A stretch of 64,000 bases of DNA from Acidobacteriota bacterium (GTDB taxonomy: Bacteria > Acidobacteriota > Aminicenantia > JBFLYD01). The position numbers and the translations under genes were made by a program. A model generated the notes under the pieces. That model was not told where the DNA came from and ran no database searches. It worked only from the letters and a program-made list of their open reading frames with translations. Location of the stretch: contig JBFLYD010000069.1 of assembly GCA_040756905.1 (NCBI GenBank), positions 10,560-74,559 on the forward strand. The letters run 5' to 3'. Below, piece after piece: positions 1 to 64,000 of this stretch (within the stretch, counting starts at the first letter, position 1; each line of letters starts with the position of its first letter).

Positions 1-1418
1 AATAATCCAATAAGAAGCCAGAATCCAAACCTGATCCATGTAACCCATGGAAGGCTTATCATAAGATAAAAATTTGAAAGAATCCCCAGAATCGGAATTA
101 AAGGAACGAGAGGGGTCTTGAATGGTCTCTTTCGATTTGGTTCTTTGTATCTTAATACTATTATTCCTGTATTAACAAGAATAAATGCAAAAAGAGTCCC
201 TATATTTGTTAACTCTACCGCTTCATTTATATCAACGAAAGCTGCGAAAAACGCAACAAAAACTCCTGTTAAAATCGTGGTTACATGAGGTGTTTTAAAT
301 TTAGGATGAACAGAAGCAAATCTTTTTGGAAGGAGTCCATCCCTTGCCATAGAAAAGAAAATTCTCGGCTGCCCGAGCTGAAAAACAAGAAGTACTGCTG
401 TTGTGGCAATCAGAGCTCCAAAGGATATTATCCCAGAGGCCACGTTAAGGTTTAAATAATTTAAAGCTGTTGCGAGGGGTTCTGCTGTGGCTAATTTATC
501 ATAAGGGATCAACCCAGTGAGAACAGCAGTAACACCTATGTAGAGCAAAGTAGTTATCACAAGAGAACCGATAATCCCTATTGGCATATCCCTTTCTGGC
601 TTTCTACTTTCCTCTGCAGCTGTTGATATAGCATCAAATCCTATGTAGGCGAAAAATATAAGAGCTGCACCTGTCATAATTCCTTTCCATCCATTTGGTG
701 CAAAGGGTGTCCAATTATCTGGTTTCACGTAAAAAGCTCCGATTAATATAAAAAATAAAAGAATTACGATTTTAATAATAACCATTATTGAGTTAAAAGT
801 AGAACTTTCTTTTATTCCGATCACTAAAAGAACTGTTAAAAAAGCGACAATTAATACAGCTGGAAGGTTAATGATAAGTGGCAACCCAAATATATCAGGA
901 GCTGATTGTATTATTTCAGGTGTCCTTGCTGCTGTCCTATAATCAACACATAAATACGAAGGGATATTTATTCCAAAGCCTCTTAAGAATTCTTTAAAAT
1001 ATCCAGACCAACTTATCGCCACTGCCACATTTCCGACAGCATACTCAAGAATTAAATCCCATCCTATTATCCATGCAACAAGTTCTCCTAAGGTTACATA
1101 AGAATATGTGTATGCACTCCCAGATATAGGGATCATAGAGGCAAATTCAGAATAGGATAAAGCTGAAAAGCTACAGGCTATTGCAGTGATAATGAAAGAA
1201 ACTATTAGGGCAGGCCCTGCTCCTAAATGATGAGCTGAACCGGCTGCAGCAGTTCCCGTAGTGGCGAAAATCCCTGCTCCAACTACTGCACCAATTCCAA
1301 GGGCAATTAAATCAACAGGACCAAGAACCTTTTTAAGCCTGTGTTCTAACGTTTCCGAATCTTTTTTTATTTGATCAAGGGATTTTCTAACAAAAAAATT
1401 TCTGAAATTTATGAGCAA
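1..1418 (-). CDS. APC-family amino acid permease, 5-prime part; C-terminal end runs off the window edge
   Basis: Minus-strand frame reads LDQIKKDSETLEHRLKKVLGPVDLIALGIGAVVGAGIFATTG, the typical N-terminal signature of APC permeases. Likely TTG start at 1416-1418, preceded by AAGGAA. The ORF is open to position 1, so it is absent from the ORF track. Confidence 0.6.
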   Translation of the reverse strand, partial: MLINFRNFFVRKSLDQIKKDSETLEHRLKKVLGPVDLIALGIGAVVGAGIFATTGTAAAGSAHHLGAGPALIVSFIITAIACSFSALSYSEFASMIPISGSAYTYSYVTLGELVAWIIGWDLILEYAVGNVAVAISWSGYFKEFLRGFGINIPSYLCVDYRTAARTPEIIQSAPDIFGLPLIINLPAVLIVAFLTVLLVIGIKESSTFNSIMVIIKIVILLFFILIGAFYVKPDNWTPFAPNGWKGIMTGAALIFFAYIGFDAISTAAEESRKPERDMPIGIIGSLVITTLLYIGVTAVLTGLIPYDKLATAEPLATALNYLNLNVASGIISFGALIATTAVLLVFQLGQPRIFFSMARDGLLPKRFASVHPKFKTPHVTTILTGVFVAFFAAFVDINEAVELTNIGTLFAFILVNTGIIVLRYKEPNRKRPFKTPLVPLIPILGILSNFYLMISLPWVTWIRFGFWLLIGL

Positions 1419-1440
1419 TACTATTTCCTTCTTTAACCCA

Positions 1441-2673
1441 TCATATTATTTCATACCTCTTTCCTACTTTCTTAAACGCTTCAATCGCCTTAGCAAGATG
1501 CTCCTTTGTATGAGCTGCTGAAATCTGAACTCTAATTCTTGCCTGACCTTTCGGAACAACAGGATAAAAAAACCCTATCACATAAATCCCTTCATAATAT
1601 AAATCCCGAGCTATATCCTGAGCAAGTTTTGCTTCTCCAAGCATAATCGGAACAATGGGATGGATTCCTTCCTTAATTTTAAATCCCTTCTGGACCATCT
1701 TTTCCCTAAAATATGCTGTGTTCCATTCGAGTTGGTCTCTCAGCTCTGTTGTTCTTGAGAGCATCTCAAATGCTTTTATAGCAGCATAAACAATTGGAGG
1801 GGCAAGAGTGTTGGAAAATAGATATGGTCTGGATCGCTGTCTAAGTATCTCAATTATATCTTTTCTTCCAGAAGTAAACCCTCCTGAAGCTCCTCCCATT
1901 GCTTTTCCAAGGGTCGATGTAATGACATCAATCCTTCCCATCACATTGCAGAATTCAATGGAGCCTCTTCCTGTTTTTCCAAGAAATCCAGTGGCATGGG
2001 AATCATCAACCATAACAAGGGAATTATATTTTTCAGCGAGGTCACATATTTTATCGAGTTTTACAATATCTCCATCCATAGAAAAAACCCCATCAGTGGC
2101 AATCATTCTGAATCTGAAATTACCGCTCTCTTTTAACTTTTCCTCCAGATCTTCCATATCACCATGTTTGAAGACCTTCCTCTGGGCTTTGGATAATCTA
2201 ATTCCATCGATAATCGAAGCATGATTCAACTCATCAGAGATAACCACATCCTGCTCTTTAAGAACTGTTTCAAACAATCCTCCATTCGCATCAAAACATG
2301 ATGAGTAAAGTATCGTATCATCAGTTTGAAGAAATTCGCTTATAGTTCTTTCTAATTTTTTATGAATGTCCTGAGTTCCACATATGAATCTTACCGACGA
2401 CATTCCATACCCATGCTTTTCAAGCCCTTCTTTTGCTGCTGCAATTATTTCAGGGTGATTTCCAAGGCCTAAATAATTATTGGCACAGAAATTTAAAACC
2501 TCTTTTGGAGGCTCCTTCTCAGGGTATCTAACTGAAATGTTAGCTCCCTGGGGAGATACTATAATTCTTTCTTCTTTATAAAGACCTGCTTCTGACACCT
2601 CTTTTATTTCTCTCTGTAAAAATTCTTTTACATTCCCTATCATTTTAAACCTCCGATCATGGGAATAAGACAA
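1441..2673 (-). CDS. kbl: 2-amino-3-ketobutyrate CoA ligase (glycine C-acetyltransferase), PLP-dependent
   Basis: 410 aa with AOS-family motifs (FSMDGD, SKA lysine region). Overlaps tdh by 17 nt in the classic tdh-kbl arrangement. Confidence 0.85.
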
Positions 2674-3700
2674 TTTTTCCAGAAACTTTCGGGATTGCCA
2701 TCATAAGCTCAAAACCTTTTTTGAAGTCTTCAAGCTTAAATTTATGAGTTATTACAGGAGATATATCAAGCCTTTTATATTTCAATAAATTTGTTGTTTT
2801 AACCCATGTATTAAACATTTCTCTTCCATTTATTCCATAAATTGTTGCACCTTTAAATATTATTCCATTATTTATATCAACATTAACTGAATCAGGAGTG
2901 ATTCCAAAAGCTGAAAAAGCTCCTCCTTTCCTTAATACTTTTAATCCCTGATCTATTGTCTCCTGAACACCTGCCATTTCAAGGACAACATCAACCCCAT
3001 TTCCTTCTGTTTTCTCCATTATAAAAGACACTGTGTCAATTTCATTATTATTTAAGGCGAAATCGGCTCCCATTTTTTCTGCTATCTTAAGTCTTACCGG
3101 ATTGAGCCCTACGCAAAATATCAAAGCAGCTCCTGATAATCTTGCAATTCCAACAGAAAATAGACCAATGGGTCCATCCCCAAATATGGCCACAGTTCTT
3201 CCGATGAGGTCATGGACAGTTGTTGCATACACGGCATTTCCAAGAGGTTCTTCAATGGATGCGAATTCAGGAGGTATTGATTTATCATTCTTCCAGGCTA
3301 TAACTTCAGGAATTGCAATGTATTCTGAAAAAGCTCCATCGGTATCGAGACTCAGGATCTTCAGATTCTTGCAGAGATGTTGTTGACCTGATAAACATTG
3401 GATGCAATTATTACATGGAATATGAGTTTCAGCTGATACATAATCTCCTACTTTTAATCTTTTCGCTTCTCTTCCAGTTTTGACTATTTCACCGCAAAAT
3501 TCATGTCCCATTATCTGAGGGAATCTTTTCACCCTTTCACTCGCCCATTTATTCCATTCGTATATGTGGACATCTGTTCCACATATAGAAGCTGCTTTAA
3601 TCTTTACAAGAACTTCATCTGGTTCTGGCTCTGGCATATCAATTTCTATTAATTCTGCTCCTGGCTTTGGCTCAACTTTACAAACTGCTCTCATCCTCAT
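2657..3700 (-). CDS. tdh: L-threonine 3-dehydrogenase (zinc-dependent MDR family)
   Basis: [50 protein letters not shown] and C-terminal GKIVLFP match Tdh closely. Probable true start is the second ATG (3692-3694), 9 nt after GAGGAGGGG. Confidence 0.85.
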
Positions 3701-3734
3701 TAGCCCCTCCTCTTAAAAAATACAGGAAAACAAT

Positions 3735-3768
3735 AGAAAAAAATATATTTTTTAATTTTTTATGTCAA
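3735..3768 (-). promoter_or_regulatory. Candidate sigma-70-type promoter for tdh-kbl (TTGACA -35 with a TATATT/TATTTT -10 downstream)
   Basis: Minus-sense TTGACA (plus 3763-3768) followed 15-17 nt later by a TATATT/TATTTT -10, about 40 nt upstream of the tdh RBS. Confidence 0.3.
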
Positions 3769-3781
3769 ATTAAAATTATAT

Positions 3782-4753
3782 TTAATGTTGATTTATATTG
3801 ATTAAATTTTTAATTCCTTCAGAGAATTTTATCTTTGGAGAGTAATTTAGATGATTTTTTGCTTTTTCAATTGAAAGAGGTTTGTTTTTTATAAAAAAGC
3901 CGATGCTTGATTTATTCAAAGGAATATCAATTCCAAGAGGCTTAAATGCATTTTGGGATAACCAAGAACAAATTTTTCCAAGCCATAAAGGTACATTAAC
4001 CGGTTCAGATTCTTTTTCCAGAACTCTATATATTGTCAATATCATATCTTTAATACTCAAAATCTCATCTCCAGCGATGTTATATATTTCTCCGTTTTTC
4101 CCTTTTTCATAAGTTAAAAAAATTCCATTAATCAGATCATCTACATAAACAGGCGTCTGAAGATTTTCGCCATTCCCTATCATAAAAAAATAGCCATTTT
4201 TTATCGCCTCAATCAATCTATAAATTCTCTTATCCTCAGGGCCATAAACCCAACCAGGGCGAACTATTATAACATCCATTTCCTTGGTAATATATTCTCT
4301 GCATACTTTCTCAGCCTCAGCTTTTGTCCTTTCATATGAATCCATAGGTGACAGAGGATATGTTTCATCTGCGATCATCCCAACCACTGTGCCCAGTACT
4401 CCTGCCGAGCTAACATGAACAAATCTCTTCACGTTATTTTTCAACGAAGCATCGAGAAGATTTTTTGTTCCAATTACATTTATTTCATAAAATTTTTTTT
4501 CTGAAATTGACTCAGAAGCCATTGCAGCAGCGAGATGAAATACAACATCAATTTCATTCAAACCTTTTTCTAACAAATCTTTATTCTTTATATCCCCTTC
4601 TATAATTTCAATTTTTTTGGTTTTTTTATCAACTTTATTCAAATTGATAGGTCTTCTATGTTTTAAGATTTTTAACTCCAACCCTCTATTTGCAAGATAC
4701 CCAATTAAATGGGTCCCTATAAAACCTGAACCCCCAGTTACAAAACATTTCAT
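3782..4753 (-). CDS. NAD-dependent epimerase/dehydratase (extended SDR)
   Basis: N-terminal GGSGFIGTHL Rossmann motif and a YxxxK catalytic pair (SYERTK); 323 aa. Confidence 0.7.
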   Translation of the reverse strand: MKCFVTGGSGFIGTHLIGYLANRGLELKILKHRRPINLNKVDKKTKKIEIIEGDIKNKDLLEKGLNEIDVVFHLAAAMASESISEKKFYEINVIGTKNLLDASLKNNVKRFVHVSSAGVLGTVVGMIADETYPLSPMDSYERTKAEAEKVCREYITKEMDVIIVRPGWVYGPEDKRIYRLIEAIKNGYFFMIGNGENLQTPVYVDDLINGIFLTYEKGKNGEIYNIAGDEILSIKDMILTIYRVLEKESEPVNVPLWLGKICSWLSQNAFKPLGIDIPLNKSSIGFFIKNKPLSIEKAKNHLNYSPKIKFSEGIKNLININQH

Positions 4754-4777
4754 ATTTTCTGCTCCAATGTGTGTTAT

Positions 4778-5434
4778 TTAACTTTTAATTTTTCTAACGA
4801 GGAAGTTGCTCCATTCCTCAATACCTGCCCCTGTCTTACACGAGACTTCGAAAATTTCAAGACTTGGATTTATTTCTAAAGCATTTTTCTTTAAAACCTC
4901 CAAATCGGTATCGCAAAAATCTTTAAGGTCTATCTTATTTATTATCAGCACTCTTGATTCTCTAAACATTAAAGGATACTTTTTTGGCTTATCATGACCT
5001 TCAGGAACACTCAATATCATAACCTTCATATCCTCTCCTACTTTGAATTCAGCAGGACAAACAAGGTTTCCTACATTTTCAATAATCAAAAGATCTATAT
5101 CATTGAATTTGAAATGAGGTAGAGCTTCACTTACCATATAAGCATTTAAATGACATTCTCCACCTGTATTTATCTGAATTACTGGAATATGATATTTTTC
5201 GAGTCTTTCTGAATCAATGGATGAAGTGATGTCTCCTTCCAACACGGCAATTTTTATTGAGTTTTTTAAAAAATCTATCGTTTTCTCAATTAAAGATGTT
5301 TTTCCTGCGCCAGGAGCGCTCATTAAATTCACTGCAAAAACATTATTTTTTTCAAAAATTTCTCGATTTGAAGCTGCAATTTTTTCATTCTCTTCCAACA
5401 CATCAGTAAAAATATTTATGATTTTTACTGCCAT
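4778..5434 (-). CDS. hypB: Hydrogenase nickel incorporation GTPase HypB
   Basis: P-loop SAPGAGKTS and the ENVGNLVCPA signature of HypB/UreG; immediately downstream of hypA. Confidence 0.8.
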   Translation of the reverse strand: MAVKIINIFTDVLEENEKIAASNREIFEKNNVFAVNLMSAPGAGKTSLIEKTIDFLKNSIKIAVLEGDITSSIDSERLEKYHIPVIQINTGGECHLNAYMVSEALPHFKFNDIDLLIIENVGNLVCPAEFKVGEDMKVMILSVPEGHDKPKKYPLMFRESRVLIINKIDLKDFCDTDLEVLKKNALEINPSLEIFEVSCKTGAGIEEWSNFLVRKIKS

Positions 5435-5775
5435 TATTGAACTTCCATAAAATCAATCGTAAGTTCTCTTCCTGAAATCATCTCTACTTCTCTGCTCATA
5501 CATTCTGGACAAACGAATGCGAAATCTTCCACAAAAAACTCTCTTCTACAGTTCTTACATTTTCCCCTGATGGGAATCTTTTCTATATCAAGCTTTGCAT
5601 TTCCAGCAATGCTTCCTTTACTCAAAATATTGAAGTAGAAGCTAACACATTCAGGGACAATGTTTGTAATCTCACCGATCTTTAATTTTATTTTTATTAT
5701 ACGTTTTGCACCTGCTCTGTTAGCTTCTTCAAGACAAATCCTCAGAATTTCTTCAGTAATAGATAATTCGTGAAT
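5434..5775 (-). CDS. hypA: Hydrogenase maturation factor HypA, full length, with apparent ATT initiation; the ORF track shows only the C-terminal 63 aa
   Basis: Extending the 63-aa ORF upstream in frame gives IHELSITEEILRICLEEANRAGAKRIIKIKLKIGEITNIVPECVSFYFNILSKGSIAGNA...CKNCRREF...CPEC, i.e. the canonical HypA N-terminus (MHELS...) plus the CxxC...CxxC zinc site. No ATG/GTG/TTG lies in frame before the upstream stop. AGGAAGGG sits 4 nt before the ATT at 5773-5775. Confidence 0.6.
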   Translation of the reverse strand: MHELSITEEILRICLEEANRAGAKRIIKIKLKIGEITNIVPECVSFYFNILSKGSIAGNAKLDIEKIPIRGKCKNCRREFFVEDFAFVCPECMSREVEMISGRELTIDFMEVQ

Positions 5776-5785
5776 TTTTCCCTTC

Positions 5786-6226
5786 CTATTCTGATTTTTT
5801 TCTTTCCATATATTCTTTTAAACCTTGCTCAAGAACATCCCAAGAAAGAATTGCACACTTTATCCTTACAGGAATCACTCTCACACCTTTTAAAGCTTTA
5901 AGATCTCCAAGTTCTTCCACATCATCTCTATTCTCAAGAAGCATTCCTTTAAATTTTTTTATTATATTTTCTACCTCTTCAAGACTCTTATCCTTTATTA
6001 TTTCTGTCATCATAGAAGCAGAAGCACGGCTAATTGAACATCCTGTACCAGTAAATCTAACATCCTTTATCCTGCCATCAGATATTGCAAGTTCTAAATA
6101 AATTTCATCTCCACACAATGGATTCATTCCTTCGGAAACTAAATCGGATTGTTCAAGCTTTCCAAAATTTTTTGGTTTGTTATAATGTTCTAATATAACT
6201 TCTTTATAAATTTCATCTAATTCCAT
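5786..6226 (-). CDS. sufU: SUF-system zinc-dependent sulfur transfer protein SufU
   Basis: Strong resemblance to Bacillus SufU: YKEVILEHYNKPKN, NPLCGDEIYL, GTGCSISRASASMMTE, RIKCAILSWDVLEQG. Confidence 0.85.
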   Translation of the reverse strand: MELDEIYKEVILEHYNKPKNFGKLEQSDLVSEGMNPLCGDEIYLELAISDGRIKDVRFTGTGCSISRASASMMTEIIKDKSLEEVENIIKKFKGMLLENRDDVEELGDLKALKGVRVIPVRIKCAILSWDVLEQGLKEYMERKKSE

Positions 6227-7445
6227 GACTGAATATCTCTCTTACTTTTTTTAAGGCATTCATAAGTATATCAATTTCTTCTTTTTCATTGTATATGTAA
6301 AAACTTGCTCTAACAGTTGCAGGAACATTCAATTTTCTCATTAATGGCTGTGCACAATGATGCCCTGCTCTGATTGCAATCCCTTCATAATCAAGAACTG
6401 TTCCTACATCATGGGAATGAATAGTTCTGAAATTAAAAGATATCACCCCTCCCCTTATTTCCTCTTTCATCGGCCCATAAAGAATAATATCGTCAAGTTC
6501 TTTCATTTTTTCGAGAGCATAAAAAGTAAGTTCTCTTTCGATATTTCTAACATTATCCATTCCTAATTTTTCAAGATAATCCACTGCTTTCTTTAAACCA
6601 ATTGCTCCGCTTACGTTTGGAGTTCCTGCTTCAAATTTCCAAGGTAATTCATTAAAGGTAGCTCTATCATACCAGACCTGACTTATCATCTCGCCTCCTC
6701 CCATGAATGGGTCCATCTCTTCAAGAATCTTTTCTTTTGCGAATAAAATTCCGATTCCCATTGGTCCCAGCATCTTATGTCCGGAAAATGCAAAGAAATC
6801 ACAATCAATATCCTGAACATCGACTTTGAAGTGGGGCGCTGATTGAGCGCCATCTATGAGAACAAGAGAATTATTTTTATGGGCTAATTTAGTTATTTCT
6901 TTAACAGGATTAATCGTCCCCAATACGTTTGACATATGAGTCAATGCTACAATTTTTGTCTTTTCTGTCAGTAGTTTCTCGATGCTTTCAGAATCAAGAG
7001 TTCCGTCCTCAAGAACTGGAATAAATTTAAGTTTTGCTTTCTTCTCTCTTGAAATAAACTGCCATGGTATCAAATTGCTGTGATGTTCCATTTCAGTGAG
7101 AAGAATCTCATCACCTTCGCCTATAAATTTTCTTGCCCATGCGTATGCAACTAAATTTATAGCTTCAGTTGTATTTCTCACAAATATAATATTTTTAAAA
7201 GAAGGAGCGTTGATAAACTTTGCAATTCGAAACCTCGCATCTTCATAATTCTTAGTTGCCTCTTCAGAAAGTAGATAAATTCCCCTATGAACATTTGAAT
7301 TTTGAGCTTTGTAGTATTCGGAGATGGCTTCAATAACAGAAACAGGCTTTTGAGTTGTTGCTGCATTATCTAAATAAATTAAAGGCTTTCCTCTTATTAG
7401 AACGCTTAAAATTGGGAAATCTTTTCTGATTTCATTCACATTCAT
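6213..7445 (-). CDS. sufS: Cysteine desulfurase SufS (class II aminotransferase V)
   Basis: HKMLGPMGIGILF PLP-lysine region and RAGHHCAQPLM active-site cysteine loop; overlaps sufU. Confidence 0.85.
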   Translation of the reverse strand: MNVNEIRKDFPILSVLIRGKPLIYLDNAATTQKPVSVIEAISEYYKAQNSNVHRGIYLLSEEATKNYEDARFRIAKFINAPSFKNIIFVRNTTEAINLVAYAWARKFIGEGDEILLTEMEHHSNLIPWQFISREKKAKLKFIPVLEDGTLDSESIEKLLTEKTKIVALTHMSNVLGTINPVKEITKLAHKNNSLVLIDGAQSAPHFKVDVQDIDCDFFAFSGHKMLGPMGIGILFAKEKILEEMDPFMGGGEMISQVWYDRATFNELPWKFEAGTPNVSGAIGLKKAVDYLEKLGMDNVRNIERELTFYALEKMKELDDIILYGPMKEEIRGGVISFNFRTIHSHDVGTVLDYEGIAIRAGHHCAQPLMRKLNVPATVRASFYIYNEKEEIDILMNALKKVREIFSHGIR

Positions 7446-7474
7446 TTATTACCCCTCAAAATTAATTGTTTAGC

Positions 7475-8671
7475 TCAGAATTGAACATCAGTAAGTCTTT
7501 TTTCGATTACTCTTTCCATTCTGCTTATTATCCTATCATCTTCAACATTTCTGATTAATGAATCATAAAATCCTCTTATCAGAAGTTTCTTAGCTTCTCT
7601 TTTTTCCAATCCACGAGTTATCATATAAAATACTTTCTGGAAATTCAATGGAGCTACTGAAGCCCCATGGGATGCCTGACAATCATCCTCTTCAATCCAT
7701 AAAGATGGAATTGCATCTGCTTTTGCTTTTTCCCCTAAAAGGAGGATATCACCTTTCTGAGAAACTTTAGATTTCCTTGCCCCCTTTTTTATATGGGCAT
7801 TTGCTCGATAAATCGCCATTGATTCATCAAAAATTGAACCCTTTACTCTTATCGAACTCTCCGTTCCAGGCCCTGAATGAATTGCTTCATAGAGATGGTC
7901 AATTTTCTGATTTTGCTTACTGATAAACATTGAAGTAAGGTTGGCTTTTGAATTTGTACCATTCAAATTGCTCTGAACGTTTATTGAGGAAATTTCTGAG
8001 CCAATTTCTTCCAGATTCCATAAAATACTTGAGTTATTTCCAAGAAAAGATTTTCCATAAAATACATTAAGATATTTTTCTCCTAAGTTCTGTATATGAA
8101 TTAATTTAGCTTTAGCTCCTTCATCAAGAAAAACAACTGTTAAAGAGTTTCTAAAGCCTGTTTTATTACTATTCCTTGCTCTACTTTCATCAAGATAAAC
8201 AAACTCACTGTTTTTCTTTCCTATTATCAGATTAAAAGAAAAAATGTCCGAATCGGCTCTTGTACATGAAAAAATTGGTTCTTTTAACTTTGAACTTTCA
8301 GGGACAAATAAAAAATTTCCTGATCTCCACAGAAGCCAGAGTAAAGACATCAATTTTTTTTCCTGGTCATGAATTTCTATCTTCTCAATGGATTCTTTTA
8401 CTAAATCAGGATAATTTTTCAGAGCATCGGAAATATCAGTAAAAATAAATGACTCTGTTGATGAAGATTTTCTTTTTATAAAAAATCCCGGCTTGGTTAA
8501 GTTGACAAAATCAATTTTAAGTCCATTCCAAAAATTCAAATCTAACTTTAATCTTTTCCATACAGGAAAATTCGACTCCTGAAAAATCTTAAGAGCATTT
8601 TCTCTTTTTTCCCTTAACCACTCAGGATTACCCTTCCATATTTTCTCAAGGATCTCTTGCTCTATTTTCAT
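7475..8671 (-). CDS. sufD: Fe-S cluster assembly protein SufD
   Basis: C-terminal SufBD-type beta-helix region (MITRGLEKREAKKLLIRGF); position between sufB and sufS. Confidence 0.75.
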   Translation of the reverse strand: MKIEQEILEKIWKGNPEWLREKRENALKIFQESNFPVWKRLKLDLNFWNGLKIDFVNLTKPGFFIKRKSSSTESFIFTDISDALKNYPDLVKESIEKIEIHDQEKKLMSLLWLLWRSGNFLFVPESSKLKEPIFSCTRADSDIFSFNLIIGKKNSEFVYLDESRARNSNKTGFRNSLTVVFLDEGAKAKLIHIQNLGEKYLNVFYGKSFLGNNSSILWNLEEIGSEISSINVQSNLNGTNSKANLTSMFISKQNQKIDHLYEAIHSGPGTESSIRVKGSIFDESMAIYRANAHIKKGARKSKVSQKGDILLLGEKAKADAIPSLWIEEDDCQASHGASVAPLNFQKVFYMITRGLEKREAKKLLIRGFYDSLIRNVEDDRIISRMERVIEKRLTDVQF

Positions 8672-8677
8672 CTCAAG

Positions 8678-8866
8678 CTATTGTGCTGTCTCATAAATAT
8701 CTTCAATTACAAACAACTTCCTCTGAAGCACCATGAAGGGGCATGGGGAAGGAACTTCCCCATGTCTGGGGTGTGCTTAGCGAAGCGTCTAAGGAGATCT
8801 TTCTCCCATAGGGAAAGTGTCGTGTCACAATAGAATAATGAAAGACATTTAGGTGACACGACACTA
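8678..8866 (-). repeat. Copy A of a ~180-nt GC-rich structured repeat (candidate structured RNA or MITE), intercistronic between sufB and sufD
   Basis: Minus-sense sequence starts 3 nt after the sufB stop and ends 6 nt before the sufD ATG. It aligns along its length with 33517-33692 (+). Shared blocks include TAGTGTC..GTGACA..GACACTTTCCCTATGGG, GCTaAGCACnCCCCAGACATGGGGAAGT and AAGATATTTATGnGACAGCACAnTAG. Confidence 0.55.
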
Positions 8867-8868
8867 TT

Positions 8869-10269
8869 TCAACCAACAGCTCCTTCCATTTCAAGCTGGA
8901 TAAGTCTGTTCAATTCCACTGCATATTCCATAGGTAGCTCTCTTGCCACAGGTTCGATGAATCCTCTCACTACTAAAGCTGTGGCCTCTGCTTCCGAAAG
9001 CCCCCGACTCATAAGATAAAAAATCTTTTCCTCGCTTATTTTTCCAGCTGTTGCTTCATGAACAACTTCAACATTATCGGTGTGAATTTCGAGGATTGGA
9101 ATTGTGTCTGCTTTTGACTTTTCATCAAGGATAAGCCCCTGACAGCTTACACTACATTTTGAATTCTCAGCTCCCTCAACAATTTTAACAAGCCCTCTGT
9201 ATGTGGAAACGCCTCCATCTTTACTTATACTCTTGGAAACAACCACAGAACTTGTGCGGGGGGCTAAATGAATAACTTTTGCCCCTGTATCTTTTCTCTG
9301 GCCTTCTCCAGCAAATGCAATATTAAGATGCTCTGCTTTTGCTCCTCTGCCAACAAGAACTGATCCGGGGTATAGCATTGTAATACCACTTCCCAGAGAG
9401 CCACCCACCCATTCAATAATCCCATCTTTTCCAACAATTGCTCTTTTTGTGTTCAGATTATAAACATCCCTGCTCCAGTTCTGAATCGTTGTATATCTTG
9501 CTCTTGCATCCTCCTTTACAAATATTTCAACAACTGCTGAATGGAGAGATGAAAGACTGTAAAAAGGTGCTGTGCATCCCTCTATATAATGGACATAGCT
9601 TCCTTTTTCAGCAATAATCAAGGTATGCTCAAACTGACCACTCTGGGCAGCATTCATCCTGAAATAACTCTGAAGAGGAAAAGGAACATTAACTCCTTCT
9701 GGAACATACACAAAACTCCCTCCACTCCATACTGCTCCATGAAGGGCGGCAAATTTATTATCTGTATCTGGAACACATTTTGTCATAAAATATTCTTTTA
9801 CAATTTCAGGATAATTTTTCACTGCAGTATCCATGTCGCAAAAAATTACCCCTTTATTTTCTAAATGAGTTCTCAAGCTTTCATAAACTGCTTCTGATTC
9901 ATATTGAGCTACAACTCCTGCTAAAAACTTCCTCTCAGCTTCAGGAATTCCAAGTTTTTCATAGGTTCTCCTTATGTTCTCAGGAACATCCTCCCAGCTC
10001 CTCGCTTTTATTTCACCTGGTCTTATGTAAAAAGTAATATCATCAAAATTAAGACCTGATAAATCAGGGCCAAAATTTGGCATTGGCTTTTTTATGAATA
10101 TCTCATAAGCTCTCAATCTCTTTTCTCTCATCCAATCTGGTTCATTTTTTATATATGAGATTTCCTCTATTATCTCTCTGGATAAGCCTTTTTTTGCCCT
10201 GTAAGAATATTCTTCAGGATTTGGTATATCAATAAATTTTTTCCCTATCTCAAATATTTTTTTATTCAT
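8869..10269 (-). CDS. sufB: Fe-S cluster assembly protein SufB
   Basis: 466 aa with characteristic SufB motifs (CTAPFYS..LHSAVVEI, FAGEGQ, GAKVIHLAP). Confidence 0.9.
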   Translation of the reverse strand: MNKKIFEIGKKFIDIPNPEEYSYRAKKGLSREIIEEISYIKNEPDWMREKRLRAYEIFIKKPMPNFGPDLSGLNFDDITFYIRPGEIKARSWEDVPENIRRTYEKLGIPEAERKFLAGVVAQYESEAVYESLRTHLENKGVIFCDMDTAVKNYPEIVKEYFMTKCVPDTDNKFAALHGAVWSGGSFVYVPEGVNVPFPLQSYFRMNAAQSGQFEHTLIIAEKGSYVHYIEGCTAPFYSLSSLHSAVVEIFVKEDARARYTTIQNWSRDVYNLNTKRAIVGKDGIIEWVGGSLGSGITMLYPGSVLVGRGAKAEHLNIAFAGEGQRKDTGAKVIHLAPRTSSVVVSKSISKDGGVSTYRGLVKIVEGAENSKCSVSCQGLILDEKSKADTIPILEIHTDNVEVVHEATAGKISEEKIFYLMSRGLSEAEATALVVRGFIEPVARELPMEYAVELNRLIQLEMEGAVG

Positions 10270-10281
10270 CCCATAAACTCT

Positions 10282-11049
10282 TTATAATCTTTGACTATTC
10301 AGTTCTTTTCTCACCCAATCATATCCTTTCTCTTCAAGCATTTTAGAAAGTTCTTCCCTTCCTGATTTTACTATTTTTCCATCCATTAATATATGAACAA
10401 AATCAGGCTTAATGAAATTCAAGATTCTCTGATAGTGAGTGATTATCAAAATGCCAAGCTCTGGATTCATCAATTTGTTAATTCCCATCGATACTATTTT
10501 TAATGAATCGATATCAAGCCCTGAGTCTGTCTCATCGAGAATTGCAAGGGTCGGTTCAAAAACTGCCATTTGCAATATTTCGTTTCGTTTCTTCTCCCCC
10601 CCTGAAAAACCTTCATTTACATATCTTTTCAAAAAAACATCATCCATTTCAAGAAACTTCATCTTTTCTTTCAGGATTTTTCTAAATTCAAGAAAAGAGA
10701 TTTCTTTTCCATTCTTTGAATTGTATGTATTTCTTAGAAAGCTCTCCAAAGAAACCCCGGGAATTTCTTCAGGATATTGAAATGCCATAAAGATGCCTTT
10801 TTTTGCTCTCTGAGAAGTATTCAACTTTGTTAAATCCTCATTCAAATAAAATATACTACCCTCTTTAATTTCATACCTTGGATGACCCATAAGAGTGAAT
10901 GCAAGGGTGCTCTTTCCTGTGCCATTTGGGCCCATCAAGGCATGAATCTCTCCTTTATTAATCGAAAGATTTATACCTTTTAAGATTTCTTTCCCTTCGA
11001 CTTCAATTTTTAAATTTTCAATTCTTAATAAATTTCCGTTCATTTCCAT
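10282..11049 (-). CDS. sufC: Fe-S cluster assembly ATPase SufC
   Basis: Walker A GPNGTGKST, ABC signature FSGGEKKR, Walker B ILDETDSGLD. Confidence 0.9.
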   Translation of the reverse strand: MEMNGNLLRIENLKIEVEGKEILKGINLSINKGEIHALMGPNGTGKSTLAFTLMGHPRYEIKEGSIFYLNEDLTKLNTSQRAKKGIFMAFQYPEEIPGVSLESFLRNTYNSKNGKEISFLEFRKILKEKMKFLEMDDVFLKRYVNEGFSGGEKKRNEILQMAVFEPTLAILDETDSGLDIDSLKIVSMGINKLMNPELGILIITHYQRILNFIKPDFVHILMDGKIVKSGREELSKMLEEKGYDWVRKELNSQRL

Positions 11050-11450
11050 TGTTTAGCCTCCCTTTTCATGTTTTCGTTTGGACATATTCTTGCCTCTCCA
11101 TTTTTTTTACATTTGCGAGAAATAGCTCCGATTAAACATTTTTTTAACCTCTCCTCATCGTCTGAAAATGGCTTTTGGTTTTTCATCTCTTTTAAAGATA
11201 AAAGAATTAACTTTTGAATTTTTTTTATGTTCTTTTTATCAACAAAATAATAAACCCACTGTCCTCTCTTCTTTGTTGATAAAACCCCTGCATTTCTCAA
11301 AATCGAAAGGTGATGAGAAATTAGAGGTTGTGAAATTCGCAAAGACCCTCGAATTTCACATACACACAATTCATTATCCATGAGCACATTTATTATTCTT
11401 AGCCTTTGCTCATCTGCTAAAGCTTTTAAGGCATCCACTATTTCTTTCAT
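11040..11450 (-). CDS. ArsR/SmtB-family HTH transcriptional regulator with a Cys-rich C-terminal tail; likely suf operon regulator
   Basis: ADEQRLRIINVL..ELCVCEI..ISHHLSILRNAGVL is a classic ArsR winged-helix motif. C-terminal CLIGAISRKCKKNGEARICP. Overlaps the sufC start. Confidence 0.7.
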   Translation of the reverse strand: MKEIVDALKALADEQRLRIINVLMDNELCVCEIRGSLRISQPLISHHLSILRNAGVLSTKKRGQWVYYFVDKKNIKKIQKLILLSLKEMKNQKPFSDDEERLKKCLIGAISRKCKKNGEARICPNENMKREAKQWK

Positions 11451-11474
11451 ATAAATATATAAACAACCATTTAT

Positions 11475-11503
11475 ATAATATTTTTTATTTAAACATTTGT
11501 CAA
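11475..11503 (-). promoter_or_regulatory. Candidate sigma-70-type promoter of the regulator-suf-hyp operon
   Basis: Minus-sense TTGACA (plus 11498-11503), 17-nt spacer, TATTAT (plus 11475-11480), about 24 nt before the regulator ATG. Confidence 0.4.
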
Positions 11504-11559
11504 GCTCTTATTAAGTCGTAAAGTGAAGAAGTCAACTATCCCGTGAGCGAAGGGGGAAG

Positions 11560-14373
11560 TTACCACTTAAATTTAATAGCTATGCGGGCTTGGCGGGGTT
11601 CTTGTCTGGCCCAGACATGTCCAAAAACAATTGTATCCTCTTTCACAAATGATATTGGTTTTTGACTATTAAGCAGGTTGAAAACATCCAATCGTACATC
11701 AAAGATCAAATTCTCTGGAAAAATTTTAAAAAAATCGGATAGTAAAAGCCTTTTTTCAACTCCAACATCCACATAAAGATGGGAAGGAGTTTCTCTGGAG
11801 CCCCGTCCTTCTGGAAATGCATAATAGCCAAAAAAAGGAACCAGACCTAATTTTTCCCAATGATAGCCTGAAATCCATTCTAAAGCTGTAGAAAAAGCAA
11901 TCTCAAACGGTGCGAAATATACAATGTTCATTTTAACATTATGATCCACACTGTAAGGAAGTTTCCCATACCAACCTTCATCGCCGATTTCTCTCCCTCC
12001 TAAACCCCCTAATCCCCAGTCAAACAGCTTCTTCAATTCTCGCAATTCAGGTAGATCAGGGACAAAAATGTGATTTCCAAAAAGACCGACATAATAGGTA
12101 CTCCCCTCCTCCTGACTCCATGAGCCAGTTTCTACCTGGCCAGGGTTTGTCCCTTTAGCAGATGCGTATGAATAAGAGGCATTAAGGACGAATTTCTCCC
12201 TGATTTTTCCATTAACTTCTATTTCAAACCCTTTATAATCCCTTCTTTTATACTCAAAGTTATCAAAGATGAATTTATAATAGGGAGGTGATGGATCGAA
12301 TACTCCAAGAAGTTCCAGGAGATCCTTTGCCTGAGACCGGACAAAACGAGTTTTTAAGGCCCAATTTGCACCCAGTTTTCTATCAAATTCCACTAAATAT
12401 TTAGTAAGAAAATTTGGTTTTAAATTACCGGAAATCTCAAAAGGACCTTGATGCTCTTCATTGATAAACTTCCAATTCATTGGATTGTGCAATTGATTTC
12501 TATCAGGGTTTAAAGGGCCTATCCATCCATACCTTCTAAATTGAATAGGTGCCTGAGGATTAAAAAATCCCAGATGCATAGTAGTTGTTACATCAGAGAA
12601 CTTTCCCCAGCCTAATTTTAGGATGTTTTTCCCATCCCTGGCTAAATCTATTGCGAGGGAAGCCCTTGGTGAAAGAAAATCTCTTAAATCCCACTTCCAG
12701 AGTTCTTTTCCTTTGTCATTATAATTTATCTGAGTAGCACTTCTAAATCCCAGCATCAAGGTAAATCGATCCCAGGTTATTTTATCCTTAAAATATAAAC
12801 CTATCCCTCGAATTGAATTAACAAAATTAAAAGGCCCGTATTCCCATAAGAATGTGGGAGTCCCCCTATTATTTCTCCAGGTGTCAAAATAATATTTAGT
12901 CCCGCTATCAAATCCATTTTCTGGAAAAGGATCTTCATCTTTACCTGAGAAATCCACTCTAAACTCAGAAGAAACCCTATAATATTCAAATCCCAATCCA
13001 ACTTCATGCTCTCCAAGACCTCTTGTATTAAGATAATGGGTAAGTCTAAGAGTGAGATCGGCTCTTCGCTCATTATCTATTACTTTTCCCAAGGAATTGT
13101 TAACATTCTGGGCTACATCTTCAATGAAATATAAGGCCGGACCCAAATCATCATCCTTAGGTCTGATTAACGACTCAATCTTTACCTGTCCCAGAGAGGC
13201 TTCTACAAACGTGTTAGAAGAAATAATTCCTTTATAATTAAAACGGTACATATAATCAGTAAAGAAATCTATTTTATAGAGCTCGGGTCTACCAATACCT
13301 CCCCTTTGTTTAAATGGTCTGTTATATGCACTGCTGAAGGAAATGTTATGATTATTTGTTAAAGCCCAAGATAATTTTCCGAAGAAATTATTGGTTTTTA
13401 GACTCTGACTTCCCTTAGAAATGTATAGATAGTCAATATAATTCTCCTTAGTAACATCCTGATCAATAAAAATGTTGTTGGAAAAAAAGAACCATAATCT
13501 ATCTTTGACAATTGGTCCACCAAAATTCAAATACCAATTATATCTTGAAAATCTCTCCGGTTCAGAGGCAATAGATAATTGCGTCTCTCTCGAAGCTTGC
13601 AATTTTTTATCTCTAAGAAGGAGTACCAGTTCACCATGAAAATCATTACCTCCTGTTTTTGTGACAGCATTTACTATCCCTCCAAAGGTGGAAGCCAGAT
13701 CAGGGCTGAAAGGATCGGAAATAATCTGAATTTCATCAATAGCATCATAGTTAACTCGTATCCCAGCATTGTTTAGTCTAACACCTCTCATAGAAAGACC
13801 ATCTACTAACCAATTGTTGCCTTCCTCACCCTCCCCTCTAAAACTTGGCAATCCTACTTCAGCTGTTCCCCGTCGAGTATTTGATCTTACTCCAGTTACT
13901 CCTGGAGTAAATTTAACCACATCTGGTACAGTTCTAGCCTGGGAAGGAATAATTGCTAAATCTTCTGAACTTATTCTATAACTGGTATCAGTGGAGGTTT
14001 TATCAATTAATGGTGTTTCAGCTACAACCAAGACTTTTTCTTCAATTTTTGCTGGTCTCATGACTATCTTTAAGGAGGTTACCATTCCCAATTGAACTAT
14101 GACATTGTCTTGAACAATTGTAGCAAACCCTGGAAGTTCATAGATCAAAGTGTATGTTCCAACAGGTAAGAGAGGGAATGTAAAGGAACCATCTTGTTCG
14201 GTAATAGTATCTCTTTGTCCCTGGAGTTTAGGGCTTTTGGCTGTAACCACTACCCCTGGCAAAGGATTACCTTCCTCATCTACAATCTTACCGCTGATCT
14301 CGCCAGTTTCTTTTGCATATATTGAACAAATAAACAAAAGAAAGAGCAAAAAGATAAAATAAATCTTTCTCAT
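11560..14373 (-). CDS. TonB-dependent outer membrane receptor with an N-terminal carboxypeptidase-regulatory-like domain
   Basis: Signal peptide; GKIVDEEGNPLPGVVVTA..DGSFTF (CarbopepD_reg-like); plug and barrel regions; terminal KFKW aromatic C-terminus typical of outer-membrane barrels. Confidence 0.7.
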   Translation of the reverse strand: MRKIYFIFLLFLLFICSIYAKETGEISGKIVDEEGNPLPGVVVTAKSPKLQGQRDTITEQDGSFTFPLLPVGTYTLIYELPGFATIVQDNVIVQLGMVTSLKIVMRPAKIEEKVLVVAETPLIDKTSTDTSYRISSEDLAIIPSQARTVPDVVKFTPGVTGVRSNTRRGTAEVGLPSFRGEGEEGNNWLVDGLSMRGVRLNNAGIRVNYDAIDEIQIISDPFSPDLASTFGGIVNAVTKTGGNDFHGELVLLLRDKKLQASRETQLSIASEPERFSRYNWYLNFGGPIVKDRLWFFFSNNIFIDQDVTKENYIDYLYISKGSQSLKTNNFFGKLSWALTNNHNISFSSAYNRPFKQRGGIGRPELYKIDFFTDYMYRFNYKGIISSNTFVEASLGQVKIESLIRPKDDDLGPALYFIEDVAQNVNNSLGKVIDNERRADLTLRLTHYLNTRGLGEHEVGLGFEYYRVSSEFRVDFSGKDEDPFPENGFDSGTKYYFDTWRNNRGTPTFLWEYGPFNFVNSIRGIGLYFKDKITWDRFTLMLGFRSATQINYNDKGKELWKWDLRDFLSPRASLAIDLARDGKNILKLGWGKFSDVTTTMHLGFFNPQAPIQFRRYGWIGPLNPDRNQLHNPMNWKFINEEHQGPFEISGNLKPNFLTKYLVEFDRKLGANWALKTRFVRSQAKDLLELLGVFDPSPPYYKFIFDNFEYKRRDYKGFEIEVNGKIREKFVLNASYSYASAKGTNPGQVETGSWSQEEGSTYYVGLFGNHIFVPDLPELRELKKLFDWGLGGLGGREIGDEGWYGKLPYSVDHNVKMNIVYFAPFEIAFSTALEWISGYHWEKLGLVPFFGYYAFPEGRGSRETPSHLYVDVGVEKRLLLSDFFKIFPENLIFDVRLDVFNLLNSQKPISFVKEDTIVFGHVWARQEPRQARIAIKFKW

Positions 14374-14393
14374 TTAGAATGAAGAAAATATAT

Positions 14394-15653
14394 TTAAAAT
14401 TTAAAGCTTATCGAGATAGTAGGAATTACAATATTCATTCCATAAGTACCGGGCATATTTTCTTCTGTTGGCTTTATATCCTTCCTTTCTTTGCCCATTA
14501 GATATTCAAGCCCAAAATCCAACTGGAATCTATCTTTTTTGTATCCTAATCCGAATGTAATTCCGTTAAAAGTAAAGCTTGGAAGTAAAATATTCATAGT
14601 CTCATCAGGGACAGGGGTGGGATCATAGTAATATCCACCTCTCAAAGCAATTTTCCCATTTATAAGATACTCAGAACCAAAACGAATTTGAGTCCTATCT
14701 ACCCATAAGAATTTCATCTCCTCTTCTTTTTCTGGAGTTAACCTAAATATAATATTCCATGTCATAGCTTTATAATCTGTGATTACTATGTCTTCTATAC
14801 TCCATTGAGTCCACTGGATATCAGCGGTTAAAGTAAAATTATGGAAAGGTTTAATAGCTATCCCTCCTCCGAGCCACATTGGCCATGTAATATCGCGTTC
14901 AAAGTCCGATTTAGGAGAAACCCCTAAATGTACTGGAAGGGCCAACATTACTGCTTCACCTTCAAAACTTAACTTACTGGCTGTTTTGAATGTAAGTCCC
15001 AAACTTATCATATCATTGGGTTTTGCTAAAATCCCAAGAGTTGTTCCAATACCCCATCCACTTGATTCTTCAGAGTATTGTTCACCACCGGCAACTGTTT
15101 TTAATTCCATCGCTCCATAATTTATATTTAAAGTCGCACCAATAAACAGTCTCTCACTGATTTTGTAAGCTACCACAGGAGAAATTGATATCAAACCAAT
15201 TCTACTCATCCAATCAACAGTTTTTCCTTTTGTTAAGGCTTTCAGATCAGCTCCAGTCCATTCTGAACCTAAATTTGAGGGGGCATATATCCCAATCCCT
15301 CCCATCAATTTATCAGCCAATGGGTAATAATAAGCAGCTAAACCTGAAAAGTAATGCTTTGTGAAATTTGTATCGACTAAAGTCATTTCTGAAATGGAAT
15401 ATTTATAGTTACCAGAAGGTATAACATCTGTTAAATAAAATCCGGAATATTTGCTATCAAATTGAGCAATTCCAGCGGGATTCCAGTACACAGCACTAAA
15501 ATCATTAGCCAATCCAACAAAAGCTCCACCCATACTTAATGCTTTTGAGCCTAAACTATTTAAATTTAACCCATTTCCGAAAACCGAAGCTGAAAAAATA
15601 GAAAATATTAAAATTATTAAAAATCTCAATCTTCTATTTGCTTTTATTTTCAT
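14394..15653 (-). CDS. FadL/OmpP1/TodX-family outer membrane hydrophobic-compound transport protein
   Basis: Signal peptide, then NSLGSKALSMGGAFVGLANDFSAVYWNPAG, the conserved FadL-family N-terminal motif; C-terminal ISISFKF. Confidence 0.65.
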   Translation of the reverse strand: MKIKANRRLRFLIILIFSIFSASVFGNGLNLNSLGSKALSMGGAFVGLANDFSAVYWNPAGIAQFDSKYSGFYLTDVIPSGNYKYSISEMTLVDTNFTKHYFSGLAAYYYPLADKLMGGIGIYAPSNLGSEWTGADLKALTKGKTVDWMSRIGLISISPVVAYKISERLFIGATLNINYGAMELKTVAGGEQYSEESSGWGIGTTLGILAKPNDMISLGLTFKTASKLSFEGEAVMLALPVHLGVSPKSDFERDITWPMWLGGGIAIKPFHNFTLTADIQWTQWSIEDIVITDYKAMTWNIIFRLTPEKEEEMKFLWVDRTQIRFGSEYLINGKIALRGGYYYDPTPVPDETMNILLPSFTFNGITFGLGYKKDRFQLDFGLEYLMGKERKDIKPTEENMPGTYGMNIVIPTISISFKF

Positions 15654-15881
15654 ATTGACCTCCTACTTCTAATTAACCTTTTCCAATGTAATAAACATTG
15701 GCATGGACAATAATATTTCACTATATTAGATAATTAATATTTTTTAAAGTCAAGCTGACCATTAAGGAAACAAGGGAAGCTTTGTAGCATTTACTTGCTT
15801 CCAAAATATGAAATTCTTAAGAAAATAAAATTACTCTTTTTTTCTTTTAAAAATAGAAAAAAATATATAAAATTAGTGTTC

Positions 15882-16393
15882 ATGGTTGAAAAGAAAATTT
15901 CTTATTTCGTAAAAATAACACCTGTTGGAAAAATTTATATAGGCATGACTGAGAAAGGAATCTGTTTGGTATCATTTGAAAATTTTTCTCGGTCCAGGGA
16001 AATTTCTTCTAAAAAAGGTGAACACATAAAATTTATAAAAAAAGAAGAAGGATTTCCCGAATTAGAAAAGCAACTCGAAGAATACTTTTCAAAAAAAAGG
16101 AAAAAATTTAATGGGACTTTAGACTTATGTTTTGTAAATTCTCCCTTCGAACGAAATGTTTTAAACGCTTGCTTTAAAATTCCATATGGCAAAAAAGTTC
16201 TTATTCTCAAATAGCTGAGGAAATTGGAAGACCAAGAGCAGTAAGAGCTGTGGGAAATGCACTGGGTAAAAATCCAATAGCTATAATCATTCCCTGTCAT
16301 AGAGTAGTTGCAAAGGATGGATCTATTGGAGGATTCTCCGGAGGATTGTGGAGAAAAAAGAAACTCCTTAAACTCGAAGGAATTTTAAAATGA
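15882..16393 (+). pseudogene. ogt: Methylated-DNA--protein-cysteine methyltransferase (Ogt/MGMT) split by a -1 frameshift in an A6 run; pseudogene or sequencing error
   Basis: The ORF ending at 16214 carries the N-domain through FERNVLNACFKIPYGKK. The -1 frame continues SYSQIAEEIGRPRAVRAVGNALGKNPIAIIIPCHRVV with the PCHR active site, stop at 16391-16393. Adding one A to the A6 run at 16191-16196 restores IPYGKKSSYSQIAEEIG. Confidence 0.65.
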
Positions 16394-16659
16394 AAAACCC
16401 TTATGTAAGGGCAGGAATTCTATCTTGAGCTGAGGTTTACAAGTATATAGGAGGTACCAGAATCCAAAAAATTAAAATATGGCAAAAATTTAAATGGAAT
16501 AAAAATTATGAATCTTTTTGAGCCTGAAGAAGTTCCCGAGAAGGGGTGCAGTCCTTAAAATATCTTACTTAATTTATCATATTTGTCTATATACATAAAA
16601 AACAGGTCATTATAGAAATCTTTCATGAACCCTCATCCTTTCCTATTTGAGCCTCAATT

Positions 16660-17718
16660 TTATCTTTGAATCCGAGTTGGGAAATGCTTATACAGTTTTT
16701 CCCGGTATGAAATATAATCGCCATTTTCATCTTCATATAAATAATAATAATTACCTGCTGAGAAGGAAATAAAAAGGTGGGAATCTACAATATTAATGTA
16801 TTTATCCTCCAAAAGGTATTCTCTTAAGAAGATTCCCTTTGGGGAATATTTTTCAAATATTGTTTTATTATTTTTTTTCTTATAAGTTCTTATATAAACA
16901 TTGCCTTCATCGTCCAGAAAGAAGCTATGGAACGGTGGAAAATATTTTGGAAAGTGCAGTTGTTTTAAAAACGCATCAGCCATTTGTTTGCTTGTTATGT
17001 GAGGATCATGAATAAGGGTTTCAGCGAATTTTTCTTTGTATTCTTTTCTTACTTTTATTCTTTCACAATGCTTGAATACTTTACCGATCTGTTTTCCATT
17101 TTCATCGAAAATCATAATTAGAAAATCTCTTACAGGATTCGAAATGTATACAAGATCGGTCTTATCCGAATATTTAACACTGATAAATGGTTCTATTGCT
17201 TCAAATTGGTAGCCTGGTGTGACTTCTAAACGCTCATCTAAAATCTCAATTATTTGATTGAAATCTTTATCAAGGAATCTTATTTTTTGGATTATGGTTT
17301 TTCCTTTTTCATATGAAAAATCTCTAGTTTTTTCTATAAAGTTGCCGTTTTTTAAAAGGAGATAGAAATTGTTAGTAGGTGGAATTTTTACTTCGTTCAA
17401 TAAAGTCCCATCCAAACCAAAAATTAAAAGTCTATTGCGGGAAAAAGTGTAAATCTTGTCTTCTAAAAAATTGAAGTTGGAAAGATTAGATACTTCACCA
17501 GGACCTTCGCCCTTTTCTCCAATTTTATTTAAAAGTTTCAGCTCTTGGTCAAATCTCCAAATGTTTCCTTCGCTTGAATTTAGAAAGTAAAGACAATTTT
17601 TATATGCTTTAAACATTGAGATTTTCCCAACGATATTTATAACTTTTTCTTCATAGGAAGAAAGGAATGAAGAAAAAATAGCTATTGTTGCGAAAAGAAA
17701 TAATTTTTTCTGTTTCAT
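16660..17718 (-). CDS. Secreted NHL-repeat 6-bladed beta-propeller protein (paralog 1), translationally coupled to the upstream rSAM gene
   Basis: Signal peptide MKQKKLFLFATIAIFSSFLSS; NHL-type GEKGEGPGEV..P motif and beta-propeller periodicity. Its ATG overlaps the rSAM stop (ATGA). Confidence 0.6.
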   Translation of the reverse strand: MKQKKLFLFATIAIFSSFLSSYEEKVINIVGKISMFKAYKNCLYFLNSSEGNIWRFDQELKLLNKIGEKGEGPGEVSNLSNFNFLEDKIYTFSRNRLLIFGLDGTLLNEVKIPPTNNFYLLLKNGNFIEKTRDFSYEKGKTIIQKIRFLDKDFNQIIEILDERLEVTPGYQFEAIEPFISVKYSDKTDLVYISNPVRDFLIMIFDENGKQIGKVFKHCERIKVRKEYKEKFAETLIHDPHITSKQMADAFLKQLHFPKYFPPFHSFFLDDEGNVYIRTYKKKNNKTIFEKYSPKGIFLREYLLEDKYINIVDSHLFISFSAGNYYYLYEDENGDYISYREKLYKHFPTRIQR

Positions 17719-18782
17719 AATTCACCTTTATTGTAATCTTTCATTAATTCAAGAACGTATGGCTTTCTTGTTATATCACATTTTTTGTAATCTCCGTGGT
17801 AGCTATATGCAAGCATTGCACATCCACCATGACAATAATCAAGAATTTTACAGCTTTCGCATTCAGAATTTCGGATTGAAAGTGCATTAAATACATCATT
17901 AACATTACTCGATTCGTTGTAAATTTCAATTAATCTTTTGGCCCTAATATTTCCTAATACAATATTTTCAAGATTGTTGCAAGGGAAAACATCCCCTTGG
18001 GGTGATATTGCAATAATTCCAGTGCCAGCGTTACAGCGAAAGAGATCTTCTTTCTGCAGTTTTTTACTCAAGTCTTTTTTAATAAGCTTATTATAAATAT
18101 TATCATATGCAAATAAAAAATTCCTCAAGTTGTTTATATAATAAGTTAAAGAATCTTCAAAATTACAATATTTCCCTCTTTTAAAGGGCGTAATTGGAAG
18201 AAATTTCATATTATCTACTTTCAGAGATTTCCCGAGATTTATAATATCTATGACTTCATTACGATTCCCCTCATGAATTACAGTTGTTGTCTCAACATAA
18301 ATATTTAAATCCTTAAATATTCTAATTGCTTTAATTGCTTTTTTAAACGAACCTTTTAGACCTCGAAAAGTATCGTGGGTTTTCTCACCTGCTCCATCTA
18401 AGCTTATATTAATATGCACTAAATTATTTTTTACTAATAGTTCAGCATATGATTCATCGATTTTGTAGCCATTTGTCATTAAATGCGTTTTCATAGGTTT
18501 ATTACTTGCATATTTTATCAGTTCAGGTAAATAATTAACCAAGGTAGGCTCTCCACCAGTAAAAGTTACCCTTGGTACCATCATCCTATATATCTGATCG
18601 ACAAGATCAAATATCTCTTCTTTCTTCAATTCTTCTTTTAATCTTTGCCCTGCATCTACTGAACAGTGAATACACCTCGAGTTACAAGCATTTGTCAATC
18701 TTATATAAACATGGTTTAGAATACCTCTCATTTCAGGTAAATCGGAAAATTTATATTTAAGACCTCTATTTTCATTTGTCAT
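17715..18782 (-). CDS. Radical SAM enzyme with C-terminal SPASM/twitch auxiliary Fe-S domain (peptide/protein-modifying maturase class)
   Basis: CNSRCIHCS CxxxCxxC motif; GGEPTL; SPASM-like FRCNAGTG..SPQGDVFPCNN..CESCKILDYCHGGC. Confidence 0.8.
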   Translation of the reverse strand: MTNENRGLKYKFSDLPEMRGILNHVYIRLTNACNSRCIHCSVDAGQRLKEELKKEEIFDLVDQIYRMMVPRVTFTGGEPTLVNYLPELIKYASNKPMKTHLMTNGYKIDESYAELLVKNNLVHINISLDGAGEKTHDTFRGLKGSFKKAIKAIRIFKDLNIYVETTTVIHEGNRNEVIDIINLGKSLKVDNMKFLPITPFKRGKYCNFEDSLTYYINNLRNFLFAYDNIYNKLIKKDLSKKLQKEDLFRCNAGTGIIAISPQGDVFPCNNLENIVLGNIRAKRLIEIYNESSNVNDVFNALSIRNSECESCKILDYCHGGCAMLAYSYHGDYKKCDITRKPYVLELMKDYNKGEL

Positions 18783-18982
18783 GTTTTTTATTATTTAGAC
18801 AAAATTGCAAAATTTTGTAAGTCATTTTTTTCTGCCTCATTTATTTGTTTTTGTGATTCCCAATATAGCTTCCTTACTCTACTTTTTAGGAGCTAAAAGT
18901 TTATATCTCTTTATTGTTTTTTGAAGTTATCATCTTTACTTCTCCATTTATTCTTTCAAGTTTTCGATATTTAAGTGCAGCA

Positions 18983-19960
18983 CTATTTTATTGTAAGTTT
19001 ACATCTTTTTAATATTGGTATATCTGTATTATCAGCCAGATATAACCTCCCTTTTTCATCAACCCCTAAAATAGACTCATTGGTTTTTATTGATCCTATG
19101 TACTCTTTGTCTTTGAATATATCTATCACATTTCCATTAGATGTAAGTAATGATATATAAATCCTATTCTTATGACCTGAAATAAAACAAAACAACCAAG
19201 GCTCTACCCCTAAACTAACCCCTCTTTCATAGGTTCTTTCTACTATTTTTCTTTTAGGAAAATACGAGGAAGATCTCTCTATTTTATCAACGAGCTTTTT
19301 ATCTTTAAATATGACTATCTTGTACTCGAATTGATTTACTACATAAATATTATCTTTGAGAACAATAAACCCCATGGGCACCATTAACTCATAATATTCC
19401 TTGTATTTAATTGGTTGAGATTCTGGAGTAAACATTGAAATATTCCCGAATGATTCTAAATAATTTCCATTGAAATCAAAATAATGAAATATTTTGTCGT
19501 TTTTATAGCCCAACAGTAAGATCTTGTCTTCTATTACGCAGATATTATAGGCTCGGAAATCAATCTTAAATGTTTTTATAAACTCTCCTTTTTCATCAAA
19601 AATGTGAACTTTTCTATAATCAACTACAAATAGCCTTTCATTTTTATCAAGAGATATAAATGAGGGTACAAAAAATTCACCTGGTCCCTGACCTTTCCTT
19701 CCTATGCCTTTAAGGAATTTTCCATTTTTATCATAAACTTGAACTCTGCAGTTTTTCCTGTCAAGTACAAAAATATTTTCGCTCTTTCCAACTTTAACAT
19801 CATTTATTTCAGCAAACATATAATTTTCATCCTTTTCATCTTTTCCTAACACTAGGTCACATTCAAATCTTGCTCTATTTCCTAAATAATATTCTTGCGA
19901 AAATAGAGTGAAAACATTAATTAAAAGAAAAACAAAAATTATCTTTTTTCTCCCTTTCAT
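18983..19960 (-). CDS. Secreted NHL-repeat 6-bladed beta-propeller protein (paralog 2)
   Basis: Signal peptide; GRKGQGPGEFFVPSFISLDKNERLFVVDYRKVHIFDEKGEF is a textbook NHL repeat; paralogous to 16660-17718. Confidence 0.65.
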   Translation of the reverse strand: MKGRKKIIFVFLLINVFTLFSQEYYLGNRARFECDLVLGKDEKDENYMFAEINDVKVGKSENIFVLDRKNCRVQVYDKNGKFLKGIGRKGQGPGEFFVPSFISLDKNERLFVVDYRKVHIFDEKGEFIKTFKIDFRAYNICVIEDKILLLGYKNDKIFHYFDFNGNYLESFGNISMFTPESQPIKYKEYYELMVPMGFIVLKDNIYVVNQFEYKIVIFKDKKLVDKIERSSSYFPKRKIVERTYERGVSLGVEPWLFCFISGHKNRIYISLLTSNGNVIDIFKDKEYIGSIKTNESILGVDEKGRLYLADNTDIPILKRCKLTIK

Positions 19961-20094
19961 TTTTTCCCTTCCTCTTTTTTCATTTCACCAAAATATATAT
20001 TAGTATATTTTACTTCTTTTTCAATGTTCTTTTTAAGTAAATTAAATATTGAGGGTTTTCCTCAATAATTCTACAAAACAAAATTAACATTTTT

Positions 20095-20290
20095 AACCAA
20101 AATCTCTTATAACTTTTACATATTTGCCTTTTTCTCTTCCAACTGACAATCGGCAATCAGTCCTCCTTTCTTCATTCTCACCGACTCTTGTGAAGCATCT
20201 TTCCTCTACAGCTTGAAGAAGTTTTGACTGAAGATCTAAAGAGAGGTTTCCTATCCCATCAAAAAATACTGTTCCTTCATCTGCATATTC
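20095..20290 (-). pseudogene. Decayed internal fragment of a sigma-54-dependent (NtrC-family AAA+) transcriptional activator
   Basis: Minus-strand translation gives EYADEGTVFFDGIGNLSLDLQSKLLQAVEERCFTRVGENEE..., matching the Walker-B GAFxGA loop segment ([34 protein letters not shown]). It is flanked by stops and a G-rich tract, and no full ORF exists. Confidence 0.4.
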
Positions 20291-20524
20291 AATATGTCTA
20301 CTCTGTTATCCTTTAGGGGAGAGGGGGATGAGGGGGCAGAAATGTATTAAAATTAAATACGTTCTCATTAGCAAGAAAAGAAGTTTGGTCAATTTGAATA
20401 TTTAGAATTGATCTTGATACACACAATTGACCACTGGAAAGCAAGGTGAGACAATAGACACGTTAATTTTTTTATTACTTGAAATTTAATTTTAACAATA
20501 TTATATTATTAATGGAGGGAAAAG

Positions 20525-22219
20525 ATGAAAAAATATATAGCTTTTCTAATCCCCCTCTGTCTTTTGATGCTTATTTCTTATTCCAGTTCCTTCGAAAAAT
20601 ATAACTATTACTACGGTCATATAAGTTATGCAGAAAAAGGAACAAAAGTTTACAGAACTGATTACGATGTATATGAAGATGCAACTCTGAATTTGCCGGT
20701 TGGAGAAGGAGACATAATACTAACTGGAAAAGAAGGAAGGTGCGAAATCCAATTTGATAATGGAACTGTCATAAGGCTTGACTTAAATACAGAGCTGGAA
20801 ATTGAATCAATCCTCAGAGAAAATAAGGAAATAAAACTCGATGTTTCGTCGTTTATTCTCAAAGAAGGCAGATTATATGTTATGCACAGTGGTTACAGAG
20901 CCTTTGAAATGTTTCAGATAATGACAGAAAATGCTGGGATTTTACTCAAAAATCATACTGTTAGCATAATCGCTAAAAAAGAGGATGGTACTTTCATTCA
21001 GGTTAAAAATGGAAAAGTCCAGGTAAGATATTTAGATGAGAAAAAAGAGACACAGACTTTTGAAATGAAAAAGAAAAAAGCATTTCTTATTACTCTCGAC
21101 AATAAAGTCCAAGAACAAGAATACAGTGAATATTCAGATTTTGAAATTTGGAATGAATACATCAACACCCATTACAATGAAACTCATGAGGGAAATTATC
21201 TTCCCAAGTCATTGAGAAGCTTTTCAGGGATGTTCAATAACTATGGATACTGGAGTTACATTGATGAACTTGGATTGTATGGATGGAGACCATATTATTT
21301 AGACTACTACTGGCATCCCTATTACTATGGCTACTGGTATATGTATGGCGGGTACCCTTATTGGGTTTCTCCTTACATGTGGGGATGGATTCCTTATCAT
21401 TATGGTTACTGGCATTGGACCTCAAAATGGGGTTGGATATGGATTCCTTATAGTTACTGGGCTCCAAGCTGGGTCTACTGGGGCTGGTTTGGCCCTTACT
21501 ATGGATGGCGTCCATGGACTTACTGGGATTATCAGAGAGCGACCTGGAAGCCTTACTATTGGTCAGATAAATTTTGGGACAACTGGAGACCGAGATTAAG
21601 AAAAGATGCCATAAAAAAGCCTGGTACAAAACCTGAAGAAGACATTGAAAAATATGTATTCATTGAAAAAGATAGAATTCATAAAACCGGTGAAATAACC
21701 GAATATCTCAGATATAAAGATATAAAAAATAAAATTGACAAAAAAGATATAGAAAAGAATAGCAGTAATTCTCCACCAGAAGAATTGATCAGAACCTTAA
21801 AAGAAAATAAATTAATCAATTCAGGAAAAATACAGATTATCTATGAAACTCCAATGGATAGAAATATCAAAAATATTCAGGCAAGAGACTCTGTTAAAAC
21901 TCCTAAAGTCACAATTAAAGAATCTTATACTCATATAAAACCTGATGTTGGATTTTCAAAACCAATAGAAAACATAGCCAAATGGAAAGTGGAAAAGTTT
22001 AATAACAATAGAAAAAACATTGATTGGGAAAAACACTTTGAATCTTCCAAAAGATGGACAAATCGGCATAGAGGAGGCCATTCAGCAGGCTCAGGAGGTT
22101 CAGGGGGAGGTGGCTCAGCAGGCTCTTCAGGATCTTCTGGCTCTTCAGGAGGAGGCTCATCCTCTAAAGGAGGCGGAGGAAGAGAAGGGGGAGGCGGAAA
22201 AACAAAGGACAGCAGTTAG
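20525..22219 (+). CDS. Secreted FecR-domain protein with a Tyr/Trp-rich low-complexity domain and Gly/Ser-rich tail
   Basis: Signal peptide; FecR-like segment (ATLNLPVGEGDIILTGKEGRCEIQFDNGTVIRLDLNTELEI). A ~125-aa stretch of about 45% Y+W (YGYWSYIDELGLYGWRPYYLDYYWHPYYYGYWYMYGGYPYWVSPYMWGWIPYHYGYWHW...). Ends GSGGSGGGGSAGSSGSSG. Confidence 0.6.
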   Translation: MKKYIAFLIPLCLLMLISYSSSFEKYNYYYGHISYAEKGTKVYRTDYDVYEDATLNLPVGEGDIILTGKEGRCEIQFDNGTVIRLDLNTELEIESILRENKEIKLDVSSFILKEGRLYVMHSGYRAFEMFQIMTENAGILLKNHTVSIIAKKEDGTFIQVKNGKVQVRYLDEKKETQTFEMKKKKAFLITLDNKVQEQEYSEYSDFEIWNEYINTHYNETHEGNYLPKSLRSFSGMFNNYGYWSYIDELGLYGWRPYYLDYYWHPYYYGYWYMYGGYPYWVSPYMWGWIPYHYGYWHWTSKWGWIWIPYSYWAPSWVYWGWFGPYYGWRPWTYWDYQRATWKPYYWSDKFWDNWRPRLRKDAIKKPGTKPEEDIEKYVFIEKDRIHKTGEITEYLRYKDIKNKIDKKDIEKNSSNSPPEELIRTLKENKLINSGKIQIIYETPMDRNIKNIQARDSVKTPKVTIKESYTHIKPDVGFSKPIENIAKWKVEKFNNNRKNIDWEKHFESSKRWTNRHRGGHSAGSGGSGGGGSAGSSGSSGSSGGGSSSKGGGGREGGGGKTKDSS

Positions 22220-22228
22220 TAGACAGTT

Positions 22229-22275
22229 GCAAGGAAAAGGTAATTATTGCTGTTACAACTACTTATTTTGAAATC
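22229..22275 (+). terminator. Candidate Rho-independent terminator after the FecR-domain gene
   Basis: Imperfect hairpin AGTTGCAAGG...GCTGTTACAACT followed by TACTTATTTTG. Confidence 0.3.
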
Positions 22276-22505
22276 CAATTTTCTATGGCGGGGAATATAT
22301 ATTAGGGACATCAAGTTTTAACGGCATGAGTAAAAATCTAAAAAAAGAAAAATAATAGAAAATTAAAAATAAAAGTTTATATAAAAAATAGAAAAATTAT
22401 TAATCTAAAAGTAGAAATATTAAATCTTAATAAATACAAAAATTTAAATCTTTGAAACTTTAGAGAAGAGCAAATCGTATTATATTTTGATAAGAGGAGG
22501 TTTGA

Positions 22506-24068
22506 ATGAAAAGAATTAGATTTAGCTTTCTAACAATTTTAATTATATGTTTTTCATTATTTTCTTATTCCCAAGAACAAAAACAAATACGAGAGCTATC
22601 CCTTGAAGACTCCATTATAAAAGCCCTGAAAAACAATCTGGATATAAACGTTGAAATTTTCACCCCAAAAATATCTGATGCGTTAATATTGAAAAGCGAA
22701 GGAATTTTTTCCCCAAATTTCTCTTTAAATTCTACATATCAGCAAATGAATCAACCCTCCACTTCTGTTTTAGAAGGAGCTAGGGTATCCACTCAGGACA
22801 CAAAAAATTTTTCATTTTCGTTTCAAAAAAGATTTAATTTAGGAACAAATGTCCAAGTTTCACTCAATAACAATATATTCAGCACCAATAGTAGGTTCTA
22901 TGATTATAATCCAAACTATACAAGTCAGTTAAGAGTAAACATTATACAACCACTATTAAGGAATTTTGGAGAAGCGATAAATACCAAGGAAATTAAAGTC
23001 GCTCAGAACAATAAAGAAATTTCCGTTGCCCAGGTTAAATCAAAACTAAATGATTTAATCTACCAGGTTCAGGAAGCTTACTGGAATCTCGTTTTTGCTA
23101 TCGAGGAATTGAAGGTCAAAAGACAATCATTAAAATTAGCACAGGATCTCCTTGAACAGAACAGAATCCAGGTTAAAATCGGAACACTTGCCCCTATAGA
23201 AATTCTTGTCGCAGAAGCAGAAGTTGCAAATAGAGAGGTTGACATTTTATCATCCGAAACCCAGGTAAAACTATGGCAGGATCAACTCAAAAAAATAATA
23301 AATCTCCCTGGAGAGGAAGAAAAATGGGAAGTTGAAATAGTCCCAACAAGCAAACCAAGCTTTGAAAAAATGGCAATCGACCTTGATAAATGTATCGAGA
23401 CCGCAATTTCAACAAGGCCTGAGCTGGAACAGTTAAAAATCGATGTTGAAAATAACAACATTAACATAAAATTTTATAAAAATCAGCTTCTACCATCTCT
23501 TGATCTAACAGGTTCCGTATGGAGCACAGGGAGATCAGGAGATATGGTAATTTATGAAAATAATAATCCTTTTTTTGGAAAAATAATTGGAAAAATAGAA
23601 GGTTCCACAACTGATTCTATTAAAGATGCGTTGAAAGCTCTATATAAAAATTATTATGTAGCTTTAAACATTTCATACCCTCTTTTCACCGCTCCTATAA
23701 AAGCTGACCTTGCAAGGTCTCAACTGGAACTATCCCAATCCCTCTTAAGAATTAAAAGCTTAGAACAGACGATCAACTTAGATGTAAGAACAGCTGTTAG
23801 GGAAATTGAGGCCAACCTTAAAAAGCTTGATGCAACAAAAAAAGCAAGGGAATTGGCTGAGAAAAAATTGGAGGCAGAACAGAAAAAATTGAATGTGGGG
23901 CTGAGCACCAACTATCAGGTACTTCAGTTCCAGAGAGACCTTTCGATAGCCCAAACATCTGAGTTAAAAGCAATAATCGATTACAACCTTTCAATTGCAA
24001 AACTCAATAAAGCAATGGGAAAATCCCTTGAAGCTCATAACATAAAATTTAATGAAATAATAAAATAA
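22506..24068 (+). CDS. TolC-family outer membrane efflux protein
   Basis: Signal peptide, ~520 aa with duplicated OEP coiled-coil/barrel repeats; strong GAGGAGG RBS. Confidence 0.75.
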   Translation: MKRIRFSFLTILIICFSLFSYSQEQKQIRELSLEDSIIKALKNNLDINVEIFTPKISDALILKSEGIFSPNFSLNSTYQQMNQPSTSVLEGARVSTQDTKNFSFSFQKRFNLGTNVQVSLNNNIFSTNSRFYDYNPNYTSQLRVNIIQPLLRNFGEAINTKEIKVAQNNKEISVAQVKSKLNDLIYQVQEAYWNLVFAIEELKVKRQSLKLAQDLLEQNRIQVKIGTLAPIEILVAEAEVANREVDILSSETQVKLWQDQLKKIINLPGEEEKWEVEIVPTSKPSFEKMAIDLDKCIETAISTRPELEQLKIDVENNNINIKFYKNQLLPSLDLTGSVWSTGRSGDMVIYENNNPFFGKIIGKIEGSTTDSIKDALKALYKNYYVALNISYPLFTAPIKADLARSQLELSQSLLRIKSLEQTINLDVRTAVREIEANLKKLDATKKARELAEKKLEAEQKKLNVGLSTNYQVLQFQRDLSIAQTSELKAIIDYNLSIAKLNKAMGKSLEAHNIKFNEIIK

Positions 24069-24124
24069 ATAATTCTCACCCTTTTCTATTTTTCTACAAT
24101 CAAATTTATGTTAATATCTTTTAG

Positions 24125-24895
24125 ATGAAAATTTCCGTCTGTATTATTACCCATAACGAAGAGAACAGACTTCCTGAAACATTGAAAAGCATCGAGAAAA
24201 TTGCTGATGAAATTATTGTGGTCGATTCTTTCAGTAAAGATAAAACTATCGAAATTGCTAAATCATCGGGAGCGAGGATTTTTCTAAAAGAATGGGCAGA
24301 TTATTCAAACCAAAAAAATTTCGCAATCTCAAAAGCTTCTTTTCCATGGATTCTTAGCATTGATGCCGATGAAAGAATTTCTGAGGAATTGAGAAATGAG
24401 ATTTTAACACTGAAGAAAACAGAGCCTGAAGAGGATGGATTTTTTATAAAAAGAAAAAATTACTACCTTGGAAAATGGATAAAACATTCTGGTTGGTACC
24501 CAGACAGGAAACTGAGATTGTTCAGAAAAGAAAAGGCTAACTGGGAAGGCGAATATGTTCATGAATCATTAATTTTAAGAGGAAAAGCAGGAAAACTCAA
24601 AAATAATATCCTTCATTACTCTTACAGAAATATCTCAGACCATGTAAAAAGAATAAATAGTTATTCCAGTTTATCAGCCCAAAAAATGTTTGAAGAAAGA
24701 AAAAAAAGCAACATAATTCTTGCTTTATTTTCGATTCCACTCACATTTATAAGGTTTTATCTCCTGCGCGGGGGAATTTTTGATGGAATCCAGGGTTTAA
24801 TAATTTCAATCCTGTCTTCAGTTTACATCTTCTTAAAATACGTGAAATTATGGGAAATGAATAGAACAAAAAATGATAAGAGTCCTTCACATTGA
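24125..24895 (+). CDS. GT2 glycosyltransferase with C-terminal membrane anchor (WaaE/KdtX-like)
   Basis: ISVCIITHNEE..VVDSFSKDKT..DADE GT2 motifs; C-terminal TM helix. Confidence 0.75.
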   Translation: MKISVCIITHNEENRLPETLKSIEKIADEIIVVDSFSKDKTIEIAKSSGARIFLKEWADYSNQKNFAISKASFPWILSIDADERISEELRNEILTLKKTEPEEDGFFIKRKNYYLGKWIKHSGWYPDRKLRLFRKEKANWEGEYVHESLILRGKAGKLKNNILHYSYRNISDHVKRINSYSSLSAQKMFEERKKSNIILALFSIPLTFIRFYLLRGGIFDGIQGLIISILSSVYIFLKYVKLWEMNRTKNDKSPSH

Positions 24896-25985
24896 TACTG
24901 GAAAAGCATGGAGAGGAGGCCAGGCCCAGACATTAAATCTGGCAAAAGGCCTTAAAGTTAGAGGGCTTGACTCAAAAATCGTATGCCGAACAGATTCTCC
25001 TCTCTATCGAAAGGCAATAGAAGAAAATGTATTCCCATACGGGTTGAAAATAAAAGGAGAGTATGACTTAATAGCCACTCTTAAATTAGCAAAAATTTAT
25101 TCAATAGAATCACCCCATATCGTTCACTTTCATGATTCCCATTCAATAACCATTGGAAAATTAGCAGCTTGTTTTAAAAAAGTACCTATAAAAATAATTT
25201 CTCGAAGAGTCGATTTCCCAATAAAAAAAACCCTCTTTAAAAGATTCAAATATATAAATGGAATAGATACTATCATTACGGTCTCAAAGGGAATAAAGGA
25301 AGTCCTGTTAAAAGATGGGATCAAAGAAAATATTATCCATACAATCTACAGTGGAATTGACCTGAATAAATTTAAATTAGAGGGCGATAAGAATTACTGG
25401 CGGGAAAAATTAGAATTTAAAAAGAATTATTTCTTAATAGGAAATATAGCCTCTCTCTCTGACCACAAAGGCCATAAATATTTACTCCAGGCAGCAAAAA
25501 TATTGAAGGAAAGAATTGATAATTTTGAAATTCTTATTGCAGGTGATGGCAAACTCAGAAATTCTCTGATAAATTTATCAAAAAATTTAAAAGTTGATGA
25601 TGTTGTTAAATTTCTTGGATTCATTGAACACATCCCTCGATTTTTAAAATCCATCGACCTCTTTGTTCTCTCTTCCTATTTAGAGGGCCTCTGCACTTCT
25701 CTTTTAGATGCGATGGCTTCATCAATTCCAATAATTGCTACAAACACAGGAGGAATCCCAGAAGCTGTTGAGGATGGTGTCAATGGAATTCTCGTCACTC
25801 CAAAAGATCCTCAGGCTTTAGCCGATGCGATTTATCTTCTTTATAAAAATCCTGAGAGAATGAAACAAATGGGCAAAAAAGGATTAAATAGGGCTGAAAA
25901 ATTATTTTCTTTAGACTCAATGATTGAAAAAACTCTTGATTTATACAAAATGATTATGAATAAAAAGGAATTATTGAGCAAGTAA
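24873..25985 (+). CDS. GT4 (group 1) glycosyltransferase
   Basis: C-terminal EGLCTSLLDAMASSIPIIATNTGGIPEAVEDGVNGILV (GT4 E-x7-E region). Confidence 0.8.
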   Translation: MIRVLHIDTGKAWRGGQAQTLNLAKGLKVRGLDSKIVCRTDSPLYRKAIEENVFPYGLKIKGEYDLIATLKLAKIYSIESPHIVHFHDSHSITIGKLAACFKKVPIKIISRRVDFPIKKTLFKRFKYINGIDTIITVSKGIKEVLLKDGIKENIIHTIYSGIDLNKFKLEGDKNYWREKLEFKKNYFLIGNIASLSDHKGHKYLLQAAKILKERIDNFEILIAGDGKLRNSLINLSKNLKVDDVVKFLGFIEHIPRFLKSIDLFVLSSYLEGLCTSLLDAMASSIPIIATNTGGIPEAVEDGVNGILVTPKDPQALADAIYLLYKNPERMKQMGKKGLNRAEKLFSLDSMIEKTLDLYKMIMNKKELLSK

Positions 25986-25986
25986 A

Positions 25987-26790
25987 ATGGAGATTAAAAT
26001 AAAGGAAGTCACTAAACTTGAAGATTTAAAAAAAATATTAACAATTCAGAAAGAGGCATGGCAATTTGACCCGATTGAAATTGTTCCCATTCCATTATTT
26101 ATACTCGCAAAAAAATGGGGAGGAATAGTTTTAGGAGCATATTCTGGAAATGAACTAATCGGGTTTGTGTATTCTTTCCCTTTAATTCATGAGAAAAAAC
26201 TCATCCAGCACTCCCACATGCTTGCAGTTCTTCCGGAATACAGGAAAATAGGAATCGGGCTAAAACTTAAACTCAAACAAAGAGAATTCGCAATAAAAAA
26301 AGGATATGATGCTATTACCTGGACTTTCGACCCTCTTCAGTTGATAAATTGCTATTTAAATTTCCATAAATTAGGAGTTATCTGCAATACATACCTTCCA
26401 AATTTTTATGGAATCACATCCTCTCCACTGCATCATGGAATTCCAACTGATAGGTTACTTGCATGGTGGAATCTCAAAGAAAAGAGAACATGCAGAATTA
26501 TAAGGGGAAATTATAAAAATTATAATGCCGAAGATTATAAAAAATGTCTGGAGATCGATGAAAACTTCAAAATAATCAAAAATATGAAATTAAAAGGAAA
26601 AGTTCTTCTTGCTCAGGTGCCTGAAAATGCTGAAAAAATTATCATCGATCGAGGCTTAAAAGCTATTTTAAATTTCCAAAAAATATTGAGAGAGACTCTT
26701 ATTAATTATTTTAAAAATGGATACAAAATAGTCGATTTTATAAAGAAAAAAAACAAATGCTTCTTTGTCCTTGAAAAACGAATAAAATGA
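25987..26790 (+). CDS. GNAT-family N-acyltransferase, candidate amino-acid N-succinyl/acetyl transferase partner of the NSAR enzyme
   Basis: HSHMLAVLPEYRKIGIGLKLK resembles GNAT motif A; 2 nt from and overlapping the enolase-superfamily gene. Confidence 0.5.
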   Translation: MEIKIKEVTKLEDLKKILTIQKEAWQFDPIEIVPIPLFILAKKWGGIVLGAYSGNELIGFVYSFPLIHEKKLIQHSHMLAVLPEYRKIGIGLKLKLKQREFAIKKGYDAITWTFDPLQLINCYLNFHKLGVICNTYLPNFYGITSSPLHHGIPTDRLLAWWNLKEKRTCRIIRGNYKNYNAEDYKKCLEIDENFKIIKNMKLKGKVLLAQVPENAEKIIIDRGLKAILNFQKILRETLINYFKNGYKIVDFIKKKNKCFFVLEKRIK

Positions 26791-27893
26791 TTGAAAGGGT
26801 TGAGCTTTTAATTTTATGCCTGCCATTAGTTTTCCCTTTTGAAACAAGTTTCGGAAGGATAAATGAAAGAACTATATTACTTATTAAGTTATATTCAAAC
26901 GGTATCGAAGGGTGGGGAGAGGTGGTATCAGAAAAACTTCCTCAATACAGCTACGAAACAATTGAAACTTCCTGGCATGTATTAAAAGACATATTGATTC
27001 CTATGGCTTTAAAAGAAAAAGAGCTTGAATCTTATAAATTTCACAAAATAGCCAGCCAGTACAAAGGACATCCGATGGCAAAAGCAGGCTTTGAGTTAGC
27101 TCTCTGGGATCTCGAAGCAAAGAAAAGGGGAATTTCTCTTTCGAAACTATGGGGAGGAGAAAAGGATAAAATTCAGGCTGGAGTTAGCCTGGGAATAGAA
27201 GAAAAAGTTGAGTTTCTTATGAATAAAATTGAAAATTTTTTGAAAAAAGGGTATCAGAGAATCAAAGTGAAAATTAGACCCGGATGGGATGTAAATACTG
27301 TAAAAGAGATAAGAAAATATTTTCCGGAAATAAAATTGATGGTTGATGCGAATTGCTCTTATAGAATTGACCAAATTGGCGTTCTAAAAAAACTGGATAA
27401 TTATAATCTAATGATGATAGAACAACCTTTCTATGAAAACGACCTCTGGCAACATGCAAAGCTCCAGAGAAACATAAAAACTCCCATATGTCTTGATGAA
27501 AGTATTAAATCTATAAACGAAGCTGTGGCAGGGCATGAAATGGGAAGTTATAAAATAATTAACATGAAAGTTGGAAGAATTGGCGGATGGATTAATGCGA
27601 ATGAAATACATAAATTTGCAGTTGAAAAAAATATTCCACTCTGGTGTGGAGGAATGCTTGAATCAGGCATAGGCAGAGCTCATAATGTTCATTTAAGCTC
27701 AATGAAACAATTCATCTTACCTAATGACATATCTGAAAGCAGAAGATATTTTAAAGAAGATTTGGTTAACCCTCCCTTTGAACTTACAAATAAAGGCACT
27801 ATAAAAGTACCCTCATCCCCTGGTATCGGTGTTAAAGTTGAAGAAAAATTTTTAAAAAAAATAATTATTCGAAAAGAAATTGTAAAAATTTAG
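26787..27893 (+). CDS. menC: o-succinylbenzoate synthase / N-succinylamino acid racemase family enzyme (enolase superfamily, MenC-type)
   Basis: Near-colinear with Bacillus MenC/NSAR: GWGEV, MAKAGFELALWDLEAKKRGISL, GYQRIKVKIRPGWDV, MVDANCSY, YNLMMIEQP, ICLDESI, KIINMKVGRIGG, WCGGMLESGIGRAHNVHLSS. Confidence 0.8.
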   Translation: MIERVELLILCLPLVFPFETSFGRINERTILLIKLYSNGIEGWGEVVSEKLPQYSYETIETSWHVLKDILIPMALKEKELESYKFHKIASQYKGHPMAKAGFELALWDLEAKKRGISLSKLWGGEKDKIQAGVSLGIEEKVEFLMNKIENFLKKGYQRIKVKIRPGWDVNTVKEIRKYFPEIKLMVDANCSYRIDQIGVLKKLDNYNLMMIEQPFYENDLWQHAKLQRNIKTPICLDESIKSINEAVAGHEMGSYKIINMKVGRIGGWINANEIHKFAVEKNIPLWCGGMLESGIGRAHNVHLSSMKQFILPNDISESRRYFKEDLVNPPFELTNKGTIKVPSSPGIGVKVEEKFLKKIIIRKEIVKI

Positions 27894-28247
27894 TTATTTG
27901 GGAGAATAAAAATACCCAAGGATAATCTTATCTTCTCTGTAAACTTTGATTCTGAAATAATCATTTCCTTTTAATGTTTCACTTACAACTTTGAAAGGAC
28001 CTTTTCTTTCTCTTGGGATCACAATTCCAAGCTCTTCAATTCTAAGATCTTTACCTTTAAAAACCTGAAAATAGTAATTCTCTTCTTTCTCTATTAAAAC
28101 AACTCTATAGTTGCCTGGCTTTAATATCTTTTCACCATGTTTAACTTCCATTGGAAAATGTAAAGTCCCTAAAGATATCTCCTGAGAAATAAGAGATAAA
28201 CTAAAAATAAGAATTAGAGCTACTAAAAAATTTATTTTAATTTTCAT
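27894..28247 (-). CDS. Small secreted hypothetical protein
   Basis: Signal peptide MKIKINFLVALILIFSLSLISQE; no recognisable domain. Confidence 0.4.
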   Translation of the reverse strand: MKIKINFLVALILIFSLSLISQEISLGTLHFPMEVKHGEKILKPGNYRVVLIEKEENYYFQVFKGKDLRIEELGIVIPRERKGPFKVVSETLKGNDYFRIKVYREDKIILGYFYSPK

Positions 28248-28259
28248 CCTGTTTCCTCC

Positions 28260-29534
28260 TTATTTCTCCTTGGTTACTTTAAACTCAGCTCTCCTGTTAA
28301 ACCTTCTCTTTTCCTCAAAAGAATTATCATACTTTGGTTTTTCTTCTCCATAGCTTATTGTGGACAATTTCTCTTCATCAATTCCTTTCTCTTTAACCAG
28401 ATAATTCTTAACTGCATGGGCTCTATGTTCCCCGAGAGCTAAATTATATTCATCAGTTCCAATATTGCATGCATGACCTTCAATCTGAACCTCCATCTGA
28501 GGATACGCATTCAAAACTTTCGAAGCTCTATCAAGAACCTCTTTTCCCTGAGCAGTCAATTCATAACTGTCAAAAGCAAAATAAGCCTCATCAAATTTAA
28601 TTTCAATCTTGGGAGCAGGTGGCGCTGGAGGTGGTGGCGGGGGAACTTCCTTTATTTCTTCAACTGGAGGAGGTGGCGGAGGAAATTCTTTTTTCTTTTC
28701 AGGACTCCATATTAAATATGCCATTCCTCCATCAGGTCTTTGTACTTTTTCAGTGAATGAAAGGTTTCTCTTGTATGCAACACCAACTCCAAACCCATTG
28801 GGAAATTTATATTTAAAGCCAAGAGCAAGATCCAGGGGGTTTTTTTGTTTCAATTCATCATTTGTGTATGACCTTCCATATAACTCTGCTAACCCCTTTA
28901 GGTTTGAAACAAAGGGAACCTCAATACCAGCTCCATATCTGAATTCATTGCTTAATTCCACATCATCAGGACTCTGATGATACGTATATCCAACATTAAA
29001 AGAAACATAGACTTTTTCTCCGAGAGATTGGCTAAGTATTAAATCACCTCCTGCTGATAACTTAGTAGTTGTAACTCCTTTTTCTCTGTTTGAAAAAGGA
29101 ATTGAAGCAAACCCACTTAGGGCAATCCCTGAGAATTTATCTTTTTCACCCAGTATCCTGTATTTTCCTCCAATATCTAATTCTCCAAGTCCCTCCTGAA
29201 AAGCTTTATTTCCATAAGGAAAGCTATTGAAAAAGTAAGGATCGCTTAGATTATCAATTTCCACTCTCCTGAGAAAATTAATTCCAGCACTCAATTCAAA
29301 TTTATCACTAACTCCATAGGCTAGAGAAAAATTGAAATTACTGACATCTGTATCTCTATTCTCTCTATCGTAATTATCAAAAAATAAACCTCCCTGGAAC
29401 TTTCCCTTTTCGAGCGATTTTGCGTAAAGTATATTAAAAATGCCTGTCTGTCCTTTCTTTGCTGGTTCGTAAGAAAGGACCAAAAGAGAGAAAGCTAAAA
29501 TAAAAGCAATTGTATAGCTTCCTTTTTTTATCAT
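28260..29534 (-). CDS. OmpA-family outer membrane protein with polyproline linker
   Basis: N-terminal barrel-like region, linker PPPPPPVEEIKEVPPPPPPAPPAPK, C-terminal OmpA-like peptidoglycan-binding domain (FDSYELTAQGKEVLD..NRRAEF). Confidence 0.75.
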   Translation of the reverse strand: MIKKGSYTIAFILAFSLLVLSYEPAKKGQTGIFNILYAKSLEKGKFQGGLFFDNYDRENRDTDVSNFNFSLAYGVSDKFELSAGINFLRRVEIDNLSDPYFFNSFPYGNKAFQEGLGELDIGGKYRILGEKDKFSGIALSGFASIPFSNREKGVTTTKLSAGGDLILSQSLGEKVYVSFNVGYTYHQSPDDVELSNEFRYGAGIEVPFVSNLKGLAELYGRSYTNDELKQKNPLDLALGFKYKFPNGFGVGVAYKRNLSFTEKVQRPDGGMAYLIWSPEKKKEFPPPPPPVEEIKEVPPPPPPAPPAPKIEIKFDEAYFAFDSYELTAQGKEVLDRASKVLNAYPQMEVQIEGHACNIGTDEYNLALGEHRAHAVKNYLVKEKGIDEEKLSTISYGEEKPKYDNSFEEKRRFNRRAEFKVTKEK

Positions 29535-29600
29535 GTTCCCTCCTTTTTGTGCGAGTTATATATTACCATCCATCTAAATTTTTTGTCAAACTCAAAAGTA

Positions 29601-30281
29601 TTAATCAACAGGAGTAAATTTATATATTATCCACCTTCCACGAAACTGCCTTCCAAGAACATTTTTTAATAAATATCTTTTTAAATTAATATCAATTTTT
29701 TTTGTTCCCTGGGGGCTTATTATATTTACCACTACATTTTTTACGTGAACAGTTCCGGTCATGTCTTCAACTCCAGGAATTTCCTGAAGGAGCGACAAAT
29801 TTACAACTTTTTTCTCCTGAGATAATTCTAATTTTGCATCTGTGTATTTTTTCTGTAACTCTTTCCATTCATTGAACAACTCATCATGGATCTTTTGCTT
29901 TTCCTCCACCTCAGCCTGGAACTTTCTTTGAGCAGCACGGCCAATAGCATTTTCAAGATTACTCTTTGCTAAATTTAATTCATCATTAGCTTCTATCCTT
30001 CTATTCATGAGTTCATCGAGCTGATTTTTTAATTTTTTTTCTTCATCGGCTAATTTTGGAAGGACAGTATCTCCGACTTTTTCTTCACTTATTGAAACTA
30101 TTTCCCATTTGCTAAAAGTGAAAGCCATTGGTTCAACTGCGAGAGATCCCATTGTAGTTTTATCATTCAAACGAACAGCATTGAAGTATTTATTTAGAAT
30201 AGCTTTTTCTGCGGCATACTTGCATCCCCCTATAATTAATACCGATAACAACAAAATAATTAAAAGAACTTTTCTTTTCAT
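29601..30281 (-). CDS. Lipoprotein with coiled-coil region, unknown function
   Basis: Lipobox LIIGGC; heptad-rich central part. Confidence 0.45.
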   Translation of the reverse strand: MKRKVLLIILLLSVLIIGGCKYAAEKAILNKYFNAVRLNDKTTMGSLAVEPMAFTFSKWEIVSISEEKVGDTVLPKLADEEKKLKNQLDELMNRRIEANDELNLAKSNLENAIGRAAQRKFQAEVEEKQKIHDELFNEWKELQKKYTDAKLELSQEKKVVNLSLLQEIPGVEDMTGTVHVKNVVVNIISPQGTKKIDINLKRYLLKNVLGRQFRGRWIIYKFTPVD

Positions 30282-30291
30282 AAAACCCTCC

Positions 30292-31740
30292 TTAACATGG
30301 TATCTTCTTTATATCAAAAAAAAATCTTTTTTCCAACTCCAAAGAAATCATAAATAATTTTTGCTCTTCAAATCGATCTGCAAGAATCTGAATTCCAATA
30401 GGAAGATTATTTTTTGTAAGAGTAACAGGAATAGAAATACAAGGAATTGAGGCAAGATTTGATGATACTGTAAAAATATCAGAAAGATACATTTTTAGTG
30501 GATCTTCTATTTTCTCTCCGATCTTAAAAGCTGGCTCTGGGCTGGCTGGGAAAAGAACAACTTCAACTTTTTTAAATATTTCATTAAAACTATTTCTAAT
30601 CATTTCTCTCACTTTTACAGCCTTCAAATAATAATCTTCATAATAGCCAGAACTTAATGAAAAAGTTCCAAGGATTATTCTCCTTTTTACCTCTTTTCCA
30701 AACCCTGTATTTCTTGTTTTCATATACATTTCTTCAAGATTCCTGTAATCAGAATGCCTGAATGCATATCTAACTCCATCATACTTTGAAAGATTTGAGC
30801 TTGCTTCAGATGTTGCAATAATATAATAAGTTGGCAAACAATAATCAAGAAGTGGAAACTCGATTTCTATTTTTTCCCCTCCAATTTTCTCTATTTCTTC
30901 GGAAACTTCATTATAAGCTGATTCTATTTCATAATCCACTCCATCAAAAAAATTTTTTTTAAGAACCCCGAAACTAAAAGGAATTTTTAATTTCTTATTT
31001 TTATTAAATTTAAATTTTTCAAGATGAGCAGACGTTGAATCTTTTTCATCATGTCCTGAAATAACTTCAAACAGCAAAATCGAGTCTTCTACATTTCGAG
31101 TAATCGGGCCTATCTGATCGAGAGAAGAAGCAAAGGCTATCAATCCATAACGAGATACTCTTCCATAAGTTGGATTAAGACCAACAAGCCCACAGAAAGA
31201 AGCTGGCTGTCTGATTGAACCACCAGTATCAGAGCCAAGAGCTCCAAAAGCTTCGAAAGAAGCTACAGCAGCAGCTGAACCGCCACTTGAGCCTCCAGGG
31301 ACTCTTTCTACATTCCAGGGATTTCTTGTTACAAAAAAAGCTGAATTTTCCGTTGAAGATCCCATCGCAAATTCATCAAGGTTTGTCTTCCCTAAAATTA
31401 TCGCCCCTTCTTCTTTTAATCGCTCGATTACTGTTGCATCATAAGGAGGGATAAAATTTTCTAAAATCCTTGAACCAGCAGTTGTTCTAATGTCTTTTGT
31501 TATTATATTATCTTTTATGCAAACAGGGCATCCCCATAATTTTCCTTTTTTATCATTACTTTCTTCTAATTCCTTGGCTCTATTATAAGCATGCTCCCAA
31601 TCAATGGTTATGAAAGATTTTATTGTTTCTTCTACCGCCTCAATTCTTTTTTTAAGAGAATCAAGAACCTCTTCAGGTCTAACCTGATTTTCCTTTAACA
31701 AACTTGAAACCTGGTTTAAACTTAACTCATATATATTCAT
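30292..31740 (-). CDS. gatA: Glutamyl/aspartyl-tRNA amidotransferase subunit A
   Basis: Amidase signature GGSSGGSAAAVA and catalytic Ser-cisSer-Lys region; overlaps gatC. Confidence 0.9.
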   Translation of the reverse strand: MNIYELSLNQVSSLLKENQVRPEEVLDSLKKRIEAVEETIKSFITIDWEHAYNRAKELEESNDKKGKLWGCPVCIKDNIITKDIRTTAGSRILENFIPPYDATVIERLKEEGAIILGKTNLDEFAMGSSTENSAFFVTRNPWNVERVPGGSSGGSAAAVASFEAFGALGSDTGGSIRQPASFCGLVGLNPTYGRVSRYGLIAFASSLDQIGPITRNVEDSILLFEVISGHDEKDSTSAHLEKFKFNKNKKLKIPFSFGVLKKNFFDGVDYEIESAYNEVSEEIEKIGGEKIEIEFPLLDYCLPTYYIIATSEASSNLSKYDGVRYAFRHSDYRNLEEMYMKTRNTGFGKEVKRRIILGTFSLSSGYYEDYYLKAVKVREMIRNSFNEIFKKVEVVLFPASPEPAFKIGEKIEDPLKMYLSDIFTVSSNLASIPCISIPVTLTKNNLPIGIQILADRFEEQKLFMISLELEKRFFFDIKKIPC

Positions 31741-32018
31741 TTTGACTCAATGACTTTTGGAACTTTAAAAAAACCTTTTTCTCTCTCTGGTGCATTCATT
31801 AGTGCAGAATCTCTTTCAAGGCCTTGTTTTAACTTGTCTTCTCTTAAAAGCGTAAAAGCTTCCAAATTTAAAATATCGAGTTCGTCACATTTAAGTTCTT
31901 CCAGTTTTCTAACCCAGTTTATTATATTTTGCATTTGATGCTTATATGTATCTTTTTCTTCTTCTGATAGTTCTAATTTCGATAACTTGAGAATATGATC
32001 TATATCAATTATTTCCAT
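31737..32018 (-). CDS. gatC: Glutamyl/aspartyl-tRNA amidotransferase subunit C
   Basis: 93 aa, 4-nt overlap immediately upstream of gatA; typical GatC size and charge pattern. Confidence 0.75.
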   Translation of the reverse strand: MEIIDIDHILKLSKLELSEEEKDTYKHQMQNIINWVRKLEELKCDELDILNLEAFTLLREDKLKQGLERDSALMNAPEREKGFFKVPKVIESK

Positions 32019-32106
32019 TTTTTTTCTCGGAAATTATATTGAAAAAACAAAATTAATGCAACTCTCTTTTGACTTTAAATTATTTTAAATGTAATATTCA
32101 AAATTC

Positions 32107-32730
32107 ATGGATATTGAAACTGTAATAAAATTCCTCGTTTCTTCTCAACCTCATTGGGTTGTGGTAATCTTATTTTTTTCTGCAATTGTAGAATATATTT
32201 TTCCTCCATTTCCAGGAGACACAGTTACTTTAGCAGGCGCCATACTCATTGGAAGTTATGGATATAATTTTTTTATAGTTTTTTTTGCTGTAACAGCAGG
32301 AAGTTTTCTGGGTTCAATGCTTGATTTTTACATAGGAAATGTATTAAAAAACAAAAAAGAAACATGGCTCTTAAAGTTCAAACGATCAAACAATATACAC
32401 GATAAAATTAATTCTTCTTTAAAAATGTTCGAAAAATGGGGTATTTTTGCCATACTGTTAAATAGATTCATGCCTGGGATTCGAGCATTTATATTTATTG
32501 CAGCTGGAATGAGCAACATTAAAGTTACTTGGGTATCTCTTTCTTCTCTTATCAGTATAACTGTATGGAATACCTTAATAATTTTTGCAGGAATAATCCT
32601 GAGCAAAAACTTTTATCTTCTTGTAAAAATAATAAAAAACTTTCATCTCTTTATATGGACAATAATAATCATCCTAATTTTTTATTTATTATTAAGATAT
32701 TTTTTGAAGAAATATAAAAAAGTTAAATGA
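32107..32730 (+). CDS. DedA/TVP38-family membrane protein
   Basis: Multi-TM with the DedA-like FPPFPGDTVTLAGAILIG motif. Confidence 0.65.
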   Translation: MDIETVIKFLVSSQPHWVVVILFFSAIVEYIFPPFPGDTVTLAGAILIGSYGYNFFIVFFAVTAGSFLGSMLDFYIGNVLKNKKETWLLKFKRSNNIHDKINSSLKMFEKWGIFAILLNRFMPGIRAFIFIAAGMSNIKVTWVSLSSLISITVWNTLIIFAGIILSKNFYLLVKIIKNFHLFIWTIIIILIFYLLLRYFLKKYKKVK

Positions 32731-32805
32731 GGTTTGAGCTCCACCCTGAAACTTAAATATTTGACAACAGAATAAAAAAATTGCTAATTTTTAGAGGATA
32801 ATGTT

Positions 32806-32877
32806 GGGCGGTTAGCTCAGCGGTAGAGCATCTGTTTTACACGCAGGGGGTCAGAGGTTCGAATCCTCTACCGCCCA
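32806..32877 (+). tRNA. tRNA-Val (anticodon TAC)
   Basis: Manual cloverleaf: acceptor GGGCGGT/ACCGCCC, D-arm GCTC..GAGC, anticodon loop TTTACAC, T-arm AGAGG-TTCGAAT-CCTCT; CCA not encoded. Confidence 0.85.
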
Positions 32878-32931
32878 TTCAAAATATTATTAATTGAAAA
32901 AATAAAAAAAATGATATAATAATAAGATAAA

Positions 32932-33009
32932 GGGGTCGTAGTTCAGATTGGATAGAACGCCGGCCTGTCACGCCGGAGGTCGCGGGTTCAAGTCCCGTCG
33001 GCCCCGCCA
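32932..33009 (+). tRNA. tRNA-Asp (anticodon GTC)
   Basis: Acceptor GGGGTCG/CGGCCCC, anticodon loop CTGTCAC, T-arm GCGGG-TTCAAGT-CCCGT, discriminator G with encoded CCA. Confidence 0.85.
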
Positions 33010-33171
33010 GTTAGCCTTTGTTAGAACATCCCGAATATCCAAAAATAAAATAAGTTGGAACAAAAAACTTTTTTAAAAGATAATAAAAAATCTACGCTCT
33101 TAAGCTCTCTAAGCACTTATAGATTGTAAGTTTAAAACTACTTAGTTTTAAAGCTCTATTTTATCTCTTTT

Positions 33172-33444
33172 CTATTCTTTCGGAGGAGGGAATAGAACAT
33201 GCAAAACTAAGATTAATGAAGCGGAGCCAAGGATTGCAGGAATTATGTAAACATCCCATAATTTAATCCACCAATGCTCGAGAATCCATCCCAGCCAGGC
33301 TCCGAACCATCCCACACAAACTTCAGCAATAAATCCGATTATTCCCTTTCCAATTTTGATTTTCAACAAAAAGAACATTATCACTGAAACTATAACACTG
33401 ATGATAAATAAAAAGAGAGCTGCCAAAAAATCCATTCCAATCAT
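33172..33444 (-). CDS. Small (90 aa) multi-TM membrane protein
   Basis: Three predicted helices with a Gly/Trp-rich GxxxG-like region; function unknown. Confidence 0.4.
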   Translation of the reverse strand: MIGMDFLAALFLFIISVIVSVIMFFLLKIKIGKGIIGFIAEVCVGWFGAWLGWILEHWWIKLWDVYIIPAILGSASLILVLHVLFPPPKE

Positions 33445-33516
33445 TTTAATTTACCTCCTTATTATTTTTTTCTTTCTAATTTAAAGATAATTCCTCATTT
33501 TAGAAAAGTCAATACC

Positions 33517-33692
33517 TAGTGTCATCTCACTTAAATGCCTTTTGTTATATTATTGTGATATGACACTTTCCCTATGGGGGCAAGCCCCCTTACACACTTT
33601 GCTGAGCACCCCCCAGACATGGGGAAGTGACCTTCAGTGTGCTTAAGGAGAAATTCTTTGCCTGTAAAGATATTTATGGGACAGCACACTAG
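33517..33692 (+). repeat. Copy B of the ~180-nt GC-rich structured repeat (see 8678-8866), about 146 nt upstream of the D-aminoacylase-carAB operon
   Basis: Roughly 75% identical to the reverse complement of 8678-8866, with compensatory substitutions in two hairpins; sense orientation relative to the downstream gene. Confidence 0.55.
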
Positions 33693-33838
33693 GTCACTTA
33701 TAATCATAAAAGAAATTTACTTTAGAATTTCATTTTTATCTGCTAAAAACTTCATTATAAAAACTCTTTAAAAATAAATTATATCATCTTAAAAATCTTT
33801 TATGATAAAATATCATAAATTATGGCGAGGAGGTTAGG

Positions 33839-35518
33839 TTGAAAAAAATTTACAAGGTAATTGGATTTTATGTTTTATTTTTTGGATTAAATCTTCTATT
33901 GCTTTCATATGAGTTTGACATAATTATCAAAAATGGAAGAATAATCGATGGAACAGGAAACCCATGGTTCTATGGAGATGTTGGGGTAAAAGATGGGAAA
34001 ATTGTGTTCGTCGGAAAAACTGGAAATGGAAATGCAAAAAAAGTCATAGAATCCAGGAGTCTGGTAGTAGCACCTGGATTTATCGATGTTCTTGACCAGT
34101 CAGATTTTACGATTCTCGTTGATGGCAATGCAGAAAGCAAAATAAGGCAGGGAGTGACAACTTTAATTTATGGAGAAGGAGGTTCAGCTGCGCCCCTTAC
34201 TGATTTCATAAAAAATGAATGGAAAAGAGAGGCTGAGCATTATGGTATTACTCTCGATTGGACAACTCTTAAAGAGTATTATGAAAAATTAATGAAAGGA
34301 GGGATCTCAGTTAACATTGCCACATATGTAGGTGCTGCTCAAGTAAGAATGGCAGTTATAGGTGCTGAGAATAGAGAACCTACTCATGATGAGCTGGAAA
34401 GAATGAAACAATTAGTAGCACAGGCAATGGAAGATGGAGCAGTTGGAATATCAAGCGCACTCATTTATCCGCCAGGTTCATTCGCAAAAACTGATGAATT
34501 GATTGAACTCTGTAAAGTTGTATCAAAATATGGAGGAATTTATGCAACCCATATAAGGAATGAAGGTGACAGGCAAGTTGAAGCATTAAAAGAAGCAATT
34601 GAAATAGGAATGAAGGCGAATTTGCCAGTTGAAATATTCCATTTTAAAGTTGCCGGAAAAGAAAACTGGGGCAACAGCAAAATTGCAATCTCTTTAATCG
34701 AAGAGGCAAGATCAAAAGGGTTGGATATCACAGCAGACCAGTATCCCTACATCGCCTCATCAACCAGCATAAACGCTACAGTTCCTCCCTGGGTTCATGA
34801 AGGCGGAACGGAAAAATATCTTTCGAGACTTCAAGATAAAGAATTAAGAAAAAAAATTAAGGATGAAATGTTACATAAGAAAGAAGGATGGGAAAACATG
34901 TATCTGGGTCCAGGTGGATGGGAGAACATTCTTATAGCATCTCTTAAACAGGAAAAAAATAAAATATACGAAGGAAAGAGTGTATCTGAGGCAGCTAAAA
35001 TCGCAAAGAAAGACCCATTTGAATTTGTGTTTGACCTGATAGTAGAAGAAAAAGGCTCTGTTGGGGCAATCTACTTTTCAATGGCAGAGAATGATGTGAA
35101 AGCAATTATGAAGACTCCATGGGTTATGATTGATTCTGACTGGTCCGCTCTAAGGCCCGATGGAATACTTGGTGAGGGAAAGCCTCATCCAAGAGCATAC
35201 GGAACTTTTCCAAGAGTTCTGGGAAAATATGTAAGGGAAGAAAAAATCTTAACTCTTGAGGATGCGATAAGAAAAATGACATCATTTCCAGCCCAAAGGT
35301 TCAAATTTAAGGATAGAGGTCTTATCTGGGAGGGAATGTCTGCGGACATAACTGTATTCAATCCAGAAACAGTAATCGATAAAGCTACTTTTCAAAATCC
35401 CCATCAATACCCTGAAGGAATTGAATATGTAATTGTTAATGGAATCTTGGTTATAGATAAAGGAAATCATACAGGAGCAAGGTCTGGAAAAATTCTTTAT
35501 GGTCCTGGTAAAAAGTAA
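33839..35518 (+). CDS. N-acyl-D-amino-acid deacylase (D-aminoacylase) family amidohydrolase with N-terminal signal/anchor
   Basis: TTG start 6 nt after GAGGAGG; FDIIIKNGRIIDGTGNPWFYGDVGVKDGKIVFVGK and downstream metal-binding HxH/amidohydrolase motifs; hydrophobic N-terminus. Stop lies 3 nt before the carA start. Confidence 0.7.
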   Translation: MKKIYKVIGFYVLFFGLNLLLLSYEFDIIIKNGRIIDGTGNPWFYGDVGVKDGKIVFVGKTGNGNAKKVIESRSLVVAPGFIDVLDQSDFTILVDGNAESKIRQGVTTLIYGEGGSAAPLTDFIKNEWKREAEHYGITLDWTTLKEYYEKLMKGGISVNIATYVGAAQVRMAVIGAENREPTHDELERMKQLVAQAMEDGAVGISSALIYPPGSFAKTDELIELCKVVSKYGGIYATHIRNEGDRQVEALKEAIEIGMKANLPVEIFHFKVAGKENWGNSKIAISLIEEARSKGLDITADQYPYIASSTSINATVPPWVHEGGTEKYLSRLQDKELRKKIKDEMLHKKEGWENMYLGPGGWENILIASLKQEKNKIYEGKSVSEAAKIAKKDPFEFVFDLIVEEKGSVGAIYFSMAENDVKAIMKTPWVMIDSDWSALRPDGILGEGKPHPRAYGTFPRVLGKYVREEKILTLEDAIRKMTSFPAQRFKFKDRGLIWEGMSADITVFNPETVIDKATFQNPHQYPEGIEYVIVNGILVIDKGNHTGARSGKILYGPGKK

Positions 35519-35521
35519 AAA

Positions 35522-36667
35522 ATGATTGGAAATCTAAAAAAAGCGGCATTAATACTTGAGGATGGGACAATATTTTTTGGAAGTTCTTTTGGTTATGAAG
35601 GTGATGCCCAAGGAGAAATTGTGTTTAATACATCCATGGCTGGTTATCAGGAGATATTAACAGATCCTTCTTATAAAGGTCAAATTGTCGTTATGACTTA
35701 CCCTCTTATTGGGAACTATGGGTGTAATGAGGAAGATGTGGAATCTTCAAAGCCATGGGTAGAAGGATTTGTGATTAAAGAACCACCCTATATTCCCTTT
35801 AATTGGCGAAAAAAGGAATCTCTTGAAGAATATCTAATAAGAAAGAAAATTCCTGGAATATTTGGGATTGACACAAGAAAACTTACAAAAATCATAAGAA
35901 CTCATGGAGCTCAAAATGCAATAATTTCTACAACCACTTTAGATTATGATTTATTGATAAAGAAAGTTAGGAGCCTTCCATCGATCGTTGGAATTGACAT
36001 GGTAAAATATGTGACATCAGAAAAACCATATGAATGGAAAGAAGGAATCTGGGAATGGAAAAAAGGGTATGGAAAAAGGACTAACTTCAAGTATTTTGTC
36101 GTTGCCTATGATTTTGGCATAAAGAGAAACATTCTCAGAAACCTTGTCTCTTATGGAATAAGAGTTTATGTGGTTCCAGCAAAAACTTCATGCAAAGAAA
36201 TTCTCGATCTTAATCCAGATGGGGTTTTTCTTTCAAATGGACCGGGAGATCCAGAACCTGTTTCTTATGCAATTGAAAACATAAAAAATATGATAGGAAG
36301 GCTTCCGATTTTTGGAATCTGTCTTGGACATCAACTCCTTGCCCTTGCTCTCGAAGGCAAAACCTATAAATTAAAATTTGGCCATCATGGGGGTAATCAT
36401 CCTGTCAAAAATATCAAAAAGAATGCGATTGAAATAACCACTCAAAACCATAATTTTGCAGTTAACCCTGGCTCTTTAAAACAAAACATTGAGATTACCC
36501 ATATAAATTTAAACGATTACACAGTTGAAGGATTGTCCTTAAAAGAAAAATTTCTCTTCTCAGTTCAGTATCATCCGGAAAGCTCCCCAGGTCCAAGAGA
36601 TTCCAGATATCTTTTTGATGAATTTGTAAAACTAATTCAAGATTTCAAAAGAGAAAAAGTTGCCTAA
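35522..36667 (+). CDS. carA: Carbamoyl-phosphate synthase small (glutamine amidotransferase) subunit
   Basis: GATase triad region [11 protein letters not shown]; overlaps carB. Confidence 0.9.
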
Positions 36668-39600
36668 AAGAGAAGATATAAAATCAATTTTAATTATAGG
36701 CTCAGGACCTATAGTAATAGGTCAGGCATCTGAATTTGATTACTCAGGAACCCAGGCCTTAAAAGCCCTTAAGGAAGAAAATTTTAGGTTAATTCTTGTA
36801 AATTCCAATCCTGCAACAATTATGACTGACCCTGAATTTGCGGATAGAACATACCTTGAACCTTTAACCTTTGAGTATTTAAAGAAAATAATCGAAGCTG
36901 AAAGACCTGATGCTCTTTTAGCAACACTTGGTGGGCAGAAAGCTTTGAACCTTGCCCTTGAACTTGAAGAAAATGGAGTTTTAAAAAAATATGGTGTTGA
37001 ATTAATTGGAGTAAATGCTGAATCAATCAGAAAAGCTGAGGATAGAAACCTTTTCAAGAAATCAATGAAAAAAATAGGTCTTGAGGTTCCTGAATCTGGT
37101 TATGCTTCAAATGTTAAGGAAGCACGGGAGATTTTAAAAAACCTTAGTTTTCCTGTAGTTATAAGACCTTCATTCACTCTTGGTGGAAGTGGAGGAAATA
37201 TAATCTATGATTGGGTAGACTTTGACAAGTTCGTCCCATTGGCTTTTATGATAAGTCCGATTTCTAAAGTATTAGTTGAAAAATCAATAATTGGATGGAA
37301 AGAATTTGAGTTAGAGGTGATGAGGGATAGAAAGGACAATGTTGTTATAGTTTGTTCCATTGAAAATTTCGACCCGATGGGAATCCATACGGGTGACTCA
37401 ATTACTGTAGCTCCAGCCCAGACTCTTACTGACAAAGAATATCAAATCCTTCGAGATGCTTCGATTGATATCATGAAAGAAATAGGAGTTGAAACTGGAG
37501 GCTCAAACATCCAATTTGCCATAAATCCTGAAGATGGAAGAATGATGGTCATCGAAATGAACCCCCGTGTATCGAGGTCATCTGCACTGGCTTCAAAAGC
37601 AACTGGATTTCCAATTGCAAAGATTGCTGCTAAATTAGCAATCGGATATACACTGGATGAAATTCCAAATGACATAACAAAGAAAACTCCTGCATGTTTT
37701 GAGCCTGCGTTGGATTATGTAGTTGTAAAAATACCCAGATTTGCTTTTGAAAAGTTTCCTGAAGAAGAAAAATATCTAACGACTCAGATGAAATCAGTGG
37801 GCGAAACAATGGCAATTGGAAGAACATTTAAAGAAGCATTACAGAAAGCAATCAGGTCGCTGGAGATAGAAAAATTTGGGTTAGAACAAAAGTTTGATTT
37901 AAACAATAGAGAATCCCTGAGAAAAAAACTCCAGATTCCTAACTCTGAAAGACTCTGGGCTATAGCAGATGCATTAAGGGCAGGTTTTTCAGTTGAAGAA
38001 ATTTATCTGTTAACAAAAATTGACCCATTTTTTATCGGAAACATAAAAGAAATAGTTGAAAAGGAAAAAGAATTGGAGAAATACAAAATTGACAATTTAG
38101 ATGAACAAGTTCTTAAGAAAGCAAAAGAAATGGGCTTCGCCGACAGAAGATTAGCCGAGATAATCTCTTCGAATGAGAAGGAAATAAGAAATTTAAGGGA
38201 AAAGAAAAATATTCTCCCTGTATTCAAAACCGTAGACACATGCGCTGGTGAATTTGAAGCTGAAACCCCTTATTTTTATTCAACCTATGACGAAGAAGAT
38301 GAATTTAAAAATTCAGATAAAAAAAGGGCAATAATTCTTGGTGCAGGCCCAAATCGAATCGGTCAGGGAATCGAATTTGATTATTGCTGTGTTCATGGGG
38401 TGTTTTCTTTAAAAAACAAAGGGTATGAAGCTATTATGATAAATTCAAATCCAGAAACAGTTTCAACTGATTATGACATATCTGATAGACTTTATTTTGA
38501 GCCTGTTACTTTAGAAGATGTAATATCTGTGTATAATAGAGAAAAACCTGAAGGGATTATCGTGCAGTTTGGAGGTCAAACTCCACTAAAACTTGCGGTT
38601 TCCCTTGAAAAAAACGGAATAAAAATTTTAGGAACAAAATCAAATTTTATAGATGAAGCAGAGGACAGAGAGAAGTTTAATTTATTTCTAAAAAAACTAA
38701 ATCTGAATTCTCCCAGAAATGGATTGGCAAGAAAGATCTCAGAGGCATTGGAGATAGCGGAAAGAATTGGATATCCAGTATTAATCAGACCTTCCTATGT
38801 TTTAGGTGGTAGAGCAATGAAGGTAATTCATGACCCTGATGAGCTTACTAAATATTTAGAAACAATTCAGGAATTTTCTTCTGAATATCCTGTTCTTATC
38901 GATGAATTTCTCGAGGATGCAGTTGAACTCGATGTGGACGTTCTCTCTGATGCAGAAAATGCTTTCTTGGGAGGAATACTGGAACACATACAGGAAGTAG
39001 GGATACATTCAGGTGATTCTACGATGGTTATTCCTCCCTATTTTTTACCGGATAAAATCACAAATGAAATCAAAAATCAGGTTACATTGATGGCACAAAA
39101 GCTTCAAATCGTTGGACTTATGAATGTCCAGATGGCTGTGAAAGGTGCCAAGATATATGTTATAGAGGTAAACCCAAGAGCATCAAGAACCGTTCCTTTC
39201 ATATCAAAAGCCACTGGAATACCTCTTGCAAAAATAGCTACAAGATTAATACTTGGAGAAAAGCTCAGACAATTAAACCTGCAAACGAATACTTCAAATC
39301 TATATTCAGTTAAGGAATCTGTTTTCTCATTCGATAAGTTTTCCGAAGTAGACCCAGTTCTCGGTCCAGAAATGCGCTCGACTGGAGAGGTAATCGGAAT
39401 AGATAGATATTTTCCCCTTGCATTTTTAAAAGCTGAGGAAGCAGCTGGATTTAAATTGCCAGGAAAAGGAAGAATTTTTGTAAGCGTTAAGGATTCTGAC
39501 AAAATGAGGATTCTTCCATTGATTGAGAAGCTTGACAATTTAGGATTTAATTTTGTCGCCACAGAAGGAACCACGCAGTATTTAAGAAAGCACAGACATA

Positions 39601-39860
39601 AAGTGGAAACATTGGAGAAAGTTTACAGAGGAAAAAGAAACATTATAGAGGACATTAAGAATAGAAAAGTGGGAATGATAATAAACACTCCCTCAGGGAA
39701 ACACGAACATGAAGACGCAATAAAAATTAGAAGAATGGCTTTTACTTATCGAATTCCATGCTTTACATCAATTCCTTCAGCCAGCGCTGCGGTAAAAGCA
39801 ATCGAAATAAAAAGGAAATTTAAGCCCTCTCTTGTGTGTCTTCAAGATGTTTTAAAATAA
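36660..39860 (+). CDS. carB: Carbamoyl-phosphate synthase large subunit
   Basis: 1066 aa, duplicated ATP-grasp halves and C-terminal MGS-like domain. Confidence 0.95.
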
Positions 39861-40035
39861 TTAAATATTTTATTTCATTAAATTTTCTTACTGATTTTGA
39901 GCTAATTGGAACTGAACCCCATAATTTTCTTAAAATTTATATGTAAAAAAATTTTGACAAAAAAATCAAAAAAGCTTATATTTTTTATAAGAAGTAAATA
40001 TCGAAGAAACCGATATTTTTGTTATTTGAAAATTT

Positions 40036-40380
40036 GGGGGCGAAAAGGACTCGACGAGGTATTGAAAGAATGGGAAGCATGTCAAGTTGCCGCCATGATT
40101 GTAAAAAGGGCGGAAAAAATTAAGTGCAGAAACACTGCCTGTTGCTGCCTAAGTGAATAGGCAACCGTCTCTTAAGCTTTTTCCTGCGGAGCTTTTGAGG
40201 CGTGATGAAGCAGGATAGTTCCTGAAAGAATGTTCTCTCTTTCAGGAGCAAATTTTAAGAAGAGCTGGTTTGAATATTTCCTGCTTTCTGGGATATTCAA
40301 ACGAGATTAAAAGAAAGCTAAACATGTAGATGCCCGTTACTAAATGCTTTCGGACGTGGGTTCGAATCCCACCGCCTCCA
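40036..40380 (+). ncRNA. ssrA: tmRNA (ssrA, transfer-messenger RNA)
   Basis: 5-prime GGGGGCGAAAAGGACTCGACGAGG (tRNA-like acceptor/D-analog) and 3-prime GGACGTGGGTTCGAATCCCACCGCCTCCA (T-arm plus acceptor). 7-bp acceptor stem carries the G3-U70 Ala identity pair. Internal tag ORF ...GCAGAAACACTGCCTGTTGCTGCCTAA (AETLPVAA stop). Confidence 0.85.
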
Positions 40381-40522
40381 TTTTTATAATAAAATGTACA
40401 AAAAAGTAGAAAATTTAACAGAAAGTGATAAAGCCTATATTGCAGGTATAATGATTTGAAAAGTTATAAAAAACAACGTGCAAAATTAGTAGTAGAAAAA
40501 TATAAAGAACTAACCCCAAGAA

Positions 40523-41344
40523 ATGGAAGATATTCATATGAAATTGAACGGGAAAGAGAAAGCTCGTTTTATTTATGTCCAGTTGACATTTCTGATTACT
40601 TTCCTACTGATAGGTAATTCTTTACATCCTATTCAGAAAAATAATATAAGCAGAATTGTAATAAAAAGAGTCGAACCTGTAGGAAGCATTGTAATTGACC
40701 CTGGACACGGGGGGTCAGATTATGGTTCTATAGGTAGCTCAGGGATCAAGGAAAAGGACATAAATCTCTCTATAGCAAGAAAATTAAAGTTTATCATTGA
40801 AGAGAGAATGGGAATTAAAATATCCCTCACAAGAGATGAAGATACTGAAATGACAATTGATGAAAGAGTTTCATTTGCCAATAATTTAAGAGCCAGCTTA
40901 TTTATTAGTATTCATACAAACTTCTCTTTTCTAAAAAATGAGAATGGGCCATACTGCTATTATTTTAACCCATCTTCAACCTACGAAGATTCAAGATATC
41001 TTGCAGGCTCAGATAAAATTTTGGAAAAAGGTAAAGCTTTTGGAAATGAAGATATTTCATTCATTCCATGGAATGTTGCTCAAATAATGCATCTTGGGAG
41101 AAGTAAATATTTATCGGAATTAGTACAAAAAGAATTAAATTTCTTGTTTGAGATACCCGAAAGAAACCCTAAAGCTGCACCTTTTAAAATACTGAATGGG
41201 ACAAACATGCCAGCCATGGTAATTGAAATGATATATTTATCAAACCAGGAGGACGAAAAAAAGATTATGGACTTAAATTTTCATTATTCTATTTCATCTT
41301 CTATCTATAAGGGGATTTCTCAATTCCTAAAAGAGAATTTTTAG
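40523..41344 (+). CDS. N-acetylmuramoyl-L-alanine amidase (Amidase_3, AmiC-like)
   Basis: VIDPGHGGSDYGSIGSSG..KEKDINLSIARKLK..SIHTN zinc-amidase motifs. Confidence 0.75.
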   Translation: MEDIHMKLNGKEKARFIYVQLTFLITFLLIGNSLHPIQKNNISRIVIKRVEPVGSIVIDPGHGGSDYGSIGSSGIKEKDINLSIARKLKFIIEERMGIKISLTRDEDTEMTIDERVSFANNLRASLFISIHTNFSFLKNENGPYCYYFNPSSTYEDSRYLAGSDKILEKGKAFGNEDISFIPWNVAQIMHLGRSKYLSELVQKELNFLFEIPERNPKAAPFKILNGTNMPAMVIEMIYLSNQEDEKKIMDLNFHYSISSSIYKGISQFLKENF

Positions 41345-41347
41345 ATT

Positions 41348-41995
41348 ATGAGAAAAAGCCAGTATTTAAAGAAAAGTTCAAATAAATCTATTAAAAGCAG
41401 GACATTTTCAAAATTTATCATATTGATCTTTACATTGATTATTATATCTGCTGGGGTCTATTTAGCAGTGAGATCAAAAAACACAGGAGAAAAAGAAAGG
41501 TCTGAAGGAAAAGAAATCTATTTAGCAAAAACCCCGCTTTTTTCGGAGAAGGATGAGAAAATTAAAATAAAGCTTTTCTTTCTATCTGAAGAAGAGTCAA
41601 TGTTTCATTTAGAAGAAAGAGAGATATTCAAGAGTACATCGATATCCAACCAGGCAAAACAGGTAATAATTGAAACTATAAAAGGCTCTAAGCAGGGACT
41701 TATATCACCAGTCCCTCCGGAAACTAAATTGAGAGAACTCTTTATCTCAAAGGATGGAACAGCTTTTGTAAATCTGTCAACGGAGTTTTCAGATGGAATT
41801 CCAGGGGGTACAACATCAGAACTCTCCGCTATCTACTGCATTGTAAATTCACTCGCTTATAATTTTCCCACAATTGAAAAGGTAAAGTTTCTTATCGACG
41901 GAATAGAAAAAGAGACATTAAAAGGGCATATAGATTTAACAAAATCATTCTTTCCTGATTTTTCAAATGTCCATCAATTAACAAAAACTGATTAA
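41348..41995 (+). CDS. GerMN-domain protein
   Basis: N-terminal TM, C-terminal GerMN-like region (FVNLSTEFSDGIPGGTTSELSAIYCIVNSL); 4 nt after the amidase. Confidence 0.55.
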   Translation: MRKSQYLKKSSNKSIKSRTFSKFIILIFTLIIISAGVYLAVRSKNTGEKERSEGKEIYLAKTPLFSEKDEKIKIKLFFLSEEESMFHLEEREIFKSTSISNQAKQVIIETIKGSKQGLISPVPPETKLRELFISKDGTAFVNLSTEFSDGIPGGTTSELSAIYCIVNSLAYNFPTIEKVKFLIDGIEKETLKGHIDLTKSFFPDFSNVHQLTKTD

Positions 41996-42029
41996 TTAAT
42001 TGAATTATTGAATTTTTAGCATAGGTAAA

Positions 42030-43499
42030 CTAAAGGCCAATAAGCCTGGGAACTGTCATAACAACTGTCCAGATGATAACTATTCCGATTAAATCAATAA
42101 CTATCCCATTTTTTACCATAGAAACTAAAGGAATCAATCCAGAACCATAAACTATAGCATTTGGAGGGGTTGAAACTGGCAGTACAAAAGCAAAGCTTGC
42201 ACCAAGGGTTGCCCCCAATACAGAAGGTATTGGATTTAAATTAAGAGATTCTGAAATTGCTATCACTATTGGTATAAACATACTCACGGTTGCTGTATTT
42301 GAGACAAATTCAGTTAAGATGACGCTGAAAATAATACACATCAATGCCAAAATTCCAACATTACTTATTTTAAAATTTTCAACGAGGGAGTTTGCTAATA
42401 ATTTTGTAAAATCAGTTTTAAACATCATACCACCAAGCGTTAACCCTCCTCCAAAAAGAAGGAGTGTTCCCCAATCTATCGATAATGCTTCTTTAATAGG
42501 AAGAGTAAATTCACCTTTTTTCCAATTTGTAGGAAAAATAAACATTAGTATTGCTCCAATTAGCGATACAGAATATTCTGGAAGATGGGAATTTAACCAT
42601 TTATACAGAGAATTTTCTGCGCCTTTAACAATCGAAACAAACCCTGGAAAAATCCACAAAAAAACAACAATCAAAAAGATAATTAAAACGTTAATCTGTC
42701 CGTTTGTTAAGTTACCCTGTTTTTTGATAATGCTGTCAACACGAATTTTAGTTTTTGGGCAATATCTTTTAAAAAAAAGAAAAAGTATAAGATAACTTAA
42801 AAAAACAACGATAAGGCCAAACTCCATCCACTGGAAAAAAGTAATTCTCTTATCTAAAAACTTCAACATAAAACCCAGGCTGATCATGTTGGGTGCTGTT
42901 CCTACAGGTGTTCCTACACCTCCTATAGAAGCCGAATAAGCTGTTGATAGTAGAAGAGCTATTCCAAATCTTTTTGCTTGGGGAGTTTCTATTTTTGATG
43001 ACATAGAAAGGAAAATTCCATACCCTATCGGAAGCATCATTGCAGTGGTAGCTGTATTCTGGACCCACATCGATATAAATGCTGTAACCATCCCGAAAGC
43101 GAAAAGAATTCTTATGGGGTTTCCGGCCACAAATTTACTTGACAATATCGAGGAAGCAATTCTCTCATCAAGCTTATGATAACTCATACCTTTTGCGATA
43201 ATAAAACATCCTAAAAACAAAAATATAACTGGGTTCGCAAACTCTTCAAAGGACTCTTTAAAATTTGTTATTCCCATAATTATTCCCATTACAGGAATTA
43301 ATATTGATGTTATGGGAAGGGGCAGTGCCTCTGTAACCCACAAAACTACTACAAGAATAAACAGACTGAACACTTTATGAGCCTGAAAATTTTGTTCAAA
43401 TAAAGGAGAAATGTAAGCTAAAATAAAAGCAACAGGAGCCAAGAATAAACCAAACTTTTTCCTGAAAGAGGAGCCTTCCATTTCAAAGATTTTTTCCAT
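42030..43499 (-). CDS. DASS/SLC13-family anion (di/tricarboxylate or sulfate) symporter
   Basis: 489 aa, duplicated hairpin-loop topology, ArsB/NhaD-superfamily fold. Confidence 0.65.
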   Translation of the reverse strand: MEKIFEMEGSSFRKKFGLFLAPVAFILAYISPLFEQNFQAHKVFSLFILVVVLWVTEALPLPITSILIPVMGIIMGITNFKESFEEFANPVIFLFLGCFIIAKGMSYHKLDERIASSILSSKFVAGNPIRILFAFGMVTAFISMWVQNTATTAMMLPIGYGIFLSMSSKIETPQAKRFGIALLLSTAYSASIGGVGTPVGTAPNMISLGFMLKFLDKRITFFQWMEFGLIVVFLSYLILFLFFKRYCPKTKIRVDSIIKKQGNLTNGQINVLIIFLIVVFLWIFPGFVSIVKGAENSLYKWLNSHLPEYSVSLIGAILMFIFPTNWKKGEFTLPIKEALSIDWGTLLLFGGGLTLGGMMFKTDFTKLLANSLVENFKISNVGILALMCIIFSVILTEFVSNTATVSMFIPIVIAISESLNLNPIPSVLGATLGASFAFVLPVSTPPNAIVYGSGLIPLVSMVKNGIVIDLIGIVIIWTVVMTVPRLIGL

Positions 43500-44397
43500 T
43501 TTTCCTCGCGATGAGTATTAATTCGTCTTTCTTATTTAAAAATGCAGAAAATAAAATGAGCAAAAAAAAGATAGGTTTGAACATTTTTCTTAAGATAAAA
43601 TTTTCAGGAATATAATTCATTCTACAATCAATATTTTTTGTGTCGATGCTATTTTCATGCTTGTAATTTAAGGCTTCAAATCCACACTTCTCGAGTAACA
43701 ACTTAATATTTCTCAAATTATAAAAGTAATAGTGCTTATAATCCCATTTTAATTGGAAAAGAATAATAAGGGGATATTTAATTTTCCCAAAAGTAATTTT
43801 ATAAAGCAAAATTGCAAGAGATGACAAAAGTCCATGGGATGAAGGGATGCGCATGGCAATTATTCCATTTTTTTTAACTATGGAATTTATTTTATTAAGA
43901 AATAAATATGGGTCTGGTACATGCTCAAACACTGACCACATGGTCACCACATCGAAATAATTTTCTTTGAAGTTTATATCCTTTAATTCCCCTCTTATTA
44001 CTTTGTTTCTCTCTCGGGCAATGCTGTATGCAATTCTTGATGGCTCTATTCCATATGAAATAAATCTATTATTTCCTGCTATTTCAAGAAACCCTCCTGT
44101 TCCGCAACCAACATCCAAGAGCTTGCCTTCTTTTTTGTATTTTTTGATAAACTCGATTTCTCTTTCATACTGAGGTATTCTAAAGAGTCTTATAAATTCT
44201 TTGTATCTTTCAATATCAAAACCTACATAGTCCTCTCCTAAAGATTTTAGTCTTACAATTGGGTTCATCTGGATCAATTTACAATCTTTACATTTATAGA
44301 AATTGTTATTCTCGATTGAGAACAACAGCTTTAATTTCTTTTCACCACAGAGAATACAAGTTTTATTATTTACATCTTGGTCTGGCATTTTAATCAA
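43483..44397 (-). CDS. Class I SAM-dependent methyltransferase with N-terminal Cys4 zinc ribbon
   Basis: CILCGEKK...CKDCKL ribbon, then LDVGCGTGGF (motif I). Confidence 0.7.
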   Translation of the reverse strand: MIKMPDQDVNNKTCILCGEKKLKLLFSIENNNFYKCKDCKLIQMNPIVRLKSLGEDYVGFDIERYKEFIRLFRIPQYEREIEFIKKYKKEGKLLDVGCGTGGFLEIAGNNRFISYGIEPSRIAYSIARERNKVIRGELKDINFKENYFDVVTMWSVFEHVPDPYLFLNKINSIVKKNGIIAMRIPSSHGLLSSLAILLYKITFGKIKYPLIILFQLKWDYKHYYFYNLRNIKLLLEKCGFEALNYKHENSIDTKNIDCRMNYIPENFILRKMFKPIFFLLILFSAFLNKKDELILIARKNGKNL

Positions 44398-47125
44398 AAT
44401 TTAAGTCTTCTATAAAATCTTTAAACATTGTGTATTTATTCTTAAAAAAACTCTTTAAATCTGGGTATATTTTCATATAATCAAAAGCCAGATTTTTATC
44501 TCCATCAATTTTTATAACAAATTGAACTCTGTTTTTAAAACTTTTGTTTTTGAATTCAAAGGAAGCCAGTGAATAATTTTCTTTTACTTCTACCTTAAGG
44601 TCTAAAGGAAATTTAATCGATTCTTCCTTCTCTTCATTTTTAAAAATAATTTCTAATTCTCCTATTAAACCTCTGATCCTTGATGGATTATAAAAATACA
44701 ATTCAGCTATATAATTTTGAGGGATGAGTCTTTTCTCAGAAGAAACGGCCTCGAATACGTTACCATTCTGATTGAACGAGGGCATCAAAGCTTTGCCATT
44801 AAAGAAAATTTCTGATTCAATCAAATTCCCATTTATAAATTTAAACTCGTCATCTTCTATCAAATTTGTTTGAGTCCCTTTATATAATATGTAACCTATT
44901 CCTGAGAATTTTTCAAAGTTTCTAATCCATTCTTTATCATTCCCGAAGGAATCGAAGATTTTCAGATATTTTTTAAAATCTCTATCTTTTGAAATATTTT
45001 CTATATACTTTTTCCTTTCTTGGTTTTTGTCGAGCATCTTCGAACAATAATCCAAGTACAGATAAATTTCTAAATCCTTCTTATTTTTATTCTTGTTTTT
45101 AAGGGCTTTTAAAAAAAACTCCTCAGCCATATTAAAGTTTTGTAATTTTAAGAATTCTGAAGCTATATCAAATTCATCAGCACTCAGTTTTATAAAAGCA
45201 TTGTTTAGTTCTTTTGACGCTTTTATTGTTATCTTATAGATATATTTGTAGAAAGGAAAAGAAAGCATTGGGTCAATAACTTCATATGAATTGATTCCTT
45301 TTTTAACTTTTATTCCTTTCTTTAACAAAAAATTATTTACATAAACTTCTCCGTCGCTTTCTGGACTAAATATAAATATAGCAATTTGAGGTATTTTTTT
45401 TCTGCTTATGAATATTCTTTTTACTTCCTGATTTTTATCAATAAAAAAACTATTTATATCTTTCCCATAAACACTTCCGTCAGAAATTTCAAATTCTCTT
45501 ACCGGATTTTTATCAGCCATAACGGAAGGTAATGAAATTCTCTGTTTCACTCTATTTTGATTTTTCCCATTGTACATCTTTACTTCAGGGTTCTTGAATT
45601 CTATTTCTTTAAAATAAAAATCTTTGATCAATTCATGTTTAAAATTTAAATTTTTATACACAGGAGCTAAATCAGGATAGTATTTTTGGTTTTTTAAAAA
45701 ATGAGAATAACAGGCACTTGTCGATAAAATAAAATCAAAATTTCCAAACGGAGGAAAATCTCTCCAGAAAAGATAGGGTCTTGTAAAGAAAGTGTACTTG
45801 TAATTTTTATCAGATATCACAGGAAAAAACCATTCATTTCCAAAATTACTCTCCTCAGGAACATTTCTTCTTATCCATCTCTCTGCTATTTGAGTTGTAT
45901 CATCTTCCCAGAGGTAATAAACTTTGGAGAAAGCTCTATATCCCATTGAAATTACCAAAAAAGCGATCAACATAGAAAAAAAAACTCTGGTAATCTTATT
46001 ACTTTTAAGAAGAGAATGGACGAATAATATGCCAAATACACCAAAAAAAGAATAAAAAATAGAAAGAGTTGAAAGATCTCTTAAGCGAGAAAACCCAAGA
46101 AATCCAAGAGCTCCAAAAAAATAAATCAGTCCTGACAGAAAAATAAATAAATTCTCTCTGGTTTTTTTATAAAAAATCCAAGCAATTCCAAATAAAATTA
46201 AAATGAAATATATCGCCCCTTCAGTGGTAAATATATTCCAGATGCCTTGAACATATCTATTAAATTTTATTTGTTCAATTAAATTCTCTGGTTTAATTGG
46301 CCTTAAATACCATTCAGTTTCATGAACAAGATTGGTTAATAGAACTGAAGCTTTTATGAACATTTTGAACCTTAATAAAGCATAGGGATGTCCAGCAAAG
46401 AAGCCAAGAACTGTAAATATTCCAGCTAAAAATATTTTATAATCGCTTAAAATCTTAAAAAACCTTTTCTTTGCCTCAAATCCATACAGAAAATGTGCAA
46501 GAAGAATCGAAAAAATTATGAATATTCCATTGTATTTAGTGGCAACTGCAAGACCACTGAAAAAAGAAGCTAAAAGATAATAAATCAGCATGCCTTTTTT
46601 CATAATTAATGCACAAAAATAAAAAGATAGGGCATAAAAGAAAGTCATTGGAACATCAAGAACAATTTGATGGCTATAAAGGATATGTATAAAAGAAACT
46701 GAGAATAAAAAAGAAATTCCAATAGCTTCTTCTTCTGAATACAACTTCTTTCCTGTAAGATAAACAAGAAGAATTGTAAATGAACCCATCAATGAGGATA
46801 CAATTCTTGAAATTAAAAGTATATGATCAAATGAGAAATTATAGAGGTCAAAAGAAGAATTGAAACTTATTAAAGACAGAAATCCTGAAATTAATCTTAA
46901 TATTACTGCAACGATATAATTAAAGAAAATCGGATAGAAAAGGACAGGGTCTGGTTTCCAGTTTCCATGGTAAATTCTCTCAATATCTTTAGCAACAGGA
47001 ATATCATCTATTCTCTGATAGACTGAAGAAATTCCCCATATTCTTAAAAAGCACCCCATGACAAAAATAACGGAAATAAAAAGAAAAATTTGATGCTTTT
47101 TTATATATCTGAAGAGGTTTATCAT
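44390..47125 (-). CDS. GT-C fold (PMT_2/ArnT/TMTC-like) polyprenyl-phosphate-sugar-dependent glycosyltransferase with a large C-terminal TPR-like extracytoplasmic domain (paralog 1 of 4)
   Basis: About 11 TM helices in the first ~400 aa with the conserved TKY motif (VATKYNG); long soluble C-terminal half containing TPR-like helices. Confidence 0.6.
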   Translation of the reverse strand: MINLFRYIKKHQIFLFISVIFVMGCFLRIWGISSVYQRIDDIPVAKDIERIYHGNWKPDPVLFYPIFFNYIVAVILRLISGFLSLISFNSSFDLYNFSFDHILLISRIVSSLMGSFTILLVYLTGKKLYSEEEAIGISFLFSVSFIHILYSHQIVLDVPMTFFYALSFYFCALIMKKGMLIYYLLASFFSGLAVATKYNGIFIIFSILLAHFLYGFEAKKRFFKILSDYKIFLAGIFTVLGFFAGHPYALLRFKMFIKASVLLTNLVHETEWYLRPIKPENLIEQIKFNRYVQGIWNIFTTEGAIYFILILFGIAWIFYKKTRENLFIFLSGLIYFFGALGFLGFSRLRDLSTLSIFYSFFGVFGILFVHSLLKSNKITRVFFSMLIAFLVISMGYRAFSKVYYLWEDDTTQIAERWIRRNVPEESNFGNEWFFPVISDKNYKYTFFTRPYLFWRDFPPFGNFDFILSTSACYSHFLKNQKYYPDLAPVYKNLNFKHELIKDFYFKEIEFKNPEVKMYNGKNQNRVKQRISLPSVMADKNPVREFEISDGSVYGKDINSFFIDKNQEVKRIFISRKKIPQIAIFIFSPESDGEVYVNNFLLKKGIKVKKGINSYEVIDPMLSFPFYKYIYKITIKASKELNNAFIKLSADEFDIASEFLKLQNFNMAEEFFLKALKNKNKNKKDLEIYLYLDYCSKMLDKNQERKKYIENISKDRDFKKYLKIFDSFGNDKEWIRNFEKFSGIGYILYKGTQTNLIEDDEFKFINGNLIESEIFFNGKALMPSFNQNGNVFEAVSSEKRLIPQNYIAELYFYNPSRIRGLIGELEIIFKNEEKEESIKFPLDLKVEVKENYSLASFEFKNKSFKNRVQFVIKIDGDKNLAFDYMKIYPDLKSFFKNKYTMFKDFIEDLNFD

Positions 47126-47210
47126 TAGAATTAAAAATTATAATGAATGGAAAGTATATTTTCAATGAATTAGAAGGATAACATCATTCAGGAATATTAA
47201 GTTGTAAGGG

Positions 47211-48017
47211 TTAGATATTTAAATAATCCTTTATTGAACTGAATTTAAAGGATTCTAATAGTCTATCCAATTTTTTCTCGGCAGTTTTAAGATTAACATA
47301 ATGAATAAATCTTTCCTTAAAGGGTAAATCTAATTTGGGGGTTAAATCATCTATTTCACGGGGATGCAAATAGATCATAGCTGGCTGATTTTGTTTATTT
47401 AAATTTTTAATCCCCATCTTGATAAAAGAATAAGGAAAAAACCTTAGGTAAAAACCCCCTGAAAACGGTACTCTCATTCCTAATAAATTTAATGTTGTGG
47501 CGGGAATCTCTATTATATTGTTTATCCGATAAGGAAACCTCTCTGCATATCTGTCGCCATAAAGAAAGGTTTTCATTGGAAATATACTTGAATCATATAT
47601 AATTTCATTTCTTTCAAGTATCCTGAAAAACCAATCGAAATTCTGATAAGATGACCATGAAGGTGCTCTATAACCTACGATCTTCTCACCAGTAATTCCC
47701 TGAAGAACATCGATAGACCTTTTTAAATCTTCTTCGAATTCTTCAGGACTCTGTTTATATACAAGAACATGACTGTATCCATGAGTAGCAATTTCATGTC
47801 CTTTTTCCTTTATCATCAAAACAATATCAGGGTATTTCTCCGCAGTTCTGGCAAGAATGAAAAAAGTAGCTCTTGCATTATGCCTTTCACATAGGGAGAG
47901 AAATCTTTGAGTGTTAAATTTAAGTCTTTCATCCTCTCCAAATTTCCCTAAAAGGTCTACAACATCATAATTTGCATGAAACCATTCTTCGATATCAAAG
48001 GTTAAAAGGTTAATCAT
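47211..48017 (-). CDS. Polysaccharide deacetylase (CE4) family protein, ArnD-like, PEP-CTERM-locus subfamily
   Basis: N-terminal LTFDIEEWFH signature and NodB-type His motifs (THGYSH). Confidence 0.7.
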   Translation of the reverse strand: MINLLTFDIEEWFHANYDVVDLLGKFGEDERLKFNTQRFLSLCERHNARATFFILARTAEKYPDIVLMIKEKGHEIATHGYSHVLVYKQSPEEFEEDLKRSIDVLQGITGEKIVGYRAPSWSSYQNFDWFFRILERNEIIYDSSIFPMKTFLYGDRYAERFPYRINNIIEIPATTLNLLGMRVPFSGGFYLRFFPYSFIKMGIKNLNKQNQPAMIYLHPREIDDLTPKLDLPFKERFIHYVNLKTAEKKLDRLLESFKFSSIKDYLNI

Positions 48018-49944
48018 TTAAATTCTTCTGGAATGAAAAATAACCTATGTAAGGTTCATTTGGTTTTACTATTTGATTTATCTCTTTTGTAAATTCTTTA
48101 ATTTCTGAACTGATTTTTATATCTATATTTAAATACCCTCGACTATCAACGGCATTTCCGTTATAATCCACCTGGGTAAAAATAGAAATCACATGATTAG
48201 AATCTCTTTCAATATTTATCCTGATTTCCTTTGAAATACTTTCTCTTTCCGGAAATATTTTCAGTAAAATTTGTTTATCCAGCGTTAAATAAAACTGATT
48301 TTTTCCATTGTTTTTGTAGGAGACATCAAAATAAATTGTCTCATTATCAACGGATTCTTTCCGGCTGGTGTACAATTTATAAACAAATATTTTAGATCTT
48401 ATCAATCCCAATGACTTTCCCTTGAAAACTTTTATTAAATATGAATTCTCATTTATCCATTTATAGGCAGAATAATGATATGGAAATATCCTCTTTCTCT
48501 TTTCATCTCTTAAATACTGATTTTTAATGCTATCTGAAACGATTAAAAATTCTAAATCTGAGTCTTTAAAGCTTTTAAAATCTGATTCTCCAAATGAATA
48601 GAATAGATGAGCATTTTGAGATGGATTAAGTCCACACCTCATCTCAAAGGCATACATTGTATTATTCAGTTTTTTCTTAGTCCAATCCCAGCATTGAAAT
48701 TCAACACTTTTATTCGTTATTGCATCCAGGACATCTACTAATTTATAAACAGGCTGAATCATCACTAATAGCAGGAAGCCAAAAAATAAAGGAACTCTAA
48801 TTCTTTTTAGATGTTTTTCTAAAAAATTATTCAAAAAATAAAAAAAGAACGCGCATATTATTAAAACTGATGGAATCACAGGAAACACATGTCTTACTTC
48901 AAATTGATGGGTAAGAGCAAGGAAAAAATATATGAATATAGGTTGAATTATCAGTAAACAAAATTTATTTTCTCTATTAAAAATCACTCTTTTAAACAAA
49001 AAAATCATTGAAAAAATGAAAAATATAAATCCGATTAAACCAATATTCTCTATTAAAGCATTTATTAATGATGTCCAAGGATTAAAAGATCTTGCCAATA
49101 AATCTTGTTTGAATAAAACCGATTGCCTGTAGAAATCTTTTCTGAAAGCCTCAAAATCTAAGAATGAATATGGTGAAAAAAAGAAAACACTTATGATAAA
49201 GGAAAAAAATATAACCGCTGAATTCAAAATTAACTTTTTAAATCCGTCTTTCTTTTCGAAAAACCTCAAAATGACAGCTATTATTAAATTTATTCCAGCA
49301 AGAATCCCTGAATATTTTGTCGTAAGGGCTCCTGCTAAAAAGACACCTGACAAATTCAGGTTTTTAAGATCAGGTTTTTCATATACTTTAAAAGAAAATA
49401 AAATAACTAACGCAACAAATAATAATTGTATAGAATCTGGTTTTCCATAATGAGATAGCAATACTACATAAGGGCTCACAACTAATAACATTACGGCAAT
49501 ATTTTCTACTCTATGCTTTCCAAAATATTTTTTCATCAAATTGTAAATAATTAAAATCATTATAATTCCTGAAACAGCAGAAACAAACCTTGCAGAAAAA
49601 AATAGAAGAGGCATTACAGTAGTTTTGCTAACTAAATTTTCTTGAACAACCTCTGAAAAATAATGGAGAGAAAAAAAGTAAATGAATATTTTATAAAAAC
49701 CATAAATAATAAAAGTAAATAAAGCTGCTATATAAAAGTACAAAGAAGGGTAGAAAAACCAATGGAGGTTCAAATCTTTGTTTTCAATTATGTTATATAT
49801 TTTGGAAATCATCCCGTCTTCATCAGCAACAGTACTCATAAAAGGGAGTCCTGAGCCTATCCCATAAAGTCTTATTAATATTCCTGATAAAAAAAGAAAT
49901 AAAAAGATTTTATCTTTTTTCAAATCAGAAAAGATTTTTTTCAC
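48010..49944 (-). CDS. GT-C fold (PMT_2/ArnT-like) membrane glycosyltransferase (paralog 2 of 4, shorter C-terminal domain)
   Basis: Multi-TM N-terminal half with LTTKYSG motif; 644 aa. Confidence 0.6.
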   Translation of the reverse strand: MKKIFSDLKKDKIFLFLFLSGILIRLYGIGSGLPFMSTVADEDGMISKIYNIIENKDLNLHWFFYPSLYFYIAALFTFIIYGFYKIFIYFFSLHYFSEVVQENLVSKTTVMPLLFFSARFVSAVSGIIMILIIYNLMKKYFGKHRVENIAVMLLVVSPYVVLLSHYGKPDSIQLLFVALVILFSFKVYEKPDLKNLNLSGVFLAGALTTKYSGILAGINLIIAVILRFFEKKDGFKKLILNSAVIFFSFIISVFFFSPYSFLDFEAFRKDFYRQSVLFKQDLLARSFNPWTSLINALIENIGLIGFIFFIFSMIFLFKRVIFNRENKFCLLIIQPIFIYFFLALTHQFEVRHVFPVIPSVLIICAFFFYFLNNFLEKHLKRIRVPLFFGFLLLVMIQPVYKLVDVLDAITNKSVEFQCWDWTKKKLNNTMYAFEMRCGLNPSQNAHLFYSFGESDFKSFKDSDLEFLIVSDSIKNQYLRDEKRKRIFPYHYSAYKWINENSYLIKVFKGKSLGLIRSKIFVYKLYTSRKESVDNETIYFDVSYKNNGKNQFYLTLDKQILLKIFPERESISKEIRINIERDSNHVISIFTQVDYNGNAVDSRGYLNIDIKISSEIKEFTKEINQIVKPNEPYIGYFSFQKNLND

Positions 49945-50759
49945 GCTGGTTTAATTGCCTCAACCGCAAAAGAAGTTGATATGAATTTTTCAAAAAAATT
50001 AAGTTCTTTATTTCCTTCTGCCAATTTGGCCTTTCCAAAGGGAAAATATAGAAACAAAGCAGATTTTATAAATCCTCCATTATGCAAAAAATATTGCTTT
50101 ATCTCATCTCCAGTATAAACCCTTAGATTTTCATATATTTTTCTTTCTATAATCCTGAACAGATTTAACGTAATATTCTGACCGTTAATAGTGCTGACAA
50201 TTATCCTTCCTCCAGGTTTTGCTACCCTCAATAACTCTTCGATGAAAGTTTTTCCATCTTTTACAAGTTGCATTACATTATTTGAAACAACCATATCAAA
50301 ACTATTATCCTCAACAGGAAGTTTCTCTCCCGATGATTGAATAACATCAAAACCTTTTCTTTTTGCAAACATCAGCATTTCCAGGGAAATATCAATTCCA
50401 ACAAGAAAATTATTCTTACTCAAAGATTGGGAAAAATGACCGGTTCCACATCCCACGTCAAGAATTGACAGGCTTTCTACATTTCCAATCAATTTTAAAA
50501 TATTATCCTTTAGGAAATTAAAATTTTTCACACTGAAATAGGTGTTTGCTGCTTCGGTATCCCCTTCTTTTTTTGAAATCTCTCTAAAATAATCTTCCCA
50601 TCTCATATTCTGTTGGTCTGACTTTAACATAAGAGGAATATCATCAATTACTCTGTATGTTTTATTACATTTTGTACATTTTAGATTTGCATCTTCATAA
50701 ATCAGTTTCTGCTCGCATTCAATGCATTTTAGAATTGAAATTAGTTTCTCGTTTAACAT
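49941..50759 (-). CDS. Class I SAM-dependent methyltransferase with N-terminal zinc ribbon
   Basis: CIECEQK..CTKCNK ribbon; LDVGCGTGHF motif I. Confidence 0.7.
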   Translation of the reverse strand: MLNEKLISILKCIECEQKLIYEDANLKCTKCNKTYRVIDDIPLMLKSDQQNMRWEDYFREISKKEGDTEAANTYFSVKNFNFLKDNILKLIGNVESLSILDVGCGTGHFSQSLSKNNFLVGIDISLEMLMFAKRKGFDVIQSSGEKLPVEDNSFDMVVSNNVMQLVKDGKTFIEELLRVAKPGGRIIVSTINGQNITLNLFRIIERKIYENLRVYTGDEIKQYFLHNGGFIKSALFLYFPFGKAKLAEGNKELNFFEKFISTSFAVEAIKPA

Positions 50760-51824
50760 TTAAATGGATAATTCCTTCCTAAAATATTTTCCTATTTTTG
50801 CAGATAATTTCACTGGGACGATAAGCTTCCATAATCCTGAACCAATCTTTACAAAATAACTTTTATCAGATAACGGCTTCTTTATTTTTTTTACCGAGAG
50901 ATAATAATTAGAATATTCAAGTAAACTTATTCCCCACTTTACTTTGTATTGTCTCTGTCCTGGATATCTTACAGGTCCAAAGTCGAAGTATTTATAACCG
51001 TTTTCAGCAGCCCATTTAATAAATTCATAGTGAATTAAATCATTACCTCTCAAATCAAAATATTTCTCATCAGAAGAGATATCTGTTATATGAGCTGAAT
51101 CTCCAACAGTCCATCCCAATAAAGCTGAGATATAATTTTCTTTATATTTAGCAAAAAATATTTTTATATAATCTTTTAGGTTTTTTTGAAGAGAAAGAAA
51201 ATATTCTAAAGGTTGCGGAGGACTTCCAAGTCTTTTAAGGCTTTTTAGATGAAGTGGATAAAAAATGTTTTTTATCTCTACCTCACTATTTCCTGCAACT
51301 ACTTTCAGATTATTTCTTATTGCTTTTTTTATATTTTTTCTTACACTATAATCCACTAATTTAGATAAATTTAAGTTTCTATCCAGCTTTAAAATTCCAT
51401 AATAATAGAGAGGAACCTTTTCAAATAAATTATTGTTTAATCCCTTTAAATCAGAAAAACATCTAATCTCCAAATAATCCAAATATTTTTCTTTAAAAGT
51501 ATTTTCGATAACGGAGTTAAACTCTTTTAAAATTTTTATCTTTTTTTCTATATCTATATCCGTTGAAAATAATATGCCTCCATACTCTGAAAAAGGTTGT
51601 GAAACTATTCTTTTTCCATAAAGTACACTTCTGTGAAAAAAAGATGGGAAAACAGCTTTAATTTTACCATCCTCATAGCAAAGCCAATAATTACTCTTTA
51701 AGTTATAAATTTCTTCAATAGCTTTTTTAAATCCAATCAAGTACACAAATCTGCCATTTGGATTAATTTTTACAAATTCATCCCATTCACTTTCAAAATC
51801 ATCTTTGTAGGGAACCCAAGTCAT
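50760..51824 (-). CDS. FemAB-like / GNAT-fold acyl or aminoacyl transferase (PEP-CTERM-locus-associated FemAB-related family)
   Basis: Size and N-terminal pattern (MTWVPYKDDFESEWDEFV...) resemble FemAB-related proteins of exopolysaccharide loci. Confidence 0.5.
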   Translation of the reverse strand: MTWVPYKDDFESEWDEFVKINPNGRFVYLIGFKKAIEEIYNLKSNYWLCYEDGKIKAVFPSFFHRSVLYGKRIVSQPFSEYGGILFSTDIDIEKKIKILKEFNSVIENTFKEKYLDYLEIRCFSDLKGLNNNLFEKVPLYYYGILKLDRNLNLSKLVDYSVRKNIKKAIRNNLKVVAGNSEVEIKNIFYPLHLKSLKRLGSPPQPLEYFLSLQKNLKDYIKIFFAKYKENYISALLGWTVGDSAHITDISSDEKYFDLRGNDLIHYEFIKWAAENGYKYFDFGPVRYPGQRQYKVKWGISLLEYSNYYLSVKKIKKPLSDKSYFVKIGSGLWKLIVPVKLSAKIGKYFRKELSI

Positions 51825-51829
51825 ATAGA

Positions 51830-51924
51830 TCTAAGTCTTAAAAGCTAAATATAAACTCATACATAATAACCCTTCAGTATCGTATTTTGTTTCATTATAT
51901 AAACCTAAGTCTTAAAAACTAAAT
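51830..51924. repeat. Two copies of a 21-bp direct repeat (CTAAGTCTTAAAAnCTAAATA), the second overlapping the 3-prime end of the ArnE/F-like gene
   Basis: Copies at ~51830-51850 and ~51904-51924 are 20/21 identical. The upstream copy reverse-translates to YLAFKT-stop, mirroring the gene terminus VYLVFKT-stop. Confidence 0.5.
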
Positions 51925-52258
51925 ACACGCCCACCATAATGAAAAAAGTTCCAATCCATCTTAAGGTTGAAATATGCTCCCTGAAAAAAATTATCGATGC
52001 CAAAACCATAAGAACATATGTGAAGCTAACTATAAGGTTGGAATAACTTAACTCATATCTCGAAAGAATTATCAGCCATACCAGTACTCCTATGCCTGAA
52101 AGAAAAATCCCTGCTAATACGAAAGGTGAAGTCAGTGCTCTAATAAAAAAATTCAAATTAATCCCAATCCCGGCAAATTTATTCATCCCATTCTTTATCA
52201 ATACCTGTGAGAGAACCCAGATGATCATAGAAATGATAAACAAATGAATTCCCTTCAT
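51905..52258 (-). CDS. Small 4-TM EamA/SMR-like membrane protein, ArnE/ArnF-type polyprenyl-phosphate-sugar flippase subunit candidate
   Basis: 117 aa, four helices, similar in size and pattern to ArnE/ArnF. Confidence 0.5.
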   Translation of the reverse strand: MKGIHLFIISMIIWVLSQVLIKNGMNKFAGIGINLNFFIRALTSPFVLAGIFLSGIGVLVWLIILSRYELSYSNLIVSFTYVLMVLASIIFFREHISTLRWIGTFFIMVGVYLVFKT

Positions 52259-52626
52259 TCCCTTCTCTCCTTTTGTTGATTCTCTAATTCCATTTTTAAT
52301 AATCCCAATTCTTGAATAAGTTTTTTATTGGATTCTTTTAGCTCTGAAATCGCAACTGAAAAATGAATTAAAATTATCATAAGTCCCATTATTAAAATAA
52401 GAAATAAAGCTGCAGGAGGGTAGCCGATTCCTACAAAATAGGAGAACTTATCTAAAAGCTTCCTGAATAAAGATATAACTAGAAAGATTATTCCCATGCC
52501 GAGCCAGAGAATTGAGAATTCTTCTCTCAATCTTTTTCTTCGAATAAGTTCAAAAACAAAAATAATCAAGAAAATACTCCCAATTATAGCCAATATTTGA
52601 ATTCTAAAAATCTGAACATCTTCCAT
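52255..52626 (-). CDS. DUF2304-like small membrane protein (commonly paired with GtrB/ArnC-type GT2)
   Basis: 123 aa, three TM helices then a coiled-coil tail; overlaps both neighbours. Confidence 0.45.
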   Translation of the reverse strand: MEDVQIFRIQILAIIGSIFLIIFVFELIRRKRLREEFSILWLGMGIIFLVISLFRKLLDKFSYFVGIGYPPAALFLILIMGLMIILIHFSVAISELKESNKKLIQELGLLKMELENQQKERRE

Positions 52627-52638
52627 TGTTTTTCTCCT

Positions 52639-53337
52639 TTACTTTTCTTTTCTTAACATTAAAACAAAAATTGAAAGAAATACTTTTGTCATATAATAAA
52701 CTGCCCTAAAAAAACTAATAGATGATCTTCCCCCTATTCTTTCCTCCATTTCCACATGGACTTCTTTAATTTTAATTCCTTTTCTTTTCAAAATGTAAAT
52801 TGCCTCAGGTTCAGGATAATCATCCGGATAGTTTCTGCTCAAAATTTCTATCGCTTTTCTATTATATGCCCTGAATCCTGAAGTGCTATCTGTAATTTCT
52901 TCTCTGAGCAATATTTTATTTGTTAAATAAAATAATTTTATTCCTATCCTTCTTAATAAAGAGCTTCGAAATGTAACCTTTTCAATAAACCTCGACCCGA
53001 TAATAACATCAGCTTCATTTTTAAGAATTGGTTCAATGATTTTTTTTACTTCTGACGGTTTATGCTGACCATCGCCATCTACTTGAACGGTAATGTCATA
53101 ATTATTTCTTTCACTATAGATGAAACCAGTCTGGACAGCGCCTCCAATTCCTATATTAACTGGGAGGTCTATAACATTCACAAAATCAAATTTTCTTGTC
53201 AATTCAGAAGTCTTATCGGTTGAGCCATCATTTATGACGACTACATCGAAGTCTGGGCAGAACTCTTTTACAGACAATAAAACCTTTTCTATGTTTTTCT
53301 CTTCGTTGAATGCTGGGATTATAACAATCTTTTTCAC
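52639..53337 (-). CDS. GT2 polyprenyl-phosphate sugar synthase (ArnC/GtrB/DPM1-like)
   Basis: IIPAFNEEKNI..VVVINDGSTD..VQVDGDGQH, with single C-terminal TM. Confidence 0.75.
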   Translation of the reverse strand: MKKIVIIPAFNEEKNIEKVLLSVKEFCPDFDVVVINDGSTDKTSELTRKFDFVNVIDLPVNIGIGGAVQTGFIYSERNNYDITVQVDGDGQHKPSEVKKIIEPILKNEADVIIGSRFIEKVTFRSSLLRRIGIKLFYLTNKILLREEITDSTSGFRAYNRKAIEILSRNYPDDYPEPEAIYILKRKGIKIKEVHVEMEERIGGRSSISFFRAVYYMTKVFLSIFVLMLRKEK

Positions 53338-56108
53338 TGATTAAATAGAGTTCCTTTTAATTGCTGATTAAGATAACTTTTCATATAAAAAATATCTTTC
53401 CCCATTTCAAAGAAAAAAATCCTTAAATCAGGGAAAATTCTTATCTTATCAAGGATGATTTTATAATTTCCGTCAAGGATTATTCTAAATTTAACCCTTT
53501 CATTCATGTTATTTATTTTAAAATGAATCTTGATTTTTTTAAAATCGTTTTCTATTATCCCATCCTTTAAATCACCTTGGGAAATAATTTTTTCTTTTGA
53601 ATTCTCATTAGAGAGAACATAAACTCTACCTTTCCAGTCTTTATTTTGAGTTAAGTCTTTAAAGCTTAATTCAGCAATGTATTCCTGAGGATACAACTGA
53701 ATGGATGAGCTTTCAATTTCAGAATTTTCTCCATGCCATTCGGAATCACAGTAAAGTCCTTTTAAAAATGACAATTTTTCATCGTTCAGAATAATCTTTT
53801 TATCCATGTCAAAATCTTCCATCTGGAGGATAACTGAGTGGGAATCCAGAAAGAAATCAAAATCTACATCAAATAGTCTTTCAAATTTTCTTTTCCATTC
53901 TTCCTCTTTAAGAGAGCCACTTGTCAATGATAGATATGATCGGTCAAATAGTCTTAATTTTTTATTAATTTTATACAAAATTTGATTAGCATCTTTATAC
54001 ATGCCTTTTTTAAAATTAGATAAACTCAAATAGTAATATGCTTCGATATTTTCTGGGTTTTTTTCAAGTTCTCTCTGATAATATTCAATAGCTTTATCAT
54101 AATGCTCATTTTTATAGAATTCATACCCTATTTCCATCGGGTTCCATAATATTTTAACCAATACCTCTTTTTTCCCCTCAATAGAAGGAAATATAAATTT
54201 ATAGACATATTTTGTAAATGGAAACTTCAATTTAGGTGATATTTCCAGATATGCCATCCCCTTTCTGCCCAAGTCCACTCGGTGGGTAGAATAGCCATTC
54301 TTAAATTTTATTATTTCGTTCTGATTTTCTCCATAAAAAAATAAAACACATTTCCCTATTTCACTATTACTCTGAACATATCTTATGAGTTCTTCATCCT
54401 TTAGAAAAAATACATTATTGCATTTCCCATATATATCTGGGTTTGTAAAAATATAATCGATTTTTTTCCTATCAAAATCTACAGTTTTAGGCAAAAGTAT
54501 ATTGACTGGTTTTTTCCCAATTTTTCTTATTTTGTATAGTTTCACAGTCGGGTTTTTCATTTCAATTAGCTTCAATGAAAAATCTTTTATCAGTTCATAT
54601 TCCCGATTTAGTCCCCTGTAGAATCTAACCTCATTAGGATGATATTTTTCTGTTAGGTAAAATCTATACTTATAATTAATGCTGCTTACAATCAAAAAAT
54701 CGAAATTATTTCTGTAAAAAGAAAAGTCTCTAAACCCTAAAATAAAGAAGAAACCAAAATAGTGTTTATATCTTTTATCATCTGGCAAAGGAGAATACAT
54801 CTCAAAAGCAATTTTGCTATTTTCTGGCAGGCTTTTTTCTATCCAGTTATGAGCTAATTCAACTGTATCATATCGCTTAATATAATAAACAGCCTCAATA
54901 TCCCTGAACAGGGTCGGTATGAAAATTATCATCAGCGCTAATGTTAAAACTGAATTTCTGATGATTCTTTTATCGATATATTTTCTCAAAAAATCCCAAA
55001 TCAAAACAAATCCCAGAGATTGAATTAGTGCAAGAAATGGCAATAAAACAAATAAATCTCTCGGTCTTGATATTCCATAGGACCCTAATGCAATGAGAAT
55101 ATAAAGAATTGGAAATGAAAAAAGAAGAATTTCTTTTTTTCTGAGCTTAAATAATTTAATAAATCCAATTAAAATTAAAATGCTGAATGGAAGACCAATT
55201 GAATAGTTTATGTTAAGAATAGCTCTGAAATAATTATGCTGGATGATTTTCTCAATTAATGTATCGGGCTTAACAGGAGTCATCCACCAATCTGGTTTCG
55301 ATAGGACACCTATATAAAATATAAGTTTTTTAAGTGAATAGCCTGGCTCTATGAAGAAATACGGTGCGCCAATAAAAAACCCAAATATAGTAAAAAAAAT
55401 AGCTATGAATAATTTTTTATGGAATAAAGTTTTTATGATATTTTTCTCTTTTTCGATTGAATAAAGAATATGGGCAATTATTAATGCCACTAAAATCATT
55501 CCACCGTTATATTTTGAGGCTATTGCAAAACCAGCAAATATACCGCTGAAGATGTAATAAATTAACTTTCCCTCAAGATAAATGCCTACGCAGAATAAAA
55601 ATGTAATGATTGCAAATAAACCCATCTGATTATCCAGAACTGCTGAGTGACCGAGAATAATATGGTTAAATGATAGAGTCAAAAAAATTGCCGATAAAAT
55701 TCCTGCTTTTTGATTATAAAGTTTTTTCCCTACAAGATATGTAATATATATTGATATTGTTCCATAAAATCCAGATAAAATTCTTGCTATAGTTGATAGC
55801 TCATAGTAAGACCAGATTTTTGTAATTCCCTTTGGTATTGCACCGAGAATTGAAAAAATAAGACCTAAAGCTCTGAATATTATAGCAACTATGTATTGGT
55901 AAAAAACAGGATATGAATATGGATTTATAGGTCGAAATGAACCATAAATATGATGTCTTGCTTCATCCAGTATCTCCCAATCTTCCGGCCTCATGTAATA
56001 AGCTCCTGTTCCTGCAATTCTTATGTATAGTCCAAAAATCATAAGAATCAGAATAGTTAAAAAAAGCCAATATCTCTTTAAAGACAAGAATATGCTTTTA
56101 ATTTCCAT
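53334..56108 (-). CDS. GT-C fold (PMT_2/ArnT/TMTC-like) glycosyltransferase with C-terminal TPR domain (paralog 3 of 4)
   Basis: IASKYNG motif in multi-TM N-terminal half; C-terminal TPRs (EHYDKAIEYYQRELEKNPENIEAYYYLSLSNFKKGMYKDA). Confidence 0.65.
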   Translation of the reverse strand: MEIKSIFLSLKRYWLFLTILILMIFGLYIRIAGTGAYYMRPEDWEILDEARHHIYGSFRPINPYSYPVFYQYIVAIIFRALGLIFSILGAIPKGITKIWSYYELSTIARILSGFYGTISIYITYLVGKKLYNQKAGILSAIFLTLSFNHIILGHSAVLDNQMGLFAIITFLFCVGIYLEGKLIYYIFSGIFAGFAIASKYNGGMILVALIIAHILYSIEKEKNIIKTLFHKKLFIAIFFTIFGFFIGAPYFFIEPGYSLKKLIFYIGVLSKPDWWMTPVKPDTLIEKIIQHNYFRAILNINYSIGLPFSILILIGFIKLFKLRKKEILLFSFPILYILIALGSYGISRPRDLFVLLPFLALIQSLGFVLIWDFLRKYIDKRIIRNSVLTLALMIIFIPTLFRDIEAVYYIKRYDTVELAHNWIEKSLPENSKIAFEMYSPLPDDKRYKHYFGFFFILGFRDFSFYRNNFDFLIVSSINYKYRFYLTEKYHPNEVRFYRGLNREYELIKDFSLKLIEMKNPTVKLYKIRKIGKKPVNILLPKTVDFDRKKIDYIFTNPDIYGKCNNVFFLKDEELIRYVQSNSEIGKCVLFFYGENQNEIIKFKNGYSTHRVDLGRKGMAYLEISPKLKFPFTKYVYKFIFPSIEGKKEVLVKILWNPMEIGYEFYKNEHYDKAIEYYQRELEKNPENIEAYYYLSLSNFKKGMYKDANQILYKINKKLRLFDRSYLSLTSGSLKEEEWKRKFERLFDVDFDFFLDSHSVILQMEDFDMDKKIILNDEKLSFLKGLYCDSEWHGENSEIESSSIQLYPQEYIAELSFKDLTQNKDWKGRVYVLSNENSKEKIISQGDLKDGIIENDFKKIKIHFKINNMNERVKFRIILDGNYKIILDKIRIFPDLRIFFFEMGKDIFYMKSYLNQQLKGTLFNQ

Positions 56109-56116
56109 ATCTAATT

Positions 56117-58870
56117 TTACTGTAGCAATTTTTTGAAATTATCAAAAGTTTCAAATTCTGATTTTAAGCTTCTAATCAAGTCAGGAAAAAAAGAGAAACT
56201 TTTTACCTTTACTTTATCGGGCTCCAAAAAGCTCGCGAAAATTTCATATTCTCCATCTCTATCGATGTAAAAATCGAATGTGAAACTCAAATAGTAATCC
56301 TTCTTATTAATCAGTCCTTTATTAACTTCTAATCTTTTTATAACATTTTCATCTAAACATCTATATAATTCGATACGACTTAATAAATTTTTTCTGAATT
56401 GAAGAACCCCGCCATAAATAGCGGGGATTCTTCGACGGCAAGGTATTTTATCATTAATATTGCTCGCCTTACCTGCCCCTGAAGGGGCAGGGTTGCAGCC
56501 AGCATTCCGTTCAATGGGAATTGAAAACAAAATTTCTGATTTATAAAAGCCCTTAGGAAGGTAAATCTTTCCGGATGAATACCTAATTTTTGATGGGTCA
56601 AAATCTTTTATTTCCAATTTTTCTCTTTCAATCTCTTTTTTTAAAATATAATTATAAAAGCTCAGGTCAACACCAGTGGCTTTTTCATATTCATTTAGTA
56701 GCTTTTCTGTATCATTATTTTTGATTGTTGATAAATTATCGATATGAAATATATTATATTTCTTGCCAATTTTATCGAGTATCAATTCTTCTCTTTTAGC
56801 TTTGATTTTTTCTCCCAGATTAATATAACATTTGAACAGTAATAAATGAAACTCAAAGCTTTCCATGAAATTGACCTCTTTTTCTTTCAGGTATGTTATT
56901 GCCTCTCTGTACAACTTTTCATCATAAAACATCTTCCCTATTAGAAGCGGATTTAAACCCAATTTAACTATAATCCTGCCCTGACCTTTCGAATAGATTT
57001 TTAATGGTATAAGCATTTTTGCAGGGTCAATTTTTGTGGACAATTTTATAATTTTCCTTTCCGAAGGATTTAAATTTATGTTGATTCTCTCTCTTCTGGT
57101 CTCAATCTTGATTTCCTTTTTATCCTTGCCATTAATTAATATTACATATATTTCACTTGAATCAGATAATATATACCGAATATACGGTATGCTCTCTGAG
57201 GAAATACCAGTATAAAAATCCTTGTCATAAAAATTTTGCCCATAACAAATTCTATATTTGTTATCCATGTTAAAAGGGATCTTCTCTACCAGAGGAAAAA
57301 AAATGGGGTTTTTTCTTTCAAAGGAATGTTTTTTCTTTTTCCATATTTCAAAATGTTTATTTAAAGCGATTGTGCCAAAATCATCCAAAAAGCACCTCTT
57401 TATTGGATAAAACTCTTTAGAAATCTCTTTAAAATATTGAACTCCTTCTCTGTATCGAAGGTTTTCTGGATTTCTCCAGTAAAATGATGTTCTACAGAAA
57501 AACAAATAATCTGCTTTAATGCTTAGAAGAAAAGGAAGATCGGTTTCTACGAAAGGATCTCTCATCACTACCCTGTAATCCTCACTTTTGAATGAAGGGA
57601 CCAATAAATCGAGTGCTAAATTTGAGCCTTTTTGGATATTTTCATTTAGATAAACTGATGCTAACTCATAAGAGTCAGGAAACTCAGCTAACATCCTATC
57701 AGCAACAACTATTTTTTTTATCGATGGGAAAAGAATTAAGATACTTAAAAATAAAAGAATAATTTTATTTTCAAAGATTGGTCTGATTTTTTCTGGAAAT
57801 AATTTTTTCAGGTCTATGACAAAAAATTTGGAAGCTAAAATTAAAAGAGAGGGAAATGTAACCATAATATATCTCTCTGAATAATTGTGAGAAAATGATG
57901 TAATTACATAAAAAACCAGAGGAAATGAAAGGAGAAGAATCATCTCTTTCCAGTATTTTTTAAAAAATATCAGAGAAAAAAAGAAAAACAGGAAAACAAT
58001 CAATCCAATTCCTTCAATTTCATCTTTTATAAATCTAAAATAAACATCTTCAGGATGCCACCCCATCCATCCAGTAAAATAATATCTTGCCCCTGAAAAA
58101 GTCTCTATCATCCTTGGAAATTGAATCACACAGTATGGACAACCAAGGAAGAACCCTAAAATAGAGAAAAAAATTATTACAAATCCATATAAAATTGCTT
58201 TTTTCAAATAAACAAATAATTTTTCATCCTTTCTAAAATTTAGAAGAATTGCTGTCAATCCTATAATTAATACTGGAAAATGATACTTTGCTGAAACTGA
58301 AAAGCCTGCAAAAAAACCGAACAGTAAGGCATATAATAAATTAAACTTTTTATAAAATAAAAACCCAAACAGTAAAGCCACTTCAAGAACGAGAGTATTC
58401 AATATATCAGGAAATGCCCAGTGAGAATTGACAGTATGAAGGAATGAAAATGTCAAAAATAATGCTGCGAAAAAACCTACTTTTTTATTAAATATTCTTT
58501 TCCCTATAAAGTAAGTTAATGGAATTGATACAGTGCCATATATTGCTGTGGGTATTCGAGTGGTAATTAATAAAAATTTAAAATTGGATTTAAGTAATTC
58601 AATAAACTGATATGAATCCTTAACAAACCCAGATATCTTCATCAGAATAAAAATCAGATATTGAAATACAAATGCTAAATAATAATTAAGAGATGGATAA
58701 CCAAAATCAACAGGAATAAAATTTTCTTCCCAGAATTTTAAAGAATTGGCATAAGTATCCCATTCATTGGGAATTATCGTAATCCCATTTCCCCACGCTA
58801 TTCCCCATATCCTGAGAAGAAAACCAACCAATATTAATGAAAAAACCAACCAGAAAAACTTATTTTTCAT
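56117..58870 (-). CDS. GT-C fold (PMT_2/ArnT/TMTC-like) glycosyltransferase with C-terminal TPR-like domain (paralog 4 of 4)
   Basis: VSAKYHF motif, multi-TM N-terminal half, TPR-like C-terminal half; contains a GC-rich double-hairpin segment at ~56405-56495. Confidence 0.6.
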   Translation of the reverse strand: MKNKFFWLVFSLILVGFLLRIWGIAWGNGITIIPNEWDTYANSLKFWEENFIPVDFGYPSLNYYLAFVFQYLIFILMKISGFVKDSYQFIELLKSNFKFLLITTRIPTAIYGTVSIPLTYFIGKRIFNKKVGFFAALFLTFSFLHTVNSHWAFPDILNTLVLEVALLFGFLFYKKFNLLYALLFGFFAGFSVSAKYHFPVLIIGLTAILLNFRKDEKLFVYLKKAILYGFVIIFFSILGFFLGCPYCVIQFPRMIETFSGARYYFTGWMGWHPEDVYFRFIKDEIEGIGLIVFLFFFFSLIFFKKYWKEMILLLSFPLVFYVITSFSHNYSERYIMVTFPSLLILASKFFVIDLKKLFPEKIRPIFENKIILLFLSILILFPSIKKIVVADRMLAEFPDSYELASVYLNENIQKGSNLALDLLVPSFKSEDYRVVMRDPFVETDLPFLLSIKADYLFFCRTSFYWRNPENLRYREGVQYFKEISKEFYPIKRCFLDDFGTIALNKHFEIWKKKKHSFERKNPIFFPLVEKIPFNMDNKYRICYGQNFYDKDFYTGISSESIPYIRYILSDSSEIYVILINGKDKKEIKIETRRERININLNPSERKIIKLSTKIDPAKMLIPLKIYSKGQGRIIVKLGLNPLLIGKMFYDEKLYREAITYLKEKEVNFMESFEFHLLLFKCYINLGEKIKAKREELILDKIGKKYNIFHIDNLSTIKNNDTEKLLNEYEKATGVDLSFYNYILKKEIEREKLEIKDFDPSKIRYSSGKIYLPKGFYKSEILFSIPIERNAGCNPAPSGAGKASNINDKIPCRRRIPAIYGGVLQFRKNLLSRIELYRCLDENVIKRLEVNKGLINKKDYYLSFTFDFYIDRDGEYEIFASFLEPDKVKVKSFSFFPDLIRSLKSEFETFDNFKKLLQ

Positions 58871-58953
58871 GAATTCTCGAACGACTCAAATTATCAAATC
58901 TGTCTCCGTTTTTCAATACTGAAGCCTTGATTTTTAAAAACATGAAAAGTTTT

Positions 58954-59760
58954 CTATTCAATACCATTAACATTTCTACCTTTAGAAAAAATTGGTAAGG
59001 CAAGAATTATTATACTTATAATTCCTAACAGATATTCATAGAATTGGGAAATCAGATGAAGAGTAAAACCTGAGACTATAGCTAATTTCCTTTCAAACCC
59101 TAACAGGGAAAAAGTAAAAGTCCAGCCCGCTTCCCATGTTCCAAAACCTGCTATTCCATGAAGGAGTAAAAAAGCCAGTAAATCTGCTGAGGAAATTCCC
59201 ATAACAACTTTAAAAAAATTTAGATTAAAAAAAGAGTATCCTGAAAATTTAAGAATTGAATGGAGAAGAAAATAGAGGGAGGTATACTTGAAAAGCCTGA
59301 TCAGGGTGGAAACTATAAAAACTTTAGTATAGATTCCTTTTTTTTTAATTTTTTTTATATCTTCTATGATTAAATTCAATTTCTCATGAATTAACGAGAT
59401 GCTTTTTCTTGTATTCAGATTAAATCTTTTAGAAAAATAGGAAAACAATTTACTTAAAATTTCGAGTAGTTCGGACAGAAATATAATTATTGCGAGAATT
59501 AGAATCAAAAATATAAAAGAAAAAGACACAATCTGCAATTCAGAAATGAAAGGAACGGTAAAAAAAACTGACAATAACAAGAAGGGAAAAAGACTCGCTA
59601 AATCGAAAAAAAATGCCATAAGAAATGTAGAGGCTGCGATTTCAAATGGAAAATTAAACCTTACATTGATTAAATAAATATATGAAAGAGACCCGGTTCT
59701 TGCAGGAAGCAAATCGACAAAAAGATTCCTTATCAGGGTAACAAAAATAAGGCTTTTCAA
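58954..59760 (-). CDS. UPF0104/LPG-synthase-TM-like flippase-like membrane protein; N-terminus probably continues to ~59985 in another frame
   Basis: ORF as tracked begins at TTG. Upstream 59808-59985 encodes (N)KQKNYFYFVLSILVTIILVIYLISFIKIQDIIDAFKNIYLSTLFAYFFLSF in a different frame, a typical N-terminal TM region, joinable through A/T homopolymers at 59820-59835. Confidence 0.5.
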   Translation of the reverse strand: MKSLIFVTLIRNLFVDLLPARTGSLSYIYLINVRFNFPFEIAASTFLMAFFFDLASLFPFLLLSVFFTVPFISELQIVSFSFIFLILILAIIIFLSELLEILSKLFSYFSKRFNLNTRKSISLIHEKLNLIIEDIKKIKKKGIYTKVFIVSTLIRLFKYTSLYFLLHSILKFSGYSFFNLNFFKVVMGISSADLLAFLLLHGIAGFGTWEAGWTFTFSLLGFERKLAIVSGFTLHLISQFYEYLLGIISIIILALPIFSKGRNVNGIE

Positions 59761-60227
59761 ATTTATATATGGAGAATCAATCAGAATTTTATACCTGTAA
59801 GCTCTTACAACTGCTCCTGAAAAAGAAAGAAAAAAATAAGCAAAGAGGGTCGATAAATATATATTTTTAAAAGCATCGATTATGTCCTGAATTTTAATAA
59901 AAGAAATAAGATAAATAACAAGTATAATAGTTACAAGAATAGACAGAACAAAATAGAAATAATTTTTTTGCTTATTTCATGTTTATTTAATTTCATCCAA
60001 TTAATTTTTTTTAAAAACTAATTTAGTCAAATAATATCCTTAGATAAACTTTTATGCTATTTAATATTTTTAAAATCATAACAGACTGTATTTTTTTAAT
60101 AAATATCATTTTAATTAATCCTCAAATTTCCTATTATATCATGTAAATGAAAAATTCCTTATTGCCTTTTAATTAATATTTATTTTAAAATATATAAAAG
60201 AAAATTCATGGGATTAAAGAGATTTAA

Positions 60228-61217
60228 ATGACAAATGTTCAAATCCCTTATAAAAGTAAAGTTTTCTACATATTACTTTTGATTTTTTTATTTCTCATAA
60301 TAATCATCTTTACATTTGCGTTTAATTTATTTGCAAAAATTTCAGATATGTTAGCAAAGACTTCAAATTCTTCAGAAGAACCTTTTACTGATTCTCCAGA
60401 AGATATAATCAAGACTTTAAAAGGAAAAATTGTTTTTCAATCAAATCGAGATGGTGACTTTGAAATCTTCATAATGGATGTTGATGGGAAAAACTTAAAA
60501 CAGCTTACCCATAATAATGCTGAAGACCAATACCCACGATGGTCTCCTGATGGGAAGAGGATCGTCTTTCAATCAAACAGGGATGGAAATTTCCAAATTT
60601 ATATAATGAATGAGAAGGGAAGGGATATAAGGAGGATTACCCACAACTCCTTTAATTGCTATAATCCCGAATGGTTCCCTGATGGGAGAAGGATAGCCTT
60701 TGACACCTTGGACAACGGGGATAAGATATTTGTGGTAGATCTCCATACTGGAAATGAAATGATGCTGACAGATTTCTGGTTCAGGACAATTCTCCCTGCC
60801 ATCTCACCTGATGGAAAGAGCATGGCTTTCACTGCAAACAAACTCTTTGGATGGGGAATTTATCATATGGATTTATCTACAAAAGAAATTAAACTTCTCG
60901 ACGGAGAAGGAGGAGCATGCCGCCCTGACTATTCTCCTGATGGAGAAAAGATTGCATATGTCAGTGGAAAGGGAAAGGGTAAAGAAAACATATGGGTTAT
61001 GAACCTCAATGGCTCAAACAAGATGCAGATTACAAAAAGTAAGACTACCTTTGATTATGACCCTTCCTGGTCGCCGGATGGAAAATGGATTGCATATGCA
61101 TCCTCTCATGATAAACATAAGGGAAACTGGGAAATATTTATAATAAGAGCTGATGGAAAACATCCTCTTCGCCTTACAAACCATCCTTCTCATGATAAAT
61201 TTCCCGATTGGTATTAA
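60228..61217 (+). CDS. TolB-like PD40 (WD40-like) beta-propeller repeat protein
   Basis: Repeated FQSNRDGDFEIFIMDVDGKN / FQSNRDGNFQIYIMNEKG PD40 units; N-terminal TM. Confidence 0.7.
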   Translation: MTNVQIPYKSKVFYILLLIFLFLIIIIFTFAFNLFAKISDMLAKTSNSSEEPFTDSPEDIIKTLKGKIVFQSNRDGDFEIFIMDVDGKNLKQLTHNNAEDQYPRWSPDGKRIVFQSNRDGNFQIYIMNEKGRDIRRITHNSFNCYNPEWFPDGRRIAFDTLDNGDKIFVVDLHTGNEMMLTDFWFRTILPAISPDGKSMAFTANKLFGWGIYHMDLSTKEIKLLDGEGGACRPDYSPDGEKIAYVSGKGKGKENIWVMNLNGSNKMQITKSKTTFDYDPSWSPDGKWIAYASSHDKHKGNWEIFIIRADGKHPLRLTNHPSHDKFPDWY

Positions 61218-61331
61218 TTTCACCTTCGGGTTTAAGTTCTCATTATCCATTATTTTCAACTTTTGAAGGCTTATTTTTTGTAAATTTATGTAATATATTA
61301 TACATTAAGAAATCAACAATGGATCAGAAAG

Positions 61332-62120
61332 ATGAAATTTTATTCAGGCGAAAGGGATTATCCAGAGGATAAAAAAACAAATCCTCGTTTCCAGCGAGAG
61401 CTGTCAGCTTATTTATTCTGTGTGAATTATGTCGAAAATAAATTTGTATTAGATGCAGGATGCGGTGAAGGATTTGGAAGTTTTCATTTAGCACAAAAAT
61501 CAAAAAAAGTTATAGGTATTGATAATTCAAGAAAAACTATCGAGAAGGCAAAACAAACTTACAGAAAAGATAACTTAGAATTTATGATGATGGATGTGAC
61601 TCACATGGAATTTCCTGATGAATATTTCGATGTTGTGATTTCTTTAGCTGTTATAGAGCACATAGAAGATTATGAAACTTATTTAAAAGAGATAAAAAGA
61701 GTATTAAAAAAAGAAGGAACTGGGATAATTTCTTTTTTAAATAAATTGTATAAATTTCCATTGGAACCATATCATTACAGAGAATTTAATCTGGTTGAAA
61801 TTAATGAATTAATGGAAAGATATTTTTCTGATATAGAGATATTCGGTATATTTGGGACCTCGAAAAATTCGATTTCATACAGGAAGAAAAGGTTAAAAAT
61901 AATCGATTTAGTCTATAAATCAGGCTTTTTTAAGTTACTAAGACTCACTCCCAGGAAATTATCGATAATCATTTATGAAATACTACATTTTCTGTTCAGA
62001 GAATTCCTATTTTTGCTTAAATCAAGAGAAATAATGAAAATTTCAACAGAAGACTTTTTAATCTCAAAAGAGAATTTAGAAAATGCTATTAACTATATCG
62101 CTGTATTCAGAAAATTATAA
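61332..62120 (+). CDS. Class I SAM-dependent methyltransferase
   Basis: VLDAGCGEGFGS motif I; DVVISLAVIEHI motif. Confidence 0.65.
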   Translation: MKFYSGERDYPEDKKTNPRFQRELSAYLFCVNYVENKFVLDAGCGEGFGSFHLAQKSKKVIGIDNSRKTIEKAKQTYRKDNLEFMMMDVTHMEFPDEYFDVVISLAVIEHIEDYETYLKEIKRVLKKEGTGIISFLNKLYKFPLEPYHYREFNLVEINELMERYFSDIEIFGIFGTSKNSISYRKKRLKIIDLVYKSGFFKLLRLTPRKLSIIIYEILHFLFREFLFLLKSREIMKISTEDFLISKENLENAINYIAVFRKL

Positions 62121-62136
62121 ATTAGTATATAAGCAT

Positions 62137-62892
62137 CTAAAATAATTTATCATATTTCTTCAATTTTAAATAAAAAAATACCTTTCCAATTTCAATGATT
62201 GCATTAAATATCTCAAAGAGATTAATTCTTTTTTGTTTTTTCCTATATTCAATTATCACTGGATATTCAACTATTCTCCATTCATTTTTTAACGCAATCA
62301 ATAAAAACTCTAAGTCAAAAATGTATCTTTTGCATTTAGTTTTCCTCAAGATTGAGTCTGCCAAGTCTTTTTTAAAAAACTTTATTCCGGTCTGTGTATC
62401 TGATAAATTAATTCTAAAGATAATTTTCACTACCAAATTAAATAAATTACTTAAAAACAGCCTTCTTTTTGGATAATTAATTTTAGATTCAGGGTGTCTT
62501 TTAGAGCCGATGAGAATATCAGCTCGATTTTCTTTGAAATAGTTTAAAAAAATAGGGATATTCTCAGGAACTATATCTAAATCAGAATCAATGAACCCTA
62601 CTATATCTCCCTGAGATAAAGATATTCCTTTTTTTATTGCATTTCCTTTTCCCGAATTCTTGCTTAGATGAATTATCCTTAGTCTATCTCCATAAATATT
62701 TTTCAATTCTTTCAACTCATTCCAGGTGCTGTCAAAACTTCCATCATCCACCACTATTATTTCATACTCTTGAGGGTTTACCTTCTTTATCTCTTTTTCC
62801 GCTAATTTAACTGCATTTCCTATTATATTCTGTACATTAAAAGCTGGTAGAATCAGCGAGATCTTTTTAAATTTGTTAATTGAATCACTCAT
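62137..62892 (-). CDS. GT2 polyprenyl-phosphate sugar synthase (DPM1/ArnC-like), second copy
   Basis: ILPAFNVQ..IIVVDDGSFDST..IDSDLD GT2 motifs. Confidence 0.75.
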   Translation of the reverse strand: MSDSINKFKKISLILPAFNVQNIIGNAVKLAEKEIKKVNPQEYEIIVVDDGSFDSTWNELKELKNIYGDRLRIIHLSKNSGKGNAIKKGISLSQGDIVGFIDSDLDIVPENIPIFLNYFKENRADILIGSKRHPESKINYPKRRLFLSNLFNLVVKIIFRINLSDTQTGIKFFKKDLADSILRKTKCKRYIFDLEFLLIALKNEWRIVEYPVIIEYRKKQKRINLFEIFNAIIEIGKVFFYLKLKKYDKLF

Positions 62893-63280
62893 TTAATATT
62901 TCTTTGCTTCAATGCATATTCAATGCATAATAAAATATCTTTATTTTAACAAAAAAAATTACTTTCTTTAAAGTCCAAATTATATAAATAATAAGACAAT
63001 TCTTCAAATATTCATGGTATTACTAAAGAAAGGTCATCTTATAACAATTTAACAAAAAACTATTTTAATACAAAAGCAATAAATAATTTGTAGGGCAACC
63101 CTTCAGAGCCTGCCCCGAACCTTGCCCTGAACTTGTTTCATGGGTTGATTCGGGGGTTGCTTAATGCAAGGCTAAAGCCATGCCCTGCATATCAATTTAT
63201 TTAATTCTTTTGTATTAGTAAGACTGCACCTCTATCTTATTTATTTTAATAGTTATTTTTAATAAAATAGATATTTAAAA

Positions 63281-63946
63281 ATGGTCAGAGCATTGAAGAA
63301 TTCAATTTTCATTCCATTGATATTGTTATTTTCCATTCCCATATTTTCTGAAGAATACATTGGTTCATTTGATGTGTCAAAAAACTACCTGGCTGTAGAG
63401 AAAAATGGAGTAATTGAAATTTCAAAAGCAGATGGGAAAAAAGTTCTTTCCATAAAAGGAAAAAATCCAAAGATAAAAGAATCTGTATCTGGAATTCTTT
63501 ATCTTCTCAGCGAAAATACCGATTATAAAAGTTCTTCTGTGTCGATATATAAAATTATTAATGAAAAGATAATCAGTCATGAAGTAATCTCAGAGGGTTT
63601 TCCTGGTTATAATCTTTCATCTTATTTTATTTTAAGCATAAATCAAAATCCTCTTATTACATGGGTAAATTATTCAGAGGGGATTTATAGCATATATCTT
63701 TTTGATCAAGAACAAAAATCTGCATATCTCATAACGAAATCCTCGTATCAATTATCCTCACCTAAATTATTAGAGGACATGAATGAAAATATATACATTT
63801 TCTGGCTTTCTTCAACGGGAAAAGGGGACGAGATTTGTTATACTAAATTTAATTACTCAAATAGTATCAAAATAAATAAATTAGAACAAAAGTTTTCCCA
63901 AGAAAATGTCAAATGTCAAGACCTGACTATAATATATTTTTATTAA
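63281..63946 (+). CDS. Secreted hypothetical protein
   Basis: Signal peptide MVRALKNSIFIPLILLFSIPIFSEE; no recognisable domain. Confidence 0.4.
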   Translation: MVRALKNSIFIPLILLFSIPIFSEEYIGSFDVSKNYLAVEKNGVIEISKADGKKVLSIKGKNPKIKESVSGILYLLSENTDYKSSSVSIYKIINEKIISHEVISEGFPGYNLSSYFILSINQNPLITWVNYSEGIYSIYLFDQEQKSAYLITKSSYQLSSPKLLEDMNENIYIFWLSSTGKGDEICYTKFNYSNSIKINKLEQKFSQENVKCQDLTIIYFY

Positions 63947-64000
63947 AATATAGATATAACATTGAAAATATCAAATTCCTATGCAAGGGAGAGAAAATAT

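Follow-up and report, generated by a model that had tools for sequence, protein, structure and literature searches.

The window, by which we mean the whole 64-kb stretch of DNA that was analysed, belongs to a 74,601-bp contig of an Acidobacteriota MAG (proteins MEW6457395 onward, locus-tag prefix AB1410_). It contains a suf neighbourhood made up of an ArsR-type HTH gene, sufC, sufB, sufD, sufS, and a NifU-like sufU, with the Pfam domain SUFBD_core in both SufB and SufD; the best SufB homologue is merely 77% identical, and one named relative is ‘Candidatus Aminicenantia’. Between sufB and sufD lies a 197-nt spacer that consists almost entirely of one copy of a repeated element (copy A), with 1 nt to spare next to sufB and 6 nt next to sufD. 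A second copy (copy B) lies between a yeaQ-like gene (33172–33444, minus strand) and an amidohydrolase gene (33839–35518, plus strand).

7475–8671, minus strand: sufD (ATG 8669–8671), intact, 398 aa, the gene that follows copy A on the suf mRNA, with the same start position as in relatives
8678–8867, plus strand: copy A, 190 nt with both flanking CTAT 4-mers; net insertion 186 nt, or 62 codons
8869–10269, minus strand: sufB (stop TGA 8871–8869), the gene that precedes copy A on the suf mRNA
33516–33692, minus strand: copy B, 177 nt, with CTAG on either flank and deletions of 12 nt and 1 nt, in a divergent intergenic region

The plus strand of copy A is the one on which other copies have their single open frame, and the suf mRNA has the sequence of the minus strand. 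By blastn the two copies match over 189 nt with 74.6% identity (E 5e-32), whereas column identity is 83% in a MAFFT alignment and 79% over 177 aligned columns in our own alignment, in which the indels measure 12 nt and 1 nt. Because other copies have the A form, it is B that has lost the 12 nt, not A that has gained them. The A/B pair is the sole significant long repeat within the window, and no further copies or fragments of the element were found there. An initial annotation of this DNA had described a structured repeat with a second, inverted copy, which is real and was placed correctly to within 1 nt. Its statements that the repeat fills the spacer and ends 6 nt before the sufD ATG also hold, and the gap after the sufB stop is 1 nt. 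The label ‘GC-rich’ is apt relative to the window only (copies: 41–44% GC; window: 32.5%), and the remark that both copies are sense to the downstream gene is uninformative, given that copy B is in a divergent intergenic region; the suf genes are on the minus strand.

Other features of the window were recorded alongside the element. A 35-nt direct repeat (8392–8426 and 9792–9826, 86% identity) has one unit each in sufD and sufB; it reflects the paralogy of SufB and SufD (SUFBD_core), not a mobile repeat. A tmRNA is encoded at 40036–40383 (plus strand, 171.9 bits, tag peptide AETLPVAA), and tRNA-Val(TAC) and tRNA-Asp(GTC) are found at 32805–32878 and 32932–33009 (plus strand), with copy B ~500 nt downstream of the pair.

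Orthologous sites with and without the element

The closest suf operons available (L012, L013, and L014) have the order HTH_5-sufC-sufB-sufD-sufS-sufU, as in the window, and encode SufB proteins that are 76–77% identical. In all three, sufB and sufD overlap by 4 nt (GGATGA), with the Shine-Dalgarno (SD)-like sequence GGAAGGAG inside the end of sufB. This ancestral SD-like GGAAGGAG for sufD is also present in the 3′ end of the window sufB, and after the same sufB tail the window junction reads TGA-A-[ATAG...element...ATAG]-CTTGAG-ATG, where the SufD N-terminus again aligns with those of the relatives. Because sufB and sufD overlap by ATGA in the closest suf operons, the 197-nt spacer of the window is an insertion, and nothing at the sufB-sufD position is conserved in the three related operons. 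The initial annotation had suggested that homologous suf operons lacking the insert would favour a MITE, and this is the state found in L012, L013, and L014.

The bases after the sufB stop (TTGAAATAG, 8860–8872) resemble the start of sufD (ATGAAAATAG, 8660–8671) on the minus strand. A longer target duplication made up of TTGAAATAG and ATGAAAATAG was considered and dropped, being irreconcilable with the boundaries given by copy B and by a copy on the metagenome contig L011 described below. Their likeness could be a relic of junction duplication or repair at insertion, or chance in AT-rich DNA.

A second pair of filled and empty sites is provided by P0145 (836 aa, AB1410_08195), a protein of the same MAG with one internal copy. 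An exhaustive search gave 1,863 homologues, nearly all of which match two stretches flanking residues ~267–330. Six aligned homologues (39–50% identity) are all without exactly the 62 residues VCCPINLF...SDMTI, which follow a conserved MPxxP motif and precede the next domain; after them the frame runs on into the conserved catalytic domain. The AlphaFold2 model, obtained from a shallow alignment of seven sequences and used as supporting evidence only, consists of a beta-sandwich domain, the insert, and an (alpha/alpha)-barrel-like domain, with both domains confident and the insert at a pLDDT of about 26–33. The insert thus lies in an interdomain linker that is predicted to be disordered.

Dispersed copies, size variants, and ends

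Gene callers often run ORFs through repeats, so the search for further copies was made at the protein level, using joined six-frame translations of A and B against the predicted-protein database. Matches were obtained, in a single frame and orientation, to three proteins of the MAG (P0143, P0144, and P0145) and to P0146 from a Logan assembly; a peptide profile built from those matches added P0147, P0148, and P0149 in a second search. There are at least 11 copies including the two in the window, with at least nine more on four other contigs of the MAG (the five copy-bearing contigs measure 74.6, 45.3, 151.9, 55.3, and 17.8 kb). Because these nine were found only where an annotated ORF overlaps the repeat, the true copy number is probably much higher. 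The DNA is known for three copies (A, B, and L011), and the others are known as translated peptides only.

The genic copies lie in diverse contexts. P0143 (1028 aa, GHL6/GHL10-like) has one copy just after the signal peptide, containing a nested extra segment, and a second near residue 560. In the RND adaptor P0144, one copy is read into each end of the ORF; these two are really intergenic and flank the gene. P0147, P0148, and P0149 are small ‘hypothetical proteins’ that are largely repeat. The host proteins are mutually unrelated (GH116-like, GHL10-like, and TPR/DUF5107). P0147 and P0149 (contigs of 55.3 and 17.8 kb) have in common a 57-residue N-terminal part (MSEYVFRTLL...ISVLRKAPM) that replaces the usual left half, and at residues ~57–115 of P0143 a nested segment of ~57 residues occurs at the same point, in the central hairpin. 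These peptide segments suggest either an additional repeat module or a parent form of greater length.

A single reading frame out of six is open, and the longest frame, ~62 codons, has no relation to a transposase. This common frame is interrupted by one stop in copy A, and by a frameshift and a stop in copy B. The N-terminal copy of P0144 has AQRSVQGE in place of the CSAKRLRR of the others, which corresponds to a different frame of the same DNA. From these readings, we take the conservation to be at the nucleotide level. The deposited annotation extends or creates ORFs through the repeat in P0143, P0144, and P0147–P0149, and in P0144, for example, a lipoprotein-type signal peptide starts at residue ~69, downstream of the annotated start; the gene models of these five proteins probably need correction.

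Outside the MAG, the element was found on L011, a Logan metagenome contig unrelated to the MAG (8,050 bp, 37.8% GC). At 146–257 it carries a 112-nt copy (nhmmer E 7e-28) that has lost the central ~75 nt, so that its left arm and right hairpin are contiguous, and at 1789–1829 a 41-nt fragment of the right arm. Both pieces are inside the P0146 ORF, where the copy supplies 36 codons with 0 stops; the 41-nt fragment is in-frame (NNERHLSDTTLG) in the TPR region and looks like the remnant of an older insertion. The L011 pieces imply that the family has short, standard, and longer variants, which is usual for MITE families (PMC10969869). A DNA pattern scan of genome and metagenome contigs (CCATGTCTGGGG-N20-50-ATAGGGAAAG) gave seven matches, all of them chance matches in unrelated DNA. 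No element was found in viral contigs by the pattern scan or in plasmids by blastn. Contigs L008–L010, which encode proteins ≥90% identical to the yeaQ-like protein, are not syntenic and carry no copy.

The limits of the element are marked by short inverted ends and flanking 4-mers:

8682–8690, plus strand: left terminal inverted repeat TGTGCTGTC, preceded by CTAT at 8678–8681
8855–8863, plus strand: right terminal inverted repeat GACACGACA, followed by CTAT at 8864–8867

The inverted repeat is imperfect, with TGTGCTGTC matching TGTCGTGTC, the reverse complement of the right end, at 7/9 positions in A and L011. The three DNA copies cease to be homologous at the flanking 4-mers (left: C(T/C)A(G/T) followed by TGTGCTG; right: GACA followed by CTA(G/T)): copy A has CTAT/CTAT, copy B has CTAG/CTAG, and L011 has CCAG/CTAG. 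The ends of L011 and those inferred for P0145 from the peptide match imperfectly. As CTAG is palindromic, copy A alone argues for a direct duplication: its CTAT...CTAT is suggestive of a 4-bp target duplication, and a TA duplication in a preferred CTAG-like target would fit as well. The CTAG-like 4-mers could instead be part of the element. The net insertion measures 186 nt in A; in L011 it is 108 nt (36 codons), both lengths being multiples of 3, and in P0145 it is 62 residues; the intergenic, decayed copy B has a net length of 173 nt.

Hairpins, compensatory changes, and competing readings

Three sets of hairpins were delimited in copy A:

8742–8771: central G/C hairpins, a 10-bp stem CATGGGGAAG..CTTCCCCATG (8742–8764) that overlaps CCCCATGTCTGGGG (8758–8771)
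8793–8806: H2, a 5-bp stem, GGAGA-TCTT-TCTCC in A and GGGGG-CTTG-CCCCC in B, with two compensatory pairs
8817–8864: H1, a 12-bp stem GTGTCGTGTCAC / GTGACACGACAC (arms 8817–8828 and 8853–8864) with a 24-nt loop

All hairpins quoted in the initial annotation (H1, H2, and CCCCATGTCTGGGG) are present. The CCCCATGTCTGGGG hairpin is common to A and B, and the 5′ half of the central hairpins is deleted in B. Over 27 stem pairs there are eight substitutions, all falling within four double changes. Three are compensatory from A to B (one G:C to A:T in H1, two A:T to G:C in H2), and the fourth breaks an H1 pair, a G:C that is a mismatch in B. At least three compensatory pairs arose in ~1.2% of the trials of a permutation test. 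The compensatory changes that had been reported are thus genuine; the broken H1 pair had gone unmentioned. Hairpin-preserving substitutions at this level (P ~0.01) show some structural constraint, which could in principle act at the RNA level.

The initial annotation went further and took covariation to argue for selection on RNA structure, a conclusion that the folding data do not bear out. Copy A folds with –63.4 kcal/mol on the suf mRNA strand (z –5.0) and –66.8 kcal/mol on the other (z –4.7), and the two strands of copy B with –62.6 and –61.0 kcal/mol (z –4.1 and –3.3), so that the strands of each copy fold about equally well. In RNAalifold runs on the three DNA copies (A, B, and L011), the covariation term was unfavourable in either orientation, with two compensatory pairs against 4–6 broken ones and a similar number of wobble-compatible changes on each strand. 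The structure is real, and nothing indicates that it acts as RNA rather than DNA. Recognition of DNA hairpins at a transposon end, or palindrome-templated correction, would be just as likely to yield substitutions that keep the hairpins. Codons of the peptide copies extend the H1 comparison. Val...Thr (G:C) occurs in copy A, in the first copies of P0144 and P0143 (P0144a and P0143a), and in L011; Met...Met (A:T) occurs in P0143 (copy b) and P0147; and Val...Met in P0145 implies a G:T pair. Read back from codons in this way, the H1 covariation may reflect two subfamilies, not repeated independent events.

Known RNA families offered no match to the repeat at gathering score. Over the whole window, Rfam at gathering thresholds returned just the tmRNA and the two tRNAs and no family on the element, so that a hit to a known family, which the initial annotation had named as a result that would count against its reading, did not materialise. 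A permissive scan of 197 nt gave a sub-threshold match of copy A to RF02937 (Clostridiales-2 RNA; 8729–8798, plus strand, 24.8 bits against a gathering score of 58.6, E 5e-4), covering a G/C hairpin followed by GUGCU.AG...GUC.AAGG. The score is far below gathering, and the match needs the hairpin that is absent from B; in the permissive scan, copy B was without a Clostridiales-2 match at E ≤10, even though it shares the GGGUGCUCAG stretch of the RF02937 consensus. A literature search on the Clostridiales-2 motif returned nothing relevant. Membership in RF02937 was rejected because the match is sub-threshold and confined to copy A, and we treat it as a chance or remote resemblance.

Such DNA hairpins could serve mobility through single-stranded DNA, with the element as an IS200/IS605-type derivative (PATE) whose subterminal hairpins are recognised by a Y1 transposase (TnpA) and which might double as an omega RNA-like scaffold for TnpB or IscB. 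The strong subterminal H1, 4 nt from one end, speaks for such an arrangement, the compensatory changes fit recognition of a DNA hairpin, and the same tetranucleotide stands beside the left end and at the right end. We nevertheless consider this reading unlikely, as recognisable terminal inverted repeats are present, a compact hairpin is found at the right end only, no tnpA or tnpB adjoins either window copy, and the IscB/TnpB-associated RNAs in Rfam gave no match at any threshold.

A function within the suf mRNA, as a processing site, a stabiliser, or a device setting the SufB:SufD ratio, would account for a co-transcribed element in a tight operon with a stable fold on the mRNA strand (–63 kcal/mol, z –5.0) and three compensatory changes that keep its hairpins, and Correia and ERIC elements do affect mRNA processing (PMC10969869). 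It is quite improbable that the element is selected for such a cis-acting role: it is missing from the closest suf operons with their 4-nt sufB/sufD overlap, the same sequence recurs at ≥10 unrelated places, including the inside of ORFs and a divergent promoter region, neither folding nor wobble pairs favour one strand, and a promoter/terminator scan found no promoter-like or terminator-like site in copy A.

The open frame raises the prospect of a mobile protein-coding cassette, in which the 62-residue peptide (VCCPINIF..KHTEGVWGRGFPMSGGCSAKRLRR..HRE.V.SQ.NN.RYLSDTTLG) is selected as a protein module. In its favour, every genic copy keeps one frame open, a Cys/His pattern is present in the peptide, and the N-terminal copy of P0143 stays open for ~123 codons in a genome of 32% GC. 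We find this hardly credible, since the intergenic copies have stops and frameshifts in that frame, the P0144 copy shifts frame locally while keeping the DNA sequence, disorder is predicted for the insert, the host proteins have no relationship to one another, and the short L011 copy lacks the whole central part. Equally far-fetched, in our estimate, is that the element is excised or bypassed in transcripts as a very small bacterial intervening sequence, or that its hairpins were co-opted as a genome-wide post-transcriptional signal that in suf sets the SufB:SufD ratio. An intervening sequence removed from mRNA by self-splicing or by a host enzyme, restoring the host genes, would explain a compact conserved structure inside otherwise intact genes and can be given next to no weight, because the genic copies are open, in-frame, and a multiple of 3 (needless if spliced out), a group I or group II intron core would not fit into 112–190 nt, Rfam gave no ribozyme or intron match, and the suf mRNA orientation is opposite to that in the ORFs.

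A probable mobile palindromic repeat and its possible consequences

On the comparisons above, the element is very likely a lineage-specific, non-autonomous mobile repeat, MITE-like or a ‘palindromic element’. Of the defining features of a MITE in the generic sense that were tested or considered, five are present, including small size (DNA copies of 112–190 nt, with no room for a transposase gene), dispersed copies, terminal inverted repeats, and filled versus empty orthologous sites. As in Rickettsia palindromic elements (RPE), copies are inserted in-frame in protein genes with an open frame through the element (P0145 and L011/P0146). Counted against this reading is the shortness of the inverted repeats (7/9), and against recent mobility the ~20% divergence among copies. 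A miniature mobile element was one of the options listed in the initial annotation, next to a processing or stability element and a regulatory RNA, and it is the one strongly favoured by the dispersed copies, the size variants, the copy in another organism, the empty sites, and the inverted ends with CTAG-like 4-mers. The annotation had also named many copies with target-site duplications as the mark of a simple MITE; the copies are largely there, and the duplications are suggestive only. The mobile-repeat family is new, the kind of element is already known, and it is not a dedicated suf regulatory RNA.

In the arrangement that we propose, the unit is ~182 nt long, together with a duplicated or preferred CTAG-like 4-mer. 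Its terminal inverted repeats are short and imperfect, one end has a strong subterminal hairpin, and two or three G/C hairpins lie in the interior. It would be moved in trans by a transposase encoded elsewhere in the genome; no tnpA, tnpB, or other transposase-like gene adjoins either window copy, and the DNA that was covered showed neither a transposase nor an autonomous parent element sharing these ends. The TA-centred CTAG-like flanks and short inverted repeats would suit an IS5- or IS630-type DDE enzyme. The canonical insertion adds 62 codons with a stop-free frame, and in-phase genic copies would survive as additions of ~62 residues at tolerant sites, such as interdomain linkers or positions just after signal peptides, while other copies would persist between genes.

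Published examples include MITEs and RPE inserted in-frame, a Chunjie copy within an operon, and Correia elements that RNase III cleaves in mRNA (PMC10969869, PMC3184786). The RPE (Ogata et al. 2000) are repeats of ~100–150 nt that insert in-frame in unrelated genes (PMC10969869, PMC3184786). Like them, the present element is a small palindromic repeat (112–190 nt) dispersed in one lineage, both between genes and in-frame within them, with one open frame that adds a peptide segment at tolerated sites (here predicted). Unlike them, it resides in a free-living, uncultivated Acidobacteriota (Aminicenantia-like) MAG and has CTAG-like flanks on short inverted repeats. This likeness is claimed for behaviour only, and as the host lineage is unrelated to Rickettsia no membership is claimed. 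[quoted passage not shown] 2008) is 178–235 bp long and A+T-rich, with a stable fold, 21-bp terminal inverted repeats, and 9-bp direct repeats (PMC10969869, PMC3184786); the two share a stable fold, many full and partial copies, and one copy inside an operon that does not destroy its genes, whereas our element has 9-nt imperfect inverted repeats, at most a 4-nt (or TA) duplication, and G/C-rich hairpins. Correia (Neisseria) and ERIC (Enterobacteriaceae) are co-transcribed MITE-like repeats whose hairpins can be cut by RNase III or RNase E, altering expression (PMC10969869). Our element likewise is a MITE-like repeat co-transcribed with its neighbours, for which hairpin cleavage is a plausible side effect in suf; Correia elements differ in having ~26-bp inverted repeats, outward promoters, and an IHF site, against the absence of a promoter-like site in copy A. 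For all these systems, the resemblance that we claim is one of function, not of sequence-family membership.

At the suf locus, the element would have landed at the sufB/sufD junction, antisense to its open frame, leaving both genes intact, and it would be co-transcribed as a structured 190-nt spacer that replaces the ancestral 4-nt overlap. Ahead of the sufD ATG, nothing SD-like is left except GAG, which directly adjoins the start codon. The likeliest consequence, judged from this junction, would be loss of the ancestral translational coupling of sufB and sufD. By analogy with Correia and ERIC, the hairpins may also be sites at which the suf mRNA is cleaved or stabilised; such effects on suf expression would be side effects, not a selected function. 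Beside copy B, the end of the element contributes a –35-like ATGACA that lies 17 nt from a –10-like TAAAAT in the flank (33497–33525, minus strand), upstream of the yeaQ-like gene; matches to this hybrid promoter-like arrangement are no more frequent than in shuffled sequence.

These results indicate that an odd, structured 197-nt spacer in a tightly coupled Fe-S cluster operon is selfish DNA, not a riboswitch or sRNA. Repeats of this kind inflate and fuse ORF calls in MAGs, and they can mimic structured-RNA candidates in comparative screens. The most interesting aspect is the in-frame genic copies: with them, an Aminicenantia-like Acidobacteriota joins the short list of bacteria with in-frame palindromic repeats in enzyme genes, a phenomenon best known in Rickettsia.

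Follow-up and report, generated by a model that had tools for sequence, protein, structure and literature searches.

The radical SAM (rSAM)/SPASM gene and the two beta-propeller genes that flank it on an Acidobacteriota contig are probably (with a rough probability of 0.6) a degenerate version of a gene cluster that is rare and of the RiPP type, in which the propellers would be left as possible orphan protective or binding proteins. The DNA analysed, referred to below as the window, is a stretch of 64,000 nucleotides from a MAG contig. In related loci, the enzyme carries an N-terminal PqqD-like RRE and adjoins a gene for a short precursor peptide. The substrate of the family thus appears to be a small peptide and not the propellers, and the window locus, in which both RRE and precursor are missing, appears to be a decayed or rearranged remnant.

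Organisation of the window locus

The three open reading frames of the preliminary description are present on the minus strand according to the ORF list, and the ATGA overlap between the stop of the rSAM gene and the start of propB (17715-17718) is visible in the sequence. The locus contains the following features:

20144..20293, minus strand: partial sigma-54-dependent activator, covering some 50 residues of its AAA+ sigma-54 interaction domain
20047..20067, minus strand: terminator-like hairpin 5′ of propA (consensus scan), dividing the activator fragment from the three-gene block
18983-19960, minus strand: propA, 325 aa, predicted secreted six-bladed beta-propeller with DUF5128 and NHL matches
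18783..18982, minus strand: spacer of 200 nt at the position of the promoter, precursor and RRE-coding sequence of orthologous loci, all three missing here
17715-18782, minus strand: radical SAM/SPASM gene, 355 aa, core enzyme without RRE
16660-17718, minus strand: propB, 352 aa, predicted secreted DUF5128 six-bladed propeller, coupled to the rSAM gene
16397..16412, minus strand: terminator-like hairpin 3′ of propB (consensus scan)

The hairpins come from a consensus scan only, which found four sites compared with 1.6±1.5 in shuffled sequences. The hairpin at 16397..16412 is the likely end of a propA–rSAM–propB transcript. Between propA and the rSAM gene the scan gave no such site, which leaves the rSAM gene open to transcription. 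The ogt gene adjoining the block appears to be split into two frames and looks frameshifted. As had been noted earlier, there is no cofactor-pathway context: among the 43 window ORFs that reach 180 aa, there is no sulfatase gene, no pqq, mft or qhp gene and no C39 exporter.

The radical SAM/SPASM enzyme

The product of the central gene matches the Pfam models Radical_SAM (PF04055, E-value 1.3e-27, 97.5 bits vs a cut-off of 29.5) and SPASM (PF13186, 1.2e-08, 35.5 bits vs 21.5). Its CxxxCxxC motif is formed by C33, C37 and C40, which are invariant in an alignment of 21 clade members; seven C-terminal cysteines (C250, C268, C308, C311, C317, C321 and C335) are also conserved in the clade. The first motif serves the [4Fe-4S] cluster that binds SAM and the C-terminal cysteines serve two auxiliary clusters, so that the Cys motifs for all three clusters are intact. 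The Pfam matches and conserved cysteines bear out the earlier description of a SPASM radical SAM enzyme with a CxxxCxxC motif and a C-terminal Cys cluster, and an attribution to peptide-maturase-type rSAM/SPASM enzymes is supported.

The enzyme scores below every curated NCBIfam cut-off, including those of anSME, PqqE, MftC and TIGR04133. The anSME model (TIGR03942) gives 89.8 bits vs a cut-off of 349.45, and no sulfatase is found among the 43 window ORFs of at least 180 aa; PqqE (TIGR02109) gives 119.2 bits vs 381.35, with no pqq genes in the window, and TIGR04133, which comprises rSAM/SPASM proteins with a lipoprotein partner, gives 90.6 bits vs 425. A QhpD system was also rejected, the QhpD model lying outside the best 25 NCBIfam matches of the window enzyme; the partner genes qhpA (dihaem), qhpB, qhpC, qhpE and qhpG are absent from the window and from the related loci examined. 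Both the window protein and its orthologue P0002 are far under the cut-offs of the named maturase models AlbA, StsB, SkfB, PapB, WgkB, DynA and MftC.

The orthologues are 46–81% identical to the window enzyme and nearly all are about 445 aa long. An N-terminal PqqD-like RRE of about 90 residues is present in nearly all of them, several having precomputed PF05402 (PqqD) matches; the short orthologue P0019 is a contig-end artefact in which the RRE is present. The window enzyme is missing this domain: orthologue homology begins at about its ATG (residue 3), and the DNA alignment with locus L001 has similarity only from the rSAM ATG onward. An in-frame stop lies four codons upstream of this new ATG, and no Shine-Dalgarno-like sequence stands ahead of it in the window. 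Identity to outgroup members is 60–63%, the same as for full-length orthologues, so accelerated divergence is not seen.

Related loci and the precursor peptide

The adjacency of enzyme and propeller is conserved outside the window. A propB-like propeller gene lies directly 3′ of the enzyme gene in nine of 11 distinct related loci, with propB orthologues in this position in L001, L086, L088, L090, L094, L096, L097 and L099. In eight of these nine, the propB start overlaps the 3′ end of the rSAM gene (by ATGA in six, by 11–14 nt in L086 and L094). L002 and L003 keep the precursor and the enzyme and have no propeller. Because most related contigs are only 2–8 kb long, these counts are drawn from a small number of metagenomic sequences, some of them related to one another. 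Members of the clade are uncultivated bacteria, with Acidobacteriota and Omnitrophica as source labels where these are given. In agreement with the preliminary description, the pairing was not found as a described system in the curated families or the literature searched; the gene cluster family is rare and has no match in any curated model.

A precursor of 52–63 aa is encoded directly upstream of the enzyme in all eight loci with an intact RRE and upstream sequence (L001, L002, L003, L088/89, L090, L096, L097/98 and L099-101). The precursor core follows the pattern P-x-C-x3-W…S[E/Q]C….GCI.P.W, with three invariant cysteines and with Asp and Ser near the invariant Cys and Trp residues; since Trp is also invariant, a Trp-centred cross-link is possible. 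The leader has the motif MF[N/D/E]P..I, and some leaders end in Gly-Gly. A profile search gives only seven database members of the precursor family, and no Pfam or NCBIfam model was matched; two precursors have a weak, sub-threshold Pfam match to LodA_C, which did not reappear when PDB sequences were searched with a profile.

A search for small ORFs, proposed earlier, was negative in the window: precursors and RRE as tblastn queries retrieved nothing there, and a six-frame scan of the 64 kb found the precursor motif in no frame. Nothing encoded in the window gives a substrate, so the window enzyme cannot make the peptide from window genes alone.

Proposed sigma-54 control and export

The activator fragment of the window matches Sigma54_activat (PF00158, 4.7e-13, profile positions 89–138 of 168) and also NCBIfam sigma-54 regulators. 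Its reading frame ends at 20093, and no N-terminal part, lid or HTH is left. C-terminal parts of activators lie upstream of the precursor in L088 (AAA_lid_14 and HTH_8), L098 (AAA_lid_14 only) and probably L099, where the assignment is based only on similarity to the L097/L098 gene. In L096 and L097/98, sigma-54 promoter matches precede the precursors by 24–43 nt, and L099 has one immediately upstream; no TGGYAY-N5-TTGCW site was found anywhere in the window. Precursors with GG leaders are accompanied by C39-ABC/HlyD genes in L002, L096 and L090.

The truncated enzyme may still work, for example if genes beyond the 64 kb supply a precursor and a stand-alone RRE, because the three ORFs are intact and the rSAM core is without accelerated divergence. 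A functional split system of this kind, in which the RRE-less enzyme matures a peptide encoded elsewhere, perhaps with a stand-alone PqqD-like RRE, and the propellers cooperate, is nevertheless rather unlikely. Its catalytic and SPASM cysteines are all conserved, the core has diverged no faster than in full-length orthologues, the gene is transcribable in having no terminator-like site after propA, and other rSAM systems are known to use separate RRE proteins, PqqD being an example. These points are countered by the 64 kb having no precursor motif or RRE-like sequence, by the reduction of the cognate activator to a fragment, by the absence of a sigma-54 promoter match in the window and of a Shine-Dalgarno-like sequence before the new ATG, and by the adjoining position of precursor and enzyme in 8/8 relatives with intact RRE and upstream sequence.

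The propeller proteins

Both propellers have signal-peptide-like N-termini (judged by eye) and pass the cut-off (22.9 bits) of DUF5128, a ‘6-bladed beta-propeller’ family (PF17170), propA with 61.7 bits and propB with 42.0 bits. The Pfam matches of propA comprise PF17170 (8.6e-17), NHL (PF01436, 1.9e-07, 31.2 bits vs a cut-off of 20) and DUF4934; propB has no NHL match at E<=0.01. The AlphaFold model (AF2) of propB, with a pLDDT of 87, is assigned by Foldseek to NHL-type propellers (best matches with TM 0.43–0.59). PDB sequence matches of propA are NHL domains and 4RAA, and that of propB is 4RAA only (2.2e-09). The two proteins had been described as paralogous; they do belong to the same family, DUF5128, but are very divergent (BLASTP, 36% over 33 residues, E 6e-5).

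PropB orthologues are 43–81% identical and represent the conserved partner gene of the rSAM clade. PropA is not conserved in relatives at its window position; it shares 28–32% identity with the additional propellers in L088 and L090 and is a divergent member of the cluster-associated propeller set. One to three propellers are encoded per locus, with paralogues 22–35% identical. In L092, more distant DUF5128 members stand in tandem with no rSAM gene in the stretch examined, which argues that the rSAM link is specific to the propB clade. The nearest propeller folds are those of binding propellers, namely the Brat/TRIM/Thin NHL domains and the BtuG B12-binding lipoproteins, and no enzyme family was matched.

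The idea that the propellers are themselves the substrate, put forward in the preliminary description, finds no support. It would have the truncated rSAM/SPASM enzyme modify the flanking propellers directly, like anSME on sulfatases, and it draws on the placement of the rSAM gene between two propeller genes, one of which it overlaps, and on the existence of RRE-less SPASM enzymes acting on proteins, such as anSME. The propB alignment, however, contains no conserved Cys and no other obvious conserved target motif, the position of propA is not conserved in relatives, and L002 and L003 keep precursor and enzyme in the absence of propellers. The propellers have signal peptides and the rSAM enzyme is cytoplasmic, the ancestral enzyme was RRE-dependent with a dedicated peptide, and the enzyme falls well short of the anSME cut-off (89.8 vs 349), which together make direct modification extremely improbable.

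Probable decay of the cluster

Loss of biosynthetic genes is also seen in relatives. In L087 an IS cuts the RRE, and in L088/L089 the rSAM gene is split, as seen in two independent assemblies. L091 encodes a propB orthologue (53% identity) together with a further propeller and a fragment of one, with no rSAM gene within ±10 kb on a 128-kb contig. The propellers thus survive the loss of biosynthetic genes in both the window and L091. Because they are intact after this loss and the propB fold resembles binding propellers, they may, at low confidence, bind the exported peptide, for example as immunity proteins. Variable propeller copy number and the 22–35% identity of the paralogues count in favour of binding or immunity, as do genes for an ABC ATPase and a polytopic membrane protein of about 550 aa, which follow propB in L094 and, twice, in L086. 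Against immunity, a periplasmic propeller of 350 aa would be atypical among RiPP immunity proteins.

An assembly artefact at the propA/rSAM junction is conceivable because the source is a MAG and ogt looks frameshifted; the two ogt frames could reflect sequencing errors. The real locus would then be intact, and the missing precursor and RRE would be due to assembly or binning. The chance of this is very slim, given that no simple frameshift is involved, that about 500 nt of expected sequence are missing, and that the junction has an unrelated propeller gene, complete and equipped with a ribosome-binding site. The activator is truncated too, and similar decay occurs in the independent relatives L087 and L091.

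Comparison with known systems

As with the sactipeptide and ranthipeptide synthases AlbA, SkfB, StsB, CteB and PapB, the clade has a PqqD-like RRE, a CxxxCxxC core and a seven-Cys SPASM domain. The likeness extends to the Cys-bearing precursor directly upstream and, in some loci, to GG leaders and a C39 ABC exporter. One orthologue aligns full-length to the AlbA (residues 34–414) and StsB models, and to CteB from the RRE onward, starting at residue 31. Scores stay far under the cut-offs: 134–138 vs 625 for StsB, 91–97 vs 850 for AlbA, 79–88 vs 340 for PapB and 87–93 vs 300 for SkfB. To our knowledge, the coupling to a secreted DUF5128 propeller and sigma-54 control are not features of known sacti- and ranthipeptide systems. 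The window copy differs from these synthases in being without RRE and precursor.

In combining ABC export and a secreted beta-propeller with an rSAM/SPASM enzyme and a small peptide rich in Cys and Trp, the cluster also resembles the maturation of quinohemoprotein amine dehydrogenase (QHNDH; QhpD, the QhpC gamma subunit, the QhpB beta-propeller and the QhpF exporter). The QHNDH system likewise has an ABC exporter, and LodA_C, the weak sub-threshold match of two precursors, comes from a cysteine tryptophylquinone enzyme. In QHNDH, an rSAM/SPASM enzyme goes together with a small subunit that is cross-linked and with a propeller subunit (PMC8172795). The gamma subunit, rich in Cys, Trp and Asp, receives its cross-links from QhpD, and the beta subunit is a beta-propeller. 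By analogy, the propellers could be extracytoplasmic partner or tailoring proteins needing the cross-linked peptide, either as a prosthetic small subunit or as an exported peptide to be processed. Tight translational coupling of the rSAM gene and propB in 8/9 loci is in line with such a role, as are the many invariant Cys and Trp residues of the peptide core, which have Asp and Ser close by.

Several observations make this role quite improbable. Unlike QHNDH, the related loci are without dihaem QhpA, the QhpE protease and the QhpG monooxygenase, and no haem subunit, flavin monooxygenase or subtilisin-like gene was found in any locus. Unlike QhpB, the cluster propellers are six-bladed NHL/DUF5128 proteins, variable in number and dispensable, being absent from L002 and L003, which keep precursor and enzyme; conversely, propellers persist without the peptide or the enzyme, as in the window and L091. 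PropB appears to be of the six-bladed NHL type and has no enzyme-family match, the 25 best NCBIfam matches include no QhpD model, the LodA_C match is sub-threshold and not reproduced by the PDB-sequence profile search, and the core termini are unfit as substrates of glutaminyl cyclase or amidating lyase. There is a slim chance that the propellers and an rSAM-cross-linked Cys/Trp peptide form a secreted holo-protein, the peptide serving as ligand or prosthetic subunit, or that the RRE-less enzyme was recruited to a new substrate such as the propellers. A holo-protein, if real, would be a new parallel to quinohemoprotein amine dehydrogenase and methylamine dehydrogenase, whose design pairs a propeller with a cross-linked small subunit, and would give the large DUF5128 family its first function.

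The propellers themselves are like the DUF5128/BF3164-type propellers of Bacteroidota (PDB 4RAA, ‘putative exported protein’) in passing the PF17170 threshold, in being secreted and in forming paralogous arrays (L092). TIGR04133 (Haft’s ‘rSAM_w_lipo’ pair) is an rSAM/SPASM family conserved next to a putative lipoprotein gene. The present enzyme gene is similarly conserved beside a gene for a secreted protein; unlike in that pair, the partner is a DUF5128 propeller without a lipobox Cys.

Proposed working of the cluster and significance

In the intact cluster, a sigma-54 activator would drive a sigma-54 promoter in front of the 52–63 aa precursor. The RRE-rSAM-SPASM enzyme, encoded by the next gene, would hold the precursor leader via its PqqD-like domain and most likely install intramolecular Cys cross-links, such as thioethers of the sacti- or ranthipeptide type. 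Export of the peptide would proceed through a C39-peptidase ABC transporter together with HlyD, or through ABC transporters of other kinds. The enzyme would be produced along with one to three DUF5128 propellers bearing signal peptides, the first of them by translational coupling; outside the cytoplasm, these propellers may be non-catalytic binders of the mature peptide, most plausibly immunity proteins, a role proposed with low confidence.

In the window, a rearrangement would have taken away the promoter and the precursor, along with the 3′ part of the activator gene and that 5′ part of the rSAM gene which encodes the RRE, and propA would now occupy the position of the removed promoter, precursor and RRE part. 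What is left would be a block of propA, truncated rSAM gene and propB between terminator-like hairpins, whose propellers may persist as orphan protective or binding proteins. The value of the window is lowered by its being a remnant without substrate, recognition domain and regulator; it is mainly an example of cluster decay in which secreted partner genes persist. At the family level, a compact RiPP-like cluster emerges, comprising a precursor under sigma-54 control whose Cys/Trp core is fixed, the RRE-rSAM-SPASM enzyme and, coupled to it, a secreted DUF5128 propeller. This is a first genomic handle on the role of DUF5128, members of which might bind or neutralise a modified peptide, and the cluster may point to new cross-link chemistry.

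Organisation of the locus

The radical SAM/SPASM (rSAM/SPASM) gene lies between two genes for secreted propeller proteins, propA and propB. The features of the block and its borders are as follows.

20144–20293: 50-residue fragment of a sigma-54 AAA+ domain, upstream of propA (PF00158, 4.7e-13)
20047–20067: terminator-like hairpin upstream of propA (consensus scan only)
18983–19960, minus strand: propA, 325 aa; DUF5128 and NHL repeat (Pfam)
17715–18782, minus strand: radical SAM/SPASM protein, 355 aa; Radical_SAM, Fer4_12 and SPASM (Pfam)
16660–17718, minus strand: propB, 352 aa; DUF5128 (Pfam)
16397–16412: terminator-like hairpin downstream of propB (consensus scan only)

The arrangement reported in the preliminary description, an rSAM/SPASM gene between two secreted NHL propellers, is confirmed by the ORFs, the Pfam domains and the ATGA overlap of the rSAM stop with the propB start. 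Both flanking proteins match DUF5128 (‘6-bladed beta-propeller’), and propA in addition scores above the threshold of the NHL repeat model. The two had been called paralogous; they do belong to the same family, but the similarity is remote (36% identity across only 33 residues). A single three-gene transcript is plausible, since no terminator-like hairpin was found between the genes (consensus scan only). The G+C content of the block is 0.29–0.31 versus 0.33–0.37 in the flanks.

The 43 window ORFs of at least 180 aa include no sulfatase, pqq, mft, qhp or C39 exporter genes according to Pfam, in agreement with the initial view that a known cofactor-pathway context is lacking. The other genes identified with Pfam include those for outer-membrane and transport proteins (a TonB-dependent-type outer-membrane protein, FadL, TolC and a FecR-like protein), central metabolism proteins (Suf, carbamoyl-phosphate synthase) and cell-envelope proteins (glycosyltransferases, PMT_2 paralogues). 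Three regions have features of their own.

15795–16393, plus strand: O6-methylguanine-DNA methyltransferase (Ogt/MGMT) gene, seemingly split across two frames, with the N-terminal Methyltransf_1N domain at 15795–16214 (plus) and the PCHRVV active-site motif at 16250–16393 (plus); either a pseudogene or a MAG sequencing frameshift
20525–22219, plus strand: 564-aa secreted protein carrying FecR and DUF6600 domains; its middle segment (…YWHPYYYGYWYMYGGYPYWVSPYMWGWIPYHYGYWHW…) is unusually rich in Trp, Tyr and Pro, and the C-terminal tail is rich in Gly and Ser
44390–58870, minus strand: four large paralogous PMT_2-type (ArnT/dolichyl-phosphate-mannose-like) glycosyltransferases of 911, 644, 924 and 917 aa, interspersed with genes for methyltransferases, one polysaccharide deacetylase, one GNAT and one GT2; G+C very low (0.27–0.30); probably a cell-envelope glycan island

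The enzyme and its clade

The window enzyme carries the CxxxCxxC motif (C33/C37/C40) and seven C-terminal cysteines, all of which are kept across its clade in the alignment. Profile searches of the three proteins recovered the rSAM, SPASM, DUF5128 and NHL domains. About 80 generic rSAM/SPASM similarities were found for the enzyme in NCBIfam, none near a curated cut-off.

Scores of the window enzyme against curated family models (NCBIfam)
AhbD: 145 bits, cut-off 500
MftC: 127 bits, cut-off 265
PqqE: 119 bits, cut-off 381
anSME: 90 bits, cut-off 349
TIGR04133: 91 bits, cut-off 425

Matches of the enzyme to pVip in PADLOC were rejected as generic similarity of the rSAM core, and none of NCBIfam, Pfam and PADLOC names a curated family for the enzyme or for the precursor peptides of its relatives.

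A search of 5.8 billion proteins delimited a clade of about 22 sequences, 46–81% identical, below which identity falls to generic rSAM levels. The clade stems from metagenomes and MAGs, and its few labelled members belong to Acidobacteriota and Omnitrophica. Nearly all members are about 445 aa long, and several are annotated with PqqD (PF05402). An orthologue of the window enzyme aligns end to end with the models of the sactisynthases AlbA and StsB, and from residue 31 onward with CteB; the architecture of the clade is thus RRE–rSAM–SPASM as judged from these alignments, where RRE is a PqqD-like peptide-recognition domain. This N-terminal domain, about 90 residues long, is missing from the window enzyme. 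Two other ‘short’ members are explained differently: P0019 has the domain and is truncated where its contig stops, and in P0006 the domain is interrupted by an IS element.

Precursor peptides and their control in related loci

Wherever the RRE is intact and the contig extends upstream, a small ORF lies immediately 5′ of the enzyme gene. A profile search found seven such precursor peptides, and no more, in the database; neither Pfam nor NCBIfam has a model for the family.

Precursors in related loci
L001: MFDPKLIFEPDIDLEERACIGIVAPSCNSWWDSNSQCQCKSGCITPSWTSTSSN
L088/89: directly upstream of the enzyme gene
L097/98: directly upstream of the enzyme gene
L099–101: uncalled ORF directly upstream of the enzyme gene
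L096 and L090: Gly-Gly leader in both
L002 and L003 (high-G+C Acidobacteria): Gly-Gly leader

The core motif P-x-C-x3-W…S[E/Q]C….GCI shows little or no variation, and an MF[N/D/E]P..I motif marks the N-terminus. Gly-Gly leaders are accompanied by C39-peptidase ABC exporters and HlyD-type proteins in L002 and L096, and by a C39 fragment in L090. Upstream of this fragment, L090 encodes another, very divergent rSAM-like protein (957–2225, 422 aa, CSKNCDIC; Radical_SAM only at E 0.009), possibly a second maturase or else a pseudo-rSAM.

Sigma-54 −24/−12 consensus elements precede the L096 and L097/98 precursors by 24–43 nt, and in L099 they lie close to the precursor on its 5′ side; a TGGCAT −24-like element is found upstream in L001 and L088. 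Sigma-54 activator genes are present upstream in L088, L098 and probably L099.

A link to CTQ/LodA was considered and rejected. The LodA_C match of two precursors in Pfam was sub-threshold, fell on non-conserved leader residues and was not reproduced when PDB sequences were searched with a profile; it is treated as chance. A scan of genome contigs for further relatives was swamped by generic rSAM patterns and yielded one true relative, L003; that of metagenome contigs re-found L001 and nothing else.

Association with propellers

Orthologues of propB (13 database entries) are 43–81% identical, and more distant propB-like genes about 30%. One or the other lies directly 3′ of the enzyme gene in nine of 11 distinct loci (the window, L001, L086, L088/89, L090, L094, L096, L097/98 and L099–101), its start overlapping the rSAM gene end in eight of the nine. 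The adjacency first noticed in the window is thus conserved in relatives; L002 and L003 have no propeller. L088 has two additional, divergent propellers downstream; L090 has one such propeller upstream and a further one downstream.

Transporter genes are found 3′ of propB in several loci: an ABC exporter in L097, and a conserved pair, an ABC ATPase (~255 aa) with a ~550-aa polytopic membrane protein, the latter without a Pfam match, downstream of propB orthologues in L086 (twice; 2340–4765 and 6667–9047) and L094 (1499–3963). In L086 the pair is duplicated around IS fragments. The pair may serve the cluster as a transporter for immunity or export.

In L092 (10001–12564), more distant DUF5128/TolB_like propellers, 27% identical to propB, form a tandem pair. 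No rSAM gene lies within the 10 kb upstream, and downstream the contig continues for 2.2 kb; the link to rSAM may therefore be restricted to the propB clade and not extend to DUF5128 in general.

The window copy as a probable remnant

Similarity to the orthologous loci, at both DNA and protein levels, begins exactly at the ATG of the window rSAM gene. An in-frame stop is located four codons 5′ of this ATG, and no Shine–Dalgarno-like sequence precedes it. An unannotated small peptide had been suggested as a possible substrate; neither a precursor nor a stand-alone RRE was detected in the 64 kb by tblastn, for which two precursors and two RRE domains served as queries, and a six-frame regex scan found none of the three core motifs. 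There is also no sigma-54 promoter match in the 64 kb. The AAA+ fragment upstream of propA is left over from the activator present at this position in relatives.

Identity to relatives is 28–32% for propA (to the extra propellers) versus 67–81% for the enzyme and propB (to their orthologues). In the simplest account of the locus, a rearrangement would have substituted a propeller gene from another lineage for everything from the 3′ part of the activator, through promoter and precursor, to the RRE-coding region. A repeat search for IS ends or recombination scars around the locus found only short AT-rich chance repeats. The precursor and RRE could also be encoded in trans, outside the window.

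Identity to outgroup members is 60–63% for the window enzyme core and 58–65% for full-length orthologues; this relative-rate check, uninformative on recent loss, revealed no faster divergence of the truncated enzyme. Because the core has diverged no faster than full-length orthologues, either the loss of RRE and precursor is recent or the core is still under constraint.

Decay of the biosynthetic part recurs in relatives. An IS cuts the RRE in L087, and the enzyme gene is split in L088/89, as seen in two independent assemblies. On the 128-kb contig L091, a propB orthologue of 53% identity is accompanied by another propeller and by a propeller fragment, with no enzyme or precursor found within 10 kb of them. 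The fragment, a 56-aa ORF (9814–9984) flanked on either side by an intact DUF5128 gene, is the leftover C-terminal end of a third propeller (…CFYALETDEEGNQIITRYRYQIKLR) and shows gene turnover in propeller arrays. Since the RRE and the precursor, two features that define a working maturase, are both absent, the window copy is not classed as a functional member; a functional locus in the window is doubtful.

Proposed mechanism and role of the propellers

In intact loci, the RRE would bind the leader of the precursor, and the enzyme would install Cys-derived cross-links, most likely thioethers, given the AlbA/StsB/CteB/SkfB-like architecture and the three invariant cysteines; as the Trp is invariant too, other chemistry is conceivable. 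The modified peptide would then be exported. The propellers would act after export, because their N-termini are signal-peptide-like as judged by eye.

The predicted propB model (pLDDT 87) resembles, with modest TM-scores, NHL binding propellers (Thin, Brat, TRIM) and BtuG B12-binding lipoproteins; no enzyme family matches it. The suggestion that the propellers themselves are substrates of the enzyme was not supported, propB having no conserved Cys. Two enzymatic roles were rejected: the predicted peptide core has no Gln/Glu at its N-terminus for a glutaminyl cyclase and no Gly at its C-terminus for an amidating lyase, and both enzymes are absent among the 50 best Foldseek matches.

The propellers are dispensable for the peptide (L002, L003), variable in number and kept after biosynthetic gene loss (window, L091). 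For these reasons a binding role, for example in self-protection, is favoured, with low confidence. They might instead be partners or holo-proteins of the QHNDH type; redox partners are absent, however, and the same dispensability, variable number and retention argue against such a role.

Significance

The cluster would share its mode of working with RRE-dependent rSAM/SPASM RiPP systems, yet it lies outside every curated family. Literature searches on DUF5128, NVEALA, BF3164 and rSAM RiPPs with propellers found nothing relevant, and the literature searched holds no description of the precursor family, the conserved DUF5128-propeller coupling or the sigma-54 control. The impression that this is not a described system therefore stands: the cluster is conserved and corresponds to none of the curated families and to no system in the papers searched. 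It offers research on RiPPs and DUF5128 a useful lead, for which the intact relatives L001, L097 and L099 are better suited than the window remnant.

Follow-up and report, generated by a model that had tools for sequence, protein, structure and literature searches.

The window analysed here, a stretch of 64,000 nucleotides from an Acidobacteriota bacterium, carries on its forward strand a complete open reading frame (20525..22219) for a FecR-DUF6600 family protein of 564 aa (Table 1). The gene, which had been called in a sequence-only reading of the window, is real: its frame is unbroken across the 564 codons and kept in all 118 homologues found, and the product is identical to an NCBI entry, [quoted passage not shown]. 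No in-frame extension that could encode an anti-sigma domain exists upstream of the ATG, and no sigma-54 promoter (GG-N10-GC) was found upstream of the gene.

Table 1. Features of the gene and its product, with window coordinates and the basis of each assignment
Feature	Coordinates	Strand	Basis
Sigma-70-like promoter match TTGAAA-17-TATATT	20479..20507	+	Consensus scan only, 10/12 matches; weak evidence
Shine-Dalgarno-like site GGAGGG	~20514-20519	+	Sequence, shortly 5' of ATG
Putative Sec-type signal peptide or signal anchor (MKK, hydrophobic run, SYSSS)	20525..20590	+	Sequence; model helix aa 2-20; cleavage inferred
FecR-type beta-sandwich, aa ~30-200	20612..21124	+	AF2 pLDDT >90, Foldseek
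Pfam FecR match (PF04773), aa 64-166	20714-21022	+	32.8 bits vs cut-off 24
Conserved helical linker, family motif DFxxWNxxxN, invariant W209	21137..21184	+	Alignment, AF2 model
DUF6600 domain, aa 237-332	21233..21520	+	Pfam match, alignment, AF2 model
Predicted beta-hairpin 1, aa 241-246 / 251-256	21245..21292	+	DSSP on AF2 model
Predicted beta-hairpin 2, aa 270-274 / 277-281	21332..21367	+	DSSP on AF2 model
Most conserved family motif (E)PWGWIPYH(L)G, here YMWGWIPYHY	21374..21403	+	Alignment
Predicted beta-hairpin 3, aa 294-299 / 303-308, pattern WxW...WxW	21404..21448	+	DSSP on AF2 model
Predicted beta-hairpin 4, aa 317-322 / 325-330	21473..21514	+	DSSP on AF2 model
Lys/Asp/Glu-rich, partly helical segment, aa ~355-430	21587..21814	+	Aligns to family 'KDQLKxP' region
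Low-confidence segment, aa 431-514	21815..22066	+	pLDDT <50
Gly/Ser-rich disordered C-terminal tail, aa ~515-564, ending GGGGKTKDSS	22067..22216	+	Sequence; pLDDT <50

Gene neighbourhood and protein architecture

The decayed sigma-54 activator and the TolC-like gene that had been noticed on either side of the gene were both recovered in profile searches. The former is a 70-aa minus-strand fragment (~20096-20305), bounded by stops and lying 220 bp upstream of the gene, that matches positions 88-138 of the 168 in PF00158 (E 2.5e-13); the latter, at 22506-24068 downstream, matches PF02321 (E 1.4e-46). Neither is a conserved partner in related genomes. FadL-like, TonB-dependent-like, TolC and OmpA-family proteins and glycosyltransferases are encoded nearby in the window. 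A second broken gene besides the sigma-54 remnant, a frameshifted ogt, is also among the neighbours.

The architecture assigned in the sequence-only reading, a secreted protein with a FecR-like N-domain and a Lys/Asp-rich then Gly/Ser-rich tail, is borne out by the Pfam FecR match and is visible in the translation (Table 1). The Sec-type signal, whose hydrophobic character is also present in the family consensus, indicates that the protein is probably exported to the cell envelope; its N-terminus has no standard lipobox. Downstream of the aromatic region the model reaches pLDDT 75-87 at aa 370-430. The following segment (aa 431-514) gives no more than a poor alignment to the conserved family module 'RFRDWNPD...YSSxxNEVxCPxLxxSS'. 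Gly and Ser account for 67% of the last 60 aa. Tails rich in G/S that close with GGGK-I-K-N are characteristic of the family; no Asp-containing RTX nonapeptide pattern is present in the Gly-rich tail of the window protein.

The Tyr/Trp-rich stretch spans aa 240-346 (nt 21242-21562). The strong enrichment described earlier stands, and the earlier counts of about 30 Tyr and 22 Trp were essentially right (29 Y, 21 W, 12 G, 10 P), but its extent was overstated: the stretch is 107 aa rather than ~125 aa long, and Y, W, G and P make up 67% of it rather than almost all. Tyr and Trp together reach 47%, compared with 15% in the richest 107-aa stretch elsewhere in the window and with a background of 4.4% Y and 1.1% W in 45 other long ORFs of the window, an enrichment with a binomial probability of ~4e-34.

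A divergent copy of the DUF6600 domain

The aromatic region had been read as an extreme Tyr/Trp-rich domain of the low-complexity kind; a database search showed that it is not without precedent. When the whole protein was compared with Pfam at E<=1, DUF6600 (PF20245) and FecR were the only families returned; DUF6600 scored 37.3 bits against a gathering score of 27 (E 3.1e-9), with aa 237-332 covering profile positions 4-99 of 102. By profile and alignment, the Tyr/Trp-rich stretch is thus a divergent, unusually Tyr-rich copy of a bacterial domain that is widespread and already catalogued. The homologues nearly all contain both domains, and the window protein is 26-44% identical to any of them. 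It shares with the family the domain order, the signal peptide, the helical linker and the Gly/Ser tail, but it is a weak scorer (37 bits against 96-115 in typical members), falls short of the family's ~650 aa with its 564 aa, and carries a degenerate version of the conserved C-terminal module.

An alignment of the 119 sequences revealed 13 invariant Gly/Trp/Pro positions in the domain, all of which are present in the window protein; they include G241, W243, G250, W254 and P256 in hairpin 1, P265, W286, and G294, W296, W304, W306 and P308 in hairpin 3. This invariance argues that the aromatic stretch is under selection. The underlying skeleton, YGxW...YGxVWxP...WxPY..G.W...PWGWxPYHxGxWxW...GWxWxPG, is also seen in distant members from other phyla. 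With a family mean of 17.3 W, 14.5 Y and 9.4 F per ~125 aa in the 119 sequences, Trp richness is a family trait. What sets the window copy apart is Tyr: the copy carries roughly double the family's amount, with hardly any Phe, and it is the most aromatic DUF6600 domain of the 119 (~6 SD). No other of the 119 domains has so few charged and aliphatic residues; in the window copy the charged ones amount to 7%, against a family mean of 13%. AT bias does not suffice to account for so much Tyr: with AT-richness approximated as I+K+N minus G+A+R+P over the FecR part of each homologue, the Spearman coefficient with domain Tyr was -0.17 over the 119 homologues, not a positive correlation, and the window copy lies ~6 SD off the regression. 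Some 15 charged or aliphatic positions have become Tyr in this copy, probably by lineage-specific drift.

A profile search for the family retrieved 12,989 cluster representatives (50% identity) at E<=1e-3. Carriers belong to Acidobacteriota, Bacteroidota, Verrucomicrobiota, Planctomycetota, Desulfobacterota, Nitrospirota and other phyla, and the credibly labelled GTDB matches fall in diderm (Gram-negative) phyla. FecR is missing from 17 of 41 distant DUF6600 representatives and from the Bacteroidota members. A cluster look-up of the distant representatives returned no informative names, and the family is mentioned in no paper of the literature searched. As a divergent member of a catalogued family that is already publicly labelled, the window gene itself matters little; the family, with ~13,000 representatives in many phyla and no detectable structural analogue, is of more interest.

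Predicted fold and proposed cross-strand tryptophan pairs

An AF2 model built with the 119 sequences, with strands assigned by DSSP, predicts four beta-hairpins with pLDDT 83-91 over aa 240-340, and a domain-only model has the same topology at moderate confidence (pLDDT 71). Our analysis suggests that four tandem hairpin units of ~22 aa make up DUF6600, a small all-beta module, each unit approximating the consensus (P)YxxGxWxW, a short turn ending in Gly, and WxWxP. The loose periodicity seen by eye in the sequence was substantiated by profile-profile comparison of the units, in which unit 1 matched unit 3 and unit 2 matched unit 3 with 94% probability each; at the sequence level, at least three of the four hairpins are detectable repeats of one unit. 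Hairpin 4, with W319, W328 and P330, is the most divergent unit. In hairpin 2, W271 is kept in 97 and W280 in 95 of the 119 sequences, both having been lost together in one clade, and in hairpin 3 W298 is kept in 115. Between hairpins 2 and 3 lies the YMWGWIPYHY motif, with W286, G287, W288, P290 and H292 and a short helix (aa 288-292) in the model.

From the strand limits and the alignment, the cross-strand Trp pairs would be W243/W254, W271/W280, W296/W306, W298/W304 and W319/W328. Covariation was analysed for the hairpin register, and its signal was dominated by one 22-sequence clade that lost W263, W271, W280, W316 and W319 together; with the signal swamped in this way by a single clade, 271-280 was the sole pair fitting the predicted register. 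Aliphatic residues are too scarce in the domain to build a hydrophobic core of the ordinary kind. It is proposed that conserved Trp residues opposite each other on the two strands fasten each hairpin in the manner of a tryptophan zipper, and that the stacked aromatic faces form the core of the domain.

What defines a tryptophan zipper (Cochran et al. 2001) is the pairing of Trp residues across the strands at non-hydrogen-bonded positions (PMC7915549). The WxW-turn-WxW pattern of hairpin 3 resembles that of the synthetic zippers, and if the strands pair symmetrically about their turns, a conserved Trp would stand opposite a Trp in every hairpin of the model. The two differ, in a comparison made by strand limits, in that DUF6600 is natural and has four hairpins, longer turns, a Pro cap and further aromatic packing. 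If the cross-strand pairs are true, DUF6600 would provide a natural example of a motif that peptide design has chiefly made known, and would be a reasonable target for structural and envelope-binding work, with Pedobacter and Geobacter as culturable carriers. Cross-strand pairing of the conserved Trp would account for the Trp density, mainly as a structural requirement common to the whole family, more simply than ligand binding does. Of the earlier proposal that such a density implies function, the selection is upheld by the 13 invariant positions, while the adhesive, carbohydrate-binding and membrane-binding roles that it listed are guesses.

No solved structure resembles the DUF6600 domain among the PDB entries searched by sequence and by fold: a Foldseek search of the domain model against the PDB and viral models gave no match at E<0.001, and a profile search of PDB sequences found nothing significant. 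Weak RecA matches to the full-length profile, which reached 18 bits with a single chain and inflated scores with fused multimers, were judged to be chance. The full-length model gave a marginal local match, with E 0.034 and a target TM of 0.74 over 64 columns, to MpIBP RIN, an N-terminal retention ('plug') module of type-1-secreted adhesins (PDB 5ix9; PMC5550230); the domain-only model did not recover 5ix9, so the FecR sandwich is likely the matching part.

Proposed function and alternative explanations

We tentatively propose, at somewhat less than even confidence, that the window gene encodes an exported envelope protein in which a Trp-fastened four-hairpin domain joins the FecR domain in a scaffold that binds a glycan or a partner. 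A partner protein would dock on the FecR beta-sandwich. The aromatic surface of DUF6600 would be the site for a polymer of the envelope, for which a glycan, for example peptidoglycan, is the likeliest candidate; the Trp, Tyr and His residues of the invariant PWGWxPYHxG motif would be especially implicated in this binding, and the disordered Gly/Ser tail would serve as a flexible spacer. The binding role, glycan or partner, is wholly conjectural and is put forward with low confidence as a best guess. No known carbohydrate-, peptidoglycan- or membrane-binding family was matched by sequence (Pfam, E<=1) or by fold (Foldseek), CW_binding_1, LysM, SH3b and the CBMs included. Two family residues of the candidate binding motif, E284 and P285, have been lost from the window copy, and together with the degenerate C-terminal module this loss suggests that its function may differ or be decaying. 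The wider proposal that DUF6600 is a natural tandem tryptophan-zipper fold without a solved counterpart, serving thousands of diderm bacteria as an unrecognised envelope-binding module, of which the window copy could be a specialised, stickier Tyr variant, appears somewhat unlikely.

Genes within ±4 positions of DUF6600 genes were clustered in 71 loci, and no neighbour is conserved across phyla; synteny is lineage-specific only. In Aminicenantes the DUF6600 gene adjoins an M23 peptidase and the dcw cluster, and in Sphingobacteriales such genes lie among housekeeping genes. With no neighbour shared across phyla, the envelope-glycan context is lineage-limited evidence and could be simply inherited gene order. 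The TolC-family gene downstream is a context shared with type-1-secreted adhesins, from which the window protein differs in its Sec signal and in having neither RTX repeats nor a C-terminal type-1 signal. Exported FecR-domain proteins that are not anti-sigma factors are represented by LipL45 and Lsa33 of Leptospira (NF033165, NF047849), the latter described as a FecR-domain lipoprotein (PMC3444417). Their similarity to the window protein is weak and partial, over the FecR region only (33.6 bits against a cut-off of 420, and 17.3 against 350); the window protein lacks a lipobox, and their models stop short of the DUF6600 region.

An unlikely alternative to the envelope scaffold is that the protein is a signalling accessory, a periplasmic sensor or co-sensor feeding a neighbouring two-component system, with the sigma-54 AAA+ remnant 220 bp upstream as a relic of its partner. 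FecR-type domains function in trans-envelope signalling, and Foldseek ties the N-domain to those of PupR and FecR. A same-strand membrane histidine kinase and sigma-54-dependent response regulator lie 3' of the gene in five Thermoanaerobaculia loci, two DUF6600 paralogues flank a kinase/sigma-54 regulator pair in one Acidobacteriaceae locus, and a kinase and an OmpR-type regulator are directly upstream on the same strand in one Aminicenantes genome. Such an arrangement is nevertheless found in only ~7 of the 71 loci, with an orientation that varies by lineage; the remnant in the window is divergent and dead, without the corresponding promoter upstream of the gene; and many DUF6600 proteins, including the distant and Bacteroidota ones noted above, have no FecR domain, with genes set amid housekeeping genes.

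It is quite unlikely that the domain, nearly uncharged and rich in Trp and Tyr, enters the lipid-water interface of the inner or outer membrane as a tether. Trp and Tyr prefer membrane interfaces, which together with the low charge of the window copy, the export signal and the diderm labels of the carriers would suit such a module. Against it, the predicted strands of 5-6 residues are too short for a membrane span, typical members keep a charged face (E242, D246, D247, R255, K301), and the PDB searches gave no similarity to a known membrane-binding fold.

A disordered aromatic 'sticker' region acting in phase separation, as had been suggested earlier, or in an adhesive coating is very unlikely. 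The replacement of charged and aliphatic residues by Tyr in the most aromatic of the 119 copies and the long disordered tails elsewhere in the family would be in keeping with it; the confidently predicted hairpin fold argues against a phase-separating disordered region, as do the invariant Gly, Trp and Pro at fixed spacings and the internal repeats.

Still less credible is a classical FecR-type anti-sigma factor of a cell-surface signalling system, to which the Pfam match and the structural likeness of the N-domain would point: Foldseek finds the same beta-sandwich in the FecR/PupR periplasmic domains (4m0n/4m0h, of which 4m0n is a 'putative anti-sigma factor', and PupR 6ovk chain R) with E 2e-6 to 1e-5 over ~145 columns. 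The window protein differs from these regulators in lacking a cytoplasmic anti-sigma domain, since only ~20 residues precede the FecR region and all belong to the signal peptide, as well as a C-terminal DUF4974 or STN-mimic subdomain. It matches neither DUF4880 nor DUF4974, and the scanned neighbours include no ECF sigma factor, sigma-70_r2/r4, STN or signalling-N-domain transducer. The missing cytoplasmic domain effectively refutes this reading.

A sequencing, assembly or frameshift artefact, which the sequence-only reading had named as what would undo its claim and which the two broken neighbours and shadow ORFs in other frames of the region might bring to mind, has practically no likelihood: the other five frames of the translated region are stop-rich or featureless and hold nothing with homology, family profiles run against all six match the annotated frame only, and this 564-codon frame has every invariant residue of the 119-member family in place.

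Identity, conservation and composition of the aromatic region

The gene of interest is an intact ORF encoding 564 amino acids. Its Tyr/Trp-rich stretch, described in the sequence-only reading as some 125 residues composed almost entirely of Tyr, Trp, Gly and Pro, is real and exceptional, although it measures 107 residues, of which these four account for 67% (29 Tyr, 21 Trp, 12 Gly and 10 Pro). Tyr and Trp together make up 47% of it, against at most 15% for any 107-residue stretch in the window's 45 further long ORFs (background 4.4% Tyr and 1.1% Trp), with a binomial probability of about 4e-34. A sequencing or frameshift artefact as the source of the stretch is unlikely: the remaining five reading frames of the region contain many stops or featureless sequence without better homology, and family-built profiles, searched against all six frames of the entire window, match only the annotated one. 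The biased codon content (TAY, TGG, GGN and CCN) is thus the likeliest origin of the two shadow ORFs in the region.

Pfam recognizes a FecR domain (PF04773) followed by DUF6600 (PF20245), and an identical NCBI entry (P0001) is labelled 'DUF6600 domain-containing protein [Acidobacteriota bacterium]'; the stretch is already catalogued and annotated, and the window protein is a divergent, compositionally extreme member of this family. We found 118 homologues at 26-44% identity, none above 45%; nearly all pair FecR with DUF6600, lengths are mostly 600-700 aa, and those that are named belong to Candidatus Aminicenantes. In the alignment of all 119 sequences, the aromatic domain has 13 invariant positions, including G241, W243, G250, W254, P256, P265, W286, G294, W296, W304, W306 and P308, and G287, W288, P290, H292, W298 and G303 are nearly invariant. 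High Trp density is a conserved property of the DUF6600 family and not an oddity of the window gene, because the family averages 17.3 Trp per domain of about 125 aa (with 14.5 Tyr and 9.4 Phe).

A domain profile searched against 1.84 billion cluster representatives retrieved 12,989 proteins at E<=1e-3, 9,736 of which reach E<=1e-10; all 41 distant representatives scanned contain DUF6600, 24 of them together with FecR. Scanning a single genome for each species gave at least 411 carriers, among them members of Acidobacteriota (Aminicenantes, Thermoanaerobaculia, Terriglobia), Bacteroidota (Pedobacter, Mucilaginibacter, Chitinophagaceae, Taibaiella), Verrucomicrobiota, Planctomycetota, Desulfobacterota, Nitrospirota, WOR-3, Binatia and a few Proteobacteria. 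All credibly labelled matches are from diderm phyla, implausible titles on a few automatically binned MAGs ('uncultured Klebsiella', 'Bifidobacterium') not being counted as credible. Members from other phyla share a plan of signal peptide, optional N-domain, DUF6600 and a long low-complexity tail of varying composition. Scores on the Pfam DUF6600 model are 96-115 bits for canonical members and 37 bits for the window protein, a divergent member by this measure as well.

None of the other 118 copies is as aromatic as that in the window (Tyr+Trp 45%; mean 25%, next-best 33%). About 9 of the 29 Tyr in the window copy are Tyr in most relatives, 5 stand in place of another aromatic residue, and about 15 in place of charged or aliphatic residues or Gly (e.g. 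E242, R270, Q277, E284, L293, I295, G309 and D318); its charged (7.2%) and aliphatic (12.4%) fractions are the lowest in the family (13.3 ± 1.9% and 20.3 ± 2.6%, respectively). AT-rich DNA favours Tyr, and the GC content of the window is about 30%. AT bias was nevertheless rejected as a sufficient cause of the Tyr excess, since an AT-richness proxy has no positive correlation with domain Tyr across the family; the window copy exceeds the regression by about 6 SD. Its stretch uses 14 TAC and 15 TAT codons, against 164 and 626 in the other ORFs of the window (Fisher p = 0.002). Compared with its relatives the protein is shorter by about 90 aa; of the C-terminal family module 'RFRDWNPD...YSSxxNEVxCPxL' it retains no more than a degenerate trace, and it keeps the Gly/Ser-rich tail. 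The disordered tails of relatives typically end in the conserved terminus GGGK-I-K-N (KIKN in 25 of 119, close variants in others); that of the window protein ends in GGGGKTKDSS.

Features of the FecR-DUF6600 protein and its surroundings
Feature	Position	Strand	Basis
FecR-DUF6600 ORF	20525-22219	+	
Tyr/Trp-rich stretch	aa 240-346; 21242-21562	+	
FecR	aa 64-166		Pfam, 32.8 bits, cut-off 24
DUF6600	aa 237-332		Pfam, 37.3 bits, curated cut-off 27
Helix, signal peptide	aa 2-20		AlphaFold2
Beta-sandwich, confident	aa ~30-200		AlphaFold2, pLDDT >90
Helical linker, conserved	aa 205-220		AlphaFold2
Spacer between linker and DUF6600, poorly predicted			AlphaFold2
DUF6600 region, four beta-hairpins			AlphaFold2, pLDDT 83-91
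Beta-hairpin 1	aa 241-246/251-256		AlphaFold2
Beta-hairpin 2	aa 270-274/277-281		AlphaFold2
Short helix over PWGWIPYH motif	aa 288-292		AlphaFold2
Beta-hairpin 3	aa 294-299/303-308		AlphaFold2
Beta-hairpin 4	aa 317-322/325-330		AlphaFold2
Predicted disorder	aa 431-564		AlphaFold2
Gly/Ser-rich tail	22067-22216		
Shadow ORF	21234-21629	-	ORF listing
Shadow ORF	21327-21599	+	ORF listing
Methyltransferase gene, first piece	15795-16214	+	Methyltransf_1N
Methyltransferase gene, second piece	16250-16393	+	Last half of DNA-binding domain only, incl. PCHRV motif
DUF5128/NHL six-bladed beta-propeller gene	16660-17718	-	
Radical SAM/SPASM gene	17715-18782	-	Every NCBIfam match below cut-off
DUF5128/NHL six-bladed beta-propeller gene	18983-19960	-	
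Sigma-54-dependent activator remnant	~20096-20305	-	PF00158 positions 88-138 of 168, E 2.5e-13
TolC-family outer-membrane factor gene	22506-24068		PF02321, E 1.4e-46
tmRNA gene	40036-40380	+	

Predicted hairpin repeats

The full-length AlphaFold2 model, built on the 119-sequence alignment, has a mean pLDDT of 73 and a pTM of 0.71; a domain-only run gave the same four hairpins at lower confidence (pLDDT 71). Profile-profile comparison relates unit 1 to unit 3 and unit 2 to unit 3 with 94% probability each, unit 4 being more divergent; this shows the hairpins to be repeats of one unit, which accounts for the loose periodicity noticed earlier. If the strands are in register about their turns, strand limits and conservation suggest that W243-W254, W271-W280, W296-W306, W298-W304 and W319-W328 would face each other, hairpin 3 then forming a WxW-turn-WxW arrangement. 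In such cross-strand pairing the hairpins would resemble designed tryptophan zippers, small hairpins stabilised by cross-strand Trp pairs (PMC7915549). The covariation test was swamped by one 22-sequence clade (the P0090-P0114 group of homologues in alignment A2) and is informative for the 271-280 pair alone. In that clade W263, W271, W280, W316 and W319 (hairpins 2 and 4) are jointly lost to aliphatic residues or Phe, and every Trp of hairpins 1 and 3 is kept, which marks hairpins 1 and 3 as the indispensable core of the domain.

With the full-length model, Foldseek recovered the periplasmic FecR-like domains 4m0n/4m0h and PupR 6ovk_R (E 2e-6 to 1e-5) and, marginally, 5ix9 (E 0.034), the periplasmic retention module of the adhesin MpIBP (PMC5550230). 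The domain-only DUF6600 model recovered none of these, indicating that the matches most likely stem from the predicted FecR sandwich; searched against the PDB and viral models, it had no match below E=3, and the DUF6600 sequence profile has no convincing match among PDB chains. The analysis supports a DUF6600 domain that is folded, built of repeats and putatively fastened by Trp, and the rival view of a disordered 'sticker' region is unlikely.

Genomic context and proposed function

Both neighbours named in the sequence-only reading, a decayed sigma-54 activator upstream and a TolC-like gene downstream, were recovered. The former retains a 51-residue match to the AAA+ sigma-54 interaction domain, with stops and frameshifts around it and the rest of the gene gone. 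The DUF6600 gene is preceded by a promoter-like site and a ribosome-binding site of its own; a sigma-54 promoter was looked for upstream and none was found. The surrounding genes are largely envelope genes (FadL-like, TonB-dependent-like, TolC, OmpA-family, GT2 and GT4 glycosyltransferases), and the neighbourhood evidence indicates no operon partner.

The window protein probably leaves the cytoplasm via Sec. With low confidence, we infer an envelope scaffold in which the aromatic DUF6600 surface would bind a glycan such as peptidoglycan; the best candidate site would be the invariant PWGWxPYHxG motif, which offers a Trp/Tyr platform and a His. The FecR domain may contact a partner protein and the Gly/Ser-rich tail may serve as a spacer. 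Two rivals stand out: a signalling-accessory role of the protein, and membrane-interface binding by its DUF6600 domain. Bearing on the former, in five Thermoanaerobaculia loci (L021, L023, L024, L034, L040) and one Acidobacteriaceae locus (L067) genes for a membrane histidine kinase and a sigma-54-dependent response regulator follow the DUF6600 gene on the same strand, and one Aminicenantes genome has kinase and OmpR-type regulator genes upstream of it; no universal neighbour exists across the 71 loci compared (±4 genes). In Aminicenantes the gene is usually alone, convergent with an M23 peptidase gene and divergent from NUDIX/FBPase genes and the mraZ-dcw cluster, and in Sphingobacteriales it lies amid housekeeping genes. 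A classical anti-sigma factor is unlikely: the FecR-type sandwich comes without a cytoplasmic domain, DUF4974 (no Pfam match in the window protein) or an ECF sigma partner (none among the window neighbours scanned), which supports its not being part of one.

The window locus is of modest significance; the more interesting object is the uncharacterised DUF6600 family itself, which may have a natural tryptophan-zipper fold.

At L067 the kinase and sigma-54 regulator pair is flanked by two DUF6600 paralogues. Elsewhere in the window, an O6-methylguanine-DNA methyltransferase gene lies in two pieces in different frames, either as a frameshifted pseudogene or through a sequence error; along with the sigma-54 remnant, it hints at local gene decay. 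The radical SAM/SPASM gene, which resembles peptide maturases, lies between the two beta-propeller genes, and the tmRNA has a short predicted tag peptide, AETLPVAA.

Follow-up and report, generated by a model that had tools for sequence, protein, structure and literature searches.

Organization of the locus

The minus strand of the window, i.e. the whole 64-kb stretch of DNA analysed, carries 12 co-directional genes between positions 43483 and 59996 (Table 1), with open reading frames that overlap or are tightly packed and gaps within the block of -8 to +85 bp. The block is a tightly packed operon of an uncultured Aminicenantes-like (Acidobacteriota) bacterium, and its arrangement is not due to chance, because these short gaps are combined with recurrence of the cassette on many unrelated contigs. 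The host is a diderm, encoding OmpA, TolC-like, FadL and outer-membrane barrel genes.

Families were assigned to selected open reading frames of the window using Pfam and NCBIfam profiles with curated equivalog cutoffs. All open reading frames listed in an earlier annotation of the DNA alone (the sequence-only reading) were found in place, and its family assignments (GT2, DUF2304, EamA, CE4, FemAB-like and three class-I SAM methyltransferases) are supported by both profile collections. It had, however, left out the frameshifted flippase-like gene, with which the block reaches 59996. The profile scores of this gene (41.9 bits for PF03706, 31 bits for TIGR00374) cover only profile positions 71-299. 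The frame is lost at an A7 run (59963-59969), the one tract that may bear on the phase variation suggested in the sequence-only reading but that could equally be an assembly error, and adding one A there regains a 347-aa open reading frame with an ATG at 59996. The gene is not conserved beside the cassette in the other loci compared.

Table 1 Genes of the operon and of its right-hand flank, with positions in the window.
Gene	Positions	Strand	Assignment	Profile match or annotation
LPG_synthase_TM gene	58954..59996	-	LPG_synthase_TM / TIGR00374 'flippase-like' membrane protein (MprF flippase-domain family), frameshifted; first gene of block	
GTC917	56117..58870	-	PMT_2-family; C-terminal β-sandwich / short TPR / β-sandwich module	PF13231 40.8 bits
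GTC924	53334..56108	-	GT-C paralog (NCBI MEW6457435.1)	GT39 family (NCBI annotation)
GT2	52639..53337	-	Candidate polyprenyl-phosphate (N-acetyl)hexosamine synthase, GacI/PpgS/DPMS type	PF00535 97.8 bits
DUF2304	52255..52626	-	3-TM small protein, GacJ/Rv3632 family	PF10066 94.4 bits
EamA	51905..52258	-	EamA/DMT-type 4-TM small membrane protein, distantly ArnF/ArnE-like	PF00892 39.2 bits
Fem	50760..51824	-	FemX-like tandem-GNAT transferase (Acetyltransf_6), cytoplasmic	PF13480 43.8 bits
Fem-adjacent methyltransferase	49941..50759	-	Class-I SAM methyltransferase, N-terminal Trm112-like Cys4 zinc ribbon	PF08241 83 bits
GTC644	48010..49944	-	Same TM core as paralogs, no TPR	PF13231 68.9 bits
CE4	47211..48017	-	CE4 (NodB-fold) de-N-acetylase with C-terminal DUF3473, cytoplasmic	PF01522 75.5, PF11959 137 bits
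GTC911	44390..47125	-	Conserved cassette transferase, full CBM-like / TPR / CBM-like module	PF13231 49, PF02366 44 bits
Terminal methyltransferase	43483..44397	-	Methyltransf_23 SAM methyltransferase, N-terminal Cys4 zinc ribbon; last gene of block	PF13489 81.5 bits
PD40	60228-61217	+	TolB-like propeller, membrane-anchored	
MT262	61332-62120	+	SAM methyltransferase	
GT2_251	62137-62892	-	Second DPMS/ArnC-like GT2	PF00535 107 bits

Conservation of the cassette

An eight-gene cassette is present in Aminicenantes and other metagenome-assembled genomes (MAGs), and a metagenome survey contributed 80 Fem-anchored loci. Across MAGs and metagenomes, the core cassette occurs in at least 18 lineages, delimited at 70% Fem identity, with hosts of 35-65% GC. 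Fem, methyltransferase and GT-C are near-invariant members: of 29 loci that could be assessed, 28 have the methyltransferase beside Fem, which it follows directly, and GTC911 orthologs (38-55% identity) lie downstream of these two genes in 18 of 22. Of 26 loci assessable for the GT2 at 52639-53337, 19 have an ortholog (57-71% identical) upstream of Fem; the GT2 orthologs are adjoined by DUF2304 orthologs (69-85% identical), an adjacency kept in 20 of 28 assessable loci. In most complete loci of type A or type B, the gene directly after the GT-C is an ortholog of the terminal methyltransferase (38-54% identical). Type-B and type-C cassettes have Fem and the methyltransferase and lack CE4; type-C cassettes are headed by GTC924 orthologs (32-36% identity) and have no nearby GT2. 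CE4 and EamA co-vary, with both genes in nine lineages, neither in eight, EamA only in one and CE4 only in none.

GTC644 sits here between the methyltransferase and CE4, which adjoin each other elsewhere; its start and stop codons overlap both flanking genes, and it is absent from this position in all type-A loci. For GTC917, which aligns full-length with its paralogs and carries an in-frame, GC-rich hairpin insertion (56396-56515), no close ortholog was found among the approximately 160 loci retrieved. We propose that GTC911 is the ancestral transferase of the cassette and GTC924 a second conserved partner, and that GTC917 and GTC644 are lineage-specific additions.

The sequence-only reading had extended the island over the three genes at 60228-62892. 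These are transcription units separate from the block and do not travel with the cassette: PD40, MT262 and GT2_251 were not found beside it in other loci, except for weak scattered GT2 and methyltransferase cross-matches. Hence, of the two polyprenyl-phosphate sugar synthases that had been placed in one island, both are present as open reading frames, but the second lies outside the conserved cassette.

Candidate enzymes of donor synthesis and tailoring

Both GT2 proteins have polyprenyl-phosphate glycosyltransferases (Pyrococcus DPMS, ArnC and GtrB) as closest solved structures, in agreement with the Arn/Gtr-like lipid-carrier route suggested from the DNA alone. Against the ArnC model they score 44.2 and 62.8 bits (cutoff 529). 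The cassette enzyme, which has no TM helix, matches DPMS (5mlz, 7.6e-15) best in the PDB, followed by ArnC and GtrB; it scores 100.9 bits with the PpgS model (NF058614), not reaching the cutoff of 370, and 80.7 bits with AglJ. The DUF2304 gene directly follows after a 12-bp gap. Members of the GacJ/Rv3632 family bind their GT2 synthase and stimulate its activity (bioRxiv 10.1101/180810); the protein is thus predicted to be the activator subunit of the adjoining synthase rather than part of a flippase, as had been supposed.

CE4 retains the motifs TFDIEE and HGYSH, matches peptidoglycan and chitin deacetylases (4.5e-13) and scores 255.6 bits against TIGR03006, below the cutoff of 276.2. The EamA protein reaches 37 bits with ArnF (cutoff 99) and 25 with ArnE (cutoff 92), and we regard it as a candidate for flipping the lipid-linked sugar after de-N-acetylation. 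Neither CE4 nor Fem nor the methyltransferases have a TM helix or signal peptide.

The nearest solved structure to Fem is Weissella FemX (E 6e-4), its score with TIGR03019 is 113.4 bits (cutoff 260.35), and 70 columns are invariant in the alignment of its family (A6). As a core cassette gene it is a candidate aminoacyl or acyl transferase for tailoring of the donor. Since the type-B and type-C cassettes without CE4 keep Fem and the methyltransferase, a neighbouring deacetylase cannot be a prerequisite for Fem, which may act on something other than the donor amine. The zinc ribbon of the Fem-adjacent methyltransferase is mirrored by a Trm112p annotation (PF03966) on the ortholog of locus L001. 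Profile matches of the methyltransferases are all generic (UbiG/UbiE/BioC-like) and below cutoffs.

Architecture of the four GT-C paralogs

The four PMT_2-family paralogs (911, 644, 924 and 917 aa) are 22-30% identical in pairs. PF13231 matches all of them at 41-69 bits, and PF02366 matches two. A full-length AlphaFold2 model of moderate quality (pLDDT 69) adopts a GT-C_A fold and retrieves STT3, AglB, PglB, ALG, ArnT, Emb and PMT structures in Foldseek (E 1e-9 to 1e-4), which supports the assignment of the large proteins as putative GT-C_A transferases and bears out the four paralogs first recognized from the DNA. By sequence, the only significant PDB match of the TM core is the protein O-mannosyltransferase Pmt4 of fungi (E 9e-5), in an alignment that brings together the R, H, LLD and TKY of both proteins. 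The catalytic Asp/Glu loop of GT-C enzymes is retained: acidic residues occupy loop 1 in every paralog (E43/D44 in GTC924, D39/D40 in GTC911, E36/D38 in GTC917 and D40-E41-D42 in GTC644), and R109, H154, D159 and K199-Y200, which align to Pmt4 motifs, are invariant. The (T/S/A)KY motif, which aligns with the 'TKY' of the PMT family, is located at approximately aa 197-200 after 5-6 helices, not after about ten as originally described.

In GTC924, approximately 13 TM helices extend to aa ~412, followed by a proximal periplasmic domain (415-527) and a CBM-like / TPR / CBM-like module (530-924). This module of ~390 aa is dominated by two CBM/lectin-like β-sandwiches, between which the model places seven helices. 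It has only 2-3 TPR hairpins (about 3 in the model), and at the sequence level no more than 1-1.5 canonical TPR units can be recognised. The C-terminal region of GTC644 is shorter (~240 aa), comprising the proximal periplasmic domain and ~115 aa read as a single additional putative β-sandwich.

These features do not sustain the earlier description of large TPR-like domains in a TMTC-like architecture. TMTCs possess a long TPR solenoid. Eukaryotic TMTC1-4 and other GT-C+TPR O-mannosyltransferases share with the present proteins an N-terminal GT-C core of PMT_2 type and the presence of TPRs in an extracytoplasmic extension at the C-terminus, but here the few hairpins are flanked by two β-sandwiches and no long C-terminal solenoid was found by sequence or in the model; the resemblance is superficial. 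The Emb/Aft arabinosyltransferases, in which periplasmic β-sandwich CBM-like domains hold the glycan acceptor (PMC3044687), are similar in that lectin/CBM-like β-sandwiches follow a GT-C_A core and one lipid-linked donor is common to several paralogs. However, the module differs in its CBM-like / short TPR / CBM-like order with a terminal helix, the donor here is probably a hexosamine rather than arabinofuranose, and no arabinosyltransferase family (Arabinose_trans; Pfam and NCBIfam) was matched by the GT-Cs, i.e. the likeness to Emb and AftD is one of architecture only.

Proposed glycosylation pathway and related systems

Based on these analyses, the operon is likely to encode an extracytoplasmic glycosylation system of several components, akin to Gtr, Arn, GacIJL and PpgS-Rv3779 and equipped with donor-tailoring enzymes and additional transferases. 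Most likely, an amino sugar is loaded onto a lipid carrier, tailored, flipped and attached to a surface polymer by the four GT-Cs. Judged by homology, the GT2 together with DUF2304 would charge polyprenyl phosphate at the cytoplasmic face, with a nucleotide sugar supplying a hexosamine that is most likely N-acetylated. The cytoplasmic CE4 would then de-N-acetylate the sugar on its lipid and EamA would flip the resulting amine-bearing product, following an ArnD-ArnE/F logic, a step that we infer from the families, the cellular location and the strict co-variation of both genes. Fem and the zinc-ribbon methyltransferases may decorate the donor or its precursor, adding for instance aminoacyl or acyl groups and methyl groups. 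The acceptor is probably a glycan, and the addition of GT-Cs to a pathway with one donor suggests that several acceptor sites or linkages are served by it. As the scores for PpgS, ArnC, ArnF, ArnT, TIGR03006 and TIGR03019 fall below curated cutoffs, the identity of the sugar and the enzyme specificities are only inferred.

Three-component periplasmic glycosylation of the GtrA/GtrB/Gtr*-type, for which PMC11127046 cites Mann & Whitfield (2016), is presented in that paper as a framework that includes on-lipid donor remodelling and multi-GT-C loci. The operon matches it in the GT2 synthase, the GT-Cs with loop-1 acidic residues and the clustered, co-inherited genes; small membrane flippase candidates are EamA, with its sub-cutoff ArnF match, and the frameshifted LPG_synthase_TM gene. 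Closer parallels are GacI/GacJ/GacL of Streptococcus pyogenes and PpgS/Rv3632/Rv3779 of Mycobacterium tuberculosis, where a GT2 is likewise followed by DUF2304 and a GT-C uses lipid-linked HexNAc/HexN outside the cytoplasm. In the mycobacterial pathway the sugar must be de-N-acetylated while linked to the lipid, and its flippase and deacetylase have not been identified, whereas CE4 and EamA are encoded in the present operon. Unlike both systems, it also has Fem and two zinc-ribbon methyltransferases as core members, and four GT-C paralogs, with a 390-aa lectin-like module. The suggestion that the island is not a described pathway goes too far: the core of GT2, DUF2304 and GT-C is already described, and only the elaboration by Fem, methyltransferase, CE4 and lectin module is undescribed.

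The FemAB-like and deacetylase families also meet in the XrtA/PEP-CTERM pair, TIGR03006 and TIGR03019, adjacent in PEP-CTERM exopolysaccharide (EPS) loci, e.g. in Rubrivivax gelatinosus. In our operon both members are sub-cutoff and a methyltransferase lies between them; half of the lineages have Fem but no CE4, and the context is GT2/DUF2304/GT-C instead of a Wzx/Wzy-type EPS locus.

Alternatively, the GT-Cs may be protein O-glycosyltransferases akin to bacterial PMTs, with the TPR/β-sandwich module recognising secreted or envelope proteins. The Pfam PMT and PMT_2 matches, the GT39 annotation by NCBI, fungal Pmt4 as sole significant PDB sequence match and the common binding of peptides by TPR units agree with such a role. 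PMT_2 is broad, however, and takes in ArnT-like lipid and glycan transferases; neither a MIR domain nor PMT_4TMC was detected in any of the four GT-Cs (Pfam, E <= 0.01), β-sandwiches rather than TPR hairpins make up most of the module, and the CE4, EamA and DUF2304 context parallels glycan and lipid modification systems. We therefore consider protein substrates unlikely.

An ArnT-like modification of lipid A or the LPS core, in which a cationic hexosamine would alter surface charge and CE4 and EamA would be the equivalents of ArnD and ArnE/F, appears very unlikely, even though the host is a diderm and the logic of both systems is the same. ArnD is a NodB-fold enzyme that deprotects an amino sugar on the lipid, and the order of GT2 loading (ArnC), NodB-fold deprotection, flipping by a 4-TM DMT-type protein and GT-C transfer (ArnT) is shared; a two-component system moreover adjoins several related loci, comparable to PmrAB of arn operons. 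Conversely, no ArnT or ArnD model was matched at E <= 0.01, no ArnC, ArnE or ArnF cutoff was reached, and ArnA and ArnB were not found among the open reading frames scanned in the window. ArnT-type proteins are also shorter (~550 aa; 537-541 aa for the 5f15 and 5ezm targets) and lack the 390-aa acceptor module, a single EamA gene replaces the E/F pair, the group removed is presumed to be acetyl rather than formyl, and half of the cassette lineages lack both CE4 and EamA. Nor was any characterised O-antigen or ArnT locus with a known product found to match.

A chance juxtaposition of unrelated envelope genes that share no pathway, with Fem and CE4 acting on peptidoglycan or exopolysaccharide and the methyltransferases on quinones or lipids, would fit the generic methyltransferase matches and the CE4/FemAB pairs in PEP-CTERM EPS loci without GT-C (L124 and L156), but is highly improbable given the overlapping start and stop codons along the block and a gene order kept throughout the lineages above, including the neighbourhood of Fem, methyltransferase and downstream GT-C.

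Organization and genomic setting of the block

Genes of the block and other features of the window (window-based positions)
Feature	Positions	Strand	Order of transcription
LPG_synthase_TM/flippase-like gene, frameshifted	58954-59996	minus	first
GTC917	56117-58870	minus	second
GTC924	53334-56108	minus	third
GT2	52639-53337	minus	fourth
DUF2304	52255-52626	minus	fifth
EamA protein, 4-TM	51905-52258	minus	sixth
FemX-like transferase (Fem)	50760-51824	minus	seventh
Methyltransferase with Trm112-ribbon	49941-50759	minus	eighth
GTC644	48010-49944	minus	ninth
CE4+DUF3473	47211-48017	minus	tenth
GTC911	44390-47125	minus	eleventh
Methyltransferase with zinc-ribbon	43483-44397	minus	twelfth, last
A7 run in the flippase-like gene	59963-59969
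PD40 propeller, third methyltransferase and second GT2	60228-62892
carA-carB	35522-39860
tmRNA gene	40036-40383
Insertion inside GTC917	56396-56515	minus
Radical-SAM gene between two DUF5128 genes	16660-19960	minus

All ORFs called in the sequence-only reading were recovered at the same positions. The 12 co-directional genes of the block are packed in an operon-like manner, with intergenic distances, listed from the 43483 end, of -8, 85, -8, -4, 0, 80, -4, 12, -4, 8 and 83 bp. Scans of the block for consensus promoters and terminators gave no excess over shuffles and no sigma-54 (-24/-12) site was found upstream of it; the operon boundaries are therefore drawn from spacing alone. The first gene in transcription order, missing from the earlier list, is broken as assembled at the A7 run, where one added A gives back an open frame of 347 aa that starts from an ATG at 59996 and belongs to the MprF flippase-domain family. 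An error in the assembly, pseudogene formation or slipped-strand variation may account for this frameshift. Homopolymer density is slightly higher in the originally proposed island (43483-62892) than in the rest of the window (0.77 versus 0.56 per kb), a comparison that gave no evidence of designed phase-variable tracts in the island. Membership of the three genes that extended this island beyond the block is unproven, as they form separate transcription units and are not companions of the cassette, i.e. the conserved core recurring in other lineages, elsewhere.

With ~30-37% GC, the window represents part of a bacterial chromosome and carries housekeeping genes (suf, carAB, tmRNA and two tRNAs). 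Because it encodes outer-membrane proteins (OmpA, a TolC-like OEP, FadL and a TonB-type barrel) and its nearest relative by synteny is a MAG of Candidatus Aminicenantes (CarB 70% identity), the host is predicted to be an uncultured, diderm, Aminicenantes-like bacterium. In a locus of the Aminicenantes MAG SKW293, carA-carB (L008, 1147-5608) are located immediately upstream of the cassette, while in the window they lie 3.6 kb from the block, which is inverted, with the tmRNA, an Amidase_3 gene, a Germane-domain gene and a Na/sulfate-type symporter in-between. The carAB-cassette neighbourhood is thus conserved, with local rearrangement, and on these grounds a mobile island was rejected. No integrase or tRNA-flanked boundary of the block was seen, and its GC content of 28-30%, versus ~34%, is compatible with membrane proteins rich in Phe, Ile, Lys and Asn. 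The cassette is a stable chromosomal operon rather than a mobile island.

Predicted GT-C fold and C-terminal module

The four large PMT_2-family proteins of the block, named by their length in residues, are 22-30% identical and, judged by sequence, true paralogs; GTC924 is 100% identical to NCBI MEW6457435.1, annotated as 'glycosyltransferase family 39 protein'. Each has ~13 hydrophobic segments, the last near aa 400. The AlphaFold2 model of GTC924 (pLDDT 69, about 80 in the TM region) is matched by Foldseek to STT3, AglB, PglB, ALG9/12, ArnT, EmbA/B/C and Pmt1/2/4 (E 1e-9 to 1e-4), and its modelled fold is GT-C_A. R30, G33, Y66-P67, R109, H154, D159, K199-Y200 and R350 are invariant across 14 family members, and a profile of the TM part aligns with Chaetomium Pmt4 (E 9e-5) with R109, H154, the 'LLD' Asp159 and 'TKY' in register, the latter motif being placed after 5-6 helices and not after about ten as originally described. 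The sequence-only reading had named lack of a catalytic Asp/Glu loop as an argument against its assignment. This objection does not apply, since the first external loop contains acidic residues in all four paralogs, ~10-14 residues past the RxxG motif, namely E43/D44 in GTC924, D39/D40 in GTC911, E36/D38 in GTC917 and D40-E41-D42 in GTC644.

Residues ~405-530 form an ordinary PMT_2-family periplasmic domain, common to a 558-aa archaeal homolog and GTC644, and are followed in three of the four paralogs by a module of ~390 aa. A large TPR domain with TMTC-like architecture had been suggested for this part; only 1-1.5 canonical TPR units are detectable in the sequence, Pfam TPR matches remain under the gathering score and consensus-TPR proteins match the profile at positions 658-708 only. 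A dedicated model (23-sequence alignment, pLDDT 87.2, pTM 0.87) instead displays two β-sandwiches with seven helices between them and a long helix at the end, in place of the long TPR solenoid of TMTC proteins. Y31 and Y281 of the module, which spans aa 530-924 in GTC924, are conserved. The modelled architecture is best described as 'GT-C + lectin-like domains', the same logic as in the Emb arabinosyltransferases, where the C-terminal domain is a lectin-like CBM (PMC3044687). GTC644 lacks the TPR and the full module, and its ~115 residues past aa 530 are read as one extra β-sandwich. An exhaustive profile search with the module, covering 1.84 billion cluster representatives, returned 573 hits, the majority limited to the TPR part; among the best 150, only a few dozen cover most of the module, most full-length matches being to aa ~520-900 of 880-1140-aa proteins. 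With so few near-complete matches, the module-bearing GT-Cs, which make up about 30-40 clusters, are a rare subfamily.

The main alternative is that the GT-Cs are PMT-like protein O-glycosyltransferases, as the Pfam PMT matches, the top-ranking sequence match to Pmt4 and the occurrence of TPR would allow. However, MIR and 4TMC regions are missing and the module is dominated by CBM-like domains, making this role unlikely. The lectin-like module as modelled rather argues for a glycan acceptor.

Conservation of the cassette

Conservation of the proposed island in other genomes was confirmed for its core, whose order recurs in MAGs and metagenome contigs. A first scan covered species-representative genomes and was completed by tblastn mapping; both Aminicenantes MAGs and others share the order GT2, DUF2304, EamA, Fem, methyltransferase, CE4, GT-C (911 type) and methyltransferase (type A), with proteins 40-84% identical to those of the window. 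A second, Fem-anchored scan of metagenome contigs yielded 80 loci. Two further arrangements are distinguished, type B, which is type A without EamA and CE4, and type C, consisting of GT-C (924 type), Fem, methyltransferase and GT-C (911 type). Counted at loci with enough flank whose Fem relative is 39.5% or more identical, a methyltransferase adjoins Fem in 28/29 assessable loci and a GT-C follows downstream in 18/22, with GT2 and DUF2304 upstream in 19/26 and 20/28, respectively. When Fem sequences are collapsed at 70% identity into lineages, nine possess both EamA and CE4, eight neither, one EamA alone and none CE4 alone. Cassette hosts span 35 to 65% GC, and the sources comprise sediment, wetland and bioreactor metagenomes as well as Aminicenantes MAGs.

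ArnT-like lipid A modification, although fitting the CE4/EamA logic, is difficult to reconcile with the lack of CE4/EamA in half the lineages; in addition, no score attains an Arn equivalog threshold, no ArnA/B genes were found among the window ORFs scanned and ArnT has no comparable module, so that we consider this role decidedly improbable. Chance juxtaposition of the genes of the block is ruled out by the conservation statistics, to the extent that we give it hardly any credence.

The cassette of the window is the most expanded version among those seen: GTC644 splits the methyltransferase and CE4 genes, which are adjacent elsewhere, and there are three upstream additions, namely GTC917, GTC924 and the flippase-like gene. 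No close orthologs of GTC917 and GTC644 were present in the ~160 loci fetched.

In six related loci (L007, L011, L016, L084, L087 and L093) genes for an SBP_bac_5 periplasmic binding protein, a histidine kinase with HAMP domain and an NtrC-type, sigma-54-dependent response regulator lie divergently upstream of the cassette (e.g. minus-strand positions 742-5164 of L016), which suggests, from predicted gene content, signal-controlled expression in those lineages. None of these genes was found beside the block among the ORFs scanned. Recurrent 'conserved' ORF clusters flanking high-GC loci were dismissed as probable antisense artefacts, judged from strand and position. Two metagenome loci (L124 and L156) encode distant Fem-like homologs (39-45% identity) with CE4 immediately upstream rather than downstream and no GT-C nearby. 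As this arrangement resembles PEP-CTERM EPS loci, CE4 and Fem seem to form a module that has been employed by two or more types of glycan pathway.

Proposed mechanism and relation to known systems

Lipid-carrier (three-component) glycosylation is a general bacterial route for decorating LPS, teichoic acids, arabinogalactan and cell-wall polysaccharides, and it is these decorations that determine charge at the surface, antigenicity and phage receptors. The defining features of this extracytoplasmic glycosylation are predicted in the block, with a candidate for the flippase, and the system would work along the same lines as Gtr, Arn, GacIJL and PpgS/Rv3779. Both GT2s of the window have polyprenyl-phosphate glycosyltransferases as best solved-structure matches (Pyrococcus DPMS, ArnC and GtrB), the cassette GT2 being nearest to the PpgS and AglJ models. 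The DUF2304 protein, previously taken for a flippase partner, belongs to the GacJ/Rv3632 family of synthase activators; GacJ complexes with the GlcNAc-P-Und synthase GacI, lowering its Km for Und-P, and Rv3632 stimulates PpgS (bioRxiv 10.1101/180810).

Next, the CE4 protein, which has TFDIEE and HGYSH motifs and no signal peptide, would de-N-acetylate the lipid-linked HexNAc in the cytoplasm, and the EamA/ArnF-like 4-TM protein would flip the amine-bearing lipid product, as proposed here by analogy to ArnD and ArnE/F of the Arn pathway. The main evidence for this coupling is that the two genes strictly co-vary. Fem, with an aminoacyl-tRNA-dependent FemX as closest solved structure (E 6e-4), and the always-adjacent methyltransferase are core members, both cytoplasmic, and their most plausible role is tailoring of the donor or of a precursor of it. 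Since both are retained in cassettes that lack CE4, mere re-acylation of an amine released by a neighbouring deacetylase cannot account for Fem. The GT-Cs would then transfer the sugar in the periplasm. There are precedents for several GT-Cs acting on one lipid-linked donor and for on-lipid donor remodelling before flipping (PMC11127046).

As a tentative proposal, possible rather than probable, the near-invariant trio of Fem, Trm112-ribbon methyltransferase and lectin-module GT-C may represent a new subclass, in which a polyprenyl-phosphate-linked hexosamine is aminoacylated in an aminoacyl-tRNA-dependent manner and methylated on the lipid, and then flipped and joined to a surface glycan, with CE4 and EamA as an optional 'deprotect-and-flip' module. 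If true, a lipid-linked sugar donor would for the first time be seen to undergo tRNA-dependent tailoring, and a single operon would offer candidates for the deacetylase and flippase classes still missing from the mycobacterial GalN pathway.

The mechanism class is already known and no concept is overturned. All NCBIfam scores fall under cutoff, and the system therefore lies outside every named equivalog family. It is new that a FemX-like transferase and zinc-ribbon methyltransferases are conserved parts of the cassette, that CE4 and EamA form a linked accessory pair, that the acceptor module is predicted to be CBM-like / TPR / CBM-like and that, in this genome, the GT-Cs have expanded to four. 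Literature searches found no publication characterising this cassette, and yielded only locus tables for the function of the TIGR03006/TIGR03019 pair or of Acetyltransf_6 beside GT-C. The compact, environmentally widespread cassette is likely to shape envelope structure in an uncultured lineage that is abundant. Its value for glycobiology lies mainly in the candidates for the deacetylase and flippase steps, which share an operon with a GacI/GacJ-type synthase and are testable for the unassigned mycobacterial GalN steps, and in possible new donor-tailoring chemistry, hinted at by the linkage of the FemX-like enzyme and methyltransferases to GT-C.

Additional features of the window

GTC917 contains an in-frame insertion of ~120 nt encoding 'IERNAGCNPAPSGAGKASNINDKIPCRRRIPAIYGGVLQF', with 49% GC versus 30% for the gene and two perfect hairpins (CTGCCCC-TTCA-GGGGCAG and CCCCGC...GGCGGGG; RNA fold z = -5.3). 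It is absent from all paralogs and homologs, and no exact 25-mer match was detected in the metagenome contig collection; a known RNA or repeated element was rejected, as the insertion matches no Rfam family and is single-copy in the window. It may be a MITE/REP-like element that a loop of the second β-sandwich can accommodate. The 90%-identity protein cluster of GTC917 is represented by a 41-aa peptide of unrelated sequence (MYKTDTKDSLIEMYHYRVEALQ...), with members from Tara and JGI samples; the sequences being unrelated, these partners were discarded as relatives and attributed to a clustering artefact, which could hide GTC917 from representative-based searches.

The tmRNA gene (Rfam, 171.9 bits) has a predicted tag, AETLPVAA, that is shorter than the common ANDENYALAA-type tags. 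Further away, the radical-SAM gene flanked by two genes for DUF5128 six-bladed β-propellers is reminiscent of peptide-maturation/quinoprotein-type cassettes.
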